IMG/VR virus record: IMGVR_UViG_3300025934_000001
Span: 45,417 to 109,416 of that record
Source: a virus
Taxonomy: Duplodnaviria; Caudoviricetes
DNA: 64,000 bases
Direction: 5' to 3' (one strand)
The stretch's first letter is position 1; every line of letters starts with the position of its first letter. The notes below the pieces were generated by a model that was given only the letters and a program-made list of their open reading frames with translations, made no database searches and was not told the DNA's origin. This document shows, one piece after another, positions 1 through 64,000 of this stretch. Position numbers and translations under genes: made by a program.

Positions 1-1749
1 GGGCGCTGCGAGGGCGCGGGCTACGGGCCGTGGAATGGCGGCAGCGTCGGCGAGCCCGGCAACGGTACTACGCCCGGCACGGGGACCCCGGGTGACGGCA
101 CCGTCCCCGGCCCGGGCCAAGGCGGCCCGGTAGATCCTCTGACCGGCGACTGGTTCGGCCGCAGCGGCGGCCAGTGGACCCAGTTCGTGGGCAGCGGCTT
201 CGGCGGCAGCGGCGCGGGGGCCAATTACGCTACCTGCAGCGGGCGCATCACCGGCTTCGTCGGCGATGGCGGCGGCGGGCAGGAAGGCGCCGGCGGCGGC
301 GAGACCCTGCAACCGCAGTACGCCATTCTGGTGGGGGTCCTGCAGCCGTTCGCCGGCTTCATGACCACCCTGCAGAGCGTGGTGGGCACGTGCCGGGCCT
401 TCATCGGCAGCATCGACGGCTTCGCCGCCAACGTGGATGGCGGCTTCGTCGGGGTGGATGGGCCGCCGCCGTTCGTGCCGCCGACGTCCACCGGCACCCC
501 CACCGACGGCTACGAGCCCGACTACAACGGCGACTGGCCCGGCCGCATCGGCGGGCAGTGGCGCAACTTCGTCTGCATGGCCTTCGAAATGTCGGCGGTG
601 CTCACCGGCGGCTATTTCGAGAACACCCACGGCGGCGAGTATCAACTGATCGGCCAGGGCAACACCCCGGCGGTCGGCAACGATCCGGTGACCGGGCTGC
701 CGGTGGGCTGGGGCTTCTTCGGCCTCCACGGTGGCGGCTGGACCCTCGATGCGTGGGGTGGCGGGATCTTCGAGGAAACCGGCCCGGCGGGCTCCCTGGT
801 AGCGACCGGCACCGCGGCCATCCTCGGGACCTTCGATGAAATCGGGCCGGTCGGCGACCTCGTCATCCAGGGCACCGTCGGCATCGGCGGCGGCTTCCTC
901 GGCGAGCACTTCGGCGGCTGGACGCTGCAGGCCTACGGCGGTGGGTACTTCAATGAAATCGGGCCTGCGGGCACGCTGGGCAGCAGCACCGGCGGCACCG
1001 GCGGCGCGATCGGCAACGCGGGCGCGGCGGGCAGCTTCCTCGCCATCGGCCCCGGCGGCACCCTGGTGGCGAGCGGCGTCGCGCGTGGCGAGTTCGGGGT
1101 CTTCGATGAAGTGGGTCCTGCCCTGCAGGCGCTGTGGGGCGATTTATTCGCCATTGGACCGAGCGGCATTCTTGTGGCAGCGGGCAATCCGCTGCCCGGC
1201 CTGGCCGCGCCGGACGACAGCGAGGGCTACTCGATCACCCTGCTGGAGGACGCCGAGGGCACCACCAGCACCGCCAGCTCGCGCTACACCCAGTACCCGT
1301 TCGAACGCATCGTGCGCTTCGGCAGCGCCTACCTCGGCATCACGCCCTCGGGGATCTTCCAGCTGGGCGGAGAGACCTTCGATGGAGTGCCGATCGTGGC
1401 CCAGGTGGCGCATCCGCCGCATGACTTCCCCGGGGCCATGGGGCGGGCGGCGGTGAGCGAGCGGGCGCAGCTGCTGAAGACCATGCGCTCGATCTTCTTG
1501 ACCGGGCACATCCCGGCCACGGTGGAGGTGAGCGTGGCGGTCGACGACGACCCGGCGACGCTCAATCCGTACACCTACACCCCGGAGGCCACCGATACCG
1601 CGCGTAATCACCGCATCGACGTGGGCAGGGGGCTCGAAGGCCGCTACATTCAGATGAGCCTCACCAACCCTGACGGCAAGGACTTCGTGCTCGAGGAAAC
1701 CAGCGCCGAATTCGACGTCAGCAAGCAGAGGAAGATATGGCGCACGTAG
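1..1749 (+). CDS. Gly-rich virion/tail-associated protein (5' truncated by window)
   Basis: Frame 1 is open from base 1 to the stop at 1749; repeated 'GG.F.E.GP.G.L' units; overlaps the next virion ORF. Confidence 0.65.
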   Translation, partial: GRCEGAGYGPWNGGSVGEPGNGTTPGTGTPGDGTVPGPGQGGPVDPLTGDWFGRSGGQWTQFVGSGFGGSGAGANYATCSGRITGFVGDGGGGQEGAGGGETLQPQYAILVGVLQPFAGFMTTLQSVVGTCRAFIGSIDGFAANVDGGFVGVDGPPPFVPPTSTGTPTDGYEPDYNGDWPGRIGGQWRNFVCMAFEMSAVLTGGYFENTHGGEYQLIGQGNTPAVGNDPVTGLPVGWGFFGLHGGGWTLDAWGGGIFEETGPAGSLVATGTAAILGTFDEIGPVGDLVIQGTVGIGGGFLGEHFGGWTLQAYGGGYFNEIGPAGTLGSSTGGTGGAIGNAGAAGSFLAIGPGGTLVASGVARGEFGVFDEVGPALQALWGDLFAIGPSGILVAAGNPLPGLAAPDDSEGYSITLLEDAEGTTSTASSRYTQYPFERIVRFGSAYLGITPSGIFQLGGETFDGVPIVAQVAHPPHDFPGAMGRAAVSERAQLLKTMRSIFLTGHIPATVEVSVAVDDDPATLNPYTYTPEATDTARNHRIDVGRGLEGRYIQMSLTNPDGKDFVLEETSAEFDVSKQRKIWRT

Positions 1750-3674
1750 ACGACCTGATCACCGACGCGAGGTTCTACGCCTCGCAGGTGCTGTTCGGCG
1801 CCGGCCAGGCCATGGGGCAGGCCATGAACGCCATCACCAGCCTCGGCGCGGTGGGGCTGCCCGACGACCTGCTGGAAGGGCTCAACAGCCTGGTGCCGCC
1901 GCTGCCGCCCAACCCAGTGGCGATCCCTGGCTATGCCGGTAGCCGCTTCGATCCGGCCGATCCGCCCGACGGGCCACCGGAGTTGATCGACCCGGGCGAC
2001 CTGCAGGAGCCTCCCGAGCCGGGCAAGCCGCCCGACGTGCGCCGCTACGTGGCCCCGCCGCAGCCGGCGCAGACGGTGCCCAACCCGAGCCAGATCGGGC
2101 CGCAGCCGAACCTCAACATCGACCAGATCGTGGCCAGCATCCCCATGCCGCCCGAACTGCAGAGCAAGATCGACGCGATCCCGGTGCCGCCGATGAGCGA
2201 CATCAACCTGCCGCCGACGCCCGAGCTCATCTTGCCGGTGTACCAGCCGGGGCCGCCGCCGCGCGATCCGGGGCCGCCGCCGGACAACCTGGACGACCTC
2301 CTGCGGCAGCAGTTCGAGACCATCAGCCCGGTCATGCAGAACGCGCTGCGGGCCCAGTTCGATGCCTGGATCGACTTCTACTACCCGACGCTGCGCGCCG
2401 GGGTGGCGGCGATGGAGGCCAAGCTGGACCAGTTCCTGTTGGGCGGCACCGGCCTCACGCCGATCCAGGAGGACGCGCTCTACAACCGGGCGCTGGACAA
2501 GAACGGGGCGGAGTACACCCGCGCCCGCGCCGGGGCCTACGCCGAGGGGGCCAAGTTGGGCTTCACCCTGCCGCCGCCGCTGGTCTACCAGCAGGCCAAG
2601 GAGATCGACCAGAGCTACCGCGACAACCTGGCGCGCACGGCCAACGAGATCATGGTCAAGAACGCCGAGTTGGAGCAGCAGAACATTCAATTCGCTCTCA
2701 CGCTCCGCAGCAATGCCTCCACTGCGCACATGAGCGCGGCCATCAGCTACTACGGGCATCTGGTGCAGGTCAACGGCCAGGCGCTGCAATACGCGATCGC
2801 GGTGGTGGAGCAGGTGGCGAAGGTCTACGGTCTCGCCATCGAGTACGCCAAGGTGCAGATCCAGCTGGAAGAGTCGCGCATTCACCTGTACGAGGCGCAG
2901 CTGAAGGCCGCCACCATGGTGATCGAGTTCTACAAGGCGCAGATCGAGGGCGAGCTGGCCAAGGTGACGGTGGATAAAGCGCGGGTGGAGCTCTACACCG
3001 CGCAGCTGCACGCGGTGGAGGTGCAGGCCTCCATCTACAACACCGAAATGCAGGGCGCGCGGCTGCGCGGCGACATCGAGAAGCTCAAGGTGGAGTTGTA
3101 CGACGCCAACGTGCGCGCCTATGCGGCGACGGTGTCGGCCTACTCGGCTGGCTGGTCCGGGTACGAGGCGGCGGTGCGCGGGGCAGTGGCCGACGTCAAC
3201 GGCAGCGTGGAGCAGATCCGTGGCTACAGCGCGCAGGCCGAGTATTTCCGCACCATCCTCACCGGCCGCATCAGCGAGATCGAGGCCAAGCAGCGCCAGA
3301 ACGAGGGCAACACCCGCGTCTACGAGGCGCAGATCAACGCCTATAGAGCCCTCAACCAGGCCGAGATCGAGAGCGTGAAGGCCGAGCACGAGGACTATGA
3401 CCTGCAGCTGAAGACCCGGCTGTCGGAGCAGACCGTGCGCGGCGAGTATTACCGCAGCCAGATCTCCTACTTCGACATGGCCGCCAAGGCGATGCTGGAG
3501 ACCGTGCGCATGGCGCTGGAAGACATCCGCGAGGTCAACCGCATGAACCTGGGCAAGGCGCAGGCGATCGCCACCCTGTCGGCGGCCATTGGCCACGACT
3601 ACGCCGCCACCGCGCAGTCGGCGCTCTCCGGGCTCAATACCCTGGCCGGCGAAGTCAAGACCACCACCAGTTGA
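1737..3674 (+). CDS. Virion structural protein (Pro-rich N-terminus, helical coiled-coil C-terminus)
   Basis: 645 aa, GC3-typical codons, SD-like GAGGA upstream, lies in the virion operon. Confidence 0.65.
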   Translation: MAHVDDLITDARFYASQVLFGAGQAMGQAMNAITSLGAVGLPDDLLEGLNSLVPPLPPNPVAIPGYAGSRFDPADPPDGPPELIDPGDLQEPPEPGKPPDVRRYVAPPQPAQTVPNPSQIGPQPNLNIDQIVASIPMPPELQSKIDAIPVPPMSDINLPPTPELILPVYQPGPPPRDPGPPPDNLDDLLRQQFETISPVMQNALRAQFDAWIDFYYPTLRAGVAAMEAKLDQFLLGGTGLTPIQEDALYNRALDKNGAEYTRARAGAYAEGAKLGFTLPPPLVYQQAKEIDQSYRDNLARTANEIMVKNAELEQQNIQFALTLRSNASTAHMSAAISYYGHLVQVNGQALQYAIAVVEQVAKVYGLAIEYAKVQIQLEESRIHLYEAQLKAATMVIEFYKAQIEGELAKVTVDKARVELYTAQLHAVEVQASIYNTEMQGARLRGDIEKLKVELYDANVRAYAATVSAYSAGWSGYEAAVRGAVADVNGSVEQIRGYSAQAEYFRTILTGRISEIEAKQRQNEGNTRVYEAQINAYRALNQAEIESVKAEHEDYDLQLKTRLSEQTVRGEYYRSQISYFDMAAKAMLETVRMALEDIREVNRMNLGKAQAIATLSAAIGHDYAATAQSALSGLNTLAGEVKTTTS

Positions 3675-3684
3675 GAGGCACGCC

Positions 3685-5217
3685 ATGCCCGACGATCCCG
3701 ATCTGCAAACCACGGCCTACATCCCGCGCAGCCAGCAGTTTGGCTCGATGGGCGATCCCGGGTACTTCACCGGCAACGCCCCGCCGGTGCCGCCGCCAGC
3801 GCCGTATGCCAGCGGGCGCTCCCCGGCCGTCAATCCGGGCTTCTCGGCGCCGCCGATCTACCCGCAGGCAGGGGCCGCACCGCCGATCACCGCCAACGTG
3901 TCGGAAGCGCCGCGCCCGGCACCCATGGCCGCGCCACCGATCACGCAGCGGGCCGCCATGGCCGCTGCTGTCCCCTCCGGTCCAGTGGAGGCCGCGGCCA
4001 CCGGCTCCTTCGGCGCGCAGCCGCTGGGGCCGCCGGCACCCGCGCCCGCCTTCGGTGGCGGCAACGAGGGCGGCTTGCCGCTGGCCGCCCGCGGCTACAC
4101 CACGCCGCCCCCAGCCTATGCCGGCGGGGGTGAAGGCGGGATGGGCTACGCCGGGCGCGGTTATGCGGGAACCCAGGAAACAGCGGCCACGGGTGCGCAG
4201 ATGACTGGCCCGCCACGCGGGCCAATCGTGGGCAGCGCGGCGATCGACTTCGGCAACCAGCACGTGATGGGCACGCCGACGGTGCAGGCGCGCAACCAGA
4301 CCTATGCGCAAAGCGATCTCGACCGGCTGGGCAGCGGCGGCAATCCGGAGGCGCTGGCGGCGGTGAAGGCGCAGTACGCGGCCAGCCAGGCGCAGGACCG
4401 GGCCGACCAGCAGCAGGCCTACGAGGCGCGCGGGCGCGGGATGCAGGAGAACATTGCCTTCGGCGAGCAGTACAAGGGCGGCATGAACGCCTTTGACCGT
4501 GCCAATCAGGAGCGGGTAGCGCGCATCAACGCTCGCGGGCGCGAGGTGTTCGGCCCGCAGAGTTCGCGCATGGCCGGCACCAGCGACGCCGAGCGCGCCG
4601 CAGCGGCCGGGCGCGGCGCGGCCAACGAGCCCTCGACCCGCGATTTCTTCAAGGAAGCGGGCCACGCGCAGGACATGGTGACCAGCGCCCGCAAGGCGGT
4701 GGGCGACGAGAAGACAGCCAAGCTCGAGCGCGAGGGGAAGACGGTCGACATCGAGGGCAAGAAGGCCGACATCAAGACCAAGGGGGTGGAGACCGAGACC
4801 AAGCAACAGACGCTGGAGGGGCAGAAGCAGATCGCCGCCCTCCGCGCCAAGATCGACAAGCTGCCGCCGGGCAAGGAGAAGGAGGACGCCATCCGGCAGC
4901 TGTACGCCTACGAGGGCAAAGCGGGAGCGCACCAGGCCAAGTTCATCATGGGCGAGCAGCCGTTCGGCGAGCCGGACAAGATCACCGGGCAGCAAGGGAA
5001 GATCCGGGTCCCGGTCAACAGCGAGACCGGCGAGTATCTGCACCCGCCCGGCGGCGGCACCATTACCGGCCAACCGGCCGCAGCGGGCGCGGCCAAAGGC
5101 CCCTATACCGACGTCGCGGCGGCGCACCTGGACGCCAAGAAGGCGATCGCCGCCGGGATGCCGGTGGACGAAGTCAACAAGCGCCTGATCGCAGGCGGCT
5201 ACCCCGCGGTGCAATAG
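3685..5217 (+). CDS. Putative internal virion/ejection protein
   Basis: GAGAGG then ATG at 3685; low-complexity Ala/Pro/Gly sequence; C-terminal 'AKKAIAAGMPVDEVNKRL' motif; directly precedes the giant gene. Confidence 0.6.
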   Translation: MPDDPDLQTTAYIPRSQQFGSMGDPGYFTGNAPPVPPPAPYASGRSPAVNPGFSAPPIYPQAGAAPPITANVSEAPRPAPMAAPPITQRAAMAAAVPSGPVEAAATGSFGAQPLGPPAPAPAFGGGNEGGLPLAARGYTTPPPAYAGGGEGGMGYAGRGYAGTQETAATGAQMTGPPRGPIVGSAAIDFGNQHVMGTPTVQARNQTYAQSDLDRLGSGGNPEALAAVKAQYAASQAQDRADQQQAYEARGRGMQENIAFGEQYKGGMNAFDRANQERVARINARGREVFGPQSSRMAGTSDAERAAAAGRGAANEPSTRDFFKEAGHAQDMVTSARKAVGDEKTAKLEREGKTVDIEGKKADIKTKGVETETKQQTLEGQKQIAALRAKIDKLPPGKEKEDAIRQLYAYEGKAGAHQAKFIMGEQPFGEPDKITGQQGKIRVPVNSETGEYLHPPGGGTITGQPAAAGAAKGPYTDVAAAHLDAKKAIAAGMPVDEVNKRLIAGGYPAVQ

Positions 5218-5220
5218 GCC

Positions 5221-8200
5221 ATGGCCGGTCTGTTCGACGACGTGCTGGCCCCGGCCGCGCCGGCCTCCAAGCCGGGGCTGTTCGACGACGTCCTCAACCC
5301 CAACGCGCCCACCGCCAAGGGCGGGCTGTTCACCGACGCCAAGCCGCCAGTGCTGGAGCCGGGGGAGGAACCGCCGAAGTTCGACTTCTCGGCTCCAGTG
5401 GGCGAAGAGGGCTTCATCGGCGCCATGAAGGCGGTCCCGGGCAGCGCCGAGCGCGCGGCCAAGATAGCAATCCCGCAAATGGTGGGGCAGACCGAGCAGT
5501 GGTTCGGCAGCGGTATGGGGCTGCCCGCGCTGGAGCAGTACGGCAAGGACGTGCAGGCCCGCGCCGAGGCCCGCGCCGAGACCACCCCGAAGGAAACGCT
5601 GGTCAGCCAGCGGGCGCGCGAGGACAGCTGGACCAACACCCGCGGCTGGGTGGAGCCGGGGATCGAGAACACGGTGCGCTCGTTCGCCCCGACGGTGGCG
5701 GGCGCGGTGATTGGCGGCGTGGCCGGCTTGGTGGTCGGGGGGCCGCCGGGCGCTGCTGCGGGTGCGATAACCGGCGCCAAGTGGGGCGCAGTGGCAGGGG
5801 TGCCGCTGTGGTACGCCAGCCAGGCGCAGGAGACCCACGACAAGGTGAAGAAGGCGCAGCTGACCAAGATCGGCGGGCTGGACGAGAAGCCGCCCGGTAT
5901 GGTCACTCCCGGCAACATCGACCTCACCGACCGCCCGGTGGTGCAGAACGCGGACGGCACCATCAGCACGGTCAAGACCATCGGCGTCAACTTCGGCGGC
6001 CAGGAGACCGTGATTCCGACCGTCAGCGACGACGGCCGCATCCTCTCCAACGCCGAGGCCATCGCCCAGTTCCGCAAGACCGGCAAGCACTTCGGCCAGT
6101 TCGATAGCGTCGCGGCGGCCAACGCCTACGGCCAGGCACTGCACGTGGCGCAGCAGAAGATGTACGACCCCAAGGTGCAGGCCAAGGTGGAGGCCGACGC
6201 CAACGAGGCGGGCCACATCAGCGGCACCATCGAAGGCGCAACCGACTACGTCCTCTCCAAGATCGGGATTGGCGCGTGGACCAAGCCGCTCAAGGCGAAG
6301 CTGGCCGGGGGGGCCAGCGGGGTCGCTGTGAAGTCGCTGTTCGGGGCTCCGGTCAAGCAAGCGGTGAAGACGGTGGGCGGGGTCATCGCCAAGGAGATCC
6401 CGGTCGAACTGGGCCAGCAGGCCGGCGAATCCGCGGTCGAGGGCGCCTACGGGGCCGGGCCGGGGGCGACCTGGAAGGACACCATGAGCGTGTTCGGCCC
6501 GACGGTCGTCATGGGCCTGATCACGGGTGTCCCGGCTGCTGCCCACAACCACTACAGCCGCGGGCAGACGCAGCAGTTACTGGGCAACGGCACTGCTGAC
6601 CCGACCGACCGGAAGGGGGCGGCGCTGACCGTCGGGGCGGCGCTGAAGGAGAACCACCCCGGCGTCGCCGCTGCATTCCTGCTGTACGCCAACGACCAGA
6701 TCGCCGCCAACCAGCCGATCGCGCTGGAGAACGACGCCTTCTACCAGAACTACGCGACGACGCGGCCACCGCCCCCGCCGCCTCCTGCTGGCGGCACCGC
6801 GGCACCACCGCCTACGGGGCCGCCCCCGCCGCCTCCAGCCGGGGGTACGCCGGGCGCCACCCCTCCGCCGAACCAGCCGCCGCCAACGGGGAACCCACCC
6901 ACCCCGGGCGGCCAACCTACCCCACCCCCGACCGGAACCCAACCACCCCCCCCGACGGGGCCGGGACCCGGCACGCCTCCCCCAACGACCCCCACCGCGC
7001 CGCCCAACGCGCCGGCATCGTCGGCCGCCACCCTGCTGCAGCACGCCGCCACCCGCTGGGACGAACTCTCGCGCAAGGCCAACGGCACCCCCGACCAGAC
7101 CATCGTGGGGCCGGACGGCAAGGCGCGGGTGGTGCCCGGGCAGCAGCCGGAATACCTCACCCGCGAAGAGCTCACCGAATACCAGTTTCTGCGCTCCCAC
7201 CGCGACAACCCGGAGCAACTGGCCTCGCGCCTCGGGGTGCGCCTGCTCACGCCCGCGGAAGAGCACGCCCAGGCGCGGGTCGAGACCCAGCAGCGCACTG
7301 GAATAGACCCGGGTACGGGGGTCGTCGGCGCGGCAGCGGCGGCAGCGGTCGACAGCGGGGTCGCCGCCAATCCACTCACCGGAGGCGTCAATGCCCTACA
7401 AGAGCCGAGCGCAACAGGGGTACTTCCACACCCACCAGAAGGAACTGGAGCGCCAGGGGGTGAAGGTGGCGGAGTGGGACCAGGCCAGCAAGGGGCTGAA
7501 GTTGCCGGCCAAGGTGCGCCCGAAGCCCAAGGCCCGCAGCTGACCACGCCGGCCTACGCGACGGAGGCCGCAGCCCAGGCGAAGGCGCAATACCTGACCA
7601 CGCAGTCCGGGGTGCCGCATGAGGTGGTCGAGCATCCGGAGTCCCCCGGCGCCTTCGCGGTGCAGGAGAAGGAAGCGGAAGGAGAGCCCAGTGGTACGGA
7701 TCAAGCAGACACGGGAAGAGGCGAAGGTGAGCCGGCAGATCAAGGCCATGCAGAAACAACGGGAGAGGCAGCGCCAGCCGCAGCCCCTGCCGAAGGCGCG
7801 CCCGCCGCGGGGACGGTAACAGAAGAACCGGCGGCGGTGAGGCCGGAAACCACTGAACACCTCACCCCCGAGGATCTGCAGCCGCTGGTCGACAAGCTGA
7901 ATGAAGTCGTGGCCGCCGACCAGGCGGTGAAGGCCGCGAAGAGCGCCAAGGCGCAGAAGGAACACAAGCCGGCCATCAACACCAACGAGCAGTTGCTGCT
8001 GGCGGGGGCGCAGCGCGATCTGCGCGAGGGCAAGCCGGGGGCGCTCGACGAACTGCGCAAGATGGTGGGGATGCACCACGAGCCGGGCGACTGGATCGGC
8101 GGCACGGTGCGCAAGCAGCTGCGGGATCTGCTGATGCGGAAGGCCCCGCCGCACTGGAACTACGAGACCCTGGGCGCGATCGCGGAGGATGCCAAGAAGC

Positions 8201-11200
8201 ACAAGCGTGGCGCCACCATCCGCGAGACCCTGGACGAAGCCCGCGACATGATGGACGCGGGCGATCCCGCCGCCTACAACGCGCTCAAGAGCGCCGCCTT
8301 CCAGGCTGGCTACAACAGCGACCTCGGCAACCGCATCCTGGGGCTGATCAAGGAAGCCCACAGCCCGGAAGCGGCGGCGGAGGTGGCGGAAGCCAAGGCG
8401 GCGACGGAGCCGGTGCCCCACCTTCGTGAGAAGGAAGCGGAAGAGGAAGTCATCCCCGTCACCGAGGCGCAGGCCGAGGCCTGGCGGGAGCACTACGCCG
8501 GGATGAAATTGAGCGAGGCGAAGCCGGGCAAGCTGCCGACCATCACGCCGGTCACCCACGCCGGCAGCCAGTGGGTGGTGACCGGAGTGCAAGGCGGGAG
8601 CACGCATCCGTGGCAGCTGAAAGTGCAGGAACTGGTGCCCGACGGCTTGGGGCCCGAGTGGAAGAAGGGCCAGCCGCCGGGCTCGTTCTACGACGGCCGG
8701 CGGGTGCAGGTGCGGGGCGGCAAGACGTTTCAGATGGGCGTGCGGAAGGCGATCTTCGAAGCGCCGAGCACCCCCGAGCAGGAGAAGAAGCGGGCCGAAC
8801 TGAAGGCCCGGCGCGAAGCGGATGAGAAGGCCGAGGCGGAGCGGATCGCCGCCTATCCGCGCGACGTCGAGGGCCGCTCGCCCAACCAGGCCGGCGTGTA
8901 CCAGCCGACCGAAACGCTCGAGCTGCCGGTCACCAAGAAGAACTGGCGCGGCGTCGCGCTGGCGGAGATCAACCTGGTCGAACTGCGCGACGGCACTTGG
9001 CGCATGGGCCTGTCCTCCAACTTCAACCACGGCAGCATGACCGGCACCGGCTTCGCTCCGAGCGCCGATGGGCACAGCTTCGCCACCCGGGCGGAAGCGC
9101 TGGACGCCGCGATCGCGCGTCTACGCCGCCATGCCGAGTCGTTTGCCGCGGGCCGGGAGAACAAGGGGATGCCGGCGCAGGCCGAGGCCAACAAGGTGCT
9201 GAACTGGCTGGACGGCCTGCAGGTGCCGGGGCGGGCGAAGGCGGAGCCGACCGGCGACGCCGAGGCCGAGCGCATCGCGGGCTTGAAGACCGAGGCAGGG
9301 CAGAAGGCGATCGCGCGCTCCCGCGACAGCTTGCGCGAGAGCTTCGATCGGGCCATCGCCGCCTGGAAGCCGCGCGAGAGCTTGGGGGTCTACATCCGCG
9401 ATGACCCCAAGAAGCGCGGCTGGCTGGGGATCTTCGTCAGCGAAGGCCACGGTCCCGAGAAGATGCTCATCAGCGTCGAGCTGACCCCCGGCAGCAACGT
9501 CGCCGTCGGGCCGTGGGATCTCGGGCAGATCAGCAAGGTCTTCCACGCCTGGCTGCAGAAGCAGCCCAAGGCCGAGCGGCGCATTCCCACCCATGCCGAG
9601 CAGCAGGATCGCTCGCGCGACGAGGCCAAGCGGGCGCTGGAAGGGGCGCTCAAGAAGGCGGAAGAGGCCGGCGAGCTGTGGGAGTTGAGGGCCGGGCTGG
9701 TCGGGCTGCAGGCGCGGCTGAACAGTGGCTCTAGCAGCGCACCGCCGTACTACGCCAAGGCCGTGGCGGAGCGGATCGACAAGCTGATCGCGGCGGCGCA
9801 GAAGGATCCCGAGCGGACCTTCGATTTCTGGCTGTCGAAGGGCCTGACCCCGCGCCAGAAGCGCGACGCCGAGAAGCGCGCGGTGGCCGAGCAGAAGGCC
9901 GCCGAGCGGGCGGCGACGCTGGAGCAGCGCATCCGCAAGGCCAAGGACGACATCGCCCGCATCGAGCAGCGGGCCAGCGCCGAAGCAATGGAGAACTGGC
10001 GCGCGGCCACGCCCAACATCCGCCATACCTTCCCCACCAGCATGACGGTGGAGTCCAAGGCGGCGAAGGCGCAGTTCGAGGCCGAGGCGCTGGCCAAGCG
10101 GCAGCCCACCATCGACCAGCTGCGCAACAAGATCGAGGCGTGGGAGGTGCAGCTGGGCCTCCGCGCGGCGCCCGTGCGCGAGCCGGAAGGGCCGCAGTAC
10201 GACTTCCAGCAGACCTTCCCCGAGCCCGACGTCGAGGAAATGAATCGCGCCGGGCGCGAGGCACCGTATGCGGCGGGCGACCAGGTGGCCGCTGCTGCCT
10301 GGCACGCCGATGTGGCGGAGGAACTGCGGCGGCTGGTGAAGGCGGAGGAAGCCGACGAAACGGCCTTGCGCGGCAGCCTGCCGCCGGACAAGCGGACCAA
10401 GGTGCAGGCAGCGCTGCGCGAAACGCGCGAACTCTACAACGCCAAGATGGGCGAGTACCGCGATCTGTTCGGCGATGCGGCGCACCTGCAATTCGAGTCG
10501 CACGTGCATGGTCTGGAAGAGCCCGCCGCCAAGAAGCCGGTGACGCCGCAGGTGGAAGCGCCGCCCGGCTCCGCCCCGCTGGGGATGAAGACGCCGGAAG
10601 CGCCAGCGCCCACACCGGCGCAGCCGCAGTTCGCCAAGAACACCGTCTTCACGCAGGACGCGGTAGCGGCTGCACGCGAGCGGTCGCGCAAGAAGCTGGG
10701 CACGCTGCGCACCGGCTTCGATCCGGAGCTGTTCCAGGACTTGGTGACTATCGCCGGGGCCTACATCGAGTCCGGCGTGCGCGAGTTCGCCGCGTTCAGC
10801 AAGGCCATGATCGAAGACCTGGGCGAAGGCGTGCGGCCCTATTTGCGCACGGTTTACGATGGGTTACGCTCGTGGCCTGGGCTCGAAACCGTCGGGATGA
10901 CCCCGGCGGCCGACATCGACGCGGAGGCCGCACGTGCACACATTCAGCCAGCAGGCCCTGGTGAACCTGGGGCGGGAGCACTGGAGAGAATTCCAGCCGA
11001 AGCGTTACAAGGCACTCCAGCAGGCGGGGAAGCTGGAGCAGGAACTGCAGGCCGCGGCCAATCTGACGTTGAGCGAAATGGAGAGCAGCCGACAACTGGG
11101 GTACACGCAGGAGGAAGCGTGGGAGTTGTCCATGCAGAACCACCTGCTGGTGCCACCGGAGAAGGGCAGCCCGCAGGAGCCGCTGCCGGACAACCCGGCG

Positions 11201-14200
11201 TACACGTCCCTAGCGGAGGTCAATCGGATGCGGGACCAACCGCCCCCGGCGAGCCCTTCCCGCAAGCCCACAACTTCGTAATCACCGACGAGATCGAACT
11301 CGGCAAGGGGGGCCTGGTCCAGAAGTTCAAGGACAACGTAGCCGCCATCCGGCTGTTGAAGCAGATCGAGAGCGAGAACCGCCGCGCTACGCCGAACGAG
11401 CAGAAGATCCTGGCCAAGTACGTCGGCTGGGGTGGCCTCAAGCAGGTGTTTCCGCCGCCCGGCGGCAAGCTGGCCAAGGGCTGGGAGGCCCGGGTGGCCG
11501 AGGTGCGCGACCTGCTCACCCCGGACGAGCACGAGGCCGCGGCCCGCACCATCCTCGACGCGCACTACACCAGCCGCGAGATCGTCGAGGGCATCTGGGC
11601 CATCGCGCAGCGCCTCGGCTTCACCGGCGGTAAAGTGCTAGAACCGTCGATGGGCAGCGGCAACTTCTTCGGCCTGCTGCCGGCGGACCTGCGCAGCACC
11701 ACCTCGCTCACCGGGGTGGAGCAGGACCACATTACCGCGCGTATCGCCAAGCAGCTGTATCCGGAGGCGGCGGTGCTGGGGCCCGTGGGGTTCCAGGACA
11801 CCAACATGCGCAACGGCCACTTCAACCTGGCCGTGGGCAATCCGCCGTTCGGCCCGCAAACGCTGTTCGACGAGCACAGCCGCCACCTGCGCGGGTTCTC
11901 GCTGCACAACTACTTCTTCGCCAAGGCGATCGACAAGCTCGCCCCCAACGGCATCCTGATCCAGGTGGTGTCGCGCTACCTGATGGATGCGCAGACTTCC
12001 ACCGCGCGCGAGTACCTGGCGCACCGCACCGAACTGCTCGGGGCCATTCGCCTGCCGTGGACCGCGTTCTACGCCAACGCGAATACGGAAGTCGTTACCG
12101 ACATCGTCATCCTGCAGAAGCTGCCGAGCGACCAGTGGGGTGGCGCCGACCAGACCTGGACCCAGACCACCGAAGTGCCGGACCCGCTGGGGGGCAAGCC
12201 GATCCGGGTGAATGCCTACTTCGCCGCGCATCCGGAAATGATCCTCGGCACCATGGATCGCAGCGGCGAAATGCTGCATGAGAACGACGTCACGGTGCAG
12301 CCGCGCAAGAACGAGCCGCTGGCGGTGGGCCTGGCCAACGTCATCGCCACCCTGCCCGAGGACCGCTATACGCGCGGTAAATCAGAGGAAGAGGTGCAGC
12401 ACGAGGCCACCGCGGCGGTGAACGACGACGGCGTACCCACGGGCGACACCGGCTCCTACCACGAGGCTCACGGCTTCCTGCAGCAGGTGGTGCAGAACGC
12501 CGACGGCAGCCTGGGGCTGGTCAAGATCACCGCCGACACGCTGTGGAACGCCGACGCCAAGCCGGAGACCCGGCTCGATCCCAAGACCGGCCAGCGGGTC
12601 ACGGTGGAGCCGGCCAAATGGGGCGTGGAGCGGCTGGCGCGGGTGCGCGCCATGGTCGCCATCAAGGACACCGACCGCGAGTTGCTGCGGGCCGAGGCGA
12701 CCGACGCGCCGCTGGCGCGGCTGTCCTACCTGCGGCAGCAACTGAACGAGCAGTACGACGCCTTCGTCGCCCGCTACGGCTACCTCACCGACCAGGCCAA
12801 CGAGCGGGCCTTCCGCGCCGATCCCGACGCGCCGCTGCTGCTGGCGCTGGAGACCGACTACGACCGCGGAGTCTCGGCCGATCGCGCCAAGACCCTCGGG
12901 GTGCCCGCGCGCAAGCCATCGGCCAAGAAGATGCCGATCTTCACCCAGCGGGTGGTGCTGGCGCGGGTGGCCCCCACCACCGCCGCCAACGTGCGCGACG
13001 GCGCGGCGGTCTCGCTGAACGAGCGCGGGATGCTGGATCCGGCCTACATCGCCCAACTCACCAGCAAGACCCCCAACGCGGTGATCGCCGAGTTGACCGA
13101 CGGTGAAAAGCCGATCGCCTTTTTCGATCCGATCCAGCAGACCTACGAGCCGGCGGCGGAATACCTCTCGGGCAATGTGAAGCGCAAGTACGCCGAGGCG
13201 CTGCAGGCGGGGCTGACCAAGAACGCGGACGCGCTGCGGGCGGTGTTCCCGGCCGATCTCAAGGCCGGCGAGATCGCGGCGCGGCTGGGCTCGCCGTGGA
13301 TCGAGACCGCGGCCTACGAGGGCTTTGCGCAGCACCTGTTCGGACCCACCACCGAGGTGCGGGTGGGCTACCTGCCCGGTACCGGCGGCTTCGCGCTGGC
13401 GCTGGCCGGGGGCGACAAGGCGCTGCGCGAGACCCGCTGGGGCGTCAACCACGTGGCGCTGCTCGACGCCAACGGCCAGGAAAGCGGCGCCTTTGCCGAC
13501 GGCCGCGACGGCGACGACCTGCTCTCGCGCGTGCTCAACAACAAGGATCTCACCGTCTACCACACCGACCAGGACGGCAACCGCTACTCGCACCCGGAGG
13601 TGACGCAGGCCCTCGCTGACCGCGCCGACGAAATGCGGCAGGAATTCGAGCTGTGGATCTTCAAGGATCTGGAGCGGCGCGAGCGTCTGGTGCAGCACTA
13701 CAACGACAACTACAACACCAACGTCAAGCCGGTTTACGACGGGTCCTACCTCACCTTCCCGGGCAAGGTGCCGGACACGGTGATCCGCTTCCGCAAGCAC
13801 CAGAACGACGCGGTCGCCCGCATCATCCGCACCGGCAAGATCCTGCTCGATCACGTGGTGGGCGCGGGCAAGACCTACACCATCATCGCCGCCGCCATGG
13901 AACAGCGCCGCCTCGGCCTCAAGAACAAGCCGCTGGTGGTGGTGCCGAATCATCTGGTCAAGCAGTGGGCGTCGTCGTGGTATCGGCTGTATCCGGCAGC
14001 CAAGATCCTGGCCATGCGCAAGGAGGATTTCTCCAAGGTCAACCGGCAGCGGATGCTGGCGCGCATTGCCTCCGGCAACTGGGACGGCGTGATCTTCGGC
14101 CATTCGTCGTTCGGCTTCATGGCCAACGATCGCTCGCTGGTGCTGGCCGAAATGAGCAAGCAGGTGGAGCAGATCCAGGAGGCCATCCGCGCCGCCCGCG

Positions 14201-17200
14201 AAGTCGAGGGCGCGCGCTCGCAGACCGCCCGGCAATACCAGCGGCAGAAGGAGCGCCTCGAGCAGAAGATGCGCGAGCTGGCGTCGAAGCCGCAGGACAA
14301 GCTCTTGACCTTCCAGGAGCTGGGCGTCGACATGCTGTACCTGGACGAGTCGCAGGAATTCAAAAACCTCTTCTTCACCACCCAGCGCCGCAACGTCGGC
14401 GGCTTCGGCAACCCCACCGGCAGCAAGAAGGCCTTTGACCTGTTTATCAAGGGTCAATGGCTGCAGAACACCTACAACGGCGGCGGGCTGGCCTTCGCCA
14501 GCGGCACCCCGGTCAGCAACAGCCTGACCGAGCTCTACACCCTGCAGCGCTACCTCGGCCTCACCGAACTGGAGAACCGGGGGCTGCTCTCGCTCGACGC
14601 CTGGCTCAACACCTTCGGCGTGGTGGAGTCGGAGTACGAGTCCAACGTCACTGGCACCCGCTACAAGCGCAAGGATCGGCTGCGCCGGCTGACCAACGTG
14701 CCGGAAGCGCAGCAGATGTATCACGCCTTCGCCGACGCGGTGACGATGGACACCATCAAGGCCAACTTCCGCGCCGATCACAACGGGGCCGAGTTTCCGA
14801 TCCCCAAGGTCAAGGGCGGCAAGCCGCGGCAGAACGTGGTGGTGCCGGCCTCGTGGCTGCAGCGGTCCTACTCCGCCGGGCTGCAGCTGCGCATGGAGAG
14901 CCTGCGCCGCGGCGGTACCGACAACGCGCTGGCCATCCTCACCGACGGGCGCAAGGCGGCGCTCGACATCCGCCTGGTGGACCCGAGCGCGCCCGACAAC
15001 CCGACCGGCAAGAGCAACACCGCCGTGGGCGAGATCAAGCGCATCTACGAGGCCAATACCTACCGTAAAGGCACGCAGTTGGTGTTCCTCGATCTCTCCA
15101 TGCCCTTGAAGCAGGGCGTGAAGGCGGCCGAGGGCTACTTGAAGGAAGGGCGCGAGTTGCTGCCGCTGGGCGTTACCGTGCCCGCCGTGGGGACCATGAC
15201 CAGCCAGTGGCAGCAACTGCACGCGGCGCTGGTGGATCACCTGGAGAACCTGGACGAGGACCAGGCGCCGAACGCGATCGAGCAGCTGGAGGCCTTCCTC
15301 GCGCAGTCCACCGACATCGGCGCGGCGATGACCACGGTGGACAGCAAGTTCTCGGTCTACGACGACATGAAGGCGAAGATGATCGCCGCCGGCATTCCGG
15401 CCAACGAGATCGCCTTCATCCACGACGCCAACACCGAGCAGCAGAAGCAGGATCTATTTGATCGAGTAAATGCCGGCAGCGTGCGGGTGCTGATGGGCTC
15501 GACCATGAAGATGGGGGCCGGCACCAACGTGCAGCAGAAGGCGGTGGCGCTGCATCACATCGACGTGCCGTGGCGGCCGTCCGACATCGAGCAGCGCGAG
15601 GGCCGCGTCATCCGGCAAGGCAACGAGTTTCGCCAGGCCGATCCCAATTTCGAGGTGGAGATCCTCGCCTACGCCACCGAGGGCACCTCGGACGTCTTCT
15701 TCTGGCAGACGCAGGAGCAGAAGCTCAACGCCATCAACAGCCTTCGCAACGCTTCCGGCGAGCGCGAACTGGAGGAAGTGTCCAGCGACACCATGAGCGC
15801 GGCGGAAATGAAGGCGCTGGCCTCGGGCAATCCGCTGATCCTGGAGGACGTGAGCCTGACCGAGAAGGTGCGCAAGCTGTCCGCGCAGCAGCGCCGGTTT
15901 ACTTCCGAGCAACAGGACCTGGAATCGCAGGCAGCGCGCTACGAGCGCCAGATCGCCGGGCTGCCGGCGCTGATCGAGGAACAGAAGGACGTAGCCGCCA
16001 AGGCCGACGCCTACCACGCCGATCCGTTCGCCGGGGTAACGCGGAAGACGGTCGAGGTCGACGGCCAGCAGCTGAATGCGACCCAAGCCGGGGCGCACAT
16101 CCGCGAGGTGGCCGAAGCAGCGAAAGCGGTAGCCAAGGCCACCGACGAGCCGCGCGACGAGCGCCTGAAGACGCTGCGCGCGCAGGCGGTCGAGCTGTCT
16201 GCGCAGGGGAAAAAGAACACCCCGGAATACCAGGCGATCGAGACCGAGTTCAAGGCCCTGTTGGCGGCACCCGACACCAAGCCGGTGCTGAAGATCACGG
16301 TGGCCGGCAAGACCTACATCAACGAGAACGGCGCGGTAACCGCGGTGGAGCGCGAGGTGGGCGACATCCACGCCTTCCGCTTCGTCGGCGCCGACGGCCA
16401 CGAATACATCCGGCGGGAGGAACTGGAGGCGGCCCTCAAGCGGACCCTGGCGGCGCAAATGGGGCAGCCGGAGGCGGAGCAACTCGGCACCCTCGGCGGC
16501 CTTCCCGTGACGCTGCAGTGGACCCAGGGCCGCTACGGGGTTGGGTTCGAGGTCAGCCTCGGTACCGAGAGCCGCTTCCTGGAAGAGCGCGCCGCCACCC
16601 AGTTCATGCAGGCCGAGCGGGTCGATGGCGTGAAGGTCGTCAGCGCCATGATGCGGCTGCTGCGGGACGCGCCGGTGGTCCTGCACGAGACCCAGACGGC
16701 GCTCAAGGCGGCGCAAACCGGCCTCGCGCCGGTGCAGGCGCAGCTGGGCAAGACCTGGGGCAAGGAGGGCGAGCTGGCGGCGGCGCGGGCGCGCCTGACC
16801 GAGGTGCGGCTGCTGCTGTCCGGCGCTACGCCCACCGCGGCGGCGCCCTACGAGGGCCCCATGAGCTATCGCGGGGTGCAGATCGCCGGCCCCTATCAGG
16901 TGCCGCCCGGTGGAATGCGCTACTCCCTCGGCGGGGCCGCCGGCCAGTCGCTGAATACCAAGGCGGCGGTGGAGGCGGCGATCGCGGCGGTGGTGGCGAA
17001 GTGGCGCAACGCGCCGCGGCTGACTGTGGTGCAGTCGGTGGCGGAACTGCCGCCCTCCCCCGACGGCAAGCCGTACCCGCTGACCCTGCGCGGCGTCTAC
17101 TTCGGCGGCCACGTGTTCCTGGTGGCCGACAACATCCTGCCGGGGCGGGAGCAGTTCGTGGCCTCGCACGAGGCGCTGGGCCACTTTGGGCTGCAAGGCT

Positions 17201-20200
17201 TGCTGGGCGATCAACTGCAGCCGCTGATGGAGCAGATCTACCGCAGCAACCCGAAGGCCAAGGCGGCGGTCGATCGCATGATCGCCGAGGTCAAGGCCAA
17301 GTATCCGGGGCTGCATTACGACATCGCGCGGGCGACCGAGGAATACCTGGCGGATTTGGCCGAGGCCGGGCGGCTGACCGAGGTCAAGGGCTGGCGGCTG
17401 CTGGTGGCGGCGATCCGCAAGGCCTTGCGCGCGATCGGCTTCACCGTCGAGTTCTCCGACAACGACATCGTGGCGCTGCTGGCGAATGCCCGCCGCTACG
17501 TCGAGCAGGGGGCGCGGCAGCCGCAGGTGCAGGGCCAGTTGGAGCCGGCGCTGTCGACCACGGGCCAGGCGGCCCCGCTGTGGTATTCGGCGCTGGCCGA
17601 GGCGGTGGCAGGGGCGAAGCAGACGCTGGCGCCTTCCGCCATGTGGCAGGGGCTTCTCAAAAACCTGCCCGGGGTGAAGAAGGAAGAGGTGGAGTGGTCG
17701 GGCCTGCGCGAGTGGCTGCAGCTGCAGCAGGGCAAGGTGAGCAAGGACGAGATCATGGCCTTCCTCAAGGCCAACGGGGTGCAGGTGGAAGAGCGGGTGT
17801 ATGGAGCGCCAGAGGCGGGCGGGCCGGCGCTGCAGGAGGAACGCGAAACGCTGGAAGAGGAACTGGGGCGGCACGGCTTCCAGGTGGGCTATACGCAGAG
17901 CGGGCGCCTCGACACCCTCACCCGCGACGACCAGACCTGGGCGCAGAACCACGACAACGACAACTGGGTGGCGCTGGATCCGGCGACCGGCGATGTGATG
18001 GAGAACGGGCCGTCGCTGCCGGCCGACGCCGAAATGGCGGCCATGGCCCTGCAGCGCGTCACCGATCCCGGCTATGAGCCGGGGCAGCTGCGCGCCGCCC
18101 AGTTCAGTGGCTGGAAGCCGGTGAAGCAGGGCGGCCAGAACTACCGCGAACTGGTGCTGACCCTGCCGTTGCACCAGCCGTCACTGGCGCTGGACGTGTT
18201 CAAGGCCAAGCTGGCGGCGAAGTACGGCATCGAGGGGGACGAGGACAGCCCCGCCAGCGGCCTCATGTCACAGGCCGATCGCTTCGAGCTGCAGCGGCTG
18301 CAGGCCGAGGCCAGGAAGCAGGAGGCCCGCAACTACAAGGGCGGCCACTTCAAGGCCTCGCCCAACTCACTCCTGCATATCCGCTTCGACGAGCGCACCG
18401 ACGCCGAGGGCAAGCGGGTGCTGTTCATCCAGGAGCTGCAGTCGGACTGGGGGCAGAAGGGCGGCCAGTTCGGGTTTGCCGACGATCGCGCCGAACAAGC
18501 CATGGCGGCGTATGAGGCCCGCCGCAATGCGCTGCAGGCGCGCTACGACGACCTGGTGGCGCAGTGGAACGCGGTCCCCTTCGGCGGGGTGGGCATCACC
18601 ACGGAGGTGCGGCAGCAGCGCAACGAGCAGCGCGCGGCACTGATGGATCAGCGTTCCGCCGCGCACCGGGACCTGATGGCGCTGTACCAGGAGCGCCCCC
18701 CGACCCGCAGCCACTACAGCACCATCCCGGCCGCCCCCTTCGTGGCCAAGCGCGAGTACGCGGTGTTCACCAAGAACGCGGAGGGGGTGGAAGAGGAAGT
18801 CACCCGCACCCTCAAGACCGAGGGCAAGGAGGACCAGCAGGTTGCGCAGCGCTACGGCACGCTGGAAGAGGCGCAGGCCGCCGCCAAGAAAGTGGAGGGC
18901 GGCGAGGCGCGCGACGTCGGCTACGGCGAGAACACGCCGGCGTGGGTGGGGCTGGGGCTGAAGCGGATCATCCGCTGGGCCGCCGATCACGGTTTCGACC
19001 GCATCGCCTGGGCCACCGGCGACCAGCAGGTGGCGGCCTACCCGGGGCTGGAGAAGCACATCGACAAGTTGGACGTCACCGCCGAGCCGCGCACCTATGG
19101 CGGCAAGATCTGGCGCGTCAAGGGGCTGAATCCGGCCGGCGAGGACGTGGTCCACATCACCGCCTACGACGAGAAGCAACTGCAGAAGGCGATCGGCAAG
19201 GAACTGGCCGCGCGCGTTCTCCGCGACACCGCCCACGCTGCCACTGCCAACTACCGCAACCTCGACACCAAGATCGGCGGCGAGGGGATGCGCACCTACT
19301 ACGACCGGGTGCTCCCCAACATCGCCAACGATGTGTTGAAGAAGCTGGGCGGCGAGCGGGTGCGGGCGCTCACCGGGGTGATCGACCCCAAGACCGCCAC
19401 CTATGACGGGCCGGTGGGCCAGGACTTGCTGAACCAGTTGCGCGACATCGTCCGCGGCGGGCACCCGAGCCAGGTGGGGCAGACCGAGGCACAGATCGCG
19501 CCGGTGCGGGCGGCGGCGCGGGCGGTGCAGACCGCCTACTACGGCACCGCCAGCACCCGCGAGGCGATGGAGGCCCACGCCACCCCGGAACTGCTGGCGG
19601 CGGTGGGCGGCACCCTCACCAAGGCGGATCCCAGCGGACTCCAGCCCGGCTTCGACGTCACCCCGGCGCTGCGGGCGAAGGCGCTACAGGGAATGCCGAT
19701 GTTCTCCCTGGCGCAGCAGGCCACGGCGGCCTTCCGCCGCTGGTTCGGCAACAGCCAGGTGGTGACCGACCGCGGCGCTCCCATGCGGGTGTTCCACGCC
19801 ACCAGCGCCACCCGCGACTACGTCATCTTCCGCCGCTTCGCCCACTTCGGCACGGTGGAGCAGGCCAACTTCCGCAGCGCCTACGAGCCGCTGGTGCTGC
19901 CCTACCAGAACCGGCAGGCGCAAGGGCCCAAGCGCACCATCCCGGTGTACCTGTCGATCCAGAACGCGCTCAAGATCGACGACACCGGCGAGCAGCACGA
20001 CGTGCAGTTGCTGACCGACCTGGCCCGCGACGCGGGCGGCATCAGCGACGAGCAGTGGCTGTGGATCCGCGGCCGCTCGCTCGACCGCCAGCTCGAGCGG
20101 CTGTCGGAGCGCGATCGCGGCGACCGCCTGATCGCGGCGCTGAAGAAAAACGGCTTCGACGGCTTCTACTACGAGAACGACGTCGAGGGCAGCGGCCTCT

Positions 20201-22950
20201 CCTGGATCGCGCTGGAGCCGTGGCAGGTGAAGAGCGCCATCCACAGCGGCTTCTCGCTGGAGCACCCGGCCTACAACGCCTCGCTGTCCGACATCGCCGA
20301 GGCCGCCACCAACCTGGTGACCGACCTGCTGCGGGGCAATCCGCGCAAGTTCAACCGCCTGCTGACGCCGCTCAATACCCCCTTCCATCTGGCGCAGAAG
20401 CACCCCGGCTACCGCCGCGCCTACGAGGCGGTGCAGGCCTACCTGCGCGACGTCACCGCCTTCGCCAGCGCCGCCGCCGACCACGCCACCAGCATCCTGC
20501 CCAAGCTGGGCTGGCGCAGCACCCGGGCACCGAAGGAGGACCTGGCCGCCGCCGGACACGCCCTGTTCGCCGCCACCCTGGCCGACCTGCGGCCAACGCT
20601 GCCGCAGCTGCTGGCGGGCTTCACCGCCAACGTGCAGTACGGCACCACCATCGGCCCCATCACGGTGCCGCCGCTGACCCGCGCGCAGGCGGTGCTGTTC
20701 GGCCAGGCGCGGCAGGCGATCGACCGCTCGCTGGATCAAGTGGCGATGAGCGAGATCCACCAGATCGCCAAGGGCTACCGCATCGCGCGGACGCTGCGCG
20801 ACGCCAAGGCCGATCCGGCGCGCGGGCCGCAGATGGTGATCCAGGTGCTGCAGGCCAAGCTGGCCACCCTGCAGCCGGGCACCCCCGAACACACCGAGCT
20901 CGACAACGCCATCGCCGCCATCGAGCAGGTGGCCGAGCGCACCACCAACCTGCAGGACCGCGGCTACGCCCCGCTGATGCGCTACGGCGAGTACACGCTG
21001 AAAGTGGAGCAGGTGATCAACCAGGTGCCGACGCTGCTGTTCTACGGCATGTTCGAGAGCAAGGTCGCCATGTACGCGATGGAGCGCAAGATGAAAGCGC
21101 TCCATCCGCAGGCGCTGACCACCGTCGGCACCCTCGATACCGAGTCGTTCAAGCTGTTGCGCGGGCTCAATCTGTCGGCGATCGAGAGCTTCGCCAACAT
21201 CGTCGGCTTGAGCCGGGATCAAGCCTTCCAAGCCTACTTCCGCAACGCGGTGGCCAACCGCTCGGCCCTCAAACACCTGCTGCACCGCCACGGCGTGGCG
21301 GGGTACAGCGAAGATCTCTCCCGCGTGCTGGCCTCGTTCATTACCAGCAGCGCCCGGCTGGCGTCGAAGAACTACCACTTCACCGACATCAACGAGGCGG
21401 TCAACGCCATTACCGACGGTGATGTGAAGGGCACGGCCTCCAAGCTGGCCGAGTACGTGAAGAACCCGATGGAAGAGCTGCCGGTGATCCGCGGCCTGTT
21501 GTTCGTCAACTTCATTGGCGGCTCGGCGGCGGCGGCGCTGACCAACCTGACGCAGACGCCGATGCAGACGCTGCCGCTGATCTCGCAGTACCAGGGCGGC
21601 GGCTTCCTCAATGCTGCTGCGCCGACCAAGGCGATGGCCGCTGTGCTCGCCGCCATGCGCCTGCCCACGCCGGCAGTGGGCACGCCGCTGGCGCTGGCGC
21701 TGGACCAGGCGGCGCACGAGGGCATCACCGAACCGCAGGAGGTGCACCAGCTGTACGCCGAGAGCATCCGCGGGATCGGCAAGAACCTGGCGCTGCGCAA
21801 GGCGCTGCGGGCGTGGGGCGCCATGTTCGCGGCGGCGGAGAGCTACAACCGCAAGGTGGCCTTCATCGCCGCCTTCAAGACTGCCGAGGCGCGCGGCATG
21901 GCCGCCATCAACGCCGCCAGCCGGCGCGGGGTGCAGACCTTCGCCAACCCCTACGAGTTCGCCCGCTACGTGGTCGACGCCACCCAGGGCGTCTACAACC
22001 GCGGCAACCGGCCGCAGCTGGGCCGCACCGCCGTCGGCGCGACGGTGATGACCTTCAAGCAGTTCGTCATCAGCTACCTTGAGTTTGTGAGCCGTTTGCC
22101 GGCGCGCGAGAAGACCATCGCGCTATCGCTGTTGATCCTGGCGGCGGGACTGCAAGGCCTGCCCGGCGCGGACGACCTCGAGGACCTGTGGGACACCATC
22201 GCGCAGATGCTGGGCTACAACGCCAACAGCAAGAAGTGGCTGCGCGAGAAGGCGGTGGAGTTGCTGGGCGAGCAGTGGGGCGGGCTGTTGACCCACGGCG
22301 TATCGCAGCACCTGCCGTTCGACATCCAGGCGCGCATGAGCTTCTCCAACCTGCTCCCCGGCACGGCGGCGTTCAAGCCGTCGGACGCCACCCACAAGGC
22401 CTCCGAGGTAGCGGAGGTGTTCGGCCCGGTCGGCGGCTTCGCCAAGCAGATCGCCTCCGGGGCCGAGGCGCTGGCCTCGGGCAACTGGCAGGGCGCCGGC
22501 ACCGCTGCGCTGCCGAAGGCGATTGCCGACTGGGTCAAGGGCGTGGATATGTGGCGCAGCGGGATCTACAAGGACATCCGCGGCAAGAAGGTAATCGCGG
22601 TGGACAAGCTCGACGCCGCGCTCAAGTTCATTGGGGTGCAGCCGTCGGTGGTAGCGCAGGAGCAGCTGAAGCGCAGCGATCTGCAGCAGTCGATCGACTT
22701 CACCAAGAGCACCGAAACCCGGATCGTCAGCGACTGGGCCCGCGCGATCGTCGACAAGGACGAGGCCGGGATCAAGGCCGCAGTCAACGCGCTGCATTCG
22801 TGGAACCTCAAGAATCCGGAGTGGCCGATCCGCATTACGCCGAACCAGGTGAAGCAGCAGGCCTATGATCTGCTGCGGGATAGCACCCAGCGGTTGATGC
22901 GGCAGACGCCGAAGGATCTTCGGCCCCAAGCGCAGCGTGAGCTGCGGTAA
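5221..22950 (+). CDS. Giant (5,909 aa) DarB-like large polyvalent virion protein: N6-adenine MTase + SNF2 helicase + zincin + ART-like + PLxRFG-like
   Basis: LEPSMGSGNF (~11640) and NPPF (11839); DHVVGAGKT (~13850), DESQ (~14345), QREGRVIRQG (~15590); HEALGH (17167); IQELQSDW (~18430); 'FRRWFGNS..VFHAT..PVYL..GFDG' (19730-20250); PLMRYG (~20970). Confidence 0.9.
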   Translation: MAGLFDDVLAPAAPASKPGLFDDVLNPNAPTAKGGLFTDAKPPVLEPGEEPPKFDFSAPVGEEGFIGAMKAVPGSAERAAKIAIPQMVGQTEQWFGSGMGLPALEQYGKDVQARAEARAETTPKETLVSQRAREDSWTNTRGWVEPGIENTVRSFAPTVAGAVIGGVAGLVVGGPPGAAAGAITGAKWGAVAGVPLWYASQAQETHDKVKKAQLTKIGGLDEKPPGMVTPGNIDLTDRPVVQNADGTISTVKTIGVNFGGQETVIPTVSDDGRILSNAEAIAQFRKTGKHFGQFDSVAAANAYGQALHVAQQKMYDPKVQAKVEADANEAGHISGTIEGATDYVLSKIGIGAWTKPLKAKLAGGASGVAVKSLFGAPVKQAVKTVGGVIAKEIPVELGQQAGESAVEGAYGAGPGATWKDTMSVFGPTVVMGLITGVPAAAHNHYSRGQTQQLLGNGTADPTDRKGAALTVGAALKENHPGVAAAFLLYANDQIAANQPIALENDAFYQNYATTRPPPPPPPAGGTAAPPPTGPPPPPPAGGTPGATPPPNQPPPTGNPPTPGGQPTPPPTGTQPPPPTGPGPGTPPPTTPTAPPNAPASSAATLLQHAATRWDELSRKANGTPDQTIVGPDGKARVVPGQQPEYLTREELTEYQFLRSHRDNPEQLASRLGVRLLTPAEEHAQARVETQQRTGIDPGTGVVGAAAAAAVDSGVAANPLTGGVNALQEPSATGVLPHPPEGTGAPGGEGGGVGPGQQGAEVAGQGAPEAQGPQLTTPAYATEAAAQAKAQYLTTQSGVPHEVVEHPESPGAFAVQEKEAEGEPSGTDQADTGRGEGEPADQGHAETTGEAAPAAAPAEGAPAAGTVTEEPAAVRPETTEHLTPEDLQPLVDKLNEVVAADQAVKAAKSAKAQKEHKPAINTNEQLLLAGAQRDLREGKPGALDELRKMVGMHHEPGDWIGGTVRKQLRDLLMRKAPPHWNYETLGAIAEDAKKHKRGATIRETLDEARDMMDAGDPAAYNALKSAAFQAGYNSDLGNRILGLIKEAHSPEAAAEVAEAKAATEPVPHLREKEAEEEVIPVTEAQAEAWREHYAGMKLSEAKPGKLPTITPVTHAGSQWVVTGVQGGSTHPWQLKVQELVPDGLGPEWKKGQPPGSFYDGRRVQVRGGKTFQMGVRKAIFEAPSTPEQEKKRAELKARREADEKAEAERIAAYPRDVEGRSPNQAGVYQPTETLELPVTKKNWRGVALAEINLVELRDGTWRMGLSSNFNHGSMTGTGFAPSADGHSFATRAEALDAAIARLRRHAESFAAGRENKGMPAQAEANKVLNWLDGLQVPGRAKAEPTGDAEAERIAGLKTEAGQKAIARSRDSLRESFDRAIAAWKPRESLGVYIRDDPKKRGWLGIFVSEGHGPEKMLISVELTPGSNVAVGPWDLGQISKVFHAWLQKQPKAERRIPTHAEQQDRSRDEAKRALEGALKKAEEAGELWELRAGLVGLQARLNSGSSSAPPYYAKAVAERIDKLIAAAQKDPERTFDFWLSKGLTPRQKRDAEKRAVAEQKAAERAATLEQRIRKAKDDIARIEQRASAEAMENWRAATPNIRHTFPTSMTVESKAAKAQFEAEALAKRQPTIDQLRNKIEAWEVQLGLRAAPVREPEGPQYDFQQTFPEPDVEEMNRAGREAPYAAGDQVAAAAWHADVAEELRRLVKAEEADETALRGSLPPDKRTKVQAALRETRELYNAKMGEYRDLFGDAAHLQFESHVHGLEEPAAKKPVTPQVEAPPGSAPLGMKTPEAPAPTPAQPQFAKNTVFTQDAVAAARERSRKKLGTLRTGFDPELFQDLVTIAGAYIESGVREFAAFSKAMIEDLGEGVRPYLRTVYDGLRSWPGLETVGMTPAADIDAEAARAHIQPAGPGEPGAGALERIPAEALQGTPAGGEAGAGTAGRGQSDVERNGEQPTTGVHAGGSVGVVHAEPPAGATGEGQPAGAAAGQPGVHVPSGGQSDAGPTAPGEPFPQAHNFVITDEIELGKGGLVQKFKDNVAAIRLLKQIESENRRATPNEQKILAKYVGWGGLKQVFPPPGGKLAKGWEARVAEVRDLLTPDEHEAAARTILDAHYTSREIVEGIWAIAQRLGFTGGKVLEPSMGSGNFFGLLPADLRSTTSLTGVEQDHITARIAKQLYPEAAVLGPVGFQDTNMRNGHFNLAVGNPPFGPQTLFDEHSRHLRGFSLHNYFFAKAIDKLAPNGILIQVVSRYLMDAQTSTAREYLAHRTELLGAIRLPWTAFYANANTEVVTDIVILQKLPSDQWGGADQTWTQTTEVPDPLGGKPIRVNAYFAAHPEMILGTMDRSGEMLHENDVTVQPRKNEPLAVGLANVIATLPEDRYTRGKSEEEVQHEATAAVNDDGVPTGDTGSYHEAHGFLQQVVQNADGSLGLVKITADTLWNADAKPETRLDPKTGQRVTVEPAKWGVERLARVRAMVAIKDTDRELLRAEATDAPLARLSYLRQQLNEQYDAFVARYGYLTDQANERAFRADPDAPLLLALETDYDRGVSADRAKTLGVPARKPSAKKMPIFTQRVVLARVAPTTAANVRDGAAVSLNERGMLDPAYIAQLTSKTPNAVIAELTDGEKPIAFFDPIQQTYEPAAEYLSGNVKRKYAEALQAGLTKNADALRAVFPADLKAGEIAARLGSPWIETAAYEGFAQHLFGPTTEVRVGYLPGTGGFALALAGGDKALRETRWGVNHVALLDANGQESGAFADGRDGDDLLSRVLNNKDLTVYHTDQDGNRYSHPEVTQALADRADEMRQEFELWIFKDLERRERLVQHYNDNYNTNVKPVYDGSYLTFPGKVPDTVIRFRKHQNDAVARIIRTGKILLDHVVGAGKTYTIIAAAMEQRRLGLKNKPLVVVPNHLVKQWASSWYRLYPAAKILAMRKEDFSKVNRQRMLARIASGNWDGVIFGHSSFGFMANDRSLVLAEMSKQVEQIQEAIRAAREVEGARSQTARQYQRQKERLEQKMRELASKPQDKLLTFQELGVDMLYLDESQEFKNLFFTTQRRNVGGFGNPTGSKKAFDLFIKGQWLQNTYNGGGLAFASGTPVSNSLTELYTLQRYLGLTELENRGLLSLDAWLNTFGVVESEYESNVTGTRYKRKDRLRRLTNVPEAQQMYHAFADAVTMDTIKANFRADHNGAEFPIPKVKGGKPRQNVVVPASWLQRSYSAGLQLRMESLRRGGTDNALAILTDGRKAALDIRLVDPSAPDNPTGKSNTAVGEIKRIYEANTYRKGTQLVFLDLSMPLKQGVKAAEGYLKEGRELLPLGVTVPAVGTMTSQWQQLHAALVDHLENLDEDQAPNAIEQLEAFLAQSTDIGAAMTTVDSKFSVYDDMKAKMIAAGIPANEIAFIHDANTEQQKQDLFDRVNAGSVRVLMGSTMKMGAGTNVQQKAVALHHIDVPWRPSDIEQREGRVIRQGNEFRQADPNFEVEILAYATEGTSDVFFWQTQEQKLNAINSLRNASGERELEEVSSDTMSAAEMKALASGNPLILEDVSLTEKVRKLSAQQRRFTSEQQDLESQAARYERQIAGLPALIEEQKDVAAKADAYHADPFAGVTRKTVEVDGQQLNATQAGAHIREVAEAAKAVAKATDEPRDERLKTLRAQAVELSAQGKKNTPEYQAIETEFKALLAAPDTKPVLKITVAGKTYINENGAVTAVEREVGDIHAFRFVGADGHEYIRREELEAALKRTLAAQMGQPEAEQLGTLGGLPVTLQWTQGRYGVGFEVSLGTESRFLEERAATQFMQAERVDGVKVVSAMMRLLRDAPVVLHETQTALKAAQTGLAPVQAQLGKTWGKEGELAAARARLTEVRLLLSGATPTAAAPYEGPMSYRGVQIAGPYQVPPGGMRYSLGGAAGQSLNTKAAVEAAIAAVVAKWRNAPRLTVVQSVAELPPSPDGKPYPLTLRGVYFGGHVFLVADNILPGREQFVASHEALGHFGLQGLLGDQLQPLMEQIYRSNPKAKAAVDRMIAEVKAKYPGLHYDIARATEEYLADLAEAGRLTEVKGWRLLVAAIRKALRAIGFTVEFSDNDIVALLANARRYVEQGARQPQVQGQLEPALSTTGQAAPLWYSALAEAVAGAKQTLAPSAMWQGLLKNLPGVKKEEVEWSGLREWLQLQQGKVSKDEIMAFLKANGVQVEERVYGAPEAGGPALQEERETLEEELGRHGFQVGYTQSGRLDTLTRDDQTWAQNHDNDNWVALDPATGDVMENGPSLPADAEMAAMALQRVTDPGYEPGQLRAAQFSGWKPVKQGGQNYRELVLTLPLHQPSLALDVFKAKLAAKYGIEGDEDSPASGLMSQADRFELQRLQAEARKQEARNYKGGHFKASPNSLLHIRFDERTDAEGKRVLFIQELQSDWGQKGGQFGFADDRAEQAMAAYEARRNALQARYDDLVAQWNAVPFGGVGITTEVRQQRNEQRAALMDQRSAAHRDLMALYQERPPTRSHYSTIPAAPFVAKREYAVFTKNAEGVEEEVTRTLKTEGKEDQQVAQRYGTLEEAQAAAKKVEGGEARDVGYGENTPAWVGLGLKRIIRWAADHGFDRIAWATGDQQVAAYPGLEKHIDKLDVTAEPRTYGGKIWRVKGLNPAGEDVVHITAYDEKQLQKAIGKELAARVLRDTAHAATANYRNLDTKIGGEGMRTYYDRVLPNIANDVLKKLGGERVRALTGVIDPKTATYDGPVGQDLLNQLRDIVRGGHPSQVGQTEAQIAPVRAAARAVQTAYYGTASTREAMEAHATPELLAAVGGTLTKADPSGLQPGFDVTPALRAKALQGMPMFSLAQQATAAFRRWFGNSQVVTDRGAPMRVFHATSATRDYVIFRRFAHFGTVEQANFRSAYEPLVLPYQNRQAQGPKRTIPVYLSIQNALKIDDTGEQHDVQLLTDLARDAGGISDEQWLWIRGRSLDRQLERLSERDRGDRLIAALKKNGFDGFYYENDVEGSGLSWIALEPWQVKSAIHSGFSLEHPAYNASLSDIAEAATNLVTDLLRGNPRKFNRLLTPLNTPFHLAQKHPGYRRAYEAVQAYLRDVTAFASAAADHATSILPKLGWRSTRAPKEDLAAAGHALFAATLADLRPTLPQLLAGFTANVQYGTTIGPITVPPLTRAQAVLFGQARQAIDRSLDQVAMSEIHQIAKGYRIARTLRDAKADPARGPQMVIQVLQAKLATLQPGTPEHTELDNAIAAIEQVAERTTNLQDRGYAPLMRYGEYTLKVEQVINQVPTLLFYGMFESKVAMYAMERKMKALHPQALTTVGTLDTESFKLLRGLNLSAIESFANIVGLSRDQAFQAYFRNAVANRSALKHLLHRHGVAGYSEDLSRVLASFITSSARLASKNYHFTDINEAVNAITDGDVKGTASKLAEYVKNPMEELPVIRGLLFVNFIGGSAAAALTNLTQTPMQTLPLISQYQGGGFLNAAAPTKAMAAVLAAMRLPTPAVGTPLALALDQAAHEGITEPQEVHQLYAESIRGIGKNLALRKALRAWGAMFAAAESYNRKVAFIAAFKTAEARGMAAINAASRRGVQTFANPYEFARYVVDATQGVYNRGNRPQLGRTAVGATVMTFKQFVISYLEFVSRLPAREKTIALSLLILAAGLQGLPGADDLEDLWDTIAQMLGYNANSKKWLREKAVELLGEQWGGLLTHGVSQHLPFDIQARMSFSNLLPGTAAFKPSDATHKASEVAEVFGPVGGFAKQIASGAEALASGNWQGAGTAALPKAIADWVKGVDMWRSGIYKDIRGKKVIAVDKLDAALKFIGVQPSVVAQEQLKRSDLQQSIDFTKSTETRIVSDWARAIVDKDEAGIKAAVNALHSWNLKNPEWPIRITPNQVKQQAYDLLRDSTQRLMRQTPKDLRPQAQRELR
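7391..7543 (+). CDS. Nested 50-aa basic protein overprinted in the +1 frame of the giant ORF (MPYKSRAQQGYFHTHQKELERQGVKVAEWDQASKGLKLPAKVRPKPKARS)
   Basis: GGAGG 7381-7385, ATG 7391, TGA 7541-7543; codons are G/C-ending in this frame while the host frame is atypical; resembles the small phage 'MPFKSKAQ..EWD..KLP' type. Confidence 0.75.
   Translation: MPYKSRAQQGYFHTHQKELERQGVKVAEWDQASKGLKLPAKVRPKPKARS
7691..7819 (+). CDS. Nested 42-aa basic peptide overprinted in the +1 frame (MVRIKQTREEAKVSRQIKAMQKQRERQRQPQPLPKARPPRGR)
   Basis: AAGGAG at 7679-7684, GTG 7691, TAA 7817-7819; host frame is A-ending and low-complexity here. Confidence 0.5.
   Translation: MVRIKQTREEAKVSRQIKAMQKQRERQRQPQPLPKARPPRGR
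10934..11281 (+). CDS. Nested 115-aa helical protein overprinted in the +1 frame, loosely TnpV-like
   Basis: GGAGG 10923-10927 then GTG 10934; protein-like 'REHWREFQPKRYKALQQAGKLEQEL..EEAWE'; host frame is a G/A/E/P linker with GGA/GCA/CAA codons. Confidence 0.75.
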   Translation: MHTFSQQALVNLGREHWREFQPKRYKALQQAGKLEQELQAAANLTLSEMESSRQLGYTQEEAWELSMQNHLLVPPEKGSPQEPLPDNPAYTSLAEVNRMRDQPPPASPSRKPTTS

Positions 22951-22965
22951 CCGGAAGGAGGCAGC

Positions 22966-23166
22966 ATGGATCTACTCGGGTTGTTGATCACCCTCGTTAT
23001 CCTCGGGCTCATTTTCGCGGTGCTGTGGTGGGGCGTCACCAAGCTCACGCCGCTGCTGCCGCCGCCGTTTGGCGTCGTCATTCAAGTGATCTTCGTGCTG
23101 GTGGTGGTGGTCGTGCTGATCTCGCTGCTGCTGGGCCACATTCCGACGGTGAGGCTGGGGCGCTGA
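22966..23166 (+). CDS. Small two-TM membrane protein (Thivi_2564-like)
   Basis: AAGGAGG SD; two hydrophobic helices; near-identical paralog at 60105-60305. Confidence 0.7.
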   Translation: MDLLGLLITLVILGLIFAVLWWGVTKLTPLLPPPFGVVIQVIFVLVVVVVLISLLLGHIPTVRLGR

Positions 23167-23390
23167 TGGACAACCAGCACCGCCAGATCAAGGGCTACCG
23201 CGAGCTGAACGCGGAAGAGATCGCGCTGATGAATCAGGTGAAGTCGCTAGGGGAGCCGCTGCAGGACGTGCTGCTGATGCTGCGCAATCAGGGAATGGTG
23301 GACCAGCGTTGGGTGTCGATCGGCGAGACCCACCTGCAGCAGGGCCTCATGGCGCTCACGCGCGCGATTGCGAAACCTGGATTCTTCTGA
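23166..23390 (+). CDS. acb2: Acb2-family anti-CBASS cyclic-nucleotide sponge
   Basis: MDNQHRQIKGYRELNAEEIALMNQVK...RWVSIGETHLQQGLMALTRAIAKP matches the recalled Acb2 pattern (MDNQH.KIKGYR.L..EEI..MN..K; RW.AI.KT..Q.G.MA..RAIA.P); TGATG coupling. Confidence 0.85.
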   Translation: MDNQHRQIKGYRELNAEEIALMNQVKSLGEPLQDVLLMLRNQGMVDQRWVSIGETHLQQGLMALTRAIAKPGFF

Positions 23391-23488
23391 TGATTCGGGA
23401 AATCCCACGGCCACCGTTGGGAGTGGTGGCCGTGGTCGGGCTCATTGTGCTGCTGATCTGCCTCGCGCTGGTGTGGGCGGCGTGGTGA
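23390..23488 (+). CDS. 32-aa single-TM peptide
   Basis: TGATG coupling to acb2; hydrophobic stretch. Confidence 0.45.
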   Translation: MIREIPRPPLGVVAVVGLIVLLICLALVWAAW

Positions 23489-23692
23489 TCAGCGGAACAC
23501 GGCCACGAAAGCGCGGATCCATGCGTCGTTGATGACCCATGGGCACGGCAGCACGGTCGCCGCTGCCGCGGTGGTCGCCGCCGAAAGCGTTACCGCCGCC
23601 ACGAGGGCACGCTGCCACAGCAGGTTGAGCATGGCCGCGTGCTCGACGGCTTCCGGCGATTCGGTTACAGGCGTGAAGGTGATGCTAGGCAT
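23489..23692 (-). CDS. Hypothetical protein (67 aa)
   Basis: ATG overlaps the end of the PEP-CTERM gene. Confidence 0.4.
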   Translation of the reverse strand: MPSITFTPVTESPEAVEHAAMLNLLWQRALVAAVTLSAATTAAAATVLPCPWVINDAWIRAFVAVFR

Positions 23693-24524
23693 GGCGCTTC
23701 CTCCGGATGAAGGCCAGCAGCAGGAAACCTGCGCCGACCAGTGCGATGGAGCCCGGTTCCGGCGCCGCGAAGGCGAAGGTGCCGGGCAGGTAGGCCCATT
23801 CCTCAAAACCATCGGCGGCGTCCGCGCCGGGCGTGGTGCCGCCGGCATCGCCGAACGCGCTGGAGAACAGGATGCGGCTATCCGCTGCCAGCCCGATGAA
23901 GGCCGACGTCGGGATCAGCACCCGCAAGTCATAGCCGAGTCCCGACCCGGCAAACAAGTTGTAGTCCAGCATCAAGGTGTTCTGCGGCCCGAGGGCATAG
24001 ACAAGCTGCAGGTTGGGCAACAGATCGAGGTCCGCGAGGCTGGTGACGTTGGTGTTGTTGAGCATGAACGGCGCGGTCTCCCCCGACGTGCCGCTGCGGC
24101 CCCAGATCCGCAGCGTATCCAGCGACAGCAGGCTGTTGGTCCCCCCGTTCGGCTCGTTGATGTCGAGGAAGAAGGCGAAGTAGTCGATCCCCGCCAGCGT
24201 GATGGTGCCCAACTGATTGAGTTGGAAGGTGGTGGTGAAGGTGTTGGTGTTGTCGCGCTTGTCGTCCAGCGGCAGGGTGTTGACGGTAGGGTCGTCGGTG
24301 GACACGCCCCCTTCCGTGCCGTTTTGCTGCAGGCTCAAGAACGGGGTGATGACCCCGCTGCCGATGTTGCTCAAGTTACTGGGGTTCTGGAACAGCGCCC
24401 CGCCGGCCGTGGTGTCGGTAGCGAAGGTGCAGGTGCCGCCGACCAGGAACAGGTTGCAGGTGGATCCGGCGAAGGCCGGTGCGGCGAGGATGGCCAGCGC
24501 CGCGGCGAGCAATAGACGTTTCAT
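23685..24524 (-). CDS. PEP-CTERM sorting-domain exported protein
   Basis: Signal peptide MKRLLLAAALAILAAPAFA; C-terminal APEPGS + TM helix + RRKR; SD AGGGAG. Confidence 0.9.
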   Translation of the reverse strand: MKRLLLAAALAILAAPAFAGSTCNLFLVGGTCTFATDTTAGGALFQNPSNLSNIGSGVITPFLSLQQNGTEGGVSTDDPTVNTLPLDDKRDNTNTFTTTFQLNQLGTITLAGIDYFAFFLDINEPNGGTNSLLSLDTLRIWGRSGTSGETAPFMLNNTNVTSLADLDLLPNLQLVYALGPQNTLMLDYNLFAGSGLGYDLRVLIPTSAFIGLAADSRILFSSAFGDAGGTTPGADAADGFEEWAYLPGTFAFAAPEPGSIALVGAGFLLLAFIRRKRHA

Positions 24525-24562
24525 GGTGATCTCCCTTGGGTTGGTGTTGCCTGCAGAGGGCA

Positions 24563-24578
24563 AGCACGGAATGCACCA
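24563..24578 (-). promoter_or_regulatory. sigma54-type -24/-12 promoter of the PEP-CTERM gene
   Basis: TGGTGCATTCCGTGCT: GG-N10-GC spacing, about 40 bp upstream of the ATG. Confidence 0.55.
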
Positions 24579-24593
24579 AATTGTAATCCGGTG

Positions 24594-24620
24594 AAAAAAC
24601 AAGGGCCCCCGCAGGAGCCC
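24594..24620 (-). terminator. Intrinsic terminator
   Basis: GGGCTCC-tgcg-GGGGCCC stem followed by TTGTTTTTT on the - strand. Confidence 0.65.
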
Positions 24621-24644
24621 GTTGAGCGACTGTAAACCCTGCCG

Positions 24645-24884
24645 TCAATGGCCGCGGGTATTGTCGGTTGGCATGGCGTGGAAGTTCTCCGCGCTGGGCA
24701 GATCGAAGCCGGAGTCCAAGAGGTACTTGAGGATGGCCTGCTCGTCCTCGCCGTAGACAATCGAGATCGTTGGCAGGCCCGCCATGCCGTGCTTGAGGAT
24801 CGGGTGGCCCTGCTGCAGCAACTCGAGGTTGCGGCGGGAGAGCCCGAGGATGATGGCGCCAGTGGTGGAGAGGCAGATGATCAT
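24645..24884 (-). CDS. Hypothetical protein, paralog of 60535-60756
   Basis: Shared 'I.GLSRRN.ELL..G.PI.K....P.I.IVYGE.EQAI'. Confidence 0.7.
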   Translation of the reverse strand: MIICLSTTGAIILGLSRRNLELLQQGHPILKHGMAGLPTISIVYGEDEQAILKYLLDSGFDLPSAENFHAMPTDNTRGH

Positions 24885-25183
24885 GTTGGCTGCGGCCCTA
24901 CGGTGCCGCGGATCTCGGCGGTGACGTTGCCGGCCGGATCCTGCTTGTAGGCCGCGCCCTGGCGGGCGGAGCCGAAGATAGCGCCACCCTCCATGAACAC
25001 GCCGACGATGGGGATGCAGGACTCGTCGGGGTGGATCTCGCAGATCTCGCCGTTCTGCAGCACCACGGCGAGCCCGCGCATGTCCTTGAGCATCAGGTAG
25101 GGGGCGGAGCGCACGCTGCAGCCGAAGGTGTCGCCCGGGTGCAGCTGCGAGAAGGGAACAGGGGTGCGTAGCATGACTTGCAT
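24881..25183 (-). CDS. Hypothetical protein (100 aa)
   Basis: GGAGG SD; ATGA coupling to the next gene. Confidence 0.6.
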   Translation of the reverse strand: MQVMLRTPVPFSQLHPGDTFGCSVRSAPYLMLKDMRGLAVVLQNGEICEIHPDESCIPIVGVFMEGGAIFGSARQGAAYKQDPAGNVTAEIRGTVGPQPT

Positions 25184-25184
25184 T

Positions 25185-25289
25185 TCAAGCCTCCAGTTTG
25201 CGACAGCGGATGCAGATCCGCAGCCGGTCGTTGCGGCGATGGCGCCAGCGGTGCCAGCCGAGCCAGCACAGCACGCGAAGTAGTTTCAT
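25185..25289 (-). CDS. 34-aa Cys/His peptide (MKLLRVLCWLGWHRW..CIRC), DUF1660-like
   Basis: ATGA coupling; LC.LG.H.W...C.RC pattern. Confidence 0.5.
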   Translation of the reverse strand: MKLLRVLCWLGWHRWRHRRNDRLRICIRCRKLEA

Positions 25290-25624
25290 TGGTTCCAGCA
25301 CTCGGGATCGGCACACGGCGGGCCGCCATGATTGCCGTCACACTTGTCTTGCGCCGCCTTGGGCGCGAGGGCGCGTTCGCAGCGGTCAGCTACCTCTTCC
25401 GCAAGGTCTGGTGCACCGTTGCCATACTGATAGCTGCGCAGTGCGTGGATAGCCGCTTGCAGCGCCGCCGCTACCTCTCCCTGCGCGGCCTCGGCGGGAG
25501 CGGCGTCGTACATGGCACGCCACATATGTGCAATAGGGTCTCCTCCTACATAAGTCGCAGTTGCCCCAGCCTTCTGCATTTCCGCTGTCGGCTCGCGCGG
25601 GCATAGCTTCGTGGGCGCGCTCAT
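25286..25624 (-). CDS. Hypothetical protein containing the repeat (ends ...ECWNQ)
   Basis: ATGA coupling at both ends; second copy ends ...ECWLK at 63880. Confidence 0.65.
   Translation of the reverse strand: MSAPTKLCPREPTAEMQKAGATATYVGGDPIAHMWRAMYDAAPAEAAQGEVAAALQAAIHALRSYQYGNGAPDLAEEVADRCERALAPKAAQDKCDGNHGGPPCADPECWNQ
25295..25406 (+). repeat. Direct repeat, copy 1 (at least 112 bp, exact)
   Basis: CCAGCACTCGGG...TTCCGCAAGG is identical to 63889-64000. Confidence 0.95.
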
Positions 25625-25863
25625 TTCGTCACCCTTACGGCTTTTTTCGCCACCACGCAGACCAGCGTGCGCGACTCGTACCACTCGCGCCCGGCGACCG
25701 ACTCCATCAGGGCGCCGCGGGCGTCCAGTTCACTCTGGTACAGCCACACCGCTACGGTGGCGGTGTCGGCGTCGAGGACGCGAGCGCGGGCGTTGGTCAG
25801 CGCCGCGGTCTTGGTCACGAACGCCTGCCGCACCAGCTTGTTGCCGACGGCGTGTTCCGTCAC
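25621..25863 (-). CDS. Hypothetical early protein
   Basis: AAGGA SD, GTG start. Confidence 0.5.
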   Translation of the reverse strand: MTEHAVGNKLVRQAFVTKTAALTNARARVLDADTATVAVWLYQSELDARGALMESVAGREWYESRTLVCVVAKKAVRVTK

Positions 25864-25931
25864 GTGCAGTTGAGTTCCTTGTGCCACTTTAAAGCTCCGG
25901 TAGTGGGGCCGCTCGCGCGGCCCGGTGGGGG

Positions 25932-26585
25932 TCAGATGGTCTCGACAACCTTCTTCTTCTCGCGCTCGGTCTGCAGCATCATCTCCTGCTCGCAGGAACC
26001 GCAGACCGGCCAGCCGTGCTCCTCGATCTTCTTCGCCGTCATGTAGCTGACGTTGCCGCAGCCGCACTCCAGCTTGTGCAGGCCGTGGCTGGCATTGCGC
26101 TTCTTCGCCACCAGCGCCACCTTGCCGTGCGGGTAGGCGCCAAGCTTGGCGAGGATCGCCGCCATCAGGGCGTGAGCGTCGGCGCGCTCGACCTTGGAGT
26201 GCTTGCCGCCCGTGTAGCCGACGGTCTTGCTGGCCTTGGTGAAGGCGGCGCCGTGACCGGACTTGCAGTCATCGACGGCGTGCAGCAGTTCATGCCCGAG
26301 CACGTCCAGCACTTCCAGCGGCTGGTCGAGCACCGGGGAGATCATCACCTCGTTGACGCCCGCGGCGCTGCGCGCACGGGGCCAGCACTCGCCGATGCGG
26401 CGCCGGGGCGAGCCGCCGCCGGGGAAGCCGCAGGCCATCTTGACGTCGGCCGGGACCACCACGCCGAGCTTGAGCCACGCCGCGCGGATGATGATGGTCG
26501 CCTGCGTCAGCCACTGCTCGCGGTGGAGCACCAGCTTCGGGTCGATCATGCCGCACAGGATTGCTTGCTTTTTCATTTGGGTCAC
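25932..26585 (-). CDS. SprT-like zinc metalloprotease with C-terminal Zn ribbon
   Basis: 'RIGECW', HELLH..., 'GHG..F', C.CG...CGSC. Confidence 0.75.
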   Translation of the reverse strand: MTQMKKQAILCGMIDPKLVLHREQWLTQATIIIRAAWLKLGVVVPADVKMACGFPGGGSPRRRIGECWPRARSAAGVNEVMISPVLDQPLEVLDVLGHELLHAVDDCKSGHGAAFTKASKTVGYTGGKHSKVERADAHALMAAILAKLGAYPHGKVALVAKKRNASHGLHKLECGCGNVSYMTAKKIEEHGWPVCGSCEQEMMLQTEREKKKVVETI

Positions 26586-26651
26586 TTTAGGTCAGTTTAG
26601 GGTAGGTGCAGGCGCCGGGTGTAATGTAGCAGGCGCCTGTACCTTTAGTAA

Positions 26652-26667
26652 AGCGAGAAGCGTGCCA
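26652..26667 (-). promoter_or_regulatory. sigma54-type promoter
   Basis: TGGCACGCTTCTCGCT (GG-N10-GC). Confidence 0.75.
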
Positions 26668-26672
26668 ACGCT

Positions 26673-26897
26673 TTAAAGGCGTTGGCTACAATCGGCAGCA
26701 TCGGCCGCCGCATCGTCAGCTTCAGCCCATGAGGGGCCGTAGTCGGCGTCCTCAAAGGAGTAGCTACAGGGCAGGGGCGGCAGTGGGAGCGGCTGCGGGC
26801 GCTGCGAGTGGAGCAGCAGGATCACGATGATGGTCAGCAGCCCCACCACGGGGCCGCCGAGCCAGAACGCCACGGCGATGCAGAGGGCGTCGATCAT
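26673..26897 (-). CDS. Small membrane protein
   Basis: ATGA coupling; hydrophobic N-terminus. Confidence 0.5.
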   Translation of the reverse strand: MIDALCIAVAFWLGGPVVGLLTIIVILLLHSQRPQPLPLPPLPCSYSFEDADYGPSWAEADDAAADAADCSQRL

Positions 26898-27556
26898 TGA
26901 AATTTCCCGGCGCATACGGGGCCAATCCCCGCCTCGATCGAGGCCGGGTCCGTCAGGTCACGGCCGCAGGAGCAGCAGCGGCCCGAGAGCTTGCCGTGCT
27001 TCACGGCGGCCGCCAGCGGGTCCAGTTCGAACTCGGCCAGCAGGGCCACGATGGCATCCTTGTCGGCGCCGGCCTTGCCGTTCCAGACGAAGGCCTGCGC
27101 GTTGTCGAGCTTGCCGACGAGGCGATCGCTCCACACCAGCCAGCACATGCTGTCCTGATTCTTGCGGGAGATCTTGAGCGAGCCCGCGTGCAGGGTGGCG
27201 TGCTTCTGCATCACCTCGAACAGCTTCGGCACCGGGGTGCCGGCGGCGTAGGCGGGCTTCGCCGGGGCCGCCGGGGTGCCCGGCAGGGTTACCTGCGGCA
27301 GCGGCTTGCGCGGCAGCGACCACTCCACCAGCTTGCCGGCGAAGTCGCGCTGCTTGGCGCTGGCGTAGCCGCCGTTGTCCACCCGGCCAGCGATGTCGCG
27401 GCAGATGGCGCCCTTGCCCATGGCGAAGGCGTCGCGGCGGGCGTCGAAGCGCACCGCGGCGTCGCGCAGTTCGACCGCGCTCGGGCGCTCGCCGGCAACG
27501 ACGGCCAGCGCGGGGGTGATCGAGGGGGCGACGGCGACGGCGTTTTTCCAGTCCAT
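26894..27556 (-). CDS. DUF6011-like Zn-finger protein
   Basis: C-terminal 'GRCCSCGRDLTDPASIEAGIGPVC'; SD GAAGGA. Confidence 0.75.
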   Translation of the reverse strand: MDWKNAVAVAPSITPALAVVAGERPSAVELRDAAVRFDARRDAFAMGKGAICRDIAGRVDNGGYASAKQRDFAGKLVEWSLPRKPLPQVTLPGTPAAPAKPAYAAGTPVPKLFEVMQKHATLHAGSLKISRKNQDSMCWLVWSDRLVGKLDNAQAFVWNGKAGADKDAIVALLAEFELDPLAAAVKHGKLSGRCCSCGRDLTDPASIEAGIGPVCAGKFQ

Positions 27557-27603
27557 GTTCATTCCTTCGTAGTGGGGGTGTAGGGGATGCCTACAACTAC
27601 TAA

Positions 27604-27619
27604 AGCACTTACCGTGCCA
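27604..27619 (-). promoter_or_regulatory. sigma54-type promoter
   Basis: TGGCACGGTAAGTGCT. Confidence 0.75.
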
Positions 27620-27833
27620 GCTTCTGCAGGTACTGCCACTCGCCCACCCACTCCGCGACGGTGAACGTCGTGAGGTGGTTGACGTAGACCGACGACGCCG
27701 GCCACGTGAGGGCGCCGCCGCCGACGAAGTAGAAGTAGCCATTGCCGCGGACTAGCTCCTGCTCGCCGCCCGCGGCCTTGATGGCCGCGTTGACGTTGTT
27801 CAGGGTGACGCGGGGGAGGGTGATCTTTGCCAT
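27609..27833 (-). CDS. Hypothetical early protein
   Basis: GGAG SD; typical codons. Confidence 0.6.
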   Translation of the reverse strand: MAKITLPRVTLNNVNAAIKAAGGEQELVRGNGYFYFVGGGALTWPASSVYVNHLTTFTVAEWVGEWQYLQKLAR

Positions 27834-27899
27834 GCTCGATGCTCCAGTTGAAAGGCAGTTGTTGGAGCCTGCTTTAAAGGCAGGCTCGGGCAACGGTCT

Positions 27900-28268
27900 T
27901 TAGCCCTCGGCGCGCTCCAGCGCCAGATCCTCGTCCTGCCCGTAGGCGACGTAGGCGTCCGAGCCGTACACGGCACGCCCGGCAGCCCAGCGATCGAACG
28001 CCACCGGGAGCTTGCCGCCCGCGACGCGCGCGGTCAGGGCCACGGCCAGCTTGATGGCCTTGGCTTCGGTGGGGCTATCAACGCCGTAACGCTCGGTGCC
28101 GACGAAGAACTGGCGGGTATCACCGAACGAGTTGGCGGCCACCACGAAGAAGGCGACGCCGAACTGCTCGCCGCGGGGGTTGCTCATGTCGGCGTTCTCG
28201 GGGTTGTAGCCGATGCCGACGACGTCCGAGGCGACGTAGAAGTAGGTGTTGGCGGCGGTGAAGTTCAT
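27900..28268 (-). CDS. Hypothetical early protein
   Basis: AAGGA SD; follows a promoter cassette. Confidence 0.7.
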   Translation of the reverse strand: MNFTAANTYFYVASDVVGIGYNPENADMSNPRGEQFGVAFFVVAANSFGDTRQFFVGTERYGVDSPTEAKAIKLAVALTARVAGGKLPVAFDRWAAGRAVYGSDAYVAYGQDEDLALERAEG

Positions 28269-28314
28269 GTTCGTTCCTTGTAGTGGGGGTGTAGGGGTTA
28301 CCTACAAGTACTAA

Positions 28315-28330
28315 AGCGAGAAGCGTGCCA
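28315..28330 (-). promoter_or_regulatory. sigma54-type promoter
   Basis: TGGCACGCTTCTCGCT, identical to the site at 26652. Confidence 0.75.
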
Positions 28331-28332
28331 AC

Positions 28333-28521
28333 CTACTCGATGATGCCGCCGATGTTGGCCGGGGCCACCCGCACCGGCCGCGGGAGCTTGTCCAGCTTGA
28401 CCATCAGGTGCTTGCGGCCGATCGCCGCGACGGCGCCGAAGCGGGCGCCGCGCATCCACAGGTCCGTCGCCGGGTGCAGTTCCACCCGGTTGCCTACTTG
28501 GAAGTTGCGCAGTTCGAACAT
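28333..28521 (-). CDS. Small SH3/KOW-like hypothetical protein
   Basis: GAGGAG SD; 'FQVGNRVELHP..G.V..IG..L.VKLD'. Confidence 0.6.
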   Translation of the reverse strand: MFELRNFQVGNRVELHPATDLWMRGARFGAVAAIGRKHLMVKLDKLPRPVRVAPANIGGIIE

Positions 28522-28595
28522 CTTGTACTCCTCAGTTGACGGCATCACCTACACTGTAGGTGACGCCTTACGTCACATTGTGCCGCCGTAAAGCG

Positions 28596-29273
28596 TCACT
28601 TCTCGATGGCCGCCTGCCGGATGCGCTGCACCGGGTAGGCAAGTTCCTTGCCGCTGTCGTTCAGGTAGACCACGTGCGGCACCACGTTGCCGTTCAGGTG
28701 GGGGCCGCAGCCGCGGGCCATCCGGCTCTCGACGCGCAGGGCCACGCGCTCGGCGCCGAACAGCTTGAAGCGGGTGCCGGGGCCGATCACCTTGCGCGGC
28801 GCCTCGGCCACGCGGGCCACCAGCGCCTGCTTGCCCGTGATCTTGTCGGCGCGGGCAGTGATCGCGGCGCTGACGCGGGCGCATTCCTTGGCCTCGCTTT
28901 CGAGCGCGTGCTGCAGCGTCCGCACGGCGGCCTGCTGGTGCTCGGCCGGGGCGTCGGCGTAGTCCACCATCTCCCACACCGACTTGCCCATCACGCGTTC
29001 CATCTTGCCCGAGCGCGCCCGGCGCGGCAGCATCTCACCGCGCTCGACCGCCACTGCATCGGCGGCGCAGCTACGCGACCGCACCATGAGGCCGTGGGCG
29101 ACCTTGTCGGCCTGCTCGCGGTCCTGCTCCAGCGGCAGGAACGCCGCGCCGGGGCAGACGCCGCGGAAGTAGTGGAACTGGACGTCATAGCCGTGCTTGG
29201 ACAGCTTGCCCTCGGGCAGCGCCTGCAGCTTGCCGCAGACCTGACAGGTGCCGTTGTGAGTTGCCTTGATCAT
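28596..29273 (-). CDS. Hypothetical early protein with Zn-binding N-terminus
   Basis: AGGAG SD; 'GTCQVCG..HGY..GVCPG'. Confidence 0.7.
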   Translation of the reverse strand: MIKATHNGTCQVCGKLQALPEGKLSKHGYDVQFHYFRGVCPGAAFLPLEQDREQADKVAHGLMVRSRSCAADAVAVERGEMLPRRARSGKMERVMGKSVWEMVDYADAPAEHQQAAVRTLQHALESEAKECARVSAAITARADKITGKQALVARVAEAPRKVIGPGTRFKLFGAERVALRVESRMARGCGPHLNGNVVPHVVYLNDSGKELAYPVQRIRQAAIEK

Positions 29274-29316
29274 GGTGCTGACTCCTAATAGATATGGGGG
29301 GATGCACTGCTACATA

Positions 29317-29332
29317 TGCAATGACCATGCCA
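29317..29332 (-). promoter_or_regulatory. sigma54-type promoter (leftward of a divergent pair)
   Basis: TGGCATGGTCATTGCA. Confidence 0.75.
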
Positions 29333-29338
29333 GCCATT

Positions 29339-29354
29339 GCCTACATATGTAGGC
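29339..29354. promoter_or_regulatory. Perfect 16-bp palindrome (operator-like) between the divergent promoters
   Basis: GCCTACATATGTAGGC. Confidence 0.6.
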
Positions 29355-29360
29355 GTTAGC

Positions 29361-29376
29361 TGGCACGGTGCTTGCA
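29361..29376 (+). promoter_or_regulatory. sigma54-type promoter (rightward)
   Basis: TGGCACGGTGCTTGCA, matches consensus TGGCAC-N5-TTGCW. Confidence 0.85.
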
Positions 29377-29415
29377 TGTATGTCTGGACCTCCACCGCAT
29401 CTATTAGGACCGAAC

Positions 29416-29631
29416 ATGAAATTTCACCGTACCTCGCAAAGCTGGGCTGTTGGCGAAACCGTCAAGGTTGGCTTCCTGACCCTGCGCGTGCTCGCCAAGG
29501 TCGCCACGCCGGGCAACTACCTGCCCGACCAGTACGCCCTGACCAACAAGGATGGCAGCCGCTTCTATCGCTTCATCCCGCACAACGGCCTGACGCGCGT
29601 CGAGAACCTCCAGCAAGCGATGGAGTGGTAA
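29416..29631 (+). CDS. Hypothetical early protein
   Basis: AGGA SD; 'W.VGETVKVGFLTLRV..PD.Y.L..Y.F.PHNGL'. Confidence 0.7.
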   Translation: MKFHRTSQSWAVGETVKVGFLTLRVLAKVATPGNYLPDQYALTNKDGSRFYRFIPHNGLTRVENLQQAMEW

Positions 29632-29634
29632 CGC

Positions 29635-29650
29635 TGGCACGGGCCTTGCA
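29635..29650 (+). promoter_or_regulatory. sigma54-type promoter
   Basis: TGGCACGGGCCTTGCA, consensus match. Confidence 0.85.
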
Positions 29651-29690
29651 TTGTAGTCTGTACCTACCACCCCACCTATCAGGACCGAAC

Positions 29691-29915
29691 ATGAACCAAG
29701 CTCACCTCACCAACGCGCCGGCCGGCGGCAAGCTCGTCGCGTGGCACACCTCCCTCGACCTCGCGGCCTACGTGATGGCCGACAAGTCCGAGGTGCTGAT
29801 GATCAACGGCAAGCAGCACGCCTCGTTCGATCACCCGTCGCAGTACGTGATCTTCGTCTGCCGCATGACCCCCAAGGCCGCCGCCAAGTGGCTGGCGCCG
29901 TTCAACGTCAAGTAA
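29691..29915 (+). CDS. Hypothetical early protein
   Basis: Same AGGACCGAACATG leader as 29416. Confidence 0.65.
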   Translation: MNQAHLTNAPAGGKLVAWHTSLDLAAYVMADKSEVLMINGKQHASFDHPSQYVIFVCRMTPKAAAKWLAPFNVK

Positions 29916-29925
29916 GGAGCACTCC

Positions 29926-30135
29926 ATGAAGACCCCCATGCACGTCGAGTTCGGGCGCATGCCCGTGGCCCTGATCAACGGCGTGTTCGCCGTCTACGTG
30001 GTGCGGGGCGACAGCATCATCGCGTCCCGCACCGGCATCGACAGCGCCGCCCGCTGCGCCGAGTTGGCCCAGCAGTACGCCGACAACTACGGCGCCCCGC
30101 TCCGGCCCGAGGCGCGCTTCCTCGATCCGCTGTAA
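29926..30135 (+). CDS. Hypothetical early protein
   Basis: TAAGGAG SD. Confidence 0.65.
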   Translation: MKTPMHVEFGRMPVALINGVFAVYVVRGDSIIASRTGIDSAARCAELAQQYADNYGAPLRPEARFLDPL

Positions 30136-30259
30136 TTCTGCCCGAGCGGGCGCCTACAGTGTAGGGGCTGGCTTTAAAGCCCCCCGCTTGCGCCACCCGG
30201 CCGGCGGGGTTTACCATCCGCCCTCACCTATTCACTGACCTAGATTGGAGTACCGGAAA

Positions 30260-31396
30260 ATGGCACTACATGCCGCATTCTCGCCCTCGGCGTCCAGCCG
30301 CTGGATCGCCTGCCCGGCATCGCATCTGCGCGCCGCGGCCCTCCCGCCTGCCCCTAGCTCCAGCTCCAGCTACGCCGAGCGCGGCACCCTGCTGCACGAA
30401 CTGGCTGCCTATGCCCTCGTCAACACACTGGCGACGATGGATGTCTACGCGGCGGCGCTGCCGGGCGTGAAGCTGGAGCCCGACGAGCGCGCGGCCATCG
30501 CCACCTATGTCAAGTTCTGCCGCGATTTGCGCAAGGGTGCGACGGCGTGGGGGATCGAGACGCGCGTGGCCTACGATGCCGAACTGTTCGGCACCATCGA
30601 CTTCTGGGCCGTCAAGCACGGCACCCTGCACGTGGTGGACCTGAAGGGCGGCCGCGGCATCAAGGTGGACGTCATCGACAACACCCAGTTGCTGATTTAC
30701 GCGATCATGCTGTCCAACCAGATTGCGATCGATAGGAAATCGGTCGCGGCCACCATCGACCACGTGGAACTGCACATCGTGCAGCCGCTGTTCGAAGGCG
30801 ATGCGCCGATCCGTGGCGCCACCTACACCATGGCGCAGCTTGGCCTCTGGCGCGGCAAGATCTTCGATGCCATGGTGGCCGCCAAGAATCCCGCCGCCGC
30901 CTTCAACCCCGGCGAGCACTGCCGCTTCTGCCCAGTGAAGCCGGCCTGCCCGGCCCTGCTCGGGCTGGTGCAGCAGATGCCGTCGCCGCCGGTCTTCAAC
31001 GGCCTCTCGGTGGAGAAGATCTCCGAGTGGCTGGCGAAGGCCGACACCATCGAGATGTGGATCGCGGCCCTGCGCGAGCATGCCCACGGCACCATCAACT
31101 GCGGCACACCCATCCCCGGCTGGCGCCTGCAGGACAAGCGCGCGACGCGCAAGTGGACCGACGAGCGCGCCGTGCAATCCGAAGCCAAGGGCGCCGGCAT
31201 CGTCGTCACCGCCCGCAAGCTCATGTCGCCGACGCAGGTCGAGAAGAAGTTCCGCGGCATCCCGGTGGTGCTGCAGCCGTTCGTGGATCAAACGCCCTCG
31301 GGCCAGAATCTGGTGCGCGACGAGTCCTACGTCGCCACCGATACCGAGCAGCCCGCGCTGGACAAGGCGCTGCTCAACCTGCAGTACCGTGTGTAA
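30260..31396 (+). CDS. DUF2800/Cas4-like PD-(D/E)xK exonuclease
   Basis: 'HAAFSPSASSRWIACP', 'GT.LH', 'FGTID..VVDLK.G', 'QL.IYA', 'HCRFCP...CP'. Confidence 0.85.
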   Translation: MALHAAFSPSASSRWIACPASHLRAAALPPAPSSSSSYAERGTLLHELAAYALVNTLATMDVYAAALPGVKLEPDERAAIATYVKFCRDLRKGATAWGIETRVAYDAELFGTIDFWAVKHGTLHVVDLKGGRGIKVDVIDNTQLLIYAIMLSNQIAIDRKSVAATIDHVELHIVQPLFEGDAPIRGATYTMAQLGLWRGKIFDAMVAAKNPAAAFNPGEHCRFCPVKPACPALLGLVQQMPSPPVFNGLSVEKISEWLAKADTIEMWIAALREHAHGTINCGTPIPGWRLQDKRATRKWTDERAVQSEAKGAGIVVTARKLMSPTQVEKKFRGIPVVLQPFVDQTPSGQNLVRDESYVATDTEQPALDKALLNLQYRV

Positions 31397-31432
31397 CCTG
31401 ACCTAACCTAGACTTTAAAGGAGACACCTACC

Positions 31433-32110
31433 ATGAGTGCATTAGTACCGTTTGGCGGCAATGGTGCCGTGGCTGACCCGACCAAGCTCGCGGCCGCGCT
31501 GCAGAACGTTTCGCGGCAGGCTGCCCCGCAGGGCATGTTCCTGCGCATGGGCAAGGATGGCGTGTGGGTCATCGGGATCGAGGCCGAGCCCGTGGCCGAG
31601 GGCGCCGAGTTCGCCATCAACCCGGCCGGCTTCGGCCATGGCTGGATTGCGTGGGGCAAGTCCGAGCGCCTCGGCGAGTCCTTCGTGCCGCTGACCGATC
31701 CGCTGCCGGCGACGCCGGCCACGCCCGAGGGCGCGGTGCGCGGCTGGGAGCAGCAGTTCGGCATGCATCTGCGCGAAGTCGGCACGGGTGCGGACCTGAT
31801 CTTCCGCACCAGCAGCGTTGGCGGCAAGCGCGCGATCGGCGCGCTGGCGAAGGAAGTCGGTGCCCGCATGGCCGAGGGCGACGCGCGCAGCGTGGCGATC
31901 GTCACCCTCGGTGCCGACTCCTACAAGCACAAGGAGTACGGCAAGATCTACGTGCCCGAGTTCGCCATCGAGCGGTGGGTCACGCCGGCCGACATCACGG
32001 CCGACGTGCAGCCCGTGAAGGGCAAGGGAACGCCTACACCGCCGCCTACGGGCATCAAGAAGGCGGCCAAAGCCAAGGGCAAGCCGGCCACCAAACCGGC
32101 GCGCCGTTAA
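31433..32110 (+). CDS. Putative ssDNA-binding protein
   Basis: Lies between the nuclease and the polymerase; 'DSYKHKEYGKIYVPEF..ERW'. Confidence 0.6.
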   Translation: MSALVPFGGNGAVADPTKLAAALQNVSRQAAPQGMFLRMGKDGVWVIGIEAEPVAEGAEFAINPAGFGHGWIAWGKSERLGESFVPLTDPLPATPATPEGAVRGWEQQFGMHLREVGTGADLIFRTSSVGGKRAIGALAKEVGARMAEGDARSVAIVTLGADSYKHKEYGKIYVPEFAIERWVTPADITADVQPVKGKGTPTPPPTGIKKAAKAKGKPATKPARR

Positions 32111-32122
32111 AAAGGAGCAGCC

Positions 32123-32695
32123 ATGAGCAAAGCATATAAGCCTGCGGGTATACGGGTGAAGATAGTGGTCACCAAGGAAGCCATCGACCTAGCCATACCA
32201 AGGGACTCCACGCATTGCATGATCGCGGACAGCGTCAGGAGCAGCTATCCGGCAGCGTCACGGGTGTCGGTGGATCTCGCCACCATTCGCTTCAGCGACT
32301 CCGCCAAGGGGCTGCGCTATACCTTCCTCACCCCGCGTACCGCTCAGGTCGCCTTGGTGAACTACGATCGCGGGATTAAGCCCACCCCGTTTGATTTCGA
32401 GCTACGGGGTCCGCACATCACTCGGGCCGGAAGCCGCCACACACCTCGCGCCACGCTCACGGAAGCGCAGAAAAAGGGGTATGAAAAGCGCGGCACAAAG
32501 GGAGTGGAGAAGGCCCGTGACGTACTCCGTAAAACGGGCTTAAGGGCAAGCAACAAAGGCCCGCTGCAGTTCAACGACAAGATTCCTGATCGCGTGGGCG
32601 GCCAGACCCCGCCCCTGCAGCAAAGCAAGACCAGCAAGGGCAACATACCGTTCACGCGGCGCCGCGCCTACGGCCTGCGTGCCCTCGATATGTAG
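32123..32695 (+). CDS. Hypothetical basic protein with atypical codon usage
   Basis: AAGGAG SD; many A/T-ending codons. Confidence 0.65.
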   Translation: MSKAYKPAGIRVKIVVTKEAIDLAIPRDSTHCMIADSVRSSYPAASRVSVDLATIRFSDSAKGLRYTFLTPRTAQVALVNYDRGIKPTPFDFELRGPHITRAGSRHTPRATLTEAQKKGYEKRGTKGVEKARDVLRKTGLRASNKGPLQFNDKIPDRVGGQTPPLQQSKTSKGNIPFTRRRAYGLRALDM

Positions 32696-32714
32696 CCATT
32701 GGCAGCACTCCTGT

Positions 32715-32750
32715 GCCCGCGCCGGCTGAGTTGGCGCGGGCCTTTTTTCT
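32715..32750 (+). terminator. Intrinsic terminator
   Basis: GCCCGCGCC...GGCGCGGGC stem + TTTTTT. Confidence 0.8.
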
Positions 32751-32812
32751 GGCGCACAATTCGAACGCTTTTGACGCAATTCTGCGTCGGCCCTTGACGG
32801 CCTCCATCAACC

Positions 32813-34894
32813 ATGAAAGGCAGCACCGTGAAGAAGCATTTCTGGATCGACATCGAGACCCGCTCCCGCACCGACCTCGTCAAGCATGGCGTCTACCGCT
32901 ACGCCGCTGACCCCTCCACCGAAGTCCTGATCATCTGCTACGCGCTCGGCCACGGCCCCATCAAGACATGGGTGCGCGGCGCCGCCATGCCCGCGGACCT
33001 GATGAGCGTGCTGGCGAAGCCCGCCCCGCACGTGTACCTGACGGCGCACAACGCCGGCTTCGAGCGCCACGTGCTCACGCGCCTGTTCCCGGCCGTGCGT
33101 GATCCGCGCCGCTGGTACTGCACGGCCACGCAGGCCCGCGCCGTGGCGCTGGCCGGCTCGCTGGAGTCAGCGAGTCACATGCTGGGCACCCATGTGCGCA
33201 AGGATCGGCGCGGCGGCGAGTTGATCCGCCTGCTGTCGATGCCGCAGGCCGATGGCAGCTTCCTTGAGGATGCCGGCCTGATGGCCGAGTTCGCGCGCTA
33301 CTGCGCGCAGGACGTCGAGGTGATGCGCGCCATGTCCACCAACATGCCACCGCTCACCGAGGAGGCGCTGGCACTGTACGTGGCGAACGAAACCGTGAAC
33401 GATCGCGGCCTGCCGATCGACGTCGATCTGTGCGCGGCCGCGACCACGTACGCCGAGCAGGCCGCGGACGAGGCGGCACTGCGCATCCGCGCCGTGACCC
33501 GTGATGCGATCAACAGCGCCCGCTCGGTCAAGCTGGCGCCATGGATTCACGCTCGCCTCGCGCAGCAGCACCAGCACCTGATGCACGTGACGCGCACCAA
33601 AGTAGCGGACGTACAACTGCATGGCGCTGCCGGCGGGGGTGGTATGCGCGCGGGCGACGCGCGGGGCGCCGCCCATAACCTTGCACGGGCCGCTGGCGCC
33701 ACCTCGCAGCAAGGCCTGTCGCTCGACTCGGGCGTACGCGCGGCCCTGCTGGAAGCGATCGACCTCTACCCTGATGACTTCACGGCCGAGGTGATCGAGG
33801 CCATCGCGGCCGCGGAGGATGCGTCGATGGCCTCGGTGTCCAAGTTCGCCACCATGCTCGATCGCGTCAGTGCCGACGGGCGCCTGCGGGGTGCCTTCGT
33901 GATGAACGGCGCCAGCCAGACCGGACGCTTCTCCTCGACCGGCGCGCAACTGCACAACTTCCCGCGTGCGGTGGCGGAAGATCCGGACGCACTGCGGGCC
34001 ACCATCCTCAGGGGCGGCGACTTGGGCGACAGCGTGCTCAAGGCTTTAAAGTCCATGCTGCGGCCGGCGGTGCGTTCGCCCAAGGGACTGATCGTGCGGG
34101 CGGATTGGAACGCCGTCGAGGCGCGCGGCCTGCCGTGGCTGGCAGGGCCGAGCGCCACCGACTACCTTGCCATGTGGGCCGACGAGGCGCGTGATCCGTA
34201 CATGGAGCAGGCACTGCTGGCGGGGCTCACGCTGCGGCAGGGCGGCAAGGTGGTGGTGCTGTCGCTGGGCTACGGCGGCGGCCCCAATGCACTCGGCCGC
34301 ATGAGCGGCACCTACGGGGTGCAGATCGCCGACAAGCAGCAGGTAGTGTGGAACTGGCGCAATGCCAATGCATGGGCGCCGGCATGGTGGGCCGAGCTTG
34401 AAGCGGCTGCCTTCAGTGCCCTGCGCAAGCGTGACTTGGTGTGGCAGGGGGCGCAGCGCATCAGCTTCGCCGCAGATGCGTTCGGGCTTGCCATGCTGCT
34501 GCCATCCGGTCGCGTGCTCCGCTATCCCGATGCCAAGTTCGAATGGCAGGGCGAGCAGTCGCGCATCACCTACCAGAAGGCGGCATGGAAGCCCAAGGCC
34601 AACGTCAAGGAATGGCCGCGGGCCACCATGTGGCACGGCACCCTCGCGGAGAACGCGACGCAGGCCATGTGCGGGGATCTGCTGCGGCATGCATTGATCG
34701 GCGCGGTGCAGGACGGACTCCCGATCATCGGCCATGTGCATGATGAGTTGATCGCGGAAGCGCCGAACACCAAGGCCGCCACGGTGCGGGATCTTGCACG
34801 CGCGCTGCAGCAGCGTATGCTCGACTTACCCGTATGGGCGGCTGGCTTGCCGCTCGCTGTCGAGACTGACAGCGCCGCCTACTATCGCAAGTGA
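32813..34894 (+). CDS. DNA polymerase, family A (3'-5' exonuclease + polymerase)
   Basis: DIETRS, AHNAGFE, YC.QDV, TGRFSS..QLHN.PR, AD.NAVEAR, K.VVLSLGYG, HVHDEL. Confidence 0.9.
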   Translation: MKGSTVKKHFWIDIETRSRTDLVKHGVYRYAADPSTEVLIICYALGHGPIKTWVRGAAMPADLMSVLAKPAPHVYLTAHNAGFERHVLTRLFPAVRDPRRWYCTATQARAVALAGSLESASHMLGTHVRKDRRGGELIRLLSMPQADGSFLEDAGLMAEFARYCAQDVEVMRAMSTNMPPLTEEALALYVANETVNDRGLPIDVDLCAAATTYAEQAADEAALRIRAVTRDAINSARSVKLAPWIHARLAQQHQHLMHVTRTKVADVQLHGAAGGGGMRAGDARGAAHNLARAAGATSQQGLSLDSGVRAALLEAIDLYPDDFTAEVIEAIAAAEDASMASVSKFATMLDRVSADGRLRGAFVMNGASQTGRFSSTGAQLHNFPRAVAEDPDALRATILRGGDLGDSVLKALKSMLRPAVRSPKGLIVRADWNAVEARGLPWLAGPSATDYLAMWADEARDPYMEQALLAGLTLRQGGKVVVLSLGYGGGPNALGRMSGTYGVQIADKQQVVWNWRNANAWAPAWWAELEAAAFSALRKRDLVWQGAQRISFAADAFGLAMLLPSGRVLRYPDAKFEWQGEQSRITYQKAAWKPKANVKEWPRATMWHGTLAENATQAMCGDLLRHALIGAVQDGLPIIGHVHDELIAEAPNTKAATVRDLARALQQRMLDLPVWAAGLPLAVETDSAAYYRK

Positions 34895-35022
34895 CCCGGT
34901 AAGAAAAACGCCCGGCGCTGCCGTGAAGCAACGCCGGGCGCGAGCACTGCCGTCACACCCCCCACTACGGAAGCAAGACGTGCATTCTTCATTGACCCGA
35001 TCACCCGTCGAAGGACAACCAC

Positions 35023-37062
35023 ATGAGTCACGAAGCGCGGACACAGAATACACCACCTACCTTCAACTACCCCCTGCGCCTGCGCAAGGCGGCCCGCTGG
35101 CTGTTGTGGCGCGACGACAAGGTGCCCTACTACGCGCATGAGCAAGGCCTGCGCCTCAAGCGTAATGGCAAGCTCGACACGGCGCATGACGTCGCCCGCT
35201 TGGTCGATCACAAGACTGCGCTCGCGACCTTCAAGGCCGATGCCGGCTACTACAGTGGGCTTGGCTTCGCCCTCGGCGCCGGCTGGTACGGCATCGATTT
35301 CGACCACGTGCGTGACCCGGCTACGGGCATGCTGCTGCCACGCTGGATTCCCGACGTGATGCAGGCCGGCAGCGATAGCGGGATGTACGCGGAGCGGTCA
35401 CCCTCGGGCACGGGCCTGCACCTGATCGGCTACTGGCCGGGCGCCGACTTCCGCAACGGCCGCCAGAACGAGCATGCCGAGGCCTATCACTCGGGCCGCT
35501 ACTTCACCATGACCGGCTGGGCCACGCCCTCCAGCAACACCTATCGCTTCCGGCCGGCGAACCCGGCACCCCTGCTGGCCCTGCTCCCGCGGCCGACGCT
35601 GCGGCTGGTGTCCGCGGACCCGCTGCCAACCCCGCCAGAACGGCCTAGGAGCGATCGGGCAGGGGGCCGGGCTACCACCACATGGCTGGCCGATCGCCAA
35701 GCGATCCTAGAGGCGCTGGCGGTGCTGTCCGCGGACTGCGGGCATGAGGCATGGCTGCATGTGGGGATGGCGATCCACCATGCCAGCAAGGGCAGCGCCG
35801 AGGGGCTGGCCCTGTGGGAGCAGTGGAGCGCCACTGCGGCCGGCGCCGTCAATGCCCGTGGCGAGCCGCGCTACGTGGTGGGCCGCACCACGACGCGCTG
35901 GGCCAGCTTCGAGCGCACCCACGCGGGCGCCGCGGCACCCGTGACCCTCGGGAGCCTGATCCACCGAGCCCGCGAGGCGCAGGCCGCACAGGCCTTTGCG
36001 CGGGCCGGGCAGGCACCGGAGCAGCCGCCCGCGGTACCCGAGCTACCACGGGTCAAGGCGCCGCCACGGGTGCTGCCGGGCAACCTGCCGGAACGCTTCA
36101 GTCGCGCCGAGTTGAAGCGCATGAGCATCCCGGCCACGCGCTGGCTGGTGGCGGATCTGATCGCGCCCGGCCTCACCCTGCTGGCCGCGCCACCCAAGAC
36201 CGGCAAGTCCTACCTTGCATTGCAGATGGCGCTGTGCGTGGCCGCGGGCAAGCCGTTCCTCGATCGCGAGACAACGGCGTCGCGCGTGTGCTACTTCGAC
36301 CTTGAGCAATGGCACGCCCTGATGCTGGAACGCGACGATCGCATCAGCAAGGCGCACGCGATCCCGGCCGAGGTGCCGCTGGACTACAGCCTGACGATGG
36401 ATGTCGGCGACGGCGCGCTCGCGGCCATGCAGCAGGAGATCGACCGCGGCACCAAGCTGATCATCGTGGACCTGTTCGCACGCATCAGGGATGAGTTGAA
36501 CGAGAACGAGAAGAAGGGCGTGTATGCGCGCGACTACGCCGCGATCGTACGCATCGCCGACTTCGCGCTGCAGCATCCCGAGGTGGCGATCGTGGTGGTG
36601 CATCACGCCAACAAGGGCAAGCATGACGAGTGGCAGGCCAAGATCAGTGGCAGCTATGGCCTCACAGGTGGATCGCATGCCAACGTGTACATGGAGCGAC
36701 CGGATCTGCGCGGCATGGATGAGGCCGACAAGGAACACGCGATGCAGTACCGCACACTGCGGGCGCAGGGCAAGCTGGTGCAGGAGCAGGAGATCGTGAT
36801 CGAGATGATGCCGGCGGGCGGTGGCTGGCAGTGCTCCAAGGCGAAACCGTGGGAACTCAGAGGCACGCTGATGCAGACGCGCCTGCTGCTGTTGCTGGCG
36901 CCGCTGTACCCGGCGTACACGCCGGCCAAGGACATCGCGGACATGGTTGGCAAGACCTTCACGGCCACGCGGCAGATGCTGATGCGGATGGCGCAGCGGG
37001 GCACGCTGGAATCCGAGGGGCAGGGCGGCGGGGGTTATCGCGTGCGGCGAGGAGACAAGTGA
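35023..37062 (+). CDS. Primase-polymerase + PriCT-2 + AAA (RepA-like) helicase
   Basis: GIDFD, ERSPSGTGLH, W..VGMAIH..W.QWS, APPKTGKS, IIVD, VVHH. Confidence 0.85.
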   Translation: MSHEARTQNTPPTFNYPLRLRKAARWLLWRDDKVPYYAHEQGLRLKRNGKLDTAHDVARLVDHKTALATFKADAGYYSGLGFALGAGWYGIDFDHVRDPATGMLLPRWIPDVMQAGSDSGMYAERSPSGTGLHLIGYWPGADFRNGRQNEHAEAYHSGRYFTMTGWATPSSNTYRFRPANPAPLLALLPRPTLRLVSADPLPTPPERPRSDRAGGRATTTWLADRQAILEALAVLSADCGHEAWLHVGMAIHHASKGSAEGLALWEQWSATAAGAVNARGEPRYVVGRTTTRWASFERTHAGAAAPVTLGSLIHRAREAQAAQAFARAGQAPEQPPAVPELPRVKAPPRVLPGNLPERFSRAELKRMSIPATRWLVADLIAPGLTLLAAPPKTGKSYLALQMALCVAAGKPFLDRETTASRVCYFDLEQWHALMLERDDRISKAHAIPAEVPLDYSLTMDVGDGALAAMQQEIDRGTKLIIVDLFARIRDELNENEKKGVYARDYAAIVRIADFALQHPEVAIVVVHHANKGKHDEWQAKISGSYGLTGGSHANVYMERPDLRGMDEADKEHAMQYRTLRAQGKLVQEQEIVIEMMPAGGGWQCSKAKPWELRGTLMQTRLLLLLAPLYPAYTPAKDIADMVGKTFTATRQMLMRMAQRGTLESEGQGGGGYRVRRGDK

Positions 37063-37066
37063 GCGA

Positions 37067-37180
37067 GCCTCGCGCACACCCGCGCGTCGATCTATGTATT
37101 GTTTTCCCAATACATATAATACATACATGTATCACATGTACGTGGAAGCGCACACACACTCGCGCGGGTGTGCGCGAGGC
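37067..37180. repeat. 20-bp perfect inverted repeat around an AT-rich palindromic core (candidate ori/pac)
   Basis: GCCTCGCGCACACCCGCGCG (37067-86) and its reverse complement (37161-80); core contains TATGTATTG..CAATACATA and TACATGTA. Confidence 0.75.
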
Positions 37181-37233
37181 CGCGATCGTCGCACGCTTGT
37201 CGGACAGGCGCCGACAGCGGACAATCGCGCCCC

Positions 37234-37581
37234 ATGCAGAAGAGCGCGACAGTCAACGAGTTAGCGGTGCCTGCCAAGGGCGCCTTGCAGCCGGTGCGCG
37301 CGGAGCGCGGACGCAGGCGTGTGCCGCGGCCGCTCGCGCAGCAGCGCGACGGGCACACGACCAGCGCAGAGCGTGCGCGCATGCACATCAAGGCGCTGTC
37401 GCTGGTGCGCCTGCTGCACAAGGTCGCTGACGGCAAGAAGCAGGTCGAGCCGCATCAGGTAACGGCTGCTGTTGCGCTGCTGCGCAAGGTGATGCCGGAT
37501 CTGCAGGCCACGCTGATCGGTGGCGACCCGGCGCGCCCCATCACCATCATCACGCGCATGCTCAGTGACAGCGATGAATGA
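37234..37581 (+). CDS. Putative terminase small subunit
   Basis: Upstream of TerL; 'QV.AA..LLRK..PDL...GD...PI'. Confidence 0.55.
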   Translation: MQKSATVNELAVPAKGALQPVRAERGRRRVPRPLAQQRDGHTTSAERARMHIKALSLVRLLHKVADGKKQVEPHQVTAAVALLRKVMPDLQATLIGGDPARPITIITRMLSDSDE

Positions 37582-37813
37582 CGCCGCCTACAAGCCGCTG
37601 CTGGTGCGCCTGCTGCACAAGGTCGCTGACGATGACACGGCGACCACAGCTTACATCGCGCTGCAGGTTGAGAACGAGCGCAAGCGCGTGCAGCTTGAGA
37701 GCTTTAAAGCGTGGGCACGCAGCGTGGCCTATCGCACCAATGGCGCCGCGTCGCACGTCGAGCGCGTGATCCATGCCGAGGCCGTGCTGCGTGGTGGTGA
37801 TCCCGATGAGTAA
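37574..37813 (+). CDS. Hypothetical protein
   Basis: Overlaps both neighbours; shares 32 bp with the terS-like gene. Confidence 0.5.
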   Translation: MNDAAYKPLLVRLLHKVADDDTATTAYIALQVENERKRVQLESFKAWARSVAYRTNGAASHVERVIHAEAVLRGGDPDE

Positions 37814-39209
37814 GACGCGCGGTGCATGGGACCAGCCACCGCGGGACAACGGCCTCACGCATGAGATCACTTTAAAGGCGCGGCCATGGCAGCGGCCGCT
37901 GCGTGACTACTTCCACGCGGGTGGCAAGCGTGCCGTCGTCGTCGCCCATCGGCGTGCCGGCAAGGATCGCGTGGCCCTGTTCATCGAGCTTGAGCAGGCA
38001 CTGCGCGTGCGCTGCGAGGTGTGGCACTGCCTGCCGACCTACAAGCAGGCGCGCAAGGTGGTGTGGGATGCGCTCACCGGAGATGGCGAGCGCCTGATCG
38101 ACGTCGCCTTCCCCCGCTCGATCGTGCGCAAGCGCATCGAGGACGAGATGAAGATCGAGTTGATCACTGGCTCCCTCTGGCGCCTCGTCGGTGCCGACAA
38201 CTTCGATGCGCTCGTCGGTGCCAACCCGAAGCACGTGACGTTCAGCGAGTACGCCCTGACCAGCCCGAAGGCCTACGAGTTCGTGCGCCCGATCCTTGCT
38301 GAGAACGGCGGCTCGCTGCTGTTCATCACCACGCCCCGTGGCTACAACCACGCGCATGCGCTCTACACGCATGCGCAGACGGCGCCTGCGTGGTACGCCG
38401 GCTACCACCCGGTGAGTGACACGCACCTGATCCAGCAGGACGTGCTGGAGGAGGAGCGGCGCACCATGCCGGATGAGTTGTACCGGCAGGAGTACGACTG
38501 CGACTTCAGCGCCGCCAACGTCGGCTCGATCCTCGGCAGCTACCTTGAGCAGGCCGAGCGTGATGGTCGCATCGCAGGCGCCGACCTGTATGACCCCGGC
38601 GGTGCGCCCATCGAGTTGTTCAGCGACATCGGCTTCCGCGACGCGGCTGCGTGGTGGTGGGTGCAGCCCTGCCCCGGCGGGTTCAACGTCATCGACCACG
38701 ATGAGGCCACCGGGCTCGATGCCGAGCAGTGGATCGAGCGCATCCGCGCCAAGCCATGGTCAGCGCACCAGCAGCGCCTCGGCTGCATCCATCTCCCGCA
38801 TGATGCGCGGGCCAAGACCTTCCGCTCGCGCCATACCGTCGTCACGCTGTTCCTCAACAGCCAACTGGCCGACCGCTACTCCGTGGTGCCGCAGACCACG
38901 GTGGCCGATCGCATCAATGCGGCGCGCGTGTTCGTGCGTACCTGCAGCTTCAACCGCGCCGCCTGCGCCGCCGGGCTGCACCATCTGCGCGAGTGGCACT
39001 TCCACTTTGACGAGGACCGCCACAACTTCGGGCGCGAGCCCGAGCACGATGAGCACTCGCACAGCGGCGATGCCTTCAGCTATGCTGCCGTGGCTTTAAA
39101 GCCGTACGTGCCCAGCGCAGCGCCGCCCCCCGCCGACCGCGACGTCGGCGTCGAGGCCAACTACGCCTTCGACCTGAACCGACTGTTTGAGGACCGCGAT
39201 GCCGCCTGA
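37806..39209 (+). CDS. terL: Terminase large subunit
   Basis: HRRAGKD Walker A, VTFSEYA, ITTPRGYN, QEY.C.F, DIG..D, LPHDA, SH.GDAF.Y. Confidence 0.9.
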   Translation: MSKTRGAWDQPPRDNGLTHEITLKARPWQRPLRDYFHAGGKRAVVVAHRRAGKDRVALFIELEQALRVRCEVWHCLPTYKQARKVVWDALTGDGERLIDVAFPRSIVRKRIEDEMKIELITGSLWRLVGADNFDALVGANPKHVTFSEYALTSPKAYEFVRPILAENGGSLLFITTPRGYNHAHALYTHAQTAPAWYAGYHPVSDTHLIQQDVLEEERRTMPDELYRQEYDCDFSAANVGSILGSYLEQAERDGRIAGADLYDPGGAPIELFSDIGFRDAAAWWWVQPCPGGFNVIDHDEATGLDAEQWIERIRAKPWSAHQQRLGCIHLPHDARAKTFRSRHTVVTLFLNSQLADRYSVVPQTTVADRINAARVFVRTCSFNRAACAAGLHHLREWHFHFDEDRHNFGREPEHDEHSHSGDAFSYAAVALKPYVPSAAPPPADRDVGVEANYAFDLNRLFEDRDAA

Positions 39210-41364
39210 TCCCGTCATGCCGCCGCAGCAGGCAGCGCCTACAGCGCCGCCACCGTACCTCGCCGAGCCCAAGCCGCAACAGCAGCAGGCAGGGGCTACA
39301 CCCGAGCAGGCCGAGCACGCCACGCCCGAGTACTGGGCGAAGGAGATCGCGGCATCGAAGAAGTGGCTGCAGAAGTGGCACCAGCGGGCCAAGACCATCG
39401 AGCGCAAGTACCTGCTGGCCGAGCAGGATGCCAACAGCAACACCCGCGACACCTCGCGCTTCCCGCTGTTCTGGTCCAACGTGCAGACGGTTCTCGCGGC
39501 CATGTATGGGCAGATCCCCAAGGTCGATGTCGATCGCACCAACCTCGATCCCGGCGACGACGTCGCGCGCGTCGCGGCCATCATCCTTGAGCGCATCTTC
39601 CAGTTCGAGGCCGACGACTTGGAGAACAGCCCCTACTACGTGATGCAGGACTGCATCCTCGACCGGCTGGTGGCCGGCATGGGTGTGTCATGGGCGCGCT
39701 ACGAGTTCAAGTCGCAGGACTTCACCGTGGGCGGCGTGATGGACGACCAAGGTGCCCCGCTGGTGATCCCCATCATCACCGAGGAGCGGGCGCCGATCGA
39801 CTACGTGCGCTGGTCCGACTTCCTGTTCTCGCCGTGCAAGCGGTGGCAGGAGCGGAGGTGGGTTGCTCGCCGGGTGCCCATGACCGCGGATGCGCTGAAG
39901 AAGCGGTTCGGCGCCGCGGCCGAGGGCGTGCCGATGGCGTTGAAGTCATCGGCTGTCAGTCGCGCTGCCAGTGACGATGACCCGCTGCGTGCGCTGACCG
40001 AGGACATGGCCGACGTGTGGGAGATCTGGTGCGGCACCACCAAGTGGGCCTACTGGTACGTGCAGGGCCATGACAAGCTGCTCGACGCGAAGCAAGATCC
40101 GCTGCAGTTGCAGGACTTCTTTCCGGTGCGACGGCCGCTCTGCGCCACCGCGCTCACCAAGGCCTACATCCCGAAACCGGACTACGACTACGCCCGCTCG
40201 CAGTACGACGAGCTTGACCTGATCGCGAGCCGCACCGGCATGCTGACCGAGGCTTTAAAGCTGGTGGGCGTGTACGACAAGGCGGCCGAGGGCGTGCAAC
40301 GCATGCTCAATCAGGCCAGCATGAATCAACTGATCCCGGTGGACAACTGGGCCATGTTCGCCGAGAAGGGCGGCATCAAGGGACAGGTGGATTGGCTCCC
40401 GCTCGACACCGTGGTGGCCGCGCTCGGCTATCTGGTGCAGCGCAAGCAGACGCTGTCGCAGGAGGTGTTCGAGTTGCTCGGCATCAGCGACATCCAGCGC
40501 GGCATGGCGGCGACCAAGGAGACTGCCACCACGCAGCGCCTCAAGGCCCAGTTCGGCAGTGCCCGCTCGGCGCGCGGCACCGAGGAGGTGGCGCGCTTCG
40601 TCACCGACAATTACCGCATGCGCGCGGAGATCATCTGCAAGCACTGGCAGCCGCAGACCATCCTCTACATCTCGCAGATCGACAAGACACCGGACAAGGC
40701 GCTCGCGGCCGAAGCCGTCAAGCTGCTGAAGAGCGATCCCTCCGTCGCCATGCGCGTCAAGATCAGCGCCGACAACGTGACCGCGCCGGATTGGGAACTG
40801 GAGAAGGGCCAGCGCGTCGAGTTCCTCACCGCGGTCACCGGCTTCATCTCCGCGGCCTTGCCGATGGTGACGCAGTCGCCCTCCGCGGGGCCATTCGTGA
40901 TCCAGATGCTGCAGTGGACCGCATCCGGCTTTAAAGCCGGCAAGCAGATCGAGGGCGTGCTGGATCAGGCACTGCAGGCGATGCAGGCCGACAAGGCCAA
41001 GCCCCCGCCACCCCCGCCGCCGCCCACTCCGTTCGACAAGAAGGAGATCACGGCCGCGGAGAAGAACCGCGCCAGCGCCTCGAAGGAGTTCGCCGAGGCC
41101 GTGCAGACGCTGGTCGAGCTTGGCATCGATCCCATGATGGCAGCGCAGCAACTGCAGATGTACAGCATGCAGAACGCGCAGTCGGTGCAGGGAATAACTA
41201 CACCGCCGCCGCCCCCGCAAGGCTCGCCGGGTGGTGCGCCACCGGGTGGTGCGCCACCGGGTGGACCGCCACCGGGTGGCCCACCGGGCATGCCGCCCGG
41301 CGCAGGCTTGCCGCCCAATGCACCGGGGCCGATGCCGCATCTGCCCGGCCTGCCGGGGGTGTAG
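39199..41364 (+). CDS. Portal protein (podovirus type) with PPGG-repeat tail
   Basis: Follows TerL; 'WSNVQT..A.Y...P', 'GISDIQRG..ETAT.Q.LK.QFGS.R'. Confidence 0.85.
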   Translation: MPPDPVMPPQQAAPTAPPPYLAEPKPQQQQAGATPEQAEHATPEYWAKEIAASKKWLQKWHQRAKTIERKYLLAEQDANSNTRDTSRFPLFWSNVQTVLAAMYGQIPKVDVDRTNLDPGDDVARVAAIILERIFQFEADDLENSPYYVMQDCILDRLVAGMGVSWARYEFKSQDFTVGGVMDDQGAPLVIPIITEERAPIDYVRWSDFLFSPCKRWQERRWVARRVPMTADALKKRFGAAAEGVPMALKSSAVSRAASDDDPLRALTEDMADVWEIWCGTTKWAYWYVQGHDKLLDAKQDPLQLQDFFPVRRPLCATALTKAYIPKPDYDYARSQYDELDLIASRTGMLTEALKLVGVYDKAAEGVQRMLNQASMNQLIPVDNWAMFAEKGGIKGQVDWLPLDTVVAALGYLVQRKQTLSQEVFELLGISDIQRGMAATKETATTQRLKAQFGSARSARGTEEVARFVTDNYRMRAEIICKHWQPQTILYISQIDKTPDKALAAEAVKLLKSDPSVAMRVKISADNVTAPDWELEKGQRVEFLTAVTGFISAALPMVTQSPSAGPFVIQMLQWTASGFKAGKQIEGVLDQALQAMQADKAKPPPPPPPPTPFDKKEITAAEKNRASASKEFAEAVQTLVELGIDPMMAAQQLQMYSMQNAQSVQGITTPPPPPQGSPGGAPPGGAPPGGPPPGGPPGMPPGAGLPPNAPGPMPHLPGLPGV

Positions 41365-41366
41365 CC

Positions 41367-41702
41367 ATGCCCAAGCGACGCTTCGTGCAGGACCGCGACA
41401 CGCTGGAGTTCCATGAAGTCGGCAGCGACTACGCGCCCGTTGTAGCCAATACCGACAGCGCGCTGTGGGGCGATCGGCACTACGCCGGCATGCAGACCAG
41501 CGACGGCACCGACATCAGCACCCGCAGCAAGCACCGCGAGTACATGCGCCAGCACGGCCTGACCACGATCGATGACTACGGCCATGACCACTGGCAGAAG
41601 GCCGCTGCGCAGCGCGAGAACGTCGCCCGCGGCGTCGATCCCAACCGCAAGCACGACCTTGTGCGTGCCATTGCGCAGCTACAGGAGCGAACCCGTCGAT
41701 GA
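41367..41702 (+). CDS. Conserved-type podophage hypothetical protein
   Basis: 'DGT.IS.RSKHREYMR.HG' between portal and scaffold. Confidence 0.65.
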   Translation: MPKRRFVQDRDTLEFHEVGSDYAPVVANTDSALWGDRHYAGMQTSDGTDISTRSKHREYMRQHGLTTIDDYGHDHWQKAAAQRENVARGVDPNRKHDLVRAIAQLQERTRR

Positions 41703-42784
41703 ATACTGCCGAGCTTGACACCGCATCACCGCCCGTCGAGGACGCGCCGCCTTCGGTGCGCGAGTCGCTGGAAGCAGCCATCAGCACCCACGCACCGGAG
41801 GATGGTGCGTCCAAGCCGCCCGAGCCCGGCGGCGTCGCCGCCCTGCTGGCCGCGGGTGCGACCCCAGATGGACCCCAGACGGACCCTAAGCAGGGTCCGG
41901 CTACCACCCCCGCTGCCGCCCCTGACACGGCGCCTGCGCCCGCGCCCGCTAGCTGGAAGGCCGGCCTGCGCGAGCACTGGAAGACGCTCACGCCCGAGGT
42001 GCAGCAGGAGATCCAGCGGCGCGAGAACGAGCAGGTTGGGCGCATGCGCGAGAACGCCGCCATGCGCCAGCACCTCGATCGCTTCAACTCCATCGTGGAG
42101 CCCTACCGGGCACTGATGGAAGCCGAGGGCGGCGAGCCGCTGGCAGCGTTCCATGACTACCTGAAAGCGGCCACGCTGCTGCGCACGGGTGCGCCCAACG
42201 ATCGCGCTGCCTTCGTCGCGGCACTGGTGCAACGCTACGGCGTGCCCCTCGATGCGCTCGACGCGCACCTCGCGTCGGCGATTCAGCGTGGTCCCGGTGC
42301 GCAGTCGCCGCTGTACCCGACGCAGCAGGCACAGATGCCGCAGCAGCAGCCGCAGCAGTTCCGCGATCCGCGCGTCGATGCCATGTTCCAGCGGGTCGAG
42401 CAGCAGGCCAACGCGATGGTGCGCAGCGAGGTGGACAGCTTTAAAGCCGATGCCAAGCATGAGTTCTTCGATGATGTGCGTCTGACCATGGCCGACGTGA
42501 TGGACGCAGCCGCGAAGCGCGGGATCGAGATGTCCATGGAGGATGCCTACCAGCGCGCCATTATGATCGAGCCCGAGGTGCGCAAGGTGGTGGAGTCCCG
42601 CGGCATGCGCATGAACGCCTCGCAGGCCGCGCGTACGCTCGCCGCAGCGCGGCATGCGTCGTCGTCCCTGCCCTCGGGCAATGCCCCGCCCGCGGCCAAG
42701 CTGGCAACCACCAACGGCCTCGCGGCGCCGTCGGTGCGGCAGTCGCTGGAAGCCGCAATTGACACCCTGCGCACTAGCGCGTAA
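41699..42784 (+). CDS. Capsid scaffolding protein
   Basis: Position; 'P.SWK....E.W..L.PEVQ.EI.RRE'; terminal 'SVR.SLEAA' repeats. Confidence 0.75.
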   Translation: MNTAELDTASPPVEDAPPSVRESLEAAISTHAPEDGASKPPEPGGVAALLAAGATPDGPQTDPKQGPATTPAAAPDTAPAPAPASWKAGLREHWKTLTPEVQQEIQRRENEQVGRMRENAAMRQHLDRFNSIVEPYRALMEAEGGEPLAAFHDYLKAATLLRTGAPNDRAAFVAALVQRYGVPLDALDAHLASAIQRGPGAQSPLYPTQQAQMPQQQPQQFRDPRVDAMFQRVEQQANAMVRSEVDSFKADAKHEFFDDVRLTMADVMDAAAKRGIEMSMEDAYQRAIMIEPEVRKVVESRGMRMNASQAARTLAAARHASSSLPSGNAPPAAKLATTNGLAAPSVRQSLEAAIDTLRTSA

Positions 42785-42955
42785 CTTTTACAAGCTCGCA
42801 GCACAGTAGCGCCTTCGTGCATGAACCCGGCCCCCGCGGCCGCGCCATCCTCTGCACCGGAGCGAGCGTGTCTTTAAAGGACACGGCTCCCCCACCGAAA
42901 GAGGCGACGACTTGAAGCGATTCTGCTTTTATTCGTCAACCATTCGGGAGGAACC

Positions 42956-43957
42956 GTGTCTTTCCCCACCGTTACAGATATCGTCGCCACCACGATCGAG
43001 TCGCGCTCGCGCCAGATCGCCGACAACGTCACCAACAACAATGCAGGCCTTGCCTACATCAAGGACAAGGGCAACGTAAAGACCGTTTCCGGCGGTTCCG
43101 AGATTCTGGAAGAACTGTCCTTCGCCGAGAACTCCAACGGCGGCTTCTATTCCGGCTACGACCTCCTGCCCGTGGCAGCGCAGGACGTCATCAGTGCCGC
43201 GCGCTTCACCTTGAAGCAGGCCGCGGTCCCGATCGTCATGTCGGGGCTGGAGGATCTGCAGAACTCCGGACGCGAGCAGATGATCGACCTGCTCGATGCG
43301 CGCATCGGCGTCGGCGAATCCACGATGGCGAACATCCTTTCGTACGGGTTCTACGGCGACGGCACCACGGCCGGCGGCAAGGCCATCACCGGCATCGACG
43401 CAGCAGTGCCTGCCGACGTCGCCACCGGCCGCGTCGCTGCCAGCACCTATGGCGGCATCGTGCGCGGCACGTGGGCCTTCTGGCGGCCGTACTTCAGCCT
43501 GATGGCAGCCGCAGCGACACCGCAGAACCTGCCGGCCGCGATGAATGACTGCTGGGCCAATCTGGTCCGCGGGCAGGACCGGCCCAACGTCATCATCGCC
43601 GACAACTTCATGTGGGGCGTGTACGTGGCTTCGCTGCAGGCGCTGCAACGCTTCACCAATCCGGACTCCGCGCGCCTCGGCTTCCCCACCATCAAGTTCA
43701 TGGACGCCGACGTGGTGCTCGATGGCGGCATCTACTTCGCCAGTTCGTCATGGGGCAGCGGCGCGCCGGCCAAGACCATGCTGTTCCTCAACACCAAGTA
43801 CCTGAAGTGGCGTCCGCATGCGCGGCGCGACATGGTGCCGCTGTCGCCGAACAAGCGATACGCCATCAATCAGGATGCGGAAGTCACGATTCTGGCGTGG
43901 GCGGGCAACCTCACGTGCTCGGGTCAATACTTCCAAGGGCGGCTCAAGAGCCCGTAG
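42956..43957 (+). CDS. Major capsid protein
   Basis: GGAGG SD; 'DIVATTIESRS..IADNV..NN', 'YSGYD.L', 'FLNTKY', 'WAGNLT.S'. Confidence 0.9.
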   Translation: MSFPTVTDIVATTIESRSRQIADNVTNNNAGLAYIKDKGNVKTVSGGSEILEELSFAENSNGGFYSGYDLLPVAAQDVISAARFTLKQAAVPIVMSGLEDLQNSGREQMIDLLDARIGVGESTMANILSYGFYGDGTTAGGKAITGIDAAVPADVATGRVAASTYGGIVRGTWAFWRPYFSLMAAAATPQNLPAAMNDCWANLVRGQDRPNVIIADNFMWGVYVASLQALQRFTNPDSARLGFPTIKFMDADVVLDGGIYFASSSWGSGAPAKTMLFLNTKYLKWRPHARRDMVPLSPNKRYAINQDAEVTILAWAGNLTCSGQYFQGRLKSP

Positions 43958-44029
43958 CCTGTCACGGTTGCGGATTCTTCGCGGCGGTTGCCTAGTGCAC
44001 CGCCGCGTCACCATTCAAAGGAGCACATC

Positions 44030-44671
44030 ATGCCCGCAGGCTTACCCGGCGACTCGGCCGCCAACAATCTCGCCAACCCCAGCGTGGGGCGGCCCGTCAT
44101 CTTCGATCCGCTGTCGGGTCCGAAGGGCTCGCCCTTCGACAAGGGCTCGGCCGGCACGTGCTCGACCGGCGCGCTGTCCACCGGCATCGGGTTCGGCCTC
44201 AACTCGATCTTCTACGCGCTGCAGAAGGACGGCATCACGCCGCTGTCGCCGCAGGTCACGGTGGCGCAAGCAGGTTTTAACTACAACCAAGAGCCCGGCA
44301 CCAAGCCGACCTATGCGGCGCCGCCGCCGCCGGGCGTGGTGACGACCAACTTTACCGACGGCCGCTACATGTACATCGGGGGCGGCCGCACCACGGCCAA
44401 CGTCACCACACCGGACAAGTACAGCGTGCCGTTTGTCGCCAACCCCTACGTCACCGGCATCGCGTTGATGGCGGCGGGCAATGGCGGCTCGCGCGACGCG
44501 GGCTCCACTTCGCCGTACACCGGCTTCGGGATGCGCCTGCTGGGCGCCACGGGTGCCGTGGCGAACGGCAATGCGGTTGTGGCGGGCTACACCAATCGCA
44601 GCGGCATCGGGCTGGTCAACGGCCAATCGGTGTTCGCTTCCGAAACAGCGGCGCAGGCCGCGCCGGCATAA
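44030..44671 (+). CDS. Putative capsid decoration/virion protein
   Basis: AAGGAG SD; directly after the MCP. Confidence 0.55.
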   Translation: MPAGLPGDSAANNLANPSVGRPVIFDPLSGPKGSPFDKGSAGTCSTGALSTGIGFGLNSIFYALQKDGITPLSPQVTVAQAGFNYNQEPGTKPTYAAPPPPGVVTTNFTDGRYMYIGGGRTTANVTTPDKYSVPFVANPYVTGIALMAAGNGGSRDAGSTSPYTGFGMRLLGATGAVANGNAVVAGYTNRSGIGLVNGQSVFASETAAQAAPA

Positions 44672-44680
44672 GGAGCAGTC

Positions 44681-45019
44681 ATGCGCTACACATTTTTCAG
44701 CAAGGATGGCGCCGAGTACGTCCGCATCCAAGTCGGCGCCGATGCGGTGGAACGGCCGGTAGCCGAAGGCGACAAGGAAGCAGCCGATCGCGAGAACGCC
44801 GCGGAGGATGCGCTGCAGGCCACGCTCGACAAGGAACTGAAGGAACGGCAGGAGCGCGAGGCCGCGAACGAGGCGCGTGCGCTGGGCAAGGAGCCGGCAC
44901 CGTATCTCGCCGATGAGCCGACGCAGAAGCAGCTTGAACTGGAGTCCGATGCGCTGCTCGCCGCCGAGCTTGAGAAGCACGGTGACGACAACGGCAAGCA
45001 CAGCAAGAAGCACAAGTAA
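44681..45019 (+). CDS. Acidic hypothetical protein
   Basis: TAAGGAG SD. Confidence 0.6.
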   Translation: MRYTFFSKDGAEYVRIQVGADAVERPVAEGDKEAADRENAAEDALQATLDKELKERQEREAANEARALGKEPAPYLADEPTQKQLELESDALLAAELEKHGDDNGKHSKKHK

Positions 45020-45030
45020 CCGTGGGCGCC

Positions 45031-45648
45031 ATGATGGGGCAGGCCGCCCCGAACTACTCGCAGATGGCGAGCTTCGCGCAGCCGCAGGGCGGGGGCTCAC
45101 CTTATGGCCCGATGCAGGGCTACAGCATGCCGGGTGGCGGTTACCAGCAGCAGCAAGGCATGCAGGGCTCACCCTACGGCCCGATGCGAGGGCAGAGCAT
45201 GCCCGGTGGCGGATTCTCGCAGGCGCAGGGCGGCGGCTGGGGCGGGGGCCGCATGCAGCAGGCCATGCCACCGTGGATGCAGCAACAGATGCAGCAACCG
45301 CAGGCGGCAACGGCCGCGGCGGCGGCTCCCGATGCAGCGGTTCCCGATGCAGCGGCTGCGCAGGCCGGCTTGGCAGGGGGCAGCACCACACCCGTCGGTA
45401 GCGAGGCCGTGCCCCTGCCGCAAGCGCAGGCACCGATCGGCATGCGCCCGATGGGCGGCGCCATGTACCAGCGCGGCGGCTACGGCGGCGGCTACGGCGG
45501 CGGCTACGGCGGCGGCTACGGCGGCGGCTACGGTGGCGGCTACGGTGGTGGACGTGGCGGCGGCTGGGGTGGTGGCTGGGGTGGTGGGGGCGGTTGGGGC
45601 GGCCCCATGCAGCGACAGATGATGCAGGCGCAGGCACTGCGCCGTTAA
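45031..45648 (+). CDS. G/Q/M/Y-rich low-complexity protein
   Basis: In the operon frame; GGYG x6, GGW, Q/M-rich. Confidence 0.6.
   Translation: MMGQAAPNYSQMASFAQPQGGGSPYGPMQGYSMPGGGYQQQQGMQGSPYGPMRGQSMPGGGFSQAQGGGWGGGRMQQAMPPWMQQQMQQPQAATAAAAAPDAAVPDAAAAQAGLAGGSTTPVGSEAVPLPQAQAPIGMRPMGGAMYQRGGYGGGYGGGYGGGYGGGYGGGYGGGRGGGWGGGWGGGGGWGGPMQRQMMQAQALRR
45475..45546 (+). repeat. 12-bp tandem repeat x6 (GGCGGCTACGGY)
   Basis: Counted directly; encodes GGYG. Confidence 0.9.
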
Positions 45649-45687
45649 CCAGTGCCGACACGTTGACACAGCTAGGAGCTACAGACG

Positions 45688-46278
45688 ATGGAAACGTTCG
45701 AACATGACCCGAAGGACTTCACGCCCGGCGACAGTCGCAAGGGTGACGAGCATCTGGCGGTGCGCTTCTTCCGCAAGGCCGCGCGCGACGACGTCGCCTC
45801 GGCAGCCGAAGGCATCATGCGCTTTAAAGAAGTGGACATGATCCAGATCATGGTGCCGGGCGATCGCGACAACGTGATCGTGCGGCCGGCCGGCGCGGGT
45901 GACATCAACCGCTTCGGCAAGCAGTACGAGGATTGGAAGCGCAACAGCACGTCGGAGCAGTTGAACGGCACGCCGCTGGAATTGTGGGGCAAGCTGTCGC
46001 TGGCGCAGGTTGAAGAGTATCGCTACATCGGCGTGCGGACCATCGAGCAGTTGAGCCAGCTATCCGACAGCGCCTGCATGAAGATGCCGGGCTCGCTCGA
46101 CCTGAAGCGCAGGGCCGCGGAGTTCATCAGCTTGCAGAAGGACGAGGCGCCATTGCGCAAGGTGCAGGCCGAACTGGAAGCGCGCGACGCGACGATCACG
46201 TCGCTGACCGAGCGGCTGGCAGCGATCGAGGCCAACCAGCAAGCCGCGAAGCAACCGCAGAACAACCAGCGGCGATAA
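45688..46278 (+). CDS. Conserved podophage head-module protein
   Basis: AGGAG SD; 'GTPLE.W..L...V.E....VRT.EQL..LSD'. Confidence 0.7.
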
Positions 46279-46282
46279 GGCA

Positions 46283-47485
46283 ATGCCTGTACAAATCGCG
46301 CAGTTCAACTTCGGGCAGGCGATTAATTTCGTCTGCTCGCTGGTTGGCTATCCGGCTTCCGCGGACCCGGCAGGATCGGTGGACACCAAGCATGCGCAGA
46401 TGCGTGCCGCGCTCACCGACGCCTGCGCGGAGTTGCTGGCGCTGCGTGAATGGCAGGACTTGACGCAGGAAGGCGTGATCGACGTCGTCGGCGACAGCGC
46501 AGGGCAAACGCAGAAGGCCTTCGCGCTGCCCCCCGACTTCTATCGCTTCATCGACCAGACGCAGTGGTCTTCACACTCGCTGGCGCCCCTGCTCGGCGGC
46601 CCCGCATCGGCGCAGGCATGGTCGCGCTTCACGGCCGTGGGGTACCCGGCGGCCGTGAAGCGCGACCATGCCTGCGGCGACCAGTTGTGGGTGATGGCGC
46701 CGCCGTACCCGACGGCGCAGCCGTTCAGCTTCTTCTATCTCAGCAAGGCGCAGATCATTGATGAGCGTGATCCGCTGCTGCGCAAGAACACGCTCGACAA
46801 CAACGGCGACTCGTTCGTGCTCGACGCCTATCTGGTGGCGTTGCTCGCGCGGAAGAAGTGGCTGGAGTGGAACGCGATGTCGTCGGAAGCGGCGACGGCC
46901 GACTTCAACACGGCCTTCGCTTCACGCGCGGGTGCGGACAAGGGTGCGCCGGTCCTGTCGCTGTCGAGCACGCCGGAAGGCTTCGCGCTGATCGGCAACA
47001 TCATCGGCACTGCGGGCATTCCCGGCCCCGAGGGGCCGGCGTCCAACGTTCCCGGCCCGGCAGGACCAGCCGGCCCCACCGGAGCGCCCTCGACCGCGAT
47101 TGGACCTACGGGCCTGACGGGCGCTACCGGCCCCACCGGACCCGTCGGGGCTACGGGCGCTGCTTCTACGGTGCCCGGCCCGATCGGTGCCACAGGTGCC
47201 ACAGGTGCGGACTCGATCGTGCCGGGGCCGCAGGGCGATCCCGGCCCGATCGGTCCCAAGGGCTCCACCGGGACCACGGGTGCGACCGGCGCAGACTCCA
47301 CGGTGCCGGGGCCGCTCGGACCCGTCGGCGCCACGGGCGCCACGGGCTCCACCGGGCCAACGGGTGCGCCGTCAGTGGTACCCGGCCCAGCCGGCGCAAC
47401 CGGGCCTACAGGCCCGCAGGGCGTGCCCGGCGCGAGCGGAGCTACCGGGGCCACAGGAGCTACCGGCACGGGCGTCTGGAGTTAG
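46283..47485 (+). CDS. Head-tail adaptor fused to a collagen-like (G-X-Y) domain
   Basis: 'W..L...F.LP.DF.RF.DQTQW' adaptor-type N-terminus; interrupted G-X-Y repeats at ~47006-47474. Confidence 0.7.
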
Positions 47486-47488
47486 GCT

Positions 47489-49129
47489 ATGGCGCGGGCC
47501 AACACGTCATTCGCGCCGCAGCCGCAGCGTTACCAAGGCGGCATGTTCCCCGCCCCTTTAAAGGGGCTCACGGTGCGCTACACGCTGAATGCGCAGGACG
47601 CGAACACGGCACTGCTGCTGCGCAACGTGTTGTGCCGGCGTTATGGCGTTGAGTTGCGCCGGGGCTACCGGCGCTGGATGACCGGCATTCCCGGCGAAGT
47701 GCGCTCCCTGATGTCCTATCTGCCGGCACGGGGCGCGGGCAGCACCATGCAGCCCCGCTTGTGGGCCGCAGCCTCGGACGGCATCATCTATGAAGTCACC
47801 GCGCAGCAGGTAACGCCTACTGATGCAGTGACGCCGTTCCTGACCGTACCGAACCAGAGCACGCCGGGTGTGTTCAGTTGGACTAATTTCAGCGCGGGCG
47901 GGCAGAACTATCTGGTGGCCTGCAGCGCCGGGGGCGGGGTGTGGACGTTCGAGGATAGTGCCGGCTGGATCGATCGCACTGCCGGCATCACCGGCACCGA
48001 TGCCAGCAAGTTCGACTTCGTGATGGTGTGGAAGAATCGCCTCTGGTTCATCGCGCTCAATTCCAACATCGCATGGTATCTGCCGGTGCTGGCGTTTCAA
48101 GGCGTGGCGCAGCCGTTCGACTTCGGGCCGCTGCTGGTGTTCGGTGGCGACCTCGCCGCGATGGCGTCATGGACGCTCGATGCTGGTGACGGCGTCGATG
48201 ACAAGCTGGTGGTGGTGGGCCGCGGGGGTGACGTGCTGGTGTACGAAGGCACTGACCCCGCTACGCCGGGGGAGTTCCGCATCGCGGGGCGCTGGGCCGT
48301 CGGCAGGGTGCCTGTAGGCCGGCGCTTCATGTCCAAGTACGGCGGCGATCTGTCCATCATCACGCCCAACGGCATCGAGCGCATGAGCCAGCTAACGTCG
48401 GCGCGCGGGCTCAACGTGCCGGCTGGCGAGCTTGGCGGCACCGAGGATTGGGTGCGCTACATGGAGCGCATCGCGCAGGATGTGCGCGGCAGCTATCAGT
48501 CGCCCTTCTGGCAGTTGCTGCACTTCATGGGCGAGCAGTGCGCCATCATCATCACGCCGCACAACGGCCCGCAGGACGGGCTGCAGTACGTGTTCGGCAC
48601 GCTGTCGGGCGGCTGGAGTGAGTTCAGCGGCATCCCCATGCTGTCGATCGAGGCGCACGATGGCGAGCTTTATTTCGGCACCAAGGATGGCAAGGTGATG
48701 CAGATGTTCTTCGGCACCACCGATGACAGCCTGCAGGACGGCACGCCGGGCACCGCGGTAGTGGCATCAGTGCAGACGTCGTTCGTGGCGTTGAGCAGCG
48801 ACGAGTTCCACACCAAGCGGCCGCTGATGGTGATGCCCATGTTCATCGCGCCGAGCGCGCCCAGCGTGAAGGCGCAGGTCAACACCGATTGGAGCTTCCA
48901 GCCGATACCGGGCTCACCCATCTACAGCCCGCGGGGGCTCGCGGTGTGGGATAGCGCGCAGTGGGACAACGCGATATGGGCGGGCAGCGGCAATTTCTAC
49001 AATGCGTGGGTTGGCGCCGAGGGGCTCGGCACCCATTGCTCGCTGCGCATGGACTTCACGGGCGAGTCGCCCGGCACCATCTTCACCACGTGGAAGTTGC
49101 TGGCTGAAGTCGGCCAAGGAGTGCTTTAA
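47489..49129 (+). CDS. Tail nozzle / packaged-DNA stabilization protein
   Basis: 'KNRLWF..AWYLP', 'SWTLD.GDG.DD.LV..G.V.VY.GTDP', 'WD.A.WD..W'. Confidence 0.8.
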   Translation: MARANTSFAPQPQRYQGGMFPAPLKGLTVRYTLNAQDANTALLLRNVLCRRYGVELRRGYRRWMTGIPGEVRSLMSYLPARGAGSTMQPRLWAAASDGIIYEVTAQQVTPTDAVTPFLTVPNQSTPGVFSWTNFSAGGQNYLVACSAGGGVWTFEDSAGWIDRTAGITGTDASKFDFVMVWKNRLWFIALNSNIAWYLPVLAFQGVAQPFDFGPLLVFGGDLAAMASWTLDAGDGVDDKLVVVGRGGDVLVYEGTDPATPGEFRIAGRWAVGRVPVGRRFMSKYGGDLSIITPNGIERMSQLTSARGLNVPAGELGGTEDWVRYMERIAQDVRGSYQSPFWQLLHFMGEQCAIIITPHNGPQDGLQYVFGTLSGGWSEFSGIPMLSIEAHDGELYFGTKDGKVMQMFFGTTDDSLQDGTPGTAVVASVQTSFVALSSDEFHTKRPLMVMPMFIAPSAPSVKAQVNTDWSFQPIPGSPIYSPRGLAVWDSAQWDNAIWAGSGNFYNAWVGAEGLGTHCSLRMDFTGESPGTIFTTWKLLAEVGQGVL

Positions 49130-49130
49130 A

Positions 49131-49832
49131 GTGGCCCGTCAGAAAAAGCTAACCCTACCGAAAGGAACGCGCGTGAATCGTCCAAGCACAAAACCTGTTG
49201 ATCCGTTGTGGGTGCCGGCCAAGAGTTACCAGACGTCGATGAAGATGGTGGAGGATCTGCAGGCGCACGATTGGGCCAACAAGGTGCTGCTCGATGGCGG
49301 CGACGTGGTGCAGTTCTCGCTGATGCCGCCGCCCGTGCTCAACTACTACACGCAGGCTGATTGGAGCGTCGGCCAGCAGTACACCAGCGGCCAGCCGACC
49401 GGCGCCGACACCGGCACGCAGGGCGGCGAGGCCGGCGTGCTGCCGTTCGGCGGCCACGTGTACACAGGCGTCGATCCGTACCCGAGCATGAAAGGCGACG
49501 ACCTGTACAAGCTCACGCTCACGGTGCCGGCCGATTGGCCCAAGGGACCGAACATGAACACCATCAGCGTCGGCGAGCACGGCGCCAGTGGCGGGCCGCA
49601 GCAGCGCGACGTCAAGCTGCGCGACGGCAGCGGCAAGATCCTGTATCAGACGATCGGCACTTACCCGAGCATCCCTTACTGCGTCGGCGGGCCGCCGGGC
49701 GCGGGTGTGATCGTGCTGGAGCCGGCCGGCGTGTATTACCTCGAAATTTTTAACAACGGGCCGCTGGCCGAGGGTGCCACGTATCCACCGATCACCGACA
49801 TGGTGGTGTACTGCTACGCACCGCAAAAGTGA
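49131..49832 (+). CDS. Hypothetical virion-module protein
   Basis: GTG after AAGGAG; in operon. Confidence 0.55.
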   Translation: MARQKKLTLPKGTRVNRPSTKPVDPLWVPAKSYQTSMKMVEDLQAHDWANKVLLDGGDVVQFSLMPPPVLNYYTQADWSVGQQYTSGQPTGADTGTQGGEAGVLPFGGHVYTGVDPYPSMKGDDLYKLTLTVPADWPKGPNMNTISVGEHGASGGPQQRDVKLRDGSGKILYQTIGTYPSIPYCVGGPPGAGVIVLEPAGVYYLEIFNNGPLAEGATYPPITDMVVYCYAPQK

Positions 49833-49981
49833 ACGCAGCCGGCGAGCCGCCGGTCAATGGCAGCGTCGGCACCCGGCTGGCGCTGCTAGAAGCACGGGTG
49901 AGGCTGATCACGATCGCGCTGGAAGGCATGATCGTGGTGGTGGTCAGCGCATTGCTGGCGTACTTTTTCAAGGGACAGTAG
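49829..49981 (+). CDS. 50-aa coiled-coil + TM peptide (holin/XhlA-like candidate)
   Basis: GTGA coupling; RLALLEARV followed by a TM helix. Confidence 0.45.
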   Translation: MNAAGEPPVNGSVGTRLALLEARVRLITIALEGMIVVVVSALLAYFFKGQ

Positions 49982-50437
49982 ATGCACGTGGTCACGGCGT
50001 TAACGGTGCAAGAGAAGGTCGCCATGCTGGGCTTCCTGTCCGAGCATGAGGTGCGCCTGCCACCGAGCGGCGACTTTCAGGCCTTCGGCAGCGTGTCGGC
50101 CGTCAACCATGAATTGCTGGGCGTGGTCGCGTTCAATGGATTCTGGGGCCACGTGTGCAGCATCCACACCGCGGGTGAAGGCAACTGGATAAGCCGCACC
50201 CTGATCTGGCGCACCTTTGACTATCCGTTCCGCCAACTCGACATGCGCGCATTGATGGCGCCGGTCGCCGCGAGCAACGTGCGCAGCTACAACTTCATCA
50301 AGCGCATGGGCTTTAAAGAGATCCACCGGATCACCGATGGCTGGGACGCCGGCGATGACCTGATCGTGCTGCAGATGCTGCGTGACGAGTGCCCGTGGCT
50401 GGCGAAGCTCGACAAGCACTTCACCAAGTATCATTAA
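49982..50437 (+). CDS. GNAT-fold protein in the virion module
   Basis: 'F.YPF.QL....V..SN..S......GF' pattern. Confidence 0.75.
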   Translation: MHVVTALTVQEKVAMLGFLSEHEVRLPPSGDFQAFGSVSAVNHELLGVVAFNGFWGHVCSIHTAGEGNWISRTLIWRTFDYPFRQLDMRALMAPVAASNVRSYNFIKRMGFKEIHRITDGWDAGDDLIVLQMLRDECPWLAKLDKHFTKYH

Positions 50438-50451
50438 AGGGAGCACCTACC

Positions 50452-51789
50452 ATGGGCGGCAAGTCAGCACCACAGGCACCCGACTACAACGACGCTGCGC
50501 GTGAGCAGGCAGCGTCGAGTGCCGCGCTCACGGCCCAGCAGAACTGGGCCAACCGGCCGCAGCAGTACACCCCGTGGGGCCGCACTGAATGGCAGACCTA
50601 TCAGGACATCGATCCCGGCACCGGCCAGCCGGTCACGAAGTGGGTGCAGAGTGAGAACCTTAATCCCCAACTGCAGCAGGCGCTCGACAAGCAGATCAGT
50701 ATGCAGAACGACCGCTCCGATCTGGCGGCGTCGTTCACCGATCGCCTGCAAGCGGACATGGGGCAATCGTTTGATTGGGGCAAGATCGACCGCGACACGC
50801 CCGCTGCCGGTAGGGTTGATGCACGTGCCTACATCACCGGCACGCAGCCGATGCAGAACTACGTGCAGCAGGAAGCGATGGACACGTCGGCGCCGCAGCA
50901 GATCACCACTGGGCGCGAGCAGCTAGGCATCACCGGACAGGACACGCAGGGGCTGCAGCAGACCACCGGCACCACCAATGCGGCGAACTTCAGTGCCGAT
51001 CGGCAGCGCATCGAGCAGTCGCTGTTCGATCGCATGCAGCCCGAGCACGATCGCGCCACCGCGCAGTTGCGCACGCAACTGGCGAACCAAGGCATCACGC
51101 CCGGCAGCGAAAGCTACAACCAGCAGATGCAGGCGCTGAGTGACAACCAAGCCCGTGAGCGATTCAACGCCGTGCAGCAGGGCGGGCAGGAGCAGCAGGG
51201 CTTGCAGAGCATGCTGATGGGCCAGCAGCAGCAGGCCTTCGGGCAGGGGCAAGCCTCGCAGCAGGCGCGCAATCAGGCACTGCAAAATCTGTTCGGCCAG
51301 CAGCAGGGCGCGGCCCAGTTCGGCCTCGGCGCCGGGCAGCAGGGCTTCGCGCAGGATCTCGCTTCGCAGGAAGCGCAGAACGCGGCGCGCACCGCGCAGT
51401 TCCAGCAGGCCATGAACGCGGGCAACTTCTACAACACTGCGGGCATGAACACCTACCAGCAGCAGCTAGGTGTGGACAACCAGAACTACCAGCAGGCAAT
51501 GTCCTCGACCGGCCTGCAGACGCAGTTGCGGCAGCAGAAGATCGCCGAGGAAGCGCAGCGTCGCAGCATGAGCCTGAACGAGATGAACGCGCTGATGAGC
51601 GGGCAACAGGTGCAGACGCCGCAGATGCCGGGCTTCCAGACGGCCGTGGGTTCGCAGCCGGTGCAGTCGCTGAGTGCGGCGCAGATGACCGGACAGTCGA
51701 TGATGGATCAGTTCAACGCCCAGCAGCAGCAGACACAGGGCATGATGTCCGGTGCCATGGGGCTGGGCTCCAAAGCAGCGATGATGTAG
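50452..51789 (+). CDS. Pilot/ejection protein
   Basis: 'MGGKSAPQAPDY..AA..NRP.Q.TPWG', 'LANQGI.PGSE.YN'; Q-rich. Confidence 0.75.
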   Translation: MGGKSAPQAPDYNDAAREQAASSAALTAQQNWANRPQQYTPWGRTEWQTYQDIDPGTGQPVTKWVQSENLNPQLQQALDKQISMQNDRSDLAASFTDRLQADMGQSFDWGKIDRDTPAAGRVDARAYITGTQPMQNYVQQEAMDTSAPQQITTGREQLGITGQDTQGLQQTTGTTNAANFSADRQRIEQSLFDRMQPEHDRATAQLRTQLANQGITPGSESYNQQMQALSDNQARERFNAVQQGGQEQQGLQSMLMGQQQQAFGQGQASQQARNQALQNLFGQQQGAAQFGLGAGQQGFAQDLASQEAQNAARTAQFQQAMNAGNFYNTAGMNTYQQQLGVDNQNYQQAMSSTGLQTQLRQQKIAEEAQRRSMSLNEMNALMSGQQVQTPQMPGFQTAVGSQPVQSLSAAQMTGQSMMDQFNAQQQQTQGMMSGAMGLGSKAAMM

Positions 51790-51799
51790 CGCGCATAAC

Positions 51800-52489
51800 A
51801 TGCATAACGTGATCCAGATCTCGGGCGGCATCGACAGCATGGCAATGCTGATCTACCTGCGCGGCCTGTGGTCCGACTCGGTGGTCATGTGGGGTGACAC
51901 GGGCGCGGCGTATCCCGAGACAACGGAACTGATGGAAGACGTGCGCCGCATGGTGCCGCACTTCCTGCACGTGCAGGGTGACCAGCCGGAAGTGATCCGC
52001 ACCTATGGCTGGCCGGTGGACGTGGTGCCGGTGAGCCACACCCGCTTCGGCGAGCACATCTATGGCCCGCGGCCGATCGTGTTTCAGTCTTATCTCGACT
52101 GCTGCGGCCGTGCGCGCTTCCTGCCACTGCAGCATGCGGTGCAGCGTGTCGGTGCCAAGGTGGTGTACCGCGGCCAGCGCAACAGCGACAAGCGGCGCCC
52201 GCGCATCGAGCATGACAGCATCGATGAGTTCGGCATCACCTACAAGTTTCCGCTGCGTGATTGGTCGCGCGAGCGCGTGTTCGAGTACCTGCAGCAGAAC
52301 GCGCCCGAGCTGGTGGCGGCGTACTACAGCGAAGGCGAGTCCACCAGCCGTGACTGCTGGAGTTGCACGGCGTACCGGGACGACAACGTGGCGCGCGTCG
52401 AGCATCTGCCACCACCGCAGCGGGAACAGGTGGAAACGGTTTTAAAGCAGTGGCGCGACATCGTGCGCGCCGACATGCAAGGAGCGTGA
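51800..52489 (+). CDS. PAPS-reductase-family (PP-loop) protein
   Basis: SGGIDS, DTG.AYPET, CC, RGQR.SD, PL.DWS, DC..CTAY. Confidence 0.8.
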   Translation: MHNVIQISGGIDSMAMLIYLRGLWSDSVVMWGDTGAAYPETTELMEDVRRMVPHFLHVQGDQPEVIRTYGWPVDVVPVSHTRFGEHIYGPRPIVFQSYLDCCGRARFLPLQHAVQRVGAKVVYRGQRNSDKRRPRIEHDSIDEFGITYKFPLRDWSRERVFEYLQQNAPELVAAYYSEGESTSRDCWSCTAYRDDNVARVEHLPPPQREQVETVLKQWRDIVRADMQGA

Positions 52490-52490
52490 C

Positions 52491-53171
52491 ATGGCCTCAC
52501 CCCTCGGTGGAATTGATCCGAAGATCCTGCAGATGATCCTGCAGCAAGTAGGCGGCGACCCGAGCAAGCTGGCGAGCCTGCTGTCAGGCGCCATGCCGGG
52601 CGGGCCGCCGGGCGCACCGCCGCCACCGGGCGGCGCCCCGCCGCCACCGGGCGGGCCACCGGGCGCACCGCCGCCACCGGGCGGCCCCAGCGCGATGCCA
52701 CCTCCTCCCGGCATGCCGGGCGGCAACAGCGTGCCCGGCCTCACGCCGCCGCCACCGGGCGGGGGCATGCCGCCACCGCAATCGCCCTTCGGCCCCGATC
52801 CCGGCGGGCCGTCGATGGGCGGCATGCCGCCGCCACCGCAGGCGCCACAGGCGGGTGCGCGCAATCCGCAGATGGACGCCGTCAACATGACGCTGGGGCA
52901 GGCCGCCTTCGGCGGGCAGGAGCGCGACCTCGACCGGCAGCAGAAGCTCGCCGACGAACTACGGGGTGAGGCGATGCCCGGCATGCGCGGCAACTCGCGG
53001 GTGCAGACGGCAGCGAACCCGCTGGAAATGCTCGCCACCGGCCTCGGCAACATCGGCGGCCAGATGAAGTCCGACAAGCTCGGCGTGGAGCGCGAGGCCA
53101 TGTTCAAGAAGCGCATGGACCTCCTGCGCGACGACATGGAAGCATCGCGTAGCCGGTTCGGCCCAGAGTAG
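52491..53171 (+). CDS. Pro/Gly-rich internal virion protein
   Basis: AGGAG SD; PPPGG repeats. Confidence 0.6.
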   Translation: MASPLGGIDPKILQMILQQVGGDPSKLASLLSGAMPGGPPGAPPPPGGAPPPPGGPPGAPPPPGGPSAMPPPPGMPGGNSVPGLTPPPPGGGMPPPQSPFGPDPGGPSMGGMPPPPQAPQAGARNPQMDAVNMTLGQAAFGGQERDLDRQQKLADELRGEAMPGMRGNSRVQTAANPLEMLATGLGNIGGQMKSDKLGVEREAMFKKRMDLLRDDMEASRSRFGPE

Positions 53172-53185
53172 GAGTCACCTACACC

Positions 53186-54589
53186 ATGTACATCGACCCG
53201 TCCGCGCTCGACCTGTTCGGCCCTGACGACGGCGTGACCGGCACCGGCTCGCCGCCGGTCCTGCCGCTCGCCTACGCCGTGCGCAAGGGCAGGGGCAAGG
53301 GCCTCGAACTGGGTGACCGCAGCATGCTGCCGCAGGCCACCGCGGCCGCGGCCAGCGTGCCCGCGGCCAGTGCTGACCAGATCCGCACCCTGCCCAACGC
53401 GACGCAGGCGGCGCGCTCACCCAACCTCGGCGGGCTCGCGGCCGGCTACGACACCCAGATCAGCGAGTACCAGAAGCAACTGCAGGGACTGAACGAAGAC
53501 CCCGACTACAGCGGGGCCGCCACGGCCGCACGCAGGCGCGGCAGCGAGGGCGTACAGGTGCTCGGCGCGGCGCTCGCCGCCGGCTTGGGGCCGAAGGACA
53601 TGCAGGGACTGCAGGGCCAGTTCGCGCAGCAGTCCGCGCACATGATGCAGCCGCAGAAGATCGAGGGCGGCGAGATCGACGTCAGCGGCAACGTCAACCT
53701 CGATCCCGGCTACAAGCGGCAGAAGCAGATCACCGACTTGCGGGCGTCGATCGAAACGCTGGAGAAGCAGAAGCTCACCGCGGTCACGGCCGAGGAGAAG
53801 ATGCGCGCCGAGGCGCTGCAGCACCAGCAGATGAATCAGTTGAAGGAACTGCAGATCATGGCGATGCGCGAGGCTGCGGCCGATCGCGCGGCCAACCAGC
53901 GCGAACTGATCGCGATGCGGCGCGAGGCCGCGGCCGGTGGCGGCAAGATGCAGGCGCACGGGGTCACCCCCGAGGGGCAGATCGTCAGCTACAGCCCGAC
54001 GCTCGGCCGCACCTTTGTCGCAGGGCCGAACGGCGACATGGTCGAGTACAAGGGACCGATGGTGTCGCAGGGCACTGCCGACAAGCAGGTGCTCGCGGCG
54101 CAGCATCTGCAGGGCTCGGAGCAGACCTTCCTCGATCTGGAAGCGCGCATGAAGGCCTTCCCCAATGCCTTCGGCGGCGCCTCGTCGCTGGCGGCGCTGA
54201 CGCCCACCATCATTCAGTCACGCATCCTCAATGCCAAGCTCACGCCCGAGGAGCAGCAGGTACGCGCGGACGTGCTGCGGCAGGCCGCGCAGGCAGCGCA
54301 TGATCTGCTCGGTGCAGCGCAGACACCGGCCGAACTCGCCACCGTTGCCAACTTCATCCCCAATGCGCAAGATCCGCCCGATCGTGTGCTGCAGAAGCTG
54401 GTGTCGTCGCGCGAGTGGCAGCAGCGGCAGTTGAAGGTTCTGGGGCCATGGGCCACGCAGGCGCGGACCATCAACGGCCCCGAGGCGCCGGCACGGCCCG
54501 CGCCGTTGGCGACGCCCAAGGTGGGCGACGTGGTGGACGGTCATCGCTTTAAAGGCGGCGACCCGAAGCAGCGATCGAGTTGGGAGTAG
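53186..54589 (+). CDS. Internal virion/ejection protein
   Basis: Helical; C-terminal 'PKVGDVVDGHRFKGGDP..W' motif typical of ejection proteins. Confidence 0.7.
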   Translation: MYIDPSALDLFGPDDGVTGTGSPPVLPLAYAVRKGRGKGLELGDRSMLPQATAAAASVPAASADQIRTLPNATQAARSPNLGGLAAGYDTQISEYQKQLQGLNEDPDYSGAATAARRRGSEGVQVLGAALAAGLGPKDMQGLQGQFAQQSAHMMQPQKIEGGEIDVSGNVNLDPGYKRQKQITDLRASIETLEKQKLTAVTAEEKMRAEALQHQQMNQLKELQIMAMREAAADRAANQRELIAMRREAAAGGGKMQAHGVTPEGQIVSYSPTLGRTFVAGPNGDMVEYKGPMVSQGTADKQVLAAQHLQGSEQTFLDLEARMKAFPNAFGGASSLAALTPTIIQSRILNAKLTPEEQQVRADVLRQAAQAAHDLLGAAQTPAELATVANFIPNAQDPPDRVLQKLVSSREWQQRQLKVLGPWATQARTINGPEAPARPAPLATPKVGDVVDGHRFKGGDPKQRSSWE

Positions 54590-54593
54590 ACGC

Positions 54594-56306
54594 GTGAACC
54601 CGTGGGAGCGTGAATGGAGTGACGGCGCGGACACCGGGCCGTGGGCGAAGGAGTGGGCCAAGGTCGCACCGCCGCCCCCGCCGCCGGATGCCACCGCGCT
54701 CGATCGCGCGCAGGCCGGCGCGGCCGGCGTCAACCGCGGTGCGCTGGTGAACCTCGCCGGCTTGCCGGTGGCAACCGCGCTCAACGCCTACGACTTGGCG
54801 AAGGCCGGCGTCGGCGGCGTGATGGGCGCCTTCGGCGCCAAGCCCGAGAACCTGCCGGAACTGACTGATCGCAGCAAGGTGGCGGGCTCGCCCGAGTGGA
54901 TCGCCAAGCAACTGGAAGAACGCGGCGCCGGGCCGGTCATCAATCCCAACCGGCCCGATGACCCGGCCTCGCGCTACCTGCACGTGGGCGGGCAGGGCGC
55001 GGCCGCCGGCATGGTGGCACCGCAGACGCTGCCGCAGGCGCTCGGCAGCGCCGCCACGGGCGCTGCCTCGATGCTGGCGAGCGAGGCGGCGGGCGACGCG
55101 GGTGCGGGCACCTCCGGTCAGGTGCTCGCGGCCTCGTTGCTGCCGGCGGCTACAACGGCCGCAGCGACGCGGGCGCAGGCCGCCATGGCGAACGCGAGGC
55201 GCACTGCGGCCCAGCGCGCGGTGGTCGATGCCAACGTGGGCGCCGCACAGGAAGCGGGCTACGTCTTCCCGCCGGCACAGGTCAACCCGTCCCTCACCAA
55301 CAAGGTCATCGGCGGCATCTCGGGCAAGGCCGCCACCGAGCAGGCGGCATCGCTGGACAACCAGCCGGTCACCAACGCGCTCGCGCGCAAGGCCTTGGGC
55401 CTGCCCGAGAACACGGCGCTGTCGGTGGAAACATTGGAAGCCGTGCGGCGGCAAGCGGGCGATGCCTACGATGCAGTCAAGAATTTCAATCTGCCGATCC
55501 GCGCCAACAACACCTATCAGCAGCGGCTCGCGGATCTGCACAGCGAGTATCTGGATCGCATCGGCGCGGGCGGCGGCGGCACCCCGGTGGAATCGCTGCG
55601 GCTGTCGCACGTGGAGGACTTGCTGCGCGACATGAACCGCAACAGCTTCTCACCGACCAGTGCGGTCGAGTTGATCAAGCGATTGCGCAGCGATGCCGAC
55701 AGCGGCTTCCGCACCGGCAACGCCGAGTCCGCGCGCTACCAGAAGCGCATTGCCAATGCACTGGAGGATCTGGTGGGCGCCAATCTCAGGGCCGCCGGGC
55801 AGCGTGATCTGCTGACCGACTTTCAGGCAGCCCGGCAGCGCATCGCGCAGAGCTACGATGTGCAGAAGGCACTCAACCAAGGCACCGGCAACATCGATGC
55901 ACCCAAGATCGCCGCGCGTCAGCGCGCTGATCGACCGTTATCCGGCGAACTGGAAACGATCGCCAATGCCGCCAACTTCGCGCCGTTGTCCACGCGCGAG
56001 TTCCGGCAGACGCCGCCCGGCATCTCCGCGCTCGACGTGGGCCTCGGCACTTTGGGAGGTGCGGGCGCGATGGCATTCGGCCCTGCGGCGTTGGCGCCCG
56101 TGGCGCTGCCGGTGGCACGCATGCTGGCGCGCAAGGCCCTGCTGTCGAAGCCGTACCAGCAGTACATGGCGAAGCCCCGCACGGGTGAGCCGAGTGTGCT
56201 GGCGCGGGCACTCGCCGAGGCCGACGCACAGCAGGGCGCGCTGGCGGCGTCCTCGCTGTCGGAAGATGAGATGCGCCGCCGCCAACCCTTCACCCAAGGA
56301 CTTTAA
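54594..56306 (+). CDS. Internal virion/ejection protein
   Basis: N-terminal 'PWE.EW', Ala-rich helical, hydrophobic segments. Confidence 0.7.
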   Translation: MNPWEREWSDGADTGPWAKEWAKVAPPPPPPDATALDRAQAGAAGVNRGALVNLAGLPVATALNAYDLAKAGVGGVMGAFGAKPENLPELTDRSKVAGSPEWIAKQLEERGAGPVINPNRPDDPASRYLHVGGQGAAAGMVAPQTLPQALGSAATGAASMLASEAAGDAGAGTSGQVLAASLLPAATTAAATRAQAAMANARRTAAQRAVVDANVGAAQEAGYVFPPAQVNPSLTNKVIGGISGKAATEQAASLDNQPVTNALARKALGLPENTALSVETLEAVRRQAGDAYDAVKNFNLPIRANNTYQQRLADLHSEYLDRIGAGGGGTPVESLRLSHVEDLLRDMNRNSFSPTSAVELIKRLRSDADSGFRTGNAESARYQKRIANALEDLVGANLRAAGQRDLLTDFQAARQRIAQSYDVQKALNQGTGNIDAPKIAARQRADRPLSGELETIANAANFAPLSTREFRQTPPGISALDVGLGTLGGAGAMAFGPAALAPVALPVARMLARKALLSKPYQQYMAKPRTGEPSVLARALAEADAQQGALAASSLSEDEMRRRQPFTQGL

Positions 56307-56310
56307 AGCC

Positions 56311-57882
56311 ATGCCACGCAACGCCGCAGGAGTCTACACATTGCCGCTGCCGCCCGTGGTGGCAGGCAACACCATCATGGCGTCGTTCGAGAACACCACC
56401 GACAGCGACATCGCCAGCGAACTGACCAACTCCCTCGACCGCAACGGCCGCGGCGGCATGCTGGCGCCCTTCAAGATATTCGACGGCACCGTGGGCGCGC
56501 CCGGCATGGCGTTCACGCAAGACCCCGACAACGGCATCTACCGCATCGGCCCTGACCATTGGGCGCTGGCCGCGGGCGGTGCCGCGATCATGGACATGAC
56601 GCCCACGCAGACCGGCATCAGCACCCCGCTGTGGCTGGGCGGGGTTTTGACGGCCACAGCCGGGATCACTCTTGCCGGCACCACCCAAGTGACCGGCAAC
56701 GTCGATATTCAAGGCAGCGTCGGCTCCATCGCGCAGGCAGCGCCCCAGCACAAGCTGTCGATCAGCAGCGCCGGCCCCAGCGATGCGGCCTACATGGCCT
56801 TCAACATCTTGGGCGCCTATGCCTCGCTGTTCGGCCTGAGCGCCGATGGCAAGTGGCGCGTCGGCGGCTGGTCCGCGGGCGCAGTGCAGTACCAGATTCT
56901 GCATGAAGGCAATTCCTTCAACTTCAACACCGCGAACACCCTAAGCACCGGGCTCAATATTTCGGCGCCAACGCTTTACGCCACCTACGATGTCGTCGCC
57001 GGGCGCAATGTGGGCATCACCGGCAACCTGACAGCGGGCTCGATCAACAGCAACAGCTACGTCACGGGCGCTGACCACTTCGCCAATCGCGCCGTCGATC
57101 AAGGCGTCTATTTCTTCGGCAGTGGCGGGGGGCGCTACCTGCAATTCGATGGTGCCTACTTTCGCTTCATGACGGGCTCGATCCTGCAGCCGGGCGCGTC
57201 CAGCTTCGGGCATCTACAAGACCCCAAGGGCGCCATCGACGTGATGGCAACCGGGCGACCGGACATGCACTTCACCATCACGGCGCAGGGCGCGAACAAC
57301 GCCTATCTCGCCATTGGCTGCATCAACGATGCCTACACCGCATGGCAGAACCTCGCCTTTCAGGGCGGCGGCAGCTTCCATCCGGCCTATGACGGCGCGC
57401 AGGCATTGGGCAATCTGGCGGAACGCTGGAACGCCGTGTACGCGCAGAACGGCGCCATCAACACCAGCGATGCGCGGCTGAAAAAGGACATCGTGGATTC
57501 GCCGCTGGGCCTGTCGTTCATCGAGACTCTGCGCCCGGTGCAATACAAGTGGATCGCCGAGCGCACCATCGTCACCCCGGTGCAGACCGGCACCAAGCCG
57601 GTGCCCGAAACCGTGGACATCGACGGCAACGTGACGCCTGCGCACGATGAGCCGGTGATGGGCAACACGGTGACTCCAGTGCCCGGCGTGCGCCCGCACT
57701 GGGGGCTGATCGCGCAGGAAGTGCGGGGCGCGCTGGCGACAGCAGGCTTCGCCGACACCGGCATCGTGGCCCTGAGCGAAACCGAGGATGTGGCCGTGGG
57801 CCTCAACTACTCCGAGTTCATCGCGCCGCTGGTGGCCGCGGTGCAGGAGCTATCCACGCGCGTGAAGGCGCTGGAGGTTTAA
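56311..57882 (+). CDS. Tail fibre with C-terminal S74 intramolecular chaperone
   Basis: 'MPRN..G.Y.LP..V..G' anchor; SDARLKKDI..LRPV..GLIAQEV..Y..I.PLV.AVQEL. Confidence 0.85.
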   Translation: MPRNAAGVYTLPLPPVVAGNTIMASFENTTDSDIASELTNSLDRNGRGGMLAPFKIFDGTVGAPGMAFTQDPDNGIYRIGPDHWALAAGGAAIMDMTPTQTGISTPLWLGGVLTATAGITLAGTTQVTGNVDIQGSVGSIAQAAPQHKLSISSAGPSDAAYMAFNILGAYASLFGLSADGKWRVGGWSAGAVQYQILHEGNSFNFNTANTLSTGLNISAPTLYATYDVVAGRNVGITGNLTAGSINSNSYVTGADHFANRAVDQGVYFFGSGGGRYLQFDGAYFRFMTGSILQPGASSFGHLQDPKGAIDVMATGRPDMHFTITAQGANNAYLAIGCINDAYTAWQNLAFQGGGSFHPAYDGAQALGNLAERWNAVYAQNGAINTSDARLKKDIVDSPLGLSFIETLRPVQYKWIAERTIVTPVQTGTKPVPETVDIDGNVTPAHDEPVMGNTVTPVPGVRPHWGLIAQEVRGALATAGFADTGIVALSETEDVAVGLNYSEFIAPLVAAVQELSTRVKALEV

Positions 57883-57886
57883 AGCG

Positions 57887-58075
57887 ATGGCCGACGAGAT
57901 CAAGCTCGACGCGCAGGACATCATCGACGCGCTCACCGAGCAGCGCAATGGTGCCCTGAACGAACTGGTCCGCGCGCAGGCGGCGCTGCGGGCACTGCAG
58001 CGCAACACTGCCACGCCACCGGAGTCAGGCCATGGGAACGTTAGCCGACTTCCTGCGCAATCTGCAGGAGAGTGA
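57887..58075 (+). CDS. Small coiled-coil protein
   Basis: GGAGG SD; follows the fibre gene. Confidence 0.55.
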   Translation: MADEIKLDAQDIIDALTEQRNGALNELVRAQAALRALQRNTATPPESGHGNVSRLPAQSAGE

Positions 58076-60104
58076 CAACCCGCTGGGCGATGCGCCGGGC
58101 GAGGCGCTCGGGCGTACGCGCAACCTCAAGCGGGACGAGCTAACCAGCGTCCTGCGCGAGACTCCGGAGATGGCGGCCGCGATCGCCAGCGGCGCCGCCT
58201 CGCAGGCCGCCGGGGGCTGGCAGGGGCTGTACACGCTCGCCAAGACCGGCGGCAACCTCGACGCGGCCGTCAAGGCCATTGCCGATACGCAGGAGAAGGG
58301 CACCTACGTGCCCCGCTCCACGGGCGCCCGGCAGGGGCTGGGCTACGTGGGCGAGGCGATCGAGCCCATCAACAAGCTCGCCAAGGAGAACATCGCGGAT
58401 CCGGTGGGCGCGGTGTCGCCGATGCTCGGCGCCGCCCTGACGGCGTTACCCGAGGCGCTGCCCGGCCCCAAGGGCTTCAGCGGGGCCAAGGCCGCAGGAC
58501 GGGCTGCCAAGGCCGTCACAGGCGCGGAGCGGGGGGTAGTAGCCGCCGAGGGCGCAGCGCCCGTCCTAGAGGCCGTGCCGCGGTCCCGTGCCGCCCTCAC
58601 GGCGCACTTCCCCGACGATCCCGACATCGTGGACTCGCTGCTCACCAACGAGAAGTACAAGGCCACCAAGATGGTGCCGGGCGAGGACATCGAGGCGGCC
58701 GCCAACGAGCGCGGCTACCTGCGCGCGGAAGAGCCGGTGCTGCCGAAGCCGGCGGCGCAGATGAGCGAGGCGGATTGGAAGGCATGGGGCGAGCAGCACG
58801 GCGTCAACATGACCGTCACGCCTGACCAGAGTCTCGGCGTGTCCGACATCGCCACCCGGCGCGAGCTAAAGCTGCCGGGCGGGATGGAAGGCAAGTTCAG
58901 CGTCCCTGACCTGTTCCAGATCAAGTCCAACAACTTCGATCCCACCATCCTCGGGCGGGATCTGCACAACGACTTGATGAAGAAGTTCCTGCGCACCTAT
59001 GACCGGCCCGGCGGCATGCCGCCCGAGGAAAAATTCAACGCACTCAACTTCGCGCTGCTGTCGCCCAATGCGCCACTGGGGCCGAACGAATTCTTGGCCG
59101 CGCGCTTCCGCGTGCGCAATCCGGAGGAGCTATCAGCACTGGCGGACACGCCGAAGGAGCTACTGGCAGGGGAGGAGCGCGGCACCGGCAGTGCGTCGCG
59201 CGGCGGCATGGGGGCCAAGGGCACCGCCAATCTCGGCAACATGCAGCGCCTTGCACAGGTGCTGCGCGACAAGCCCGAGATGTTCGAGGCCGGCGCGGGC
59301 GAGACACTGCATGATGTCGCCCGGCGCACCATGAATCAGGTGCCGGGGCTGGGATCGAAGACGGCATCGCTCGGCGTGCCGTGGTTCGATCTGCCGAAGG
59401 CGAACACCTCGGCCATCGACCTGCACATGATCCGCGAAGGCTTCCCGCGGCTGCTGCGCGATCCCGAGCTAGGTGCCGACTTCACGGGCGCAGTGGGCCG
59501 GCGCATGGGCATCCCTGACGCAACGCCGGATCTGCTGGAAGCTCACGCGCATGCGGACCCGGCCTTCGCCAAGTCACTGGAAGAGACAGCGATCGACATC
59601 ATCGGCGGCAACACCCGCTCCATGGTGTACCGCACCGCGAAGGGCGAGGTTAATCCGGATCTGCATCCCTCGATCACACCGGACAAGCTGCTGCATGAGC
59701 CGAAGCAGGCGAAGGAGTTCGGGCCGTTCTACAACAAGATGGTCGAGTACGTGAACGAGTCGCGCGGCGAGAATCCGGAGATCGCGCTGTTCCCCGAGCA
59801 GTGGCGCAAGTGGGACACCCTGCGCGGGCGCATCGAGCCCCACGAAATCATGCACCCCGACTACAAGAAGCTGCCGCGCATGTCATGGGAAGAACTGCTG
59901 GCGGCCAAGCAGGCGAACGCCGAGGCCGGCTACTTCGCCAAAGGCGCGCAGCAGAATCCCGGCGAGGTGCCGTGGGGCCGCCTGTTCTACGGCAAGGCTG
60001 ATCCGAAATTGCTGGCCGGCACTGCGGCCGCAACCGGGGGCGGGCTCGCGCTGGCGCGCGAGCGGGCCAAGGCACTGCGTGACGACGATGAGGAGAAGCG
60101 ATAA
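58032..60104 (+). CDS. Ejection-type protein with a HhH DNA glycosylase-like domain
   Basis: N-terminal Ala/Gly helical injection-like region; 'LLSPN', 'VPGLGSKTAS...SAIDLHMIR' (~59340-59435), 'QW..WD..R'. Confidence 0.6.
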   Translation: MGTLADFLRNLQESDNPLGDAPGEALGRTRNLKRDELTSVLRETPEMAAAIASGAASQAAGGWQGLYTLAKTGGNLDAAVKAIADTQEKGTYVPRSTGARQGLGYVGEAIEPINKLAKENIADPVGAVSPMLGAALTALPEALPGPKGFSGAKAAGRAAKAVTGAERGVVAAEGAAPVLEAVPRSRAALTAHFPDDPDIVDSLLTNEKYKATKMVPGEDIEAAANERGYLRAEEPVLPKPAAQMSEADWKAWGEQHGVNMTVTPDQSLGVSDIATRRELKLPGGMEGKFSVPDLFQIKSNNFDPTILGRDLHNDLMKKFLRTYDRPGGMPPEEKFNALNFALLSPNAPLGPNEFLAARFRVRNPEELSALADTPKELLAGEERGTGSASRGGMGAKGTANLGNMQRLAQVLRDKPEMFEAGAGETLHDVARRTMNQVPGLGSKTASLGVPWFDLPKANTSAIDLHMIREGFPRLLRDPELGADFTGAVGRRMGIPDATPDLLEAHAHADPAFAKSLEETAIDIIGGNTRSMVYRTAKGEVNPDLHPSITPDKLLHEPKQAKEFGPFYNKMVEYVNESRGENPEIALFPEQWRKWDTLRGRIEPHEIMHPDYKKLPRMSWEELLAAKQANAEAGYFAKGAQQNPGEVPWGRLFYGKADPKLLAGTAAATGGGLALARERAKALRDDDEEKR

Positions 60105-60305
60105 ATGGATCTACTCGGACTGCTCGTAACGGTCGTCATTCTCGGCCTCATTTTCGCGGTGCTGTGGTGGGGCATACAACAACTGGCCCCGAAGGTACCG
60201 CCACCGTTCGCCACCGTGATGCAGGTGCTCTTCGTGCTGGTGGTGGTGGTCGTGCTGATCTCGCTGTTGCTCGGTCACATACCTCCCGTGAAGCTGGGGC
60301 GCTAG
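60105..60305 (+). CDS. Small two-TM membrane protein (Thivi_2564-like), paralog of 22966
   Basis: MDLLGLL.T.VILGLIFAVLWWG...VVVVVLISLLLGHIP. Confidence 0.7.
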   Translation: MDLLGLLVTVVILGLIFAVLWWGIQQLAPKVPPPFATVMQVLFVLVVVVVLISLLLGHIPPVKLGR

Positions 60306-60538
60306 TGCGGTGACGGGCTCTCGGCCCGTGCGAGGAACGACTTCATCGCGGTGACCACGCCCTCGCGCTCGGCGTTGCTGATGTAGTTGACGCGGCCTTC
60401 GTCGCCGAACTTGAACGTCAGCAGCACGAAGCCCACCGTGCGCTCGCCGGGTGCCGCACCACGGTTGAAGGTAGTGTCGAGCACTTCGGCGAGCGCATTC
60501 ATGGCCGCGATGAATTCCGGCTCGATGGGTTCGGTCAC
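60302..60538 (-). CDS. Hypothetical protein
   Basis: 'GFVLL.F.FG...NYISNA.R'; coupled operon. Confidence 0.65.
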   Translation of the reverse strand: MTEPIEPEFIAAMNALAEVLDTTFNRGAAPGERTVGFVLLTFKFGDEGRVNYISNAEREGVVTAMKSFLARAESPSPH

Positions 60539-60756
60539 GCTTCCCCCTTGGGCACATCGACGTAGGGCATGGCGACGTCATCCGCCGTCAGCCCTTCGAA
60601 GATGGCCTGCTCGGTTTCGCCGTAGACGATGGCGATGGCGGGCATGGGGCCGAAGGCGTCCTTCACGATCGGCTGGCCCGCCACCAGTAGCTCCACGTTG
60701 CGCCGCGACAGGCCGATGATCAGCATGCCGGCATCGGTCTTGGCGATGATCATCAC
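60535..60756 (-). CDS. Hypothetical protein, paralog of 24645-24884
   Basis: Shared motifs. Confidence 0.7.
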   Translation of the reverse strand: MMIIAKTDAGMLIIGLSRRNVELLVAGQPIVKDAFGPMPAIAIVYGETEQAIFEGLTADDVAMPYVDVPKGEA

Positions 60757-61034
60757 ACTCCCCAGAGATCCGGCCGCAGCAGCGCGGGCGAGACTTTAAA
60801 GTACTCCGCGATCTGCCGCGCCCGCGGACCCGGCAGCAGGAAGTGGCGCGGTGCAGCCTCGGCCATGCGCTCCCAGCCGTACAGCGTCTGCGCGCGGATG
60901 CCGATCGCGATGGCAAGCTGCCGCTTGCTGCGCTCACCGAGCTTGTTCTCGATGAGCCAACTGAGCGGATGCTTGTTGGTGTTGCTGCCCCCCGGCATCT
61001 TGCGGGGGAGCTTCACGGGTTTTTGCGTTTTCAT
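60753..61034 (-). CDS. Cro/YdaS-like HTH regulator
   Basis: 'RQLAIAIGIRAQTLYGW', C-terminal 'LRPDLW'. Confidence 0.75.
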   Translation of the reverse strand: MKTQKPVKLPRKMPGGSNTNKHPLSWLIENKLGERSKRQLAIAIGIRAQTLYGWERMAEAAPRHFLLPGPRARQIAEYFKVSPALLRPDLWGV

Positions 61035-62437
61035 GCTTGTCCTTTCAGGACGTTGAGGATGGCTTGCTGGGCACTCGACTTCGCCTGCAGCGCGTCGAGG
61101 ATGGCGCCGTCCACCGTGTCGCGAGCGACGATGTGGTGAATGACGACGGTCTTGGTCTGACCCTGCCGGTACACCCGGCGGTTCAGTTGGTCATACTCTT
61201 CAAGGTTCCACGTGAGGCCGAACCATGCCACGCAGTGGCCGCCGGCCTGCAGGTTCAAGCCGTGCGCCACCGACGTCGGATGCACCAGCAGCACCGGCAA
61301 CTCGCCGCGGTTCCAGCGCGCCACGACGTCATCCGCGGCCTTCGCCGACACGCCGCCGCCGAGGTACGGGATGGCGGCATCGCCGAGGCGCGCACGGATG
61401 GCTTCCACTTCGTGCAGGAACGACACCGCGACCAGCAGCGGGGTGCCCTGCTGCTCTTCCACCAGATCCGCCAGCGCATCGAGCTTCGCTGTGTGGATCG
61501 CGACGGTCGCCTGCGTGCGCTCTTCAGTCTCGGCGTAGGCCGTGCCGTTCACCAGTTGGCGCAGCTTCATCAGGCACGCGGCCGCGTTGGCCGGGGCCAT
61601 GGTGAGGCCGCCACCCGTGGCGAGGAACAGATCCTTGGCGAGCGTGTTGTACTGCGCGCGGGCCGGCGCCGGAAGCTCCACCTCGATGCGATTGAAGATC
61701 AGCTTCGGCATGGTCAGGTGATCCTCGGCCTTGAGGCGCAGGGCCATGCCGTTGACGCGGGCGTAGACGCGATCGGCCGCATCCTTCTTCGGGTGCCATT
61801 TCTGGATCACGCGGCCGCCGCCGACGTGGACGGACTCGGGCATGCAGAACTCGCGGCGGAAGCGGGTGATGAACTTGCCCAGCGCAGCGCCCTCGTCGCA
61901 GATGTAGGCCTGCGAGAACAGATCCTCGATCGACTGCGGCGTCGGGGTGCCGGTCAGGATGTAGCGGCGGGCGAACTTGCCGAGGTGCTCACGCAGTGCC
62001 TTGAAGCGCACGCTCGACGGGTTCTTGAAGCGGGTGGACTCGTCAACGACGAGCATCTCGGGGGCGCGCTCGCCGAGCAGCGACCACGTGGCGGCCTCGA
62101 ACAGCCAAGCGACATTCTCGCAGTTCACCACGTAGATGTCAGCGTCGGCCTTCAACGCCGCTTCGCGCTGCTTGGCGCTGCCGAGCACCAGCGACACCTT
62201 GAGATGGGCGAAATCGGCCCACTTGGCGACCTCGGCCGGCCACACCAGCCGGGCCGGGCGCAGGGGAGCGATCACCAGCATGCGCTGCACCGCGCCGGCT
62301 TCCTTCATCACAAGGAAGGCGCCCAGCGACATCGAAGTCTTGCCGAGGCCCGGATCAAGCAGCAGGGCGCCGTTGGAACGGCCGGCGATAAGCTGGATGC
62401 CGCTGATCTGGTACGGGTGGGGCGTGTAGGGGATCAT
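61031..62437 (-). CDS. SNF2-family helicase
   Basis: PGLGKT, VVDEST, LTGTP, HGLNLQ, Q..RR.YRQGQ. Confidence 0.9.
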   Translation of the reverse strand: MIPYTPHPYQISGIQLIAGRSNGALLLDPGLGKTSMSLGAFLVMKEAGAVQRMLVIAPLRPARLVWPAEVAKWADFAHLKVSLVLGSAKQREAALKADADIYVVNCENVAWLFEAATWSLLGERAPEMLVVDESTRFKNPSSVRFKALREHLGKFARRYILTGTPTPQSIEDLFSQAYICDEGAALGKFITRFRREFCMPESVHVGGGRVIQKWHPKKDAADRVYARVNGMALRLKAEDHLTMPKLIFNRIEVELPAPARAQYNTLAKDLFLATGGGLTMAPANAAACLMKLRQLVNGTAYAETEERTQATVAIHTAKLDALADLVEEQQGTPLLVAVSFLHEVEAIRARLGDAAIPYLGGGVSAKAADDVVARWNRGELPVLLVHPTSVAHGLNLQAGGHCVAWFGLTWNLEEYDQLNRRVYRQGQTKTVVIHHIVARDTVDGAILDALQAKSSAQQAILNVLKGQA

Positions 62438-62477
62438 GTTCTGTCTCGGGTAGTGGGGTGTAGGTAATGACTACTAA

Positions 62478-62493
62478 AGCGATTATCGTGCCA
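62478..62493 (-). promoter_or_regulatory. sigma54-type promoter
   Basis: TGGCACGATAATCGCT. Confidence 0.75.
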
Positions 62494-62707
62494 AGGAGCG
62501 GATGGTGTTCCAGCCGCGGGCCTGCCCGGCACTGCGGCGGGGCGCGACGCGCGGGCCGAGCGCGGGGTGGGCGACGATGAAGGCCGACACCGCGGCGCTG
62601 GCGTCGATCGAGGCCTGCAGGGTAACGGGCGTCGGGGTGGCGCGGGCGACATCGCGGGCGGCGGCTGCGGTGGTGATCAGGGCGTCGAGTTGGCTGCGGA
62701 GGTTCAT
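62483..62707 (-). CDS. Hypothetical protein
   Basis: Same CCGAGACAGA.CATG leader as the helicase gene. Confidence 0.55.
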   Translation of the reverse strand: MNLRSQLDALITTAAAARDVARATPTPVTLQASIDASAAVSAFIVAHPALGPRVAPRRSAGQARGWNTIRSLAR

Positions 62708-62747
62708 GGTCTGTCTCGGTTGTAAGGGGGTGCCTACAGTACTTTAA

Positions 62748-62763
62748 AGCGATTATCGTGCCA
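62748..62763 (-). promoter_or_regulatory. sigma54-type promoter
   Basis: TGGCACGATAATCGCT, identical to the site at 62478. Confidence 0.75.
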
Positions 62764-62801
62764 GCCGGGGTGCCGGGCCAGCCTTCATTGTAGGTGACGC
62801 C

Positions 62802-63125
62802 TTACGGCAGATCAAGCCCTATTTGGACAACCGGCGTCGGCCGCGGGCGCCCCATCTGATCGGCCAGCAGATCCTTGAAGCGGGCGAAGCTGCGGATCAC
62901 CTCCACCGGGTGGCCGAGCTTCGCCAGCTTGCGGAACTGGTGCGCCTGCCGGGCGCTCACCTCGCCGTCGGGCGACTTGAACTCGACCAGCCATGTGCGA
63001 CCGCCCGGCAGCAGGAACACCCGATCGGGCAGGCCCACCACGAAGCCGCCGAGCTTGATCGGCTGGCAGCCCATCCGCACCGCCCGCGCGCAGCAGCGGC
63101 GCTCGGTGTCCCCCTCAAGAGACAC
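62802..63125 (-). CDS. VRR-NUC domain nuclease
   Basis: 'E..E..G.PDR..LPGG...VEFK..G..S..Q'. Confidence 0.85.
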   Translation of the reverse strand: MSLEGDTERRCCARAVRMGCQPIKLGGFVVGLPDRVFLLPGGRTWLVEFKSPDGEVSARQAHQFRKLAKLGHPVEVIRSFARFKDLLADQMGRPRPTPVVQIGLDLP

Positions 63126-63468
63126 GGCGCGGCCCGGCCATCGAGCGGTGGGGGCGGGAAGGCACCGCCAGCAGGGCTGGCGGGCTCGCCATGCGCTCCA
63201 CGGCCTGCATGACTAGGGCCGTAGCTGCCAGCAGCGCCATGTCCTTCACGGCGGCCTTGTCGAGGTTCCCCAGCCGGGCGCGCTGGCGGGCCAGCAGCAG
63301 GGCGAACTCGGCCACCTGTTGCGCGGCCCCGCGGGCCACCAGCCGGCCGCTGCGCAGCGGCATCACCACGGTGGCGTCGCAGGCGTCGCAGCAGGGCTGG
63401 TCCGACAGCGGCCGAGCCGCGTTGCCGAGGCCGTCGAACTCGATCTTGCACAGGCTGCAGGGGGTCAT
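63115..63468 (-). CDS. Zn-finger hypothetical protein
   Basis: CSLC..GN.A.P...CCDACD..VV.P.R. Confidence 0.6.
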   Translation of the reverse strand: MTPCSLCKIEFDGLGNAARPLSDQPCCDACDATVVMPLRSGRLVARGAAQQVAEFALLLARQRARLGNLDKAAVKDMALLAATALVMQAVERMASPPALLAVPSRPHRSMAGPRRVS

Positions 63469-63695
63469 GGCTTCACCTCGGCCTGCGTCACCCGGCCCAG
63501 CATGATCAGGCGCTGGTAGAGCTTGCGCAGCTTGCCGGGTGACATCGAGCTTACGTACATGGCGGCCTCGGACGCGCGCCAGCCCTCCTTCACGAACCAG
63601 CGCGACACGGCCTGTCCCTGCACGGCGGCCGGGGTGGCCTTGTAGGGGATGGCTACACGGGTGCCGTCAGCCTTGATCAGCAGTAACTGTCTCAC
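63465..63695 (-). CDS. Hypothetical protein
   Basis: AAGGAG SD, GTG start, coupled. Confidence 0.55.
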   Translation of the reverse strand: MRQLLLIKADGTRVAIPYKATPAAVQGQAVSRWFVKEGWRASEAAMYVSSMSPGKLRKLYQRLIMLGRVTQAEVKP

Positions 63696-63883
63696 GGTGT
63701 CTCCTTTTCCATCTTGGGGGTGAAATCGCGCCAGCCCAGCAGGAACTTGCGCGCGGTTGCTTCCGACAGGCCGGTGGCCTGCACGATGCGCTTGCGCGGC
63801 TTCCCGGTAGTCACTGCCTGACAGCGCAGGCAGTGCCCTGAGCGGCAGCACATGCGGGTGATGCGGTAGGTTGGCTCACTCAT
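63692..63883 (-). CDS. Small Cys-rich hypothetical protein
   Basis: ATGA coupling to the repeated gene. Confidence 0.55.
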   Translation of the reverse strand: MSEPTYRITRMCCRSGHCLRCQAVTTGKPRKRIVQATGLSEATARKFLLGWRDFTPKMEKETP

Positions 63884-63888
63884 TTCAG

Positions 63889-64000
63889 CCAGCACTCGGG
63901 ATCGGCACACGGCGGGCCGCCATGATTGCCGTCACACTTGTCTTGCGCCGCCTTGGGCGCGAGGGCGCGTTCGCAGCGGTCAGCTACCTCTTCCGCAAGG
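63889..64000 (+). repeat. Direct repeat, copy 2 (runs off the window end)
   Basis: Identical to 25295-25406. Confidence 0.95.

Follow-up and report, generated by a model that had tools for sequence, protein, structure and literature searches.

Short dispersed palindromes in other genomes

The nearest known analogues of the sites described here, copies of the 8-bp palindrome CTTTAAAG, are HIP1 of cyanobacteria and the repeats of Cluster O mycobacteriophages. HIP1 (GCGATCGC) is a GC-rich chromosomal 8-bp palindrome with matching orphan methyltransferases (Elhai 2015, PMC4390886). It resembles CTTTAAAG in being an exact 8-bp palindrome present far above expectation, in genes as well as spacers, with unknown function (PMC4390886), and in that related genomes may use another palindrome instead. 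Unlike HIP1, CTTTAAAG is an AT-rich word, carried by a phage of 67% GC in which no methyltransferase was found; its copies are evenly spaced, and it goes together with a set of phage replication-recombination genes.

The Cluster O repeats are 17-bp dyads (TGTTCGG-N3-CCGAACA) of unknown function with more than 30 copies genome-wide; about one third are genic, some of the changes are synonymous, and density is higher at one genome end (PMC4351075, which also discusses the stoperators of Cluster A mycobacteriophages). They share with CTTTAAAG the dyad symmetry, the many copies through a phage genome and the partly genic location. They differ in their length (17 bp) and spacer, CTTTAAAG having 8 bp, abutting halves and even spacing, and have no sequence or gene relationship to the CTTTAAAG system.

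Cluster A stoperators occur at two dozen or more sites genome-wide, also in genes, and have one phage protein as reader, the immunity repressor encoded by these temperate phages. Each is an asymmetric 13-14-mer aligned with the direction of transcription. CTTTAAAG, unlike the stoperators, is palindromic, and no lysogeny module was seen in phage B, the genome that carries it. Among Type II restriction-modification specificities, DraI (TTTAAA), PmeI (GTTTAAAC) and SwaI (ATTTAAAT) have a common core and outer pairs that vary as in the CTTTAAAG lineages; such a combination is the signature of a symmetric dimer on abutting half-sites. Phages avoid restriction sites, whereas CTTTAAAG shows both enrichment and conservation, and neither a restriction enzyme gene nor a methyltransferase gene was recognised. 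Chi, the 8-letter word for RecBCD or AddAB, is likewise over-represented, spread along DNA and tied to helicase-nuclease recombination machinery. However, Chi lacks symmetry, is read from a single strand and is common in the host chromosome, whereas CTTTAAAG is a palindrome with hardly any copies in the high-GC bacterial DNA tested. We found no published description of the CTTTAAAG sites.

Two phage genomes in one record

The window, i.e., the whole 64,000-nt stretch analysed, belongs to a 109-kb record in which two circular phage genomes (A and B) with a common short repeat are joined in a figure 8. This 98-bp 'terminal repeat' is present in three copies (record positions 1, 70725 and 109319), and at the middle one phages A and B have 200 bp in common at 98.5% identity. 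The relative G001 is collinear through the joint of the B end with the B start, and in run X3 a contig joins at 25295 coming from non-A-like sequence. Genes were called by a simple custom GC3 rule. The main segments are:

25309..63902, phage B (38.6-kb soil phage), 38,594 bp, a circular genome in its own right carrying every CTTTAAAG copy
25309..25406, middle copy of the 98-bp repeat, common to phages A and B, the A/B assembly joint
63903..64000, third copy of the 98-bp repeat, at the end of the record

The original prediction listed 21 exact copies of CTTTAAAG and two TTTAAAG variants, all of which were recovered, and put the chance expectation at about 0.1 copy from an estimated GC content of about 67%. 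The measured GC fraction is 0.64-0.71 (67% for phage B), and dinucleotide-preserving shuffles confirmed this rarity, with 0.05 copies expected in the window and a maximum of 1. The density in phage B and its relatives is about one copy per 1.8 kb. All 23 TTTAAA words of the window are followed by G and 21 are preceded by C; the two one-off variants are TTTTAAAG at 52440 and GTTTAAAG at 57877. Allowing up to one mismatch yields 24 matches in total against about three expected, hence only three beyond the exact copies, so that the word is all-or-none. The general avoidance of palindromes by phages, also invoked in the prediction, holds in phage B, where each of eight GC-rich hexamer palindromes has 0 copies for 10-28 expected.

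In line with the lack of copies noted for the first 25.3 kb, TTTAAA is absent from window positions 1-25308, and indeed from the whole initial 70.7 kb of the record. The density comparison with segment A that had been proposed gave 0 copies of CTTTAAAG in 70.7 kb, despite the 200-bp stretch nearly identical to B. The presence of two separate circular genomes in the record explains why the word was seen as 'specific to phage B'. Two high-GC bacterial genomes, neither known as host, contain 3-4 copies per 3.6-4.3 Mb.

Selection on the sites

The 23 sites of phage B, with their contexts, are:

25887..25894, CTTTAAAG, GGAG ribosome-binding site upstream and GTG start downstream, final G being start codon base 1; arrangement repeated in G001 and G002
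26671..26678, CTTTAAAG, TAA stop of 26673-26915 (minus strand), within a longer inverted repeat; kept in G001 and G002
27872..27879, CTTTAAAG, intergenic, at the apex of an inverted repeat of 7-8 bp
30172..30179, CTTTAAAG, intergenic, upstream of the exonuclease gene
31413..31420, CTTTAAAG, intergenic, in overlap with the ribosome-binding site (AAGGAG) of 31433-32110; kept in G001
34044..34051, CTTTAAAG, DNA polymerase gene, GCT TTA AAG; kept in G001 and G002
37702..37709, CTTTAAAG, intergenic, upstream of the terminase large subunit gene
37870..37877, CTTTAAAG, 5' end of the terminase gene, ACT TTA AAG
39094..39101, CTTTAAAG, terminase gene, GCT TTA AAG
40253..40260, CTTTAAAG, portal gene, GCT TTA AAG; same codons GCG CTC AAG in G003
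40929..40936, CTTTAAAG, portal gene, GGC TTT AAA GCC; GGC TTC AAG GGC in G003
42439..42446, CTTTAAAG, gene 41699-42784, AGC TTT AAA GCC
42872..42879, CTTTAAAG, intergenic, upstream of the major capsid gene
45822..45829, CTTTAAAG, gene 45688-46278, CGC TTT AAA GAA; CGC TTC AAG GAC in G003
47556..47563, CTTTAAAG, gene 47489-49129, CCT TTA AAG; CCG TTG AAG in G001
49124..49131, CTTTAAAG, TAA stop of 47489-49129, between AAGGAG and an in-frame GTG
50311..50318, CTTTAAAG, gene 49982-50437, GGC TTT AAA GAG; site about 20 nt upstream instead in G001 and G002
52440..52447, variant TTTTAAAG, PAPS-reductase gene, at the centre of one of the two largest gaps
54547..54554, CTTTAAAG, gene 53186-54589, CGC TTT AAA GGC
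56301..56308, CTTTAAAG, TAA stop of 54594-56306
57877..57884, variant GTTTAAAG, TAA stop of 56311-57882, within the other of the two largest gaps
60794..60801, CTTTAAAG, inside the HTH gene, TAC TTT AAA GTC
62742..62749, CTTTAAAG, intergenic, between 62483-62707 (minus strand) and the VRR-NUC gene

All three frames and both coding strands are represented among the sites. As predicted, the word imposes rare codons or supplies a stop: it reads xCT-TTA-AAG at six sites and xxC-TTT-AAA-G at six others, and provides TAA at four. The codons required are indeed rare (TTA is 2% of Leu, TTT 9% of Phe and AAA 8% of Lys). Eleven of the 23 sites are located at gene borders, and the interval between ribosome-binding site and GTG start holds three sites, two in B and one in G006.

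The excess persists under the synonymous-codon shuffle proposed as a check, with 11 in-gene copies against 0.048 expected (maximum 2 in 500 shuffles). Where the proteome would allow the word synonymously, it is used at 11 of 20 places in phage B and 13 of 29 in G006; the unused opportunities mostly lie less than 800 bp from a used site. The other suggested check, synonymous conservation, showed that 14 of 17 orthologous sites are kept in G001 (82% DNA identity) and 8-9 of 14 in G002 (74% DNA identity), surrounded by synonymous divergence. G003, with 0 copies, has ordinary CTC/TTC-AAG codons at the equivalent residues. Turnover was also observed, one site being replaced by another about 20 nt away. 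The polymerase gene of G006 carries ACT TTA AAG TCG at 1,192 nt from its start, against 1,231 nt for the site in B (unaligned comparison). Finally, three lineages space their sites more evenly than expected by chance, at 1.7-2.5 kb per site: the CV is 0.62 in phage B (P 0.018), or 0.49 (P 1e-4) when the two variants are included, 0.54 in G006 (P 0.007) and 0.49 in G013 (P 0.001). The codon shuffle, the conservation of orthologous sites amid synonymous divergence, the turnover, the even spacing and an independent gain in the unrelated structural genes of G006 lead us to conclude that the CTTTAAAG copies are selected cis-acting sites along one phage genome, as the original prediction proposed.

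Genes that travel with the word

The presence of CTTTAAAG tracks an early replication-recombination gene set and not the capsid genes. The co-occurring set comprises SprT-like, DUF6011, DUF2800 exonuclease and PolA proteins, a SNF2 helicase with a YdaS/Cro-like HTH protein, and VRR-NUC. The relevant genes of phage B are:

25932..26585, minus strand, SprT-like HExxH protein (motif HELLH) with a C-terminal Cys cluster, phrog_6361, co-occurring set
26894..27742, minus strand, protein with a C-terminal DUF6011 Cys motif (Pfam DUF6011), co-occurring set
30260..31396, plus strand, DUF2800 / PD-(D/E)XK exonuclease, co-occurring set
31433..32110, plus strand, 225-aa protein with a lysine-rich tail, phrog_9528, no match in Pfam or PDB, co-occurring set
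32813..34894, plus strand, family A DNA polymerase, co-occurring set
35023..37062, plus strand, primase-helicase (PriCT-2 + AAA_25), absent from some word-carrying genomes
60753..61034, minus strand, YdaS/Cro-like HTH protein, 93 aa, weak HTH matches, candidate reader
61031..62437, minus strand, SNF2-family helicase (Pfam SNF2-rel_dom + Helicase_C), co-occurring set
62802..63125, minus strand, VRR-NUC (PD-(D/E)XK) nuclease, 107 aa (Pfam VRR_NUC), candidate reader

G006 has only the early gene set in common with phage B, its structural genes being unrelated, and 10 of its 16 CTTTAAAG copies lie within these structural genes. G003, G004, G005 and Stenotrophomonas phage BUCT555 have the B-type capsid module without the early set, and contain 0-1 copies; G004 encodes SNF2 and VRR-NUC homologues (40% and 34% identity) but lacks the word. 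The SNF2 helicase, whose stop overlaps the HTH gene start, shows 53-60% identity in G006 and G009-G013, and the VRR-NUC nuclease was found in all word-carrying genomes.

In sister lineages that have this gene set, the word is GTTTAAAC (G009, G010 and G012) or ATTTAAAT-like (G011). G013 has 17 copies of CTTTAAAG, and at two orthologous places it carries CTTTAAAG where G009 has GTTTAAAC. The full 8-mer accounts for 98 of the 114 distinct TTTAAA contexts in the clade, and the flanks are almost information-free. The outer letters change as a pair between lineages, as would be expected if duplex DNA is read by a protein with two-fold symmetry. By all its proteins G013 nests among the GTTTAAAC lineages, yet it shares CTTTAAAG with the distant B and G006, which requires convergence, transfer or a shared host factor.

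The original prediction also suggested correlating the word with three genes. Two of them, encoding the PP-loop protein at 51800 (PAPS-reductase domain) and the protein at 58032, are missing from G006 with its 16 copies and are excluded as readers. The HTH gene at 60753 does correlate: all genomes with a TTTAAA-core word have it (80-85% identity within the clade); its label as YdaS/Cro-like comes from reading of the alignment, not from a family match. However, its recognition helix is the same in users of CTTTAAAG, GTTTAAAC and ATTTAAAT, RPQSLYKWER being identical in G013, G009 and G011 despite their different outer base pairs. The primase-helicase is disfavoured, since G013, with its 17 copies, encodes an unrelated VapE-type protein. 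In the proteins of the shared set, no residues cleanly separate CTTTAAAG from GTTTAAAC users (0-2 weak positions each). Moreover, we found no gene present in all dense CTTTAAAG genomes yet missing from the others, which leaves room for a host factor.

Possible readers of the word

Since the word travels with replication-recombination genes, a symmetric DNA-reading protein probably uses it. We tentatively favour a dimeric, two-fold symmetric protein that would recognise the selected CTTTAAAG word of phage B and its relatives in duplex DNA. This reader, presumably phage-encoded, would be part of the early set (DUF2800 exonuclease, family A polymerase, SNF2-HTH, VRR-NUC, SprT-like and DUF6011 proteins) or a partner to it. 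One site per about 1.7-2.5 kb could provide a docking or cutting point reachable from any position of the phage chromosome, possibly for loading of the SNF2 motor, or so that branched intermediates of replication and recombination can be resolved or processed; host-like high-GC DNA is nearly devoid of the word.

A genome-wide operator or architectural array, in which the HTH or another small DNA-binding protein silences, pauses or compacts the chromosome as stoperators do, seems rather unlikely. Cro-type dimers contact half-sites spaced by about 10 bp, unlike the two abutting 4-bp halves of CTTTAAAG; the HTH recognition helix does not follow the outer base pairs; B showed neither an integrase nor a repressor-type lysogeny module, and site positions in B bear no relation to operon starts. 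Such an array would nevertheless fit the conservation of the HTH in every TTTAAA-core genome, the CTTTAAAG site within its own gene and the known dispersed genic and intergenic repeats of Cluster A and Cluster O mycobacteriophages (PMC4351075). We give a similarly low probability to a host orphan methyltransferase or other host protein of NTTTAAAN specificity that would mark the sites for a methyl-directed process or biased repair. The DraI, PmeI and SwaI specificities, with their shared core and different outer pairs, are consistent with it, as are the use of one word in both B/G006 and the distant G013 and the lack of a reader gene exclusive to CTTTAAAG phages. In cyanobacteria, HIP1 and alternate palindromes accompany methyltransferases of matching specificity (PMC4390886). 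However, the word goes with the replication set and not with tail and capsid genes, even spacing with unused opportunities nearby misfits a blind repair drive, phage A has no copy despite recent DNA exchange with B, B has no detectable DNA methyltransferase domain, and the two high-GC bacteria, neither known as host, have near-zero copies.

Compared with these possibilities, lagging-strand priming or helicase-loading points read by the phage primase-helicase are improbable. A palindrome could serve both strands at Okazaki-fragment spacing, in line with the even coverage at 1.7-2.5 kb and the link to replication genes, but the PriCT-2 + AAA_25 protein of B and the unrelated VapE-type one of G013 accompany the same word, and the paired change of outer letters favours a symmetric duplex reader over a single-strand template signal. 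Still less probable is a signal at the RNA or translation level (AU-rich cleavage site, slippery UUUAAAG heptamer, stop codon or pre-start spacer). The sites at gene borders, including the four TAA stops and the three between ribosome-binding site and GTG, would agree with it; this placement also fits a word put where it costs least. All frames and both coding strands are used, and sister lineages alter the outer pair yet stay exactly palindromic, a self-complementarity that a transcript signal does not need. Nothing beyond the chimeric nature of the record speaks for chance, base composition, codon bias or assembly artefact, a negligible alternative refuted by the shuffles and by the same sites found in independent samples and contigs.

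A palindromic word iterated in phage B

Exact counting recovered 21 copies of CTTTAAAG in the window, against 0.05 expected from dinucleotide-preserving shuffles, and these are, coordinate by coordinate, the 21 copies of the original prediction. The window has 23 TTTAAA hexamers, all within 25887-62749 and each with a G directly after; they include the two predicted TTTAAAG variants, TTTTAAAG at 52440 and GTTTAAAG at 57877. Tolerating one mismatch adds three words only, for 24 matches in total where about 3 are expected, so that CTTTAAAG behaves as an all-or-none word. This enrichment, about 400-fold, occurs in DNA with a GC content of 0.64-0.71 throughout the window. Eight other hexamer palindromes (AGCGCT, CAGCTG, CCCGGG, CTCGAG, GAGCTC, GGGCCC, GTCGAC and TGGCCA) are absent from phage B, although 10-28 of each are expected, and their purging makes the retained CTTTAAAG more conspicuous.

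CTTTAAAG is exactly palindromic over its 8 bp, and past positions -1 and +1 the flanks contain less than 0.12 bit. At 98 distinct sites, we rejected a flanking hairpin as a component of the signal since most of them pair only 0-1 bases further; some intergenic sites lie inside longer inverted repeats. In two unrelated high-GC bacterial genomes, which are not known hosts, CTTTAAAG is present in 3-4 copies in 3.6-4.3 Mb, below the reversed control word. A full-text literature search for the word turned up nothing but unrelated primers and slippery sites of coronaviruses, and a search on over-represented, evenly distributed phage palindromes returned nothing pertinent.

Two circular genomes in one record

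The IMG/VR record (109,416 bp, of which the window is the final 64 kb) is flagged with terminal repeats. The 98-bp "terminal repeat" has three copies in the record (positions 1, 70725 and 109319), and phages A and B share a stretch of 200 bp at 98.5% identity, which indicates that the record is a figure-8 walk through two circles. It is thus a chimera of circular phage A (70,724 bp) and phage B (38,594 bp; window 25309-63902), joined via the shared ~200 bp. Three further observations support two circles: the relative G001 is collinear with phage B over the joint between the end and the start of B; a 5.4-kb contig from an independent rhizosphere run joins phage B at 25295 from non-A sequence; and the hexamer palindromes avoided differ between the two phages. 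The ~300-bp segment carrying the shared stretch is absent in G001. The near-identity of this stretch indicates that both phages were recently in one cell, and the different palindromes missing from them that they met different restriction systems.

Phage A contains zero TTTAAA in its 70.7 kb. The predicted lack of copies in the first 25.3 kb of the window therefore extends to all of phage A, equal density in that segment is excluded, and the predicted specificity for phage B holds within the record, the word being confined to B because A is a separate genome. Phage A also lacks ACGCGT, CGTACG and GCATGC and has TCGCGA once. Two of its genes are adjacent:

5021-5115, minus strand: tRNA-Arg(GCG), just upstream of the following gene
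5221-22950, plus strand: one 5,909-aa protein with Eco57I-type methylase and ResIII / Helicase_C domains

We take the 5,909-aa protein to resemble the giant anti-restriction proteins carried in virions, of which P1 DarB is one.

Placement, selection and spacing of the sites

The TTTAAA sites of phage B were classified by their position relative to genes, using our own gene calls from a simple third-position GC rule, which underlie all placement counts.

Placement of the sites in phage B
Intergenic: 6 sites
Supplying a TAA stop: 4 sites
Between a GGAG ribosome-binding site and a GTG start: 1 site
In genes as xCT-TTA-AAG (Leu-Lys): 6 sites
In genes as xxC-TTT-AAA-G (Phe-Lys): 6 sites

The use of every frame and of both coding strands points to a DNA signal and not to a protein motif. 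The arrangement GGAG-(N0-2)-CTTTAAA-GTG occurs three times (window 25885-25894, window 49124-49133 and position 16616 of the relative G006); there, the word forms the spacer from ribosome-binding site to start and its final G opens the GTG start codon.

Enrichment persists under the codon-preserving shuffle: with proteins and codon usage preserved, 11 in-gene copies are observed against 0.048. The codons required are the rarest on offer, TTA serving 21 of 992 Leu, TTT 33 of 355 Phe and AAA 37 of 466 Lys. The proteome of phage B offers 20 synonymous opportunities for the word, of which 11 are used, and the unused ones mostly lie less than 800 bp from a used site. Conservation in related phages agrees: 14 of 17 aligned sites are retained in G001 (82% DNA identity), with diverged flanks, and 8-9 of 14 in G002, a second relative (74% DNA identity). 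In G003, a capsid relative with zero copies, the corresponding residues are encoded GCG CTC AAG or TTC AAG. We observed one turnover, the site at 50311 in phage B being located ~20 nt upstream in G001 and G002. The proposal that these are selected sites is thus borne out by the codon shuffle, the rare codons, the opportunities used and the retention in relatives.

Compared with random placement, the sites of phage B are more evenly spaced (CV 0.62, P 0.018), and more so when the two variants, which sit in the two largest gaps, are included (CV 0.49, P 1e-4). The same was found in G006 (CV 0.54, P 0.007; largest gap P 0.004) and in G013, a relative recovered via its SNF2 protein (CV 0.49, P 0.001), the three tests covering lineages akin in early genes. 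Such even spacing speaks against a drive by blind mutation or repair and for a function that has to reach the entire chromosome. The purging of short palindromes is well known in phages; phage B nonetheless bears a clear coding cost for a single, regularly spaced AT-rich palindrome.

The word follows a set of early genes

Phage B encodes a family A DNA polymerase (PolA), a primase-helicase (PriCT-2 and AAA_25 domains), a DUF2800 PD-(D/E)XK exonuclease, a VRR-NUC nuclease and a SNF2 helicase, along with a small HTH protein, a candidate YdaS/Cro-like protein judged from alignment and without a family match. Other genes encode a PAPS-reductase-domain protein, the terminase, portal, major capsid and tail proteins. 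Phage B occurs in many rhizosphere, root and soil metagenomes, and contigs assembled from 24 runs holding it show few differences, none touching a word site. Megablast of the phage collection detected no close isolate, and a scan of bacterial genomes for a host with a SNF2 profile yielded only distant prophage-like matches and binned phage contigs. By capsid protein, the nearest isolates are Stenotrophomonas phage BUCT555 (61.5%) and Myxococcus phage Mx8 (58.8%). BUCT555 (MW291508.1) contains zero TTTAAA. Its region 9891-15033 carries an annotated adenylosuccinate synthetase near DNA polymerase I, with one annotated integrase between, an arrangement known from PurZ/DpoZ phages with 2-aminoadenine DNA.

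Among the 80 capsid relatives retained (429 were confirmed in IMG/VR), the word is found only where capsid identity is at least 89%. The capsid relatives G003, G004 and G005 combine a B-like structural module with other replication genes and have 0-1 copies. G006, a complete genome of 40,167 bp, has no structural gene in common with phage B and shares with it the SprT-like, DUF6011, exonuclease, 225-aa, PolA, primase-helicase, HTH, SNF2 and VRR-NUC proteins at 41-60% identity. It contains 16 copies of CTTTAAAG, 10 of them within structural genes unrelated to those of B, and uses 13 of 29 synonymous opportunities. Set against the 0-1 copies of the capsid relatives, these 16 copies indicate that the word tracks the early replication-recombination set. 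Two other genes of G006 are:

7602-8297, minus strand: DnaJ-domain protein
18930-19352, plus strand: small protein with a weak, below-cut-off match to the Acb2/Tad1 hairpin domain

Sister lineages differ in the outer base pair

A profile search with the SNF2 protein identified sister genomes with the early set, in which the TTTAAA core is retained and the outer base pair varies. All 17 TTTAAA of G013 belong to CTTTAAAG, whereas GTTTAAAC accounts for 5 of 6 in G009, 7 of 7 in G010 (often as part of the longer GCGTTTAAACGC) and 3 of 4 in G012; G011 carries ATTTAAAT-like words. The GTTTAAAC- and ATTTAAAT-type lineages have 4-7 sites per genome, above a rare-codon-preserving codon shuffle. At two orthologous positions, CTTTAAAG in G013 corresponds to GTTTAAAC in G009. 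In all shared proteins, the identity of G013 to G009-G012 is 60-88%, compared with only 35-55% to phage B. The outer letters switch jointly and palindromy is retained, as expected of a symmetric dimer on abutting duplex half-sites; judged from these sequences, a dimer reading duplex DNA would produce such a concerted change.

Candidate proteins that may read the word

Of the genes proposed to go with the motif, the HTH gene (60753) belongs to the early set that the word tracks. The PAPS reductase (51800) and the 690-aa protein at 58032 were excluded as the reader, the protein presumed to recognise the word, since G006 has neither; a genome without the word (L102) also has a 44% identical homologue of the PAPS reductase. 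The primase-helicase is an unlikely reader because G013 has an unrelated VapE-type protein in its place. A DUF7178-like 594-aa protein of G013 was rejected as well, being common only to G006, with the 570-aa protein of phage B matching its first ~130 residues only.

We found no gene present in every dense CTTTAAAG genome and missing elsewhere. In the shared proteins, a search for specificity-determining residues gave 0-2 conservative positions each, none convincingly separating the word types, and the recognition helix of the HTH protein is identical in G013, G009 and G011. Profile searches of the 225-aa and DUF6011 proteins against solved structures gave no matches, and small early proteins restricted to G013 or to B matched no Pfam family. 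G013 offers no more than a generic SAM-methyltransferase fold, found in the GTTTAAAC lineages too. The reader could possibly be the product of a small gene that was overlooked, a host factor, or a shared protein with subtle changes, such as SNF2-HTH or the VRR-NUC dimer.

Several described systems resemble the word in part. Like HIP1, CTTTAAAG is a short exact palindrome, both genic and intergenic, orders of magnitude above expectation; cyanobacterial HIP1 accompanies matching methyltransferases (PMC4390886), whereas the B proteins scanned contain no DNA methyltransferase domain. Among described phenomena HIP1 comes nearest, along with the repeats of Cluster O mycobacteriophages, which are 17-bp dyads of unknown function (PMC4351075). 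Stoperators of Cluster A mycobacteriophages are bound by an immunity repressor, for which the candidate Cro/YdaS-like HTH protein might offer a parallel, but they are asymmetric, 13-14 bp long and transcription-oriented, whereas CTTTAAAG is palindromic with uninformative flanks. ParB-parS and KorB arrays combine a palindromic site of 13-16 bp with a ParB or KorB protein; the site here has 8 bp, and Pfam and PHROGs scans of B proteins detected neither domain. Chi is an asymmetric word, biased in strand or orientation and over-represented in the host chromosome, and the T5/LUZ24-type nick consensus, at which single-strand interruptions lie, is likewise asymmetric and confined to one strand, in contrast to the symmetric CTTTAAAG.

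Like Type II restriction-modification sites, the word is a palindrome with abutting half-sites and an outer pair that varies among relatives (CTTTAAAG, GTTTAAAC, ATTTAAAT). The restriction specificities of DraI, PmeI and SwaI show the same outer-pair pattern. Such systems, however, come with a cognate enzyme gene and with avoidance of the site by phages; here the site is enriched, and no cognate endonuclease or methyltransferase gene for CTTTAAAG was recognised. To the described phenomena, the present case adds that the word is tied to a defined set of genes, was introduced independently in unrelated genes and has an outer base pair that depends on the lineage.

We offer tentatively, as a rather improbable reading, that the early set comes with an address code of its own: a dimeric reader resembling a restriction enzyme would act only at NTTTAAAN, the core with its outer pair left open, and genomes would be rewritten after its outer-pair specificity switches. 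The reader might be, for example, the small VRR-NUC nuclease or a SNF2-coupled HTH protein; the phage would have to plant NTTTAAAN at intervals of ~2 kb along its GC-rich genome; and specificity would shift among close relatives (C/G, G/C, A/T), whole genomes being rewritten after every shift. The defined set of about eight early genes and the outer-pair variation make the reader directly testable. The SNF2, VRR-NUC and exonuclease gene set is widespread in phages without a settled role, and literature on DUF2800 and VRR-NUC yielded genome announcements only; a reader belonging to this set would reveal how gene sets of this kind recognise the DNA of their own phage.

Other repeats in relatives

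We rejected the possibility of a separate iterated word in each relative: G005 has a tandem coding repeat, G004 a local terminal cluster, and the enrichment of CAGCTG and GCAGCTGC in G003 is just 2-4 fold.

G003 (L085-L087; also L009), a capsid relative that lacks CTTTAAAG, contains 123 CAGCTG against ~60 expected, compared with 0-1 in all genomes with the SNF2 gene set, one hexamer thus being enriched in the former and purged in the latter. Its GCAGCTGC copies number 30, and the 19 that fall in genes compare with ~5 expected there. Repeats in the other two capsid relatives are located as follows:

G004 (L088/L089), 17-808 and 37395-37742: about ten TTAGTTAGCACTCACTAACG-like repeats grouped at the genome ends, which may be iterons or early promoters
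G005 (L090), 7919-8279: long tandem repeat of GCCGTA units inside a gene

Follow-up and report, generated by a model that had tools for sequence, protein, structure and literature searches.

Genomic Setting of the Sites

The window analysed here is a 64,000-nt stretch (positions 45,417 to 109,416) of the 109-kb viral record IMGVR_UViG_3300025934_000001, in which eight sigma-54-type sites precede genes, most of them in a leftward arm consisting of small genes of unknown function, a DUF6011 gene, an SprT-like gene, and an SNF2 helicase gene. Such sites also precede three small rightward genes, which one relative lacks. The earlier note had described an early region under sigma-54 control; the sites do stand before the leftward arm and the three rightward genes, while the timing implied by the word "early" is presumptive. 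Nor do the sites belong to one 109-kb phage: all eight are located within a self-contained unit of 38,594 bp (25295–63888) that has a near-identical repeat of about 210 bp at both ends and contains terminase, portal, and major head genes of its own. The record is probably a chimera, in which this 38.6-kb phage was joined by assembly to a phage of about 70.8 kb. Relatives of the 225-aa protein encoded in the leftward arm are found on contigs of 38,591 bp and 38,318 bp, the former being that of the closest full-length relative.

Annotation identifies the large proteins of the 38.6-kb unit as polymerase A, primase-helicase, terminase, portal, head, and tail fibre, and many other proteins carry no annotation; the G+C content of the genome is 67%. 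The record and three relatives encode no integrase, and the phage is podovirus-like and probably virulent. It is uncultured and originates from soil. A DNA search with the region returned no match among cultured phages, and protein searches revealed only distant relatives, with less than 40% identity; among cultured phages the nearest portal is that of Myxococcus phage Mx9 (39% identity).

Sigma-54-Type Sites and the Genes Behind Them

All eight sites are present where they had been claimed, apart from minus-strand coordinates that were one base off, and the GG-N10-GC spacing is exact in each. They share the 17-nt form TGGCAYG-N5-BGC-WT, and every site faces a correctly oriented gene start, as the earlier note had stated, at 55–63 nt from the T of TGG and once at 91 nt. 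Each is intergenic or overlaps the final codons of the upstream gene. Two sites match the published consensus TGGCACG-N4-TTGCW in full, and the remainder are one or two bases short of it. The predicted leaders are 26–39 nt long, with a stem-loop at the start of several.

On the minus strand, the site at 29316–29332 (TGGCATG-GTCAT-TGC-AT) is located before the 225-aa zinc-ribbon gene, the first of the leftward arm, and orthologous sites precede the same gene in the related contigs L014, L012, and L016. It is followed by the site at 28314–28330, before a 122-aa gene (27900–28268), with the T of TGG 62 nt from the ATG, and by the site at 27603–27619, before the DUF6011 gene (26894–27556). In the latter, the −24 element is read as Leu-Ala-Arg codons and the stop codon of the upstream gene falls within the spacer; orthologous sites with differing spacers are present in L001, L014, L012, and L016. 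The site at 26651–26667, which has the palindrome CTTTAAAG 3 nt upstream, precedes a 214-aa SprT-like gene (25932–26576) and has orthologues in L001, L014, and L012. Two further minus-strand sites are positioned near the right end of the unit: 62747–62763, before a 74-aa gene (62483–62707), and 62477–62493, before the SNF2-family helicase gene (61031–62437), where the −24 element is again read as Leu-Ala-Arg, followed by the stop of the upstream gene; orthologous sites precede the SNF2 gene in L001, L014, and L012. The two full consensus matches are on the plus strand, at 29361–29377 (TGGCACG-GTGC-TTGCA), before a 71-aa gene (29416–29631), and at 29635–29651, before a 74-aa gene (29691–29915). 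The 29361 site forms a divergent pair with the minus-strand site at 29332.

The short pattern TGGCAYG-N6-GC is not above chance (8 seen vs. 5.1 expected, and at least 8 in 12 of 100 shuffles). The 17-nt pattern, which was defined post hoc from the eight sites themselves, was seen 8 times vs. 0.31 expected, and none of 100 shuffles contained it more than 2 times. It is absent from the other ~70.7 kb of the record and from 552 kb of further phage and metagenome DNA. Within two pairs of sites the 17-nt pattern is identical, which suggests local duplication.

Hairpin, Palindromes, and Sigma-70-Type Promoters

Transcripts from the 26667 promoter are predicted to carry a leader hairpin (26609–26639, minus strand), beginning ~3 nt past the predicted start; its predicted energy ranges from −16 to −20.5 kcal/mol among the four orthologues, and pairing of its stem is kept by compensatory changes, with CAGGCGCC/GGCGCCTG here vs. 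CAGGCGGGG/CCCCGCCTG in L014. Between the divergent promoters 29332 and 29361, the palindrome CCTACATATGTAGG (29340–29353) is centred ~40 nt upstream of both predicted starts; L001 and L012 retain it ahead of the orthologous promoter, and L014 has lost half of it. A k-mer search for a common upstream activator site returned only a GCGTCACCTACA element and CTTTAAAG, at varying distances. Neither an activator-binding site or palindrome at a fixed distance from the sites nor an IHF-like site upstream of them was found, and both results count against the reading that we favour below. The DNA upstream of the sites is mostly coding.

A putative sigma-70-type promoter (TTGATC-17 nt-TACAAT; 62787–62815, minus strand) is arranged in tandem with the 62763 site, 23 nt upstream of it. 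The arrangement is kept in L012 (TTGACC-17-TACAAT) and L001 (TTGACG-17-TACAAT), and in L014 a TACTAT box occupies the corresponding position. At this distance the polymerase footprints should overlap. Most of the sigma-54-type sites have no sigma-70-type promoter close upstream. A second putative promoter of this type (TTGCGC-18 nt-TACCAT; 30188–30217, plus strand) is located before the DUF2800 nuclease gene and the replication arm. It scores 8 of 12 and thus falls below the cut-off of 9 of the promoter tool, and matching boxes are present in L001, L004, and L012. As judged from these boxes, it is from a sigma-70-type promoter, and not a sigma-54 one, that the replication and structural arm starts.

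Conservation Across Related Phages

Four related phage contigs contain the same sites preceding the same genes. Selection on true sigma-54 sites has been demonstrated in E. coli by comparing important with unimportant positions (PMC4591121); the same positions were used here, rather than a position weight matrix built from the 135 E. coli sites of that study. The clade count covers 23 sites in five related genomes, and orthologues were compared pairwise in four sets of promoters. Among orthologous sites, the GG and GC dinucleotides display no difference in 112 pairwise comparisons and the eight core positions only 3 in 224, whereas the spacer differs in 96 of 168 (57%), and the upstream flank resembles the spacer (221 of 392). 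A core that is fixed while spacer and flanks vary is, at the level of sequence, the signature of sigma-54.

The information content of the 23 sites is concentrated in a −24 and a −12 block and is low in the spacer between them. The GG-N10-GC spacing is exact in all 23, and in all of them the invariant GC is followed by W; TGGCA is found in 22, and the G after CAY likewise in 22. Each site is oriented towards a start codon that has a ribosome-binding site, and the distance to it falls within a narrow range. Against the sigma-54 reading, only 12 of the 23 sites have the T of the −12 TGC, which is an important position in E. coli; in the others it is often C or G, and most sites deviate from TGCA in their −12 element. 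The second base after GC is an invariant T, and the stretch that follows GC is A/T-rich despite the 67% G+C of the genome.

Like the RpoN sites of E. coli (PMC4591121), the phage sites combine GG and GC, both invariant and separated by 10 nt, with TGGCACG and TGC blocks around a variable spacer, lie 26–65 nt before the start codon, and are conserved at the important positions only. Unlike them, they are carried by a phage, at 4–8 per 38-kb genome, with no cognate activator gene and no recognisable enhancer or IHF site, and they often have C or G for the T of TGC while the T two bases past GC is invariant. Taken together, the consensus match, the conservation among orthologues, and the gene-facing placement support the proposal of the earlier note that these are probable sigma-54-type promoters.

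Activator, Polymerase, and Host

A six-frame search of the complete 109-kb record gave no match to the enhancer-binding AAA+ domain PF00158, in agreement with the earlier note, and there is none in three relatives; no GAFTGA-like motif was found. The sigma-54 domains PF04552, PF04963, and PF00309 are likewise absent from the record and the three relatives, as is a phage RNA polymerase (T7-type, PF00940), and the phage has no match to sigma-70 region 2 (PF04542). The single Sigma70_r4 match (PF04545) in the record is located in the other phage, outside the 38.6-kb unit, in which no sigma-like or RNA polymerase-like gene was found. Since it has neither an RNA polymerase nor a sigma factor of its own, the phage depends on the host polymerase. 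RpoN is encoded in three of the four bacterial bins that hold contigs with related capsids (by label two Burkholderiales/Burkholderiaceae and one Gammaproteobacteria), a phage–host link that is given by metagenome binning only.

The 225-aa gene (28596–29273, minus strand) is predicted to encode a zinc ribbon at the N-terminus, helices, and an SH3-like barrel at the C-terminus. Its predicted fold has no match to solved structures at E ≤ 0.001, and the structure atlas returned only low TM scores, to CarD/TRCF domains; the CarD-like match, at E ~0.4, stands amid generic SH3-like folds. Homologues are present in the YuA-like phage PAE1 and in Xanthomonas phage XcP1. A link to sigma-54 via the PAE1 homologue was considered and dropped, since no sigma-54-like site is located near the homologue in either phage.

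The precedent of phage YuA that the earlier note had named is correct: PMC10914365 gives a sigma-54-like promoter with a mapped start site, namely P015, which is associated with a sigma-54-like region (Ceyssens et al. 2008, as cited there). On that account, both phages lack a polymerase of their own and combine sigma-70-type with sigma-54-type promoters; YuA has the single promoter P015, whereas a whole arm appears to be placed on sigma-54-type promoters here. The virion genes are also unrelated to those of YuA, as the Mx9 portal is the nearest among cultured phages. YuA's single promoter was the only documented case found in the literature on phages.

Proposed Mechanism and Alternatives

We propose, with a probability of roughly 55%, that the eight sites are promoters of the 38.6-kb phage for host sigma-54 (RpoN), opened most likely by a host activator. 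Host RNA polymerase carrying sigma-54 would recognise the sites, which would head short transcription units, most of them on the leftward arm. Since the phage encodes no enhancer-binding ATPase, opening would most likely proceed via a host activator, which could act in solution or while bound to sites that are weak or have escaped recognition. Expression of the leftward arm would then follow the physiological state of the host, and the replication and structural arm would be driven separately, from its sigma-70-type promoter.

A gene arm that is conditional on a host activator is odd for a lytic phage, which leaves room for a phage-encoded solution. Such promoters might be opened by a phage factor outside the AAA+ class or fire with no activator, an unlikely alternative: in one version a small protein would relieve the region I block of sigma-54, and in another the −12 region and the DNA state would favour bypass. 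The absence of an enhancer-binding protein from the phage and its relatives, the want of an enhancer-like site at a fixed distance, and the many leftward genes of no known function are all consistent with it, as are the departures from TGCA at −12, since both DNA supercoiling and a non-consensus −12 sequence have been connected with bypass transcription (PMC4551910). The invariant T at the second base past GC, with the A/T-rich stretch behind it, and the weak likeness of the 225-aa SH3-like barrel to the RNA-polymerase-binding N-domain of CarD/CdnL point the same way. However, the −12 GC, a feature associated with tight repression, does not vary among these sites, the CarD-like match does not stand out from generic SH3-like folds, and the PAE1 homologue has no sigma-54-like site nearby. 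We also know of no activator of sigma-54 outside the AAA+ class, which counts against a factor of this kind. Extended to the group, the proposal that these lytic soil phages as a clade use sigma-54 promoters with no AAA+ activator, by a small phage protein or by bypass, is slightly more doubtful.

The sites could instead mainly dock closed sigma-54 holoenzyme as a repressor, insulator, or roadblock against sigma-70 polymerase. In E. coli the sigma-54 holoenzyme represses overlapping sigma-70 promoters (PMC4551910), and many sigma-54 sites are transcriptionally silent (PMC4591121); by analogy, the 62815–62787 promoter and the 62763 site, kept in tandem, should exclude each other. Unlike the competition described in PMC4551910, this concerns one conserved position per genome and not the whole array. 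The roadblock or decoy idea of the earlier note may therefore hold at this one place, and elsewhere the evidence opposes it, as most sites have no close sigma-70-type promoter upstream, and a roadblock needs neither the fixed orientation, narrow start-codon distance, and ribosome-binding site of all 23 sites nor the hairpins at the expected RNA 5′ end of several; as a general account it is improbable. It is very improbable that the motif only looks like a sigma-54 site and in fact serves a phage-specific factor that has escaped recognition, for instance a divergent sigma or a protein that modifies the polymerase. According to PMC10914365, another promoter motif of YuA is highly conserved, phage-specific, and dependent on phage factors, and the many unannotated proteins of the 38.6-kb phage could include such a factor; however, the match to the sigma-54 consensus extends over both blocks, their exact spacing, and the flanking bases, and the only Sigma70_r4 match belongs to the other phage. 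Finally, sites that arose by chance or were carried along in a duplicated leader cassette would agree with the frequency of the short pattern and the two identical pairs, but are contradicted by the excess of the 17-nt pattern and by a core that stays invariant among orthologues differing at 57% of spacer positions, and this account is scarcely credible.

Implications

To our knowledge, sigma-54 promoters are the sole bacterial class that is fully off in the absence of an ATP-driven activator. A phage that places an arm of its genes on such promoters and brings no activator would either read the state of its host, thereby gating infection, or open sigma-54 complexes by unknown means. The sites are compact, conserved, and easily tested in reporter fusions, and either outcome, if true, would be new to phage biology.

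A probable composite record and the 38.6-kb phage

The window is the final 64 kb of a viral record of 109,416 bp and contains two near-identical copies of a ~210-bp repeat (141 bp exact) at 25295–25505 and 63889–64000, the second of which continues over the record end into the record start. The stretch between the copies, 38,594 bp long, makes up a complete phage, with genes for a DUF2800 nuclease, a family A polymerase and a primase-helicase, for terminase, portal, major head, amidase and tail fibre, and for an SNF2 helicase and a VRR-NUC nuclease. There are 21 copies of the 8-bp palindrome CTTTAAAG in this phage (25887–62749) but none in the remaining ~70.8 kb of the record, and proteins related to one of its proteins are found on contigs of 38,591 and 38,318 bp. 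Thus, a ~70.8-kb phage and a 38.6-kb phage, which probably share one gene, have most likely been joined in this record, either by chimeric assembly or as a cointegrate. All eight sigma-54-type sites fall within the smaller phage; the array described in the earlier note is present, but it belongs to the 38.6-kb phage.

This phage encodes neither an integrase nor a resolvase and is therefore probably virulent. Judged by the portal protein, its nearest cultured relative is Myxococcus phage Mx9 (39% identity). A gene with a PAPS-reductase domain stands amid the virion genes (51800–52489) and may contribute to DNA modification. Between the primase-helicase and packaging genes, a non-coding, A/T-rich stretch (37063–37233) repeats ATACAT/ATGTAT motifs; an origin or a strong promoter could lie here.

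The sigma-54-type motif and its conservation

Requiring TGGCAYG and a downstream GC at exact GG-N10-GC spacing yields exactly the eight sites listed earlier, at 26651–26667(-), 27603–27619(-), 28314–28330(-), 29316–29332(-), 29361–29377(+), 29635–29651(+), 62477–62493(-) and 62747–62763(-); the positions originally listed were right overall, with minus-strand starts to be set one base higher. This short pattern shows no excess over chance in the window (8 observed, 5.1 expected). The longer form common to all eight, TGGCAYG-N5-BGC-WT, has 8 matches where 0.31 are expected and reached at most two in any of 100 shuffles. Because it was defined after the sites were seen, it was also counted in other DNA, and no match was found in the remaining 70.7 kb of this record or across 552 kb of further phage and metagenome DNA. 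As had been claimed, each site lies just upstream of a gene: a start codon, preceded by a purine-rich ribosome-binding stretch, follows all eight in line with their orientation, with the T of TGG 55–63 nt from the ATG at seven sites and 91 nt at one. At two sites, the -24 element doubles as the final Leu-Ala-Arg codons of the upstream gene, whose stop codon lies inside the promoter spacer.

Relatives were retrieved by protein similarity, blind to the motif, and comprise four genomes with 52–69% protein identity. Same-type sites precede the same genes in all four, with four in L001, four in the genome represented by the copies or near-copies L003, L004, L014 and L015, five in that represented by the copies L012 and L013, and two in L016; the whole 37.5-kb L001 record holds no additional sites beyond the leftward arm. 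When the 23 sites are aligned on the motif, information is high in two blocks, GC-TGGCAYG and TYGC-WTTA, and low in the spacer and upstream flank. Pairwise differences within four sets of orthologous promoters amount to 0/112 (0%) at the GG and GC positions, 3/224 (1.3%) at eight core positions, 96/168 (57%) in the spacer and 221/392 (56%) in the upstream flank. Such a contrast between important and unimportant positions was the evidence of selection on true E. coli sigma-54 sites given by Bonocora et al. (PMC4591121), and the same is seen here, GG and GC being fixed while the spacer varies. Start sites predicted as in that study, 19 nt from the motif centre, fall immediately before conserved stem-loops; the hairpin behind the 26667 promoter (-16 to -20.5 kcal/mol in four genomes) is maintained by compensatory changes. 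The 225-aa gene that opens the leftward arm (28596–29273(-)) also has more distant homologues, which lie in different contexts and carry no such sites.

Host dependence and promoter activation

Six-frame searches of the whole record returned no enhancer-binding protein (bEBP) ATPase domain and no GAFTGA-like loop, bearing out the earlier reading that no activator is encoded, and the domain is also absent from three related viral records. The same searches found no sigma-54 domain, RpoN box or sigma-70 region 2, and no T7-type polymerase, the last a weak negative since that family model was also silent in all control genomes. The sole Sigma70_r4-type match, a helix-turn-helix at record positions 13323–13475(-) outside the window (E 9.8e-14), belongs to the larger phage and might represent either a sigma-like regulator or the small subunit of a terminase. 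Since no such polymerase, sigma or bEBP domains were found in it, the 38.6-kb phage depends on the host polymerase, and its motif, as read from sequence, fits the recognition sequence of host sigma-54. Contigs that carry related capsid genes fall into bins of Burkholderiales-type genomes, and RpoN is encoded in three of four such bins, a weak link to an RpoN-bearing host.

The eight sites are very probably used as promoters by the sigma-54 holoenzyme. We propose, at a probability of roughly 0.55, that they would be opened by a host enhancer-binding protein, the simplest source of activation. Opening by an unconventional phage factor, or by activator-free bypass, is unlikely. Most genes behind the sigma-54-type promoters have no assigned function, and the 214-aa protein (25932–26576(-)) is grouped with SprT-like proteins in an atlas. 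The 225-aa protein has an SH3-like barrel besides its zinc ribbon and long helices; it weakly resembles (E ~0.4) the domain by which CarD and CdnL bind polymerase, a level that other SH3-like folds reach too. Neither the grouping nor the resemblance identifies an activator. Firing without an activator is disfavoured by the rarity of sigma-54 bypass transcription in vivo in E. coli (PMC4551910) and by the repressive GC at -12, which is invariant in these sites. An occlusion role for the sites is also unlikely.

Near the promoters, neither an IHF-like site nor an enhancer at fixed distance was found. Of the 23 sigma-54-type sites, 11 have CTTTAAAG or TTTAAAG no more than ~40 nt away (manual count); about 9 of the 21 CTTTAAAG copies are intergenic, some within hairpin loops, and the palindrome is also dispersed in L001 (L095, L096). 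Inverted repeats of CACCTACA/TGTAGGTG, which look like hairpins or operators, occur between the divergent pair, behind gene ends and in leaders (28542–28566, 29340–29353, 30153–30165, and behind the 27619, 28330 and 62763 sites); given these three settings and loops of 1–12 nt across relatives, hairpins are a better fit than a site bound by a dimer. The larger phage carries a weaker GG-N10-GC site (TGGTGC...GTGCT; 24563–24580(-)), situated after a T-rich terminator and ahead of a gene.

Mixed promoter architecture

The replication arm has no sigma-54 site at its head; a sigma-70-type promoter (TTGCGC, 18 nt, TACCAT; 30188–30217) precedes the DUF2800 gene, with matching boxes in three relatives. 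Another, TTGATC-17-TACAAT at 62815–62787(-), stands 23 nt upstream of the 62763 site, a tandem kept in L012 and L001, with a TACTAT box at the corresponding place in L014. By analogy with overlapping sigma-70 and sigma-54 promoters in E. coli, where the polymerase forms compete (PMC4551910), the two forms should compete at this tandem. The conserved element CGTAAGGCGTCACCTACART (28553–28590(-) and 62787–62815(-)) places an inverted repeat, TGACG-N5-CGTCA, in the spacer of a sigma-70-type promoter and is a candidate regulator site. Three small rightward genes with two sigma-54-type promoters (29354–30152) are bracketed by two CCTACA-NN-TGTAGG palindromes; L001 lacks these genes and sites, and its control palindrome directly abuts the region of the 30188–30217-type promoter, as if the stretch had been inserted or deleted as a cassette.

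The precedent named earlier is borne out: a sigma-54-like promoter is reported for Pseudomonas phage YuA (PMC10914365), the only phage with such a report in the literature searched. The present analysis extends this with a clean comparative test of the sigma-54-type motif, the assignment of the array to a 38.6-kb phage within a composite record, a mixed sigma-70-type and sigma-54-type promoter design in one phage, and a conserved tandem of the two promoter types.
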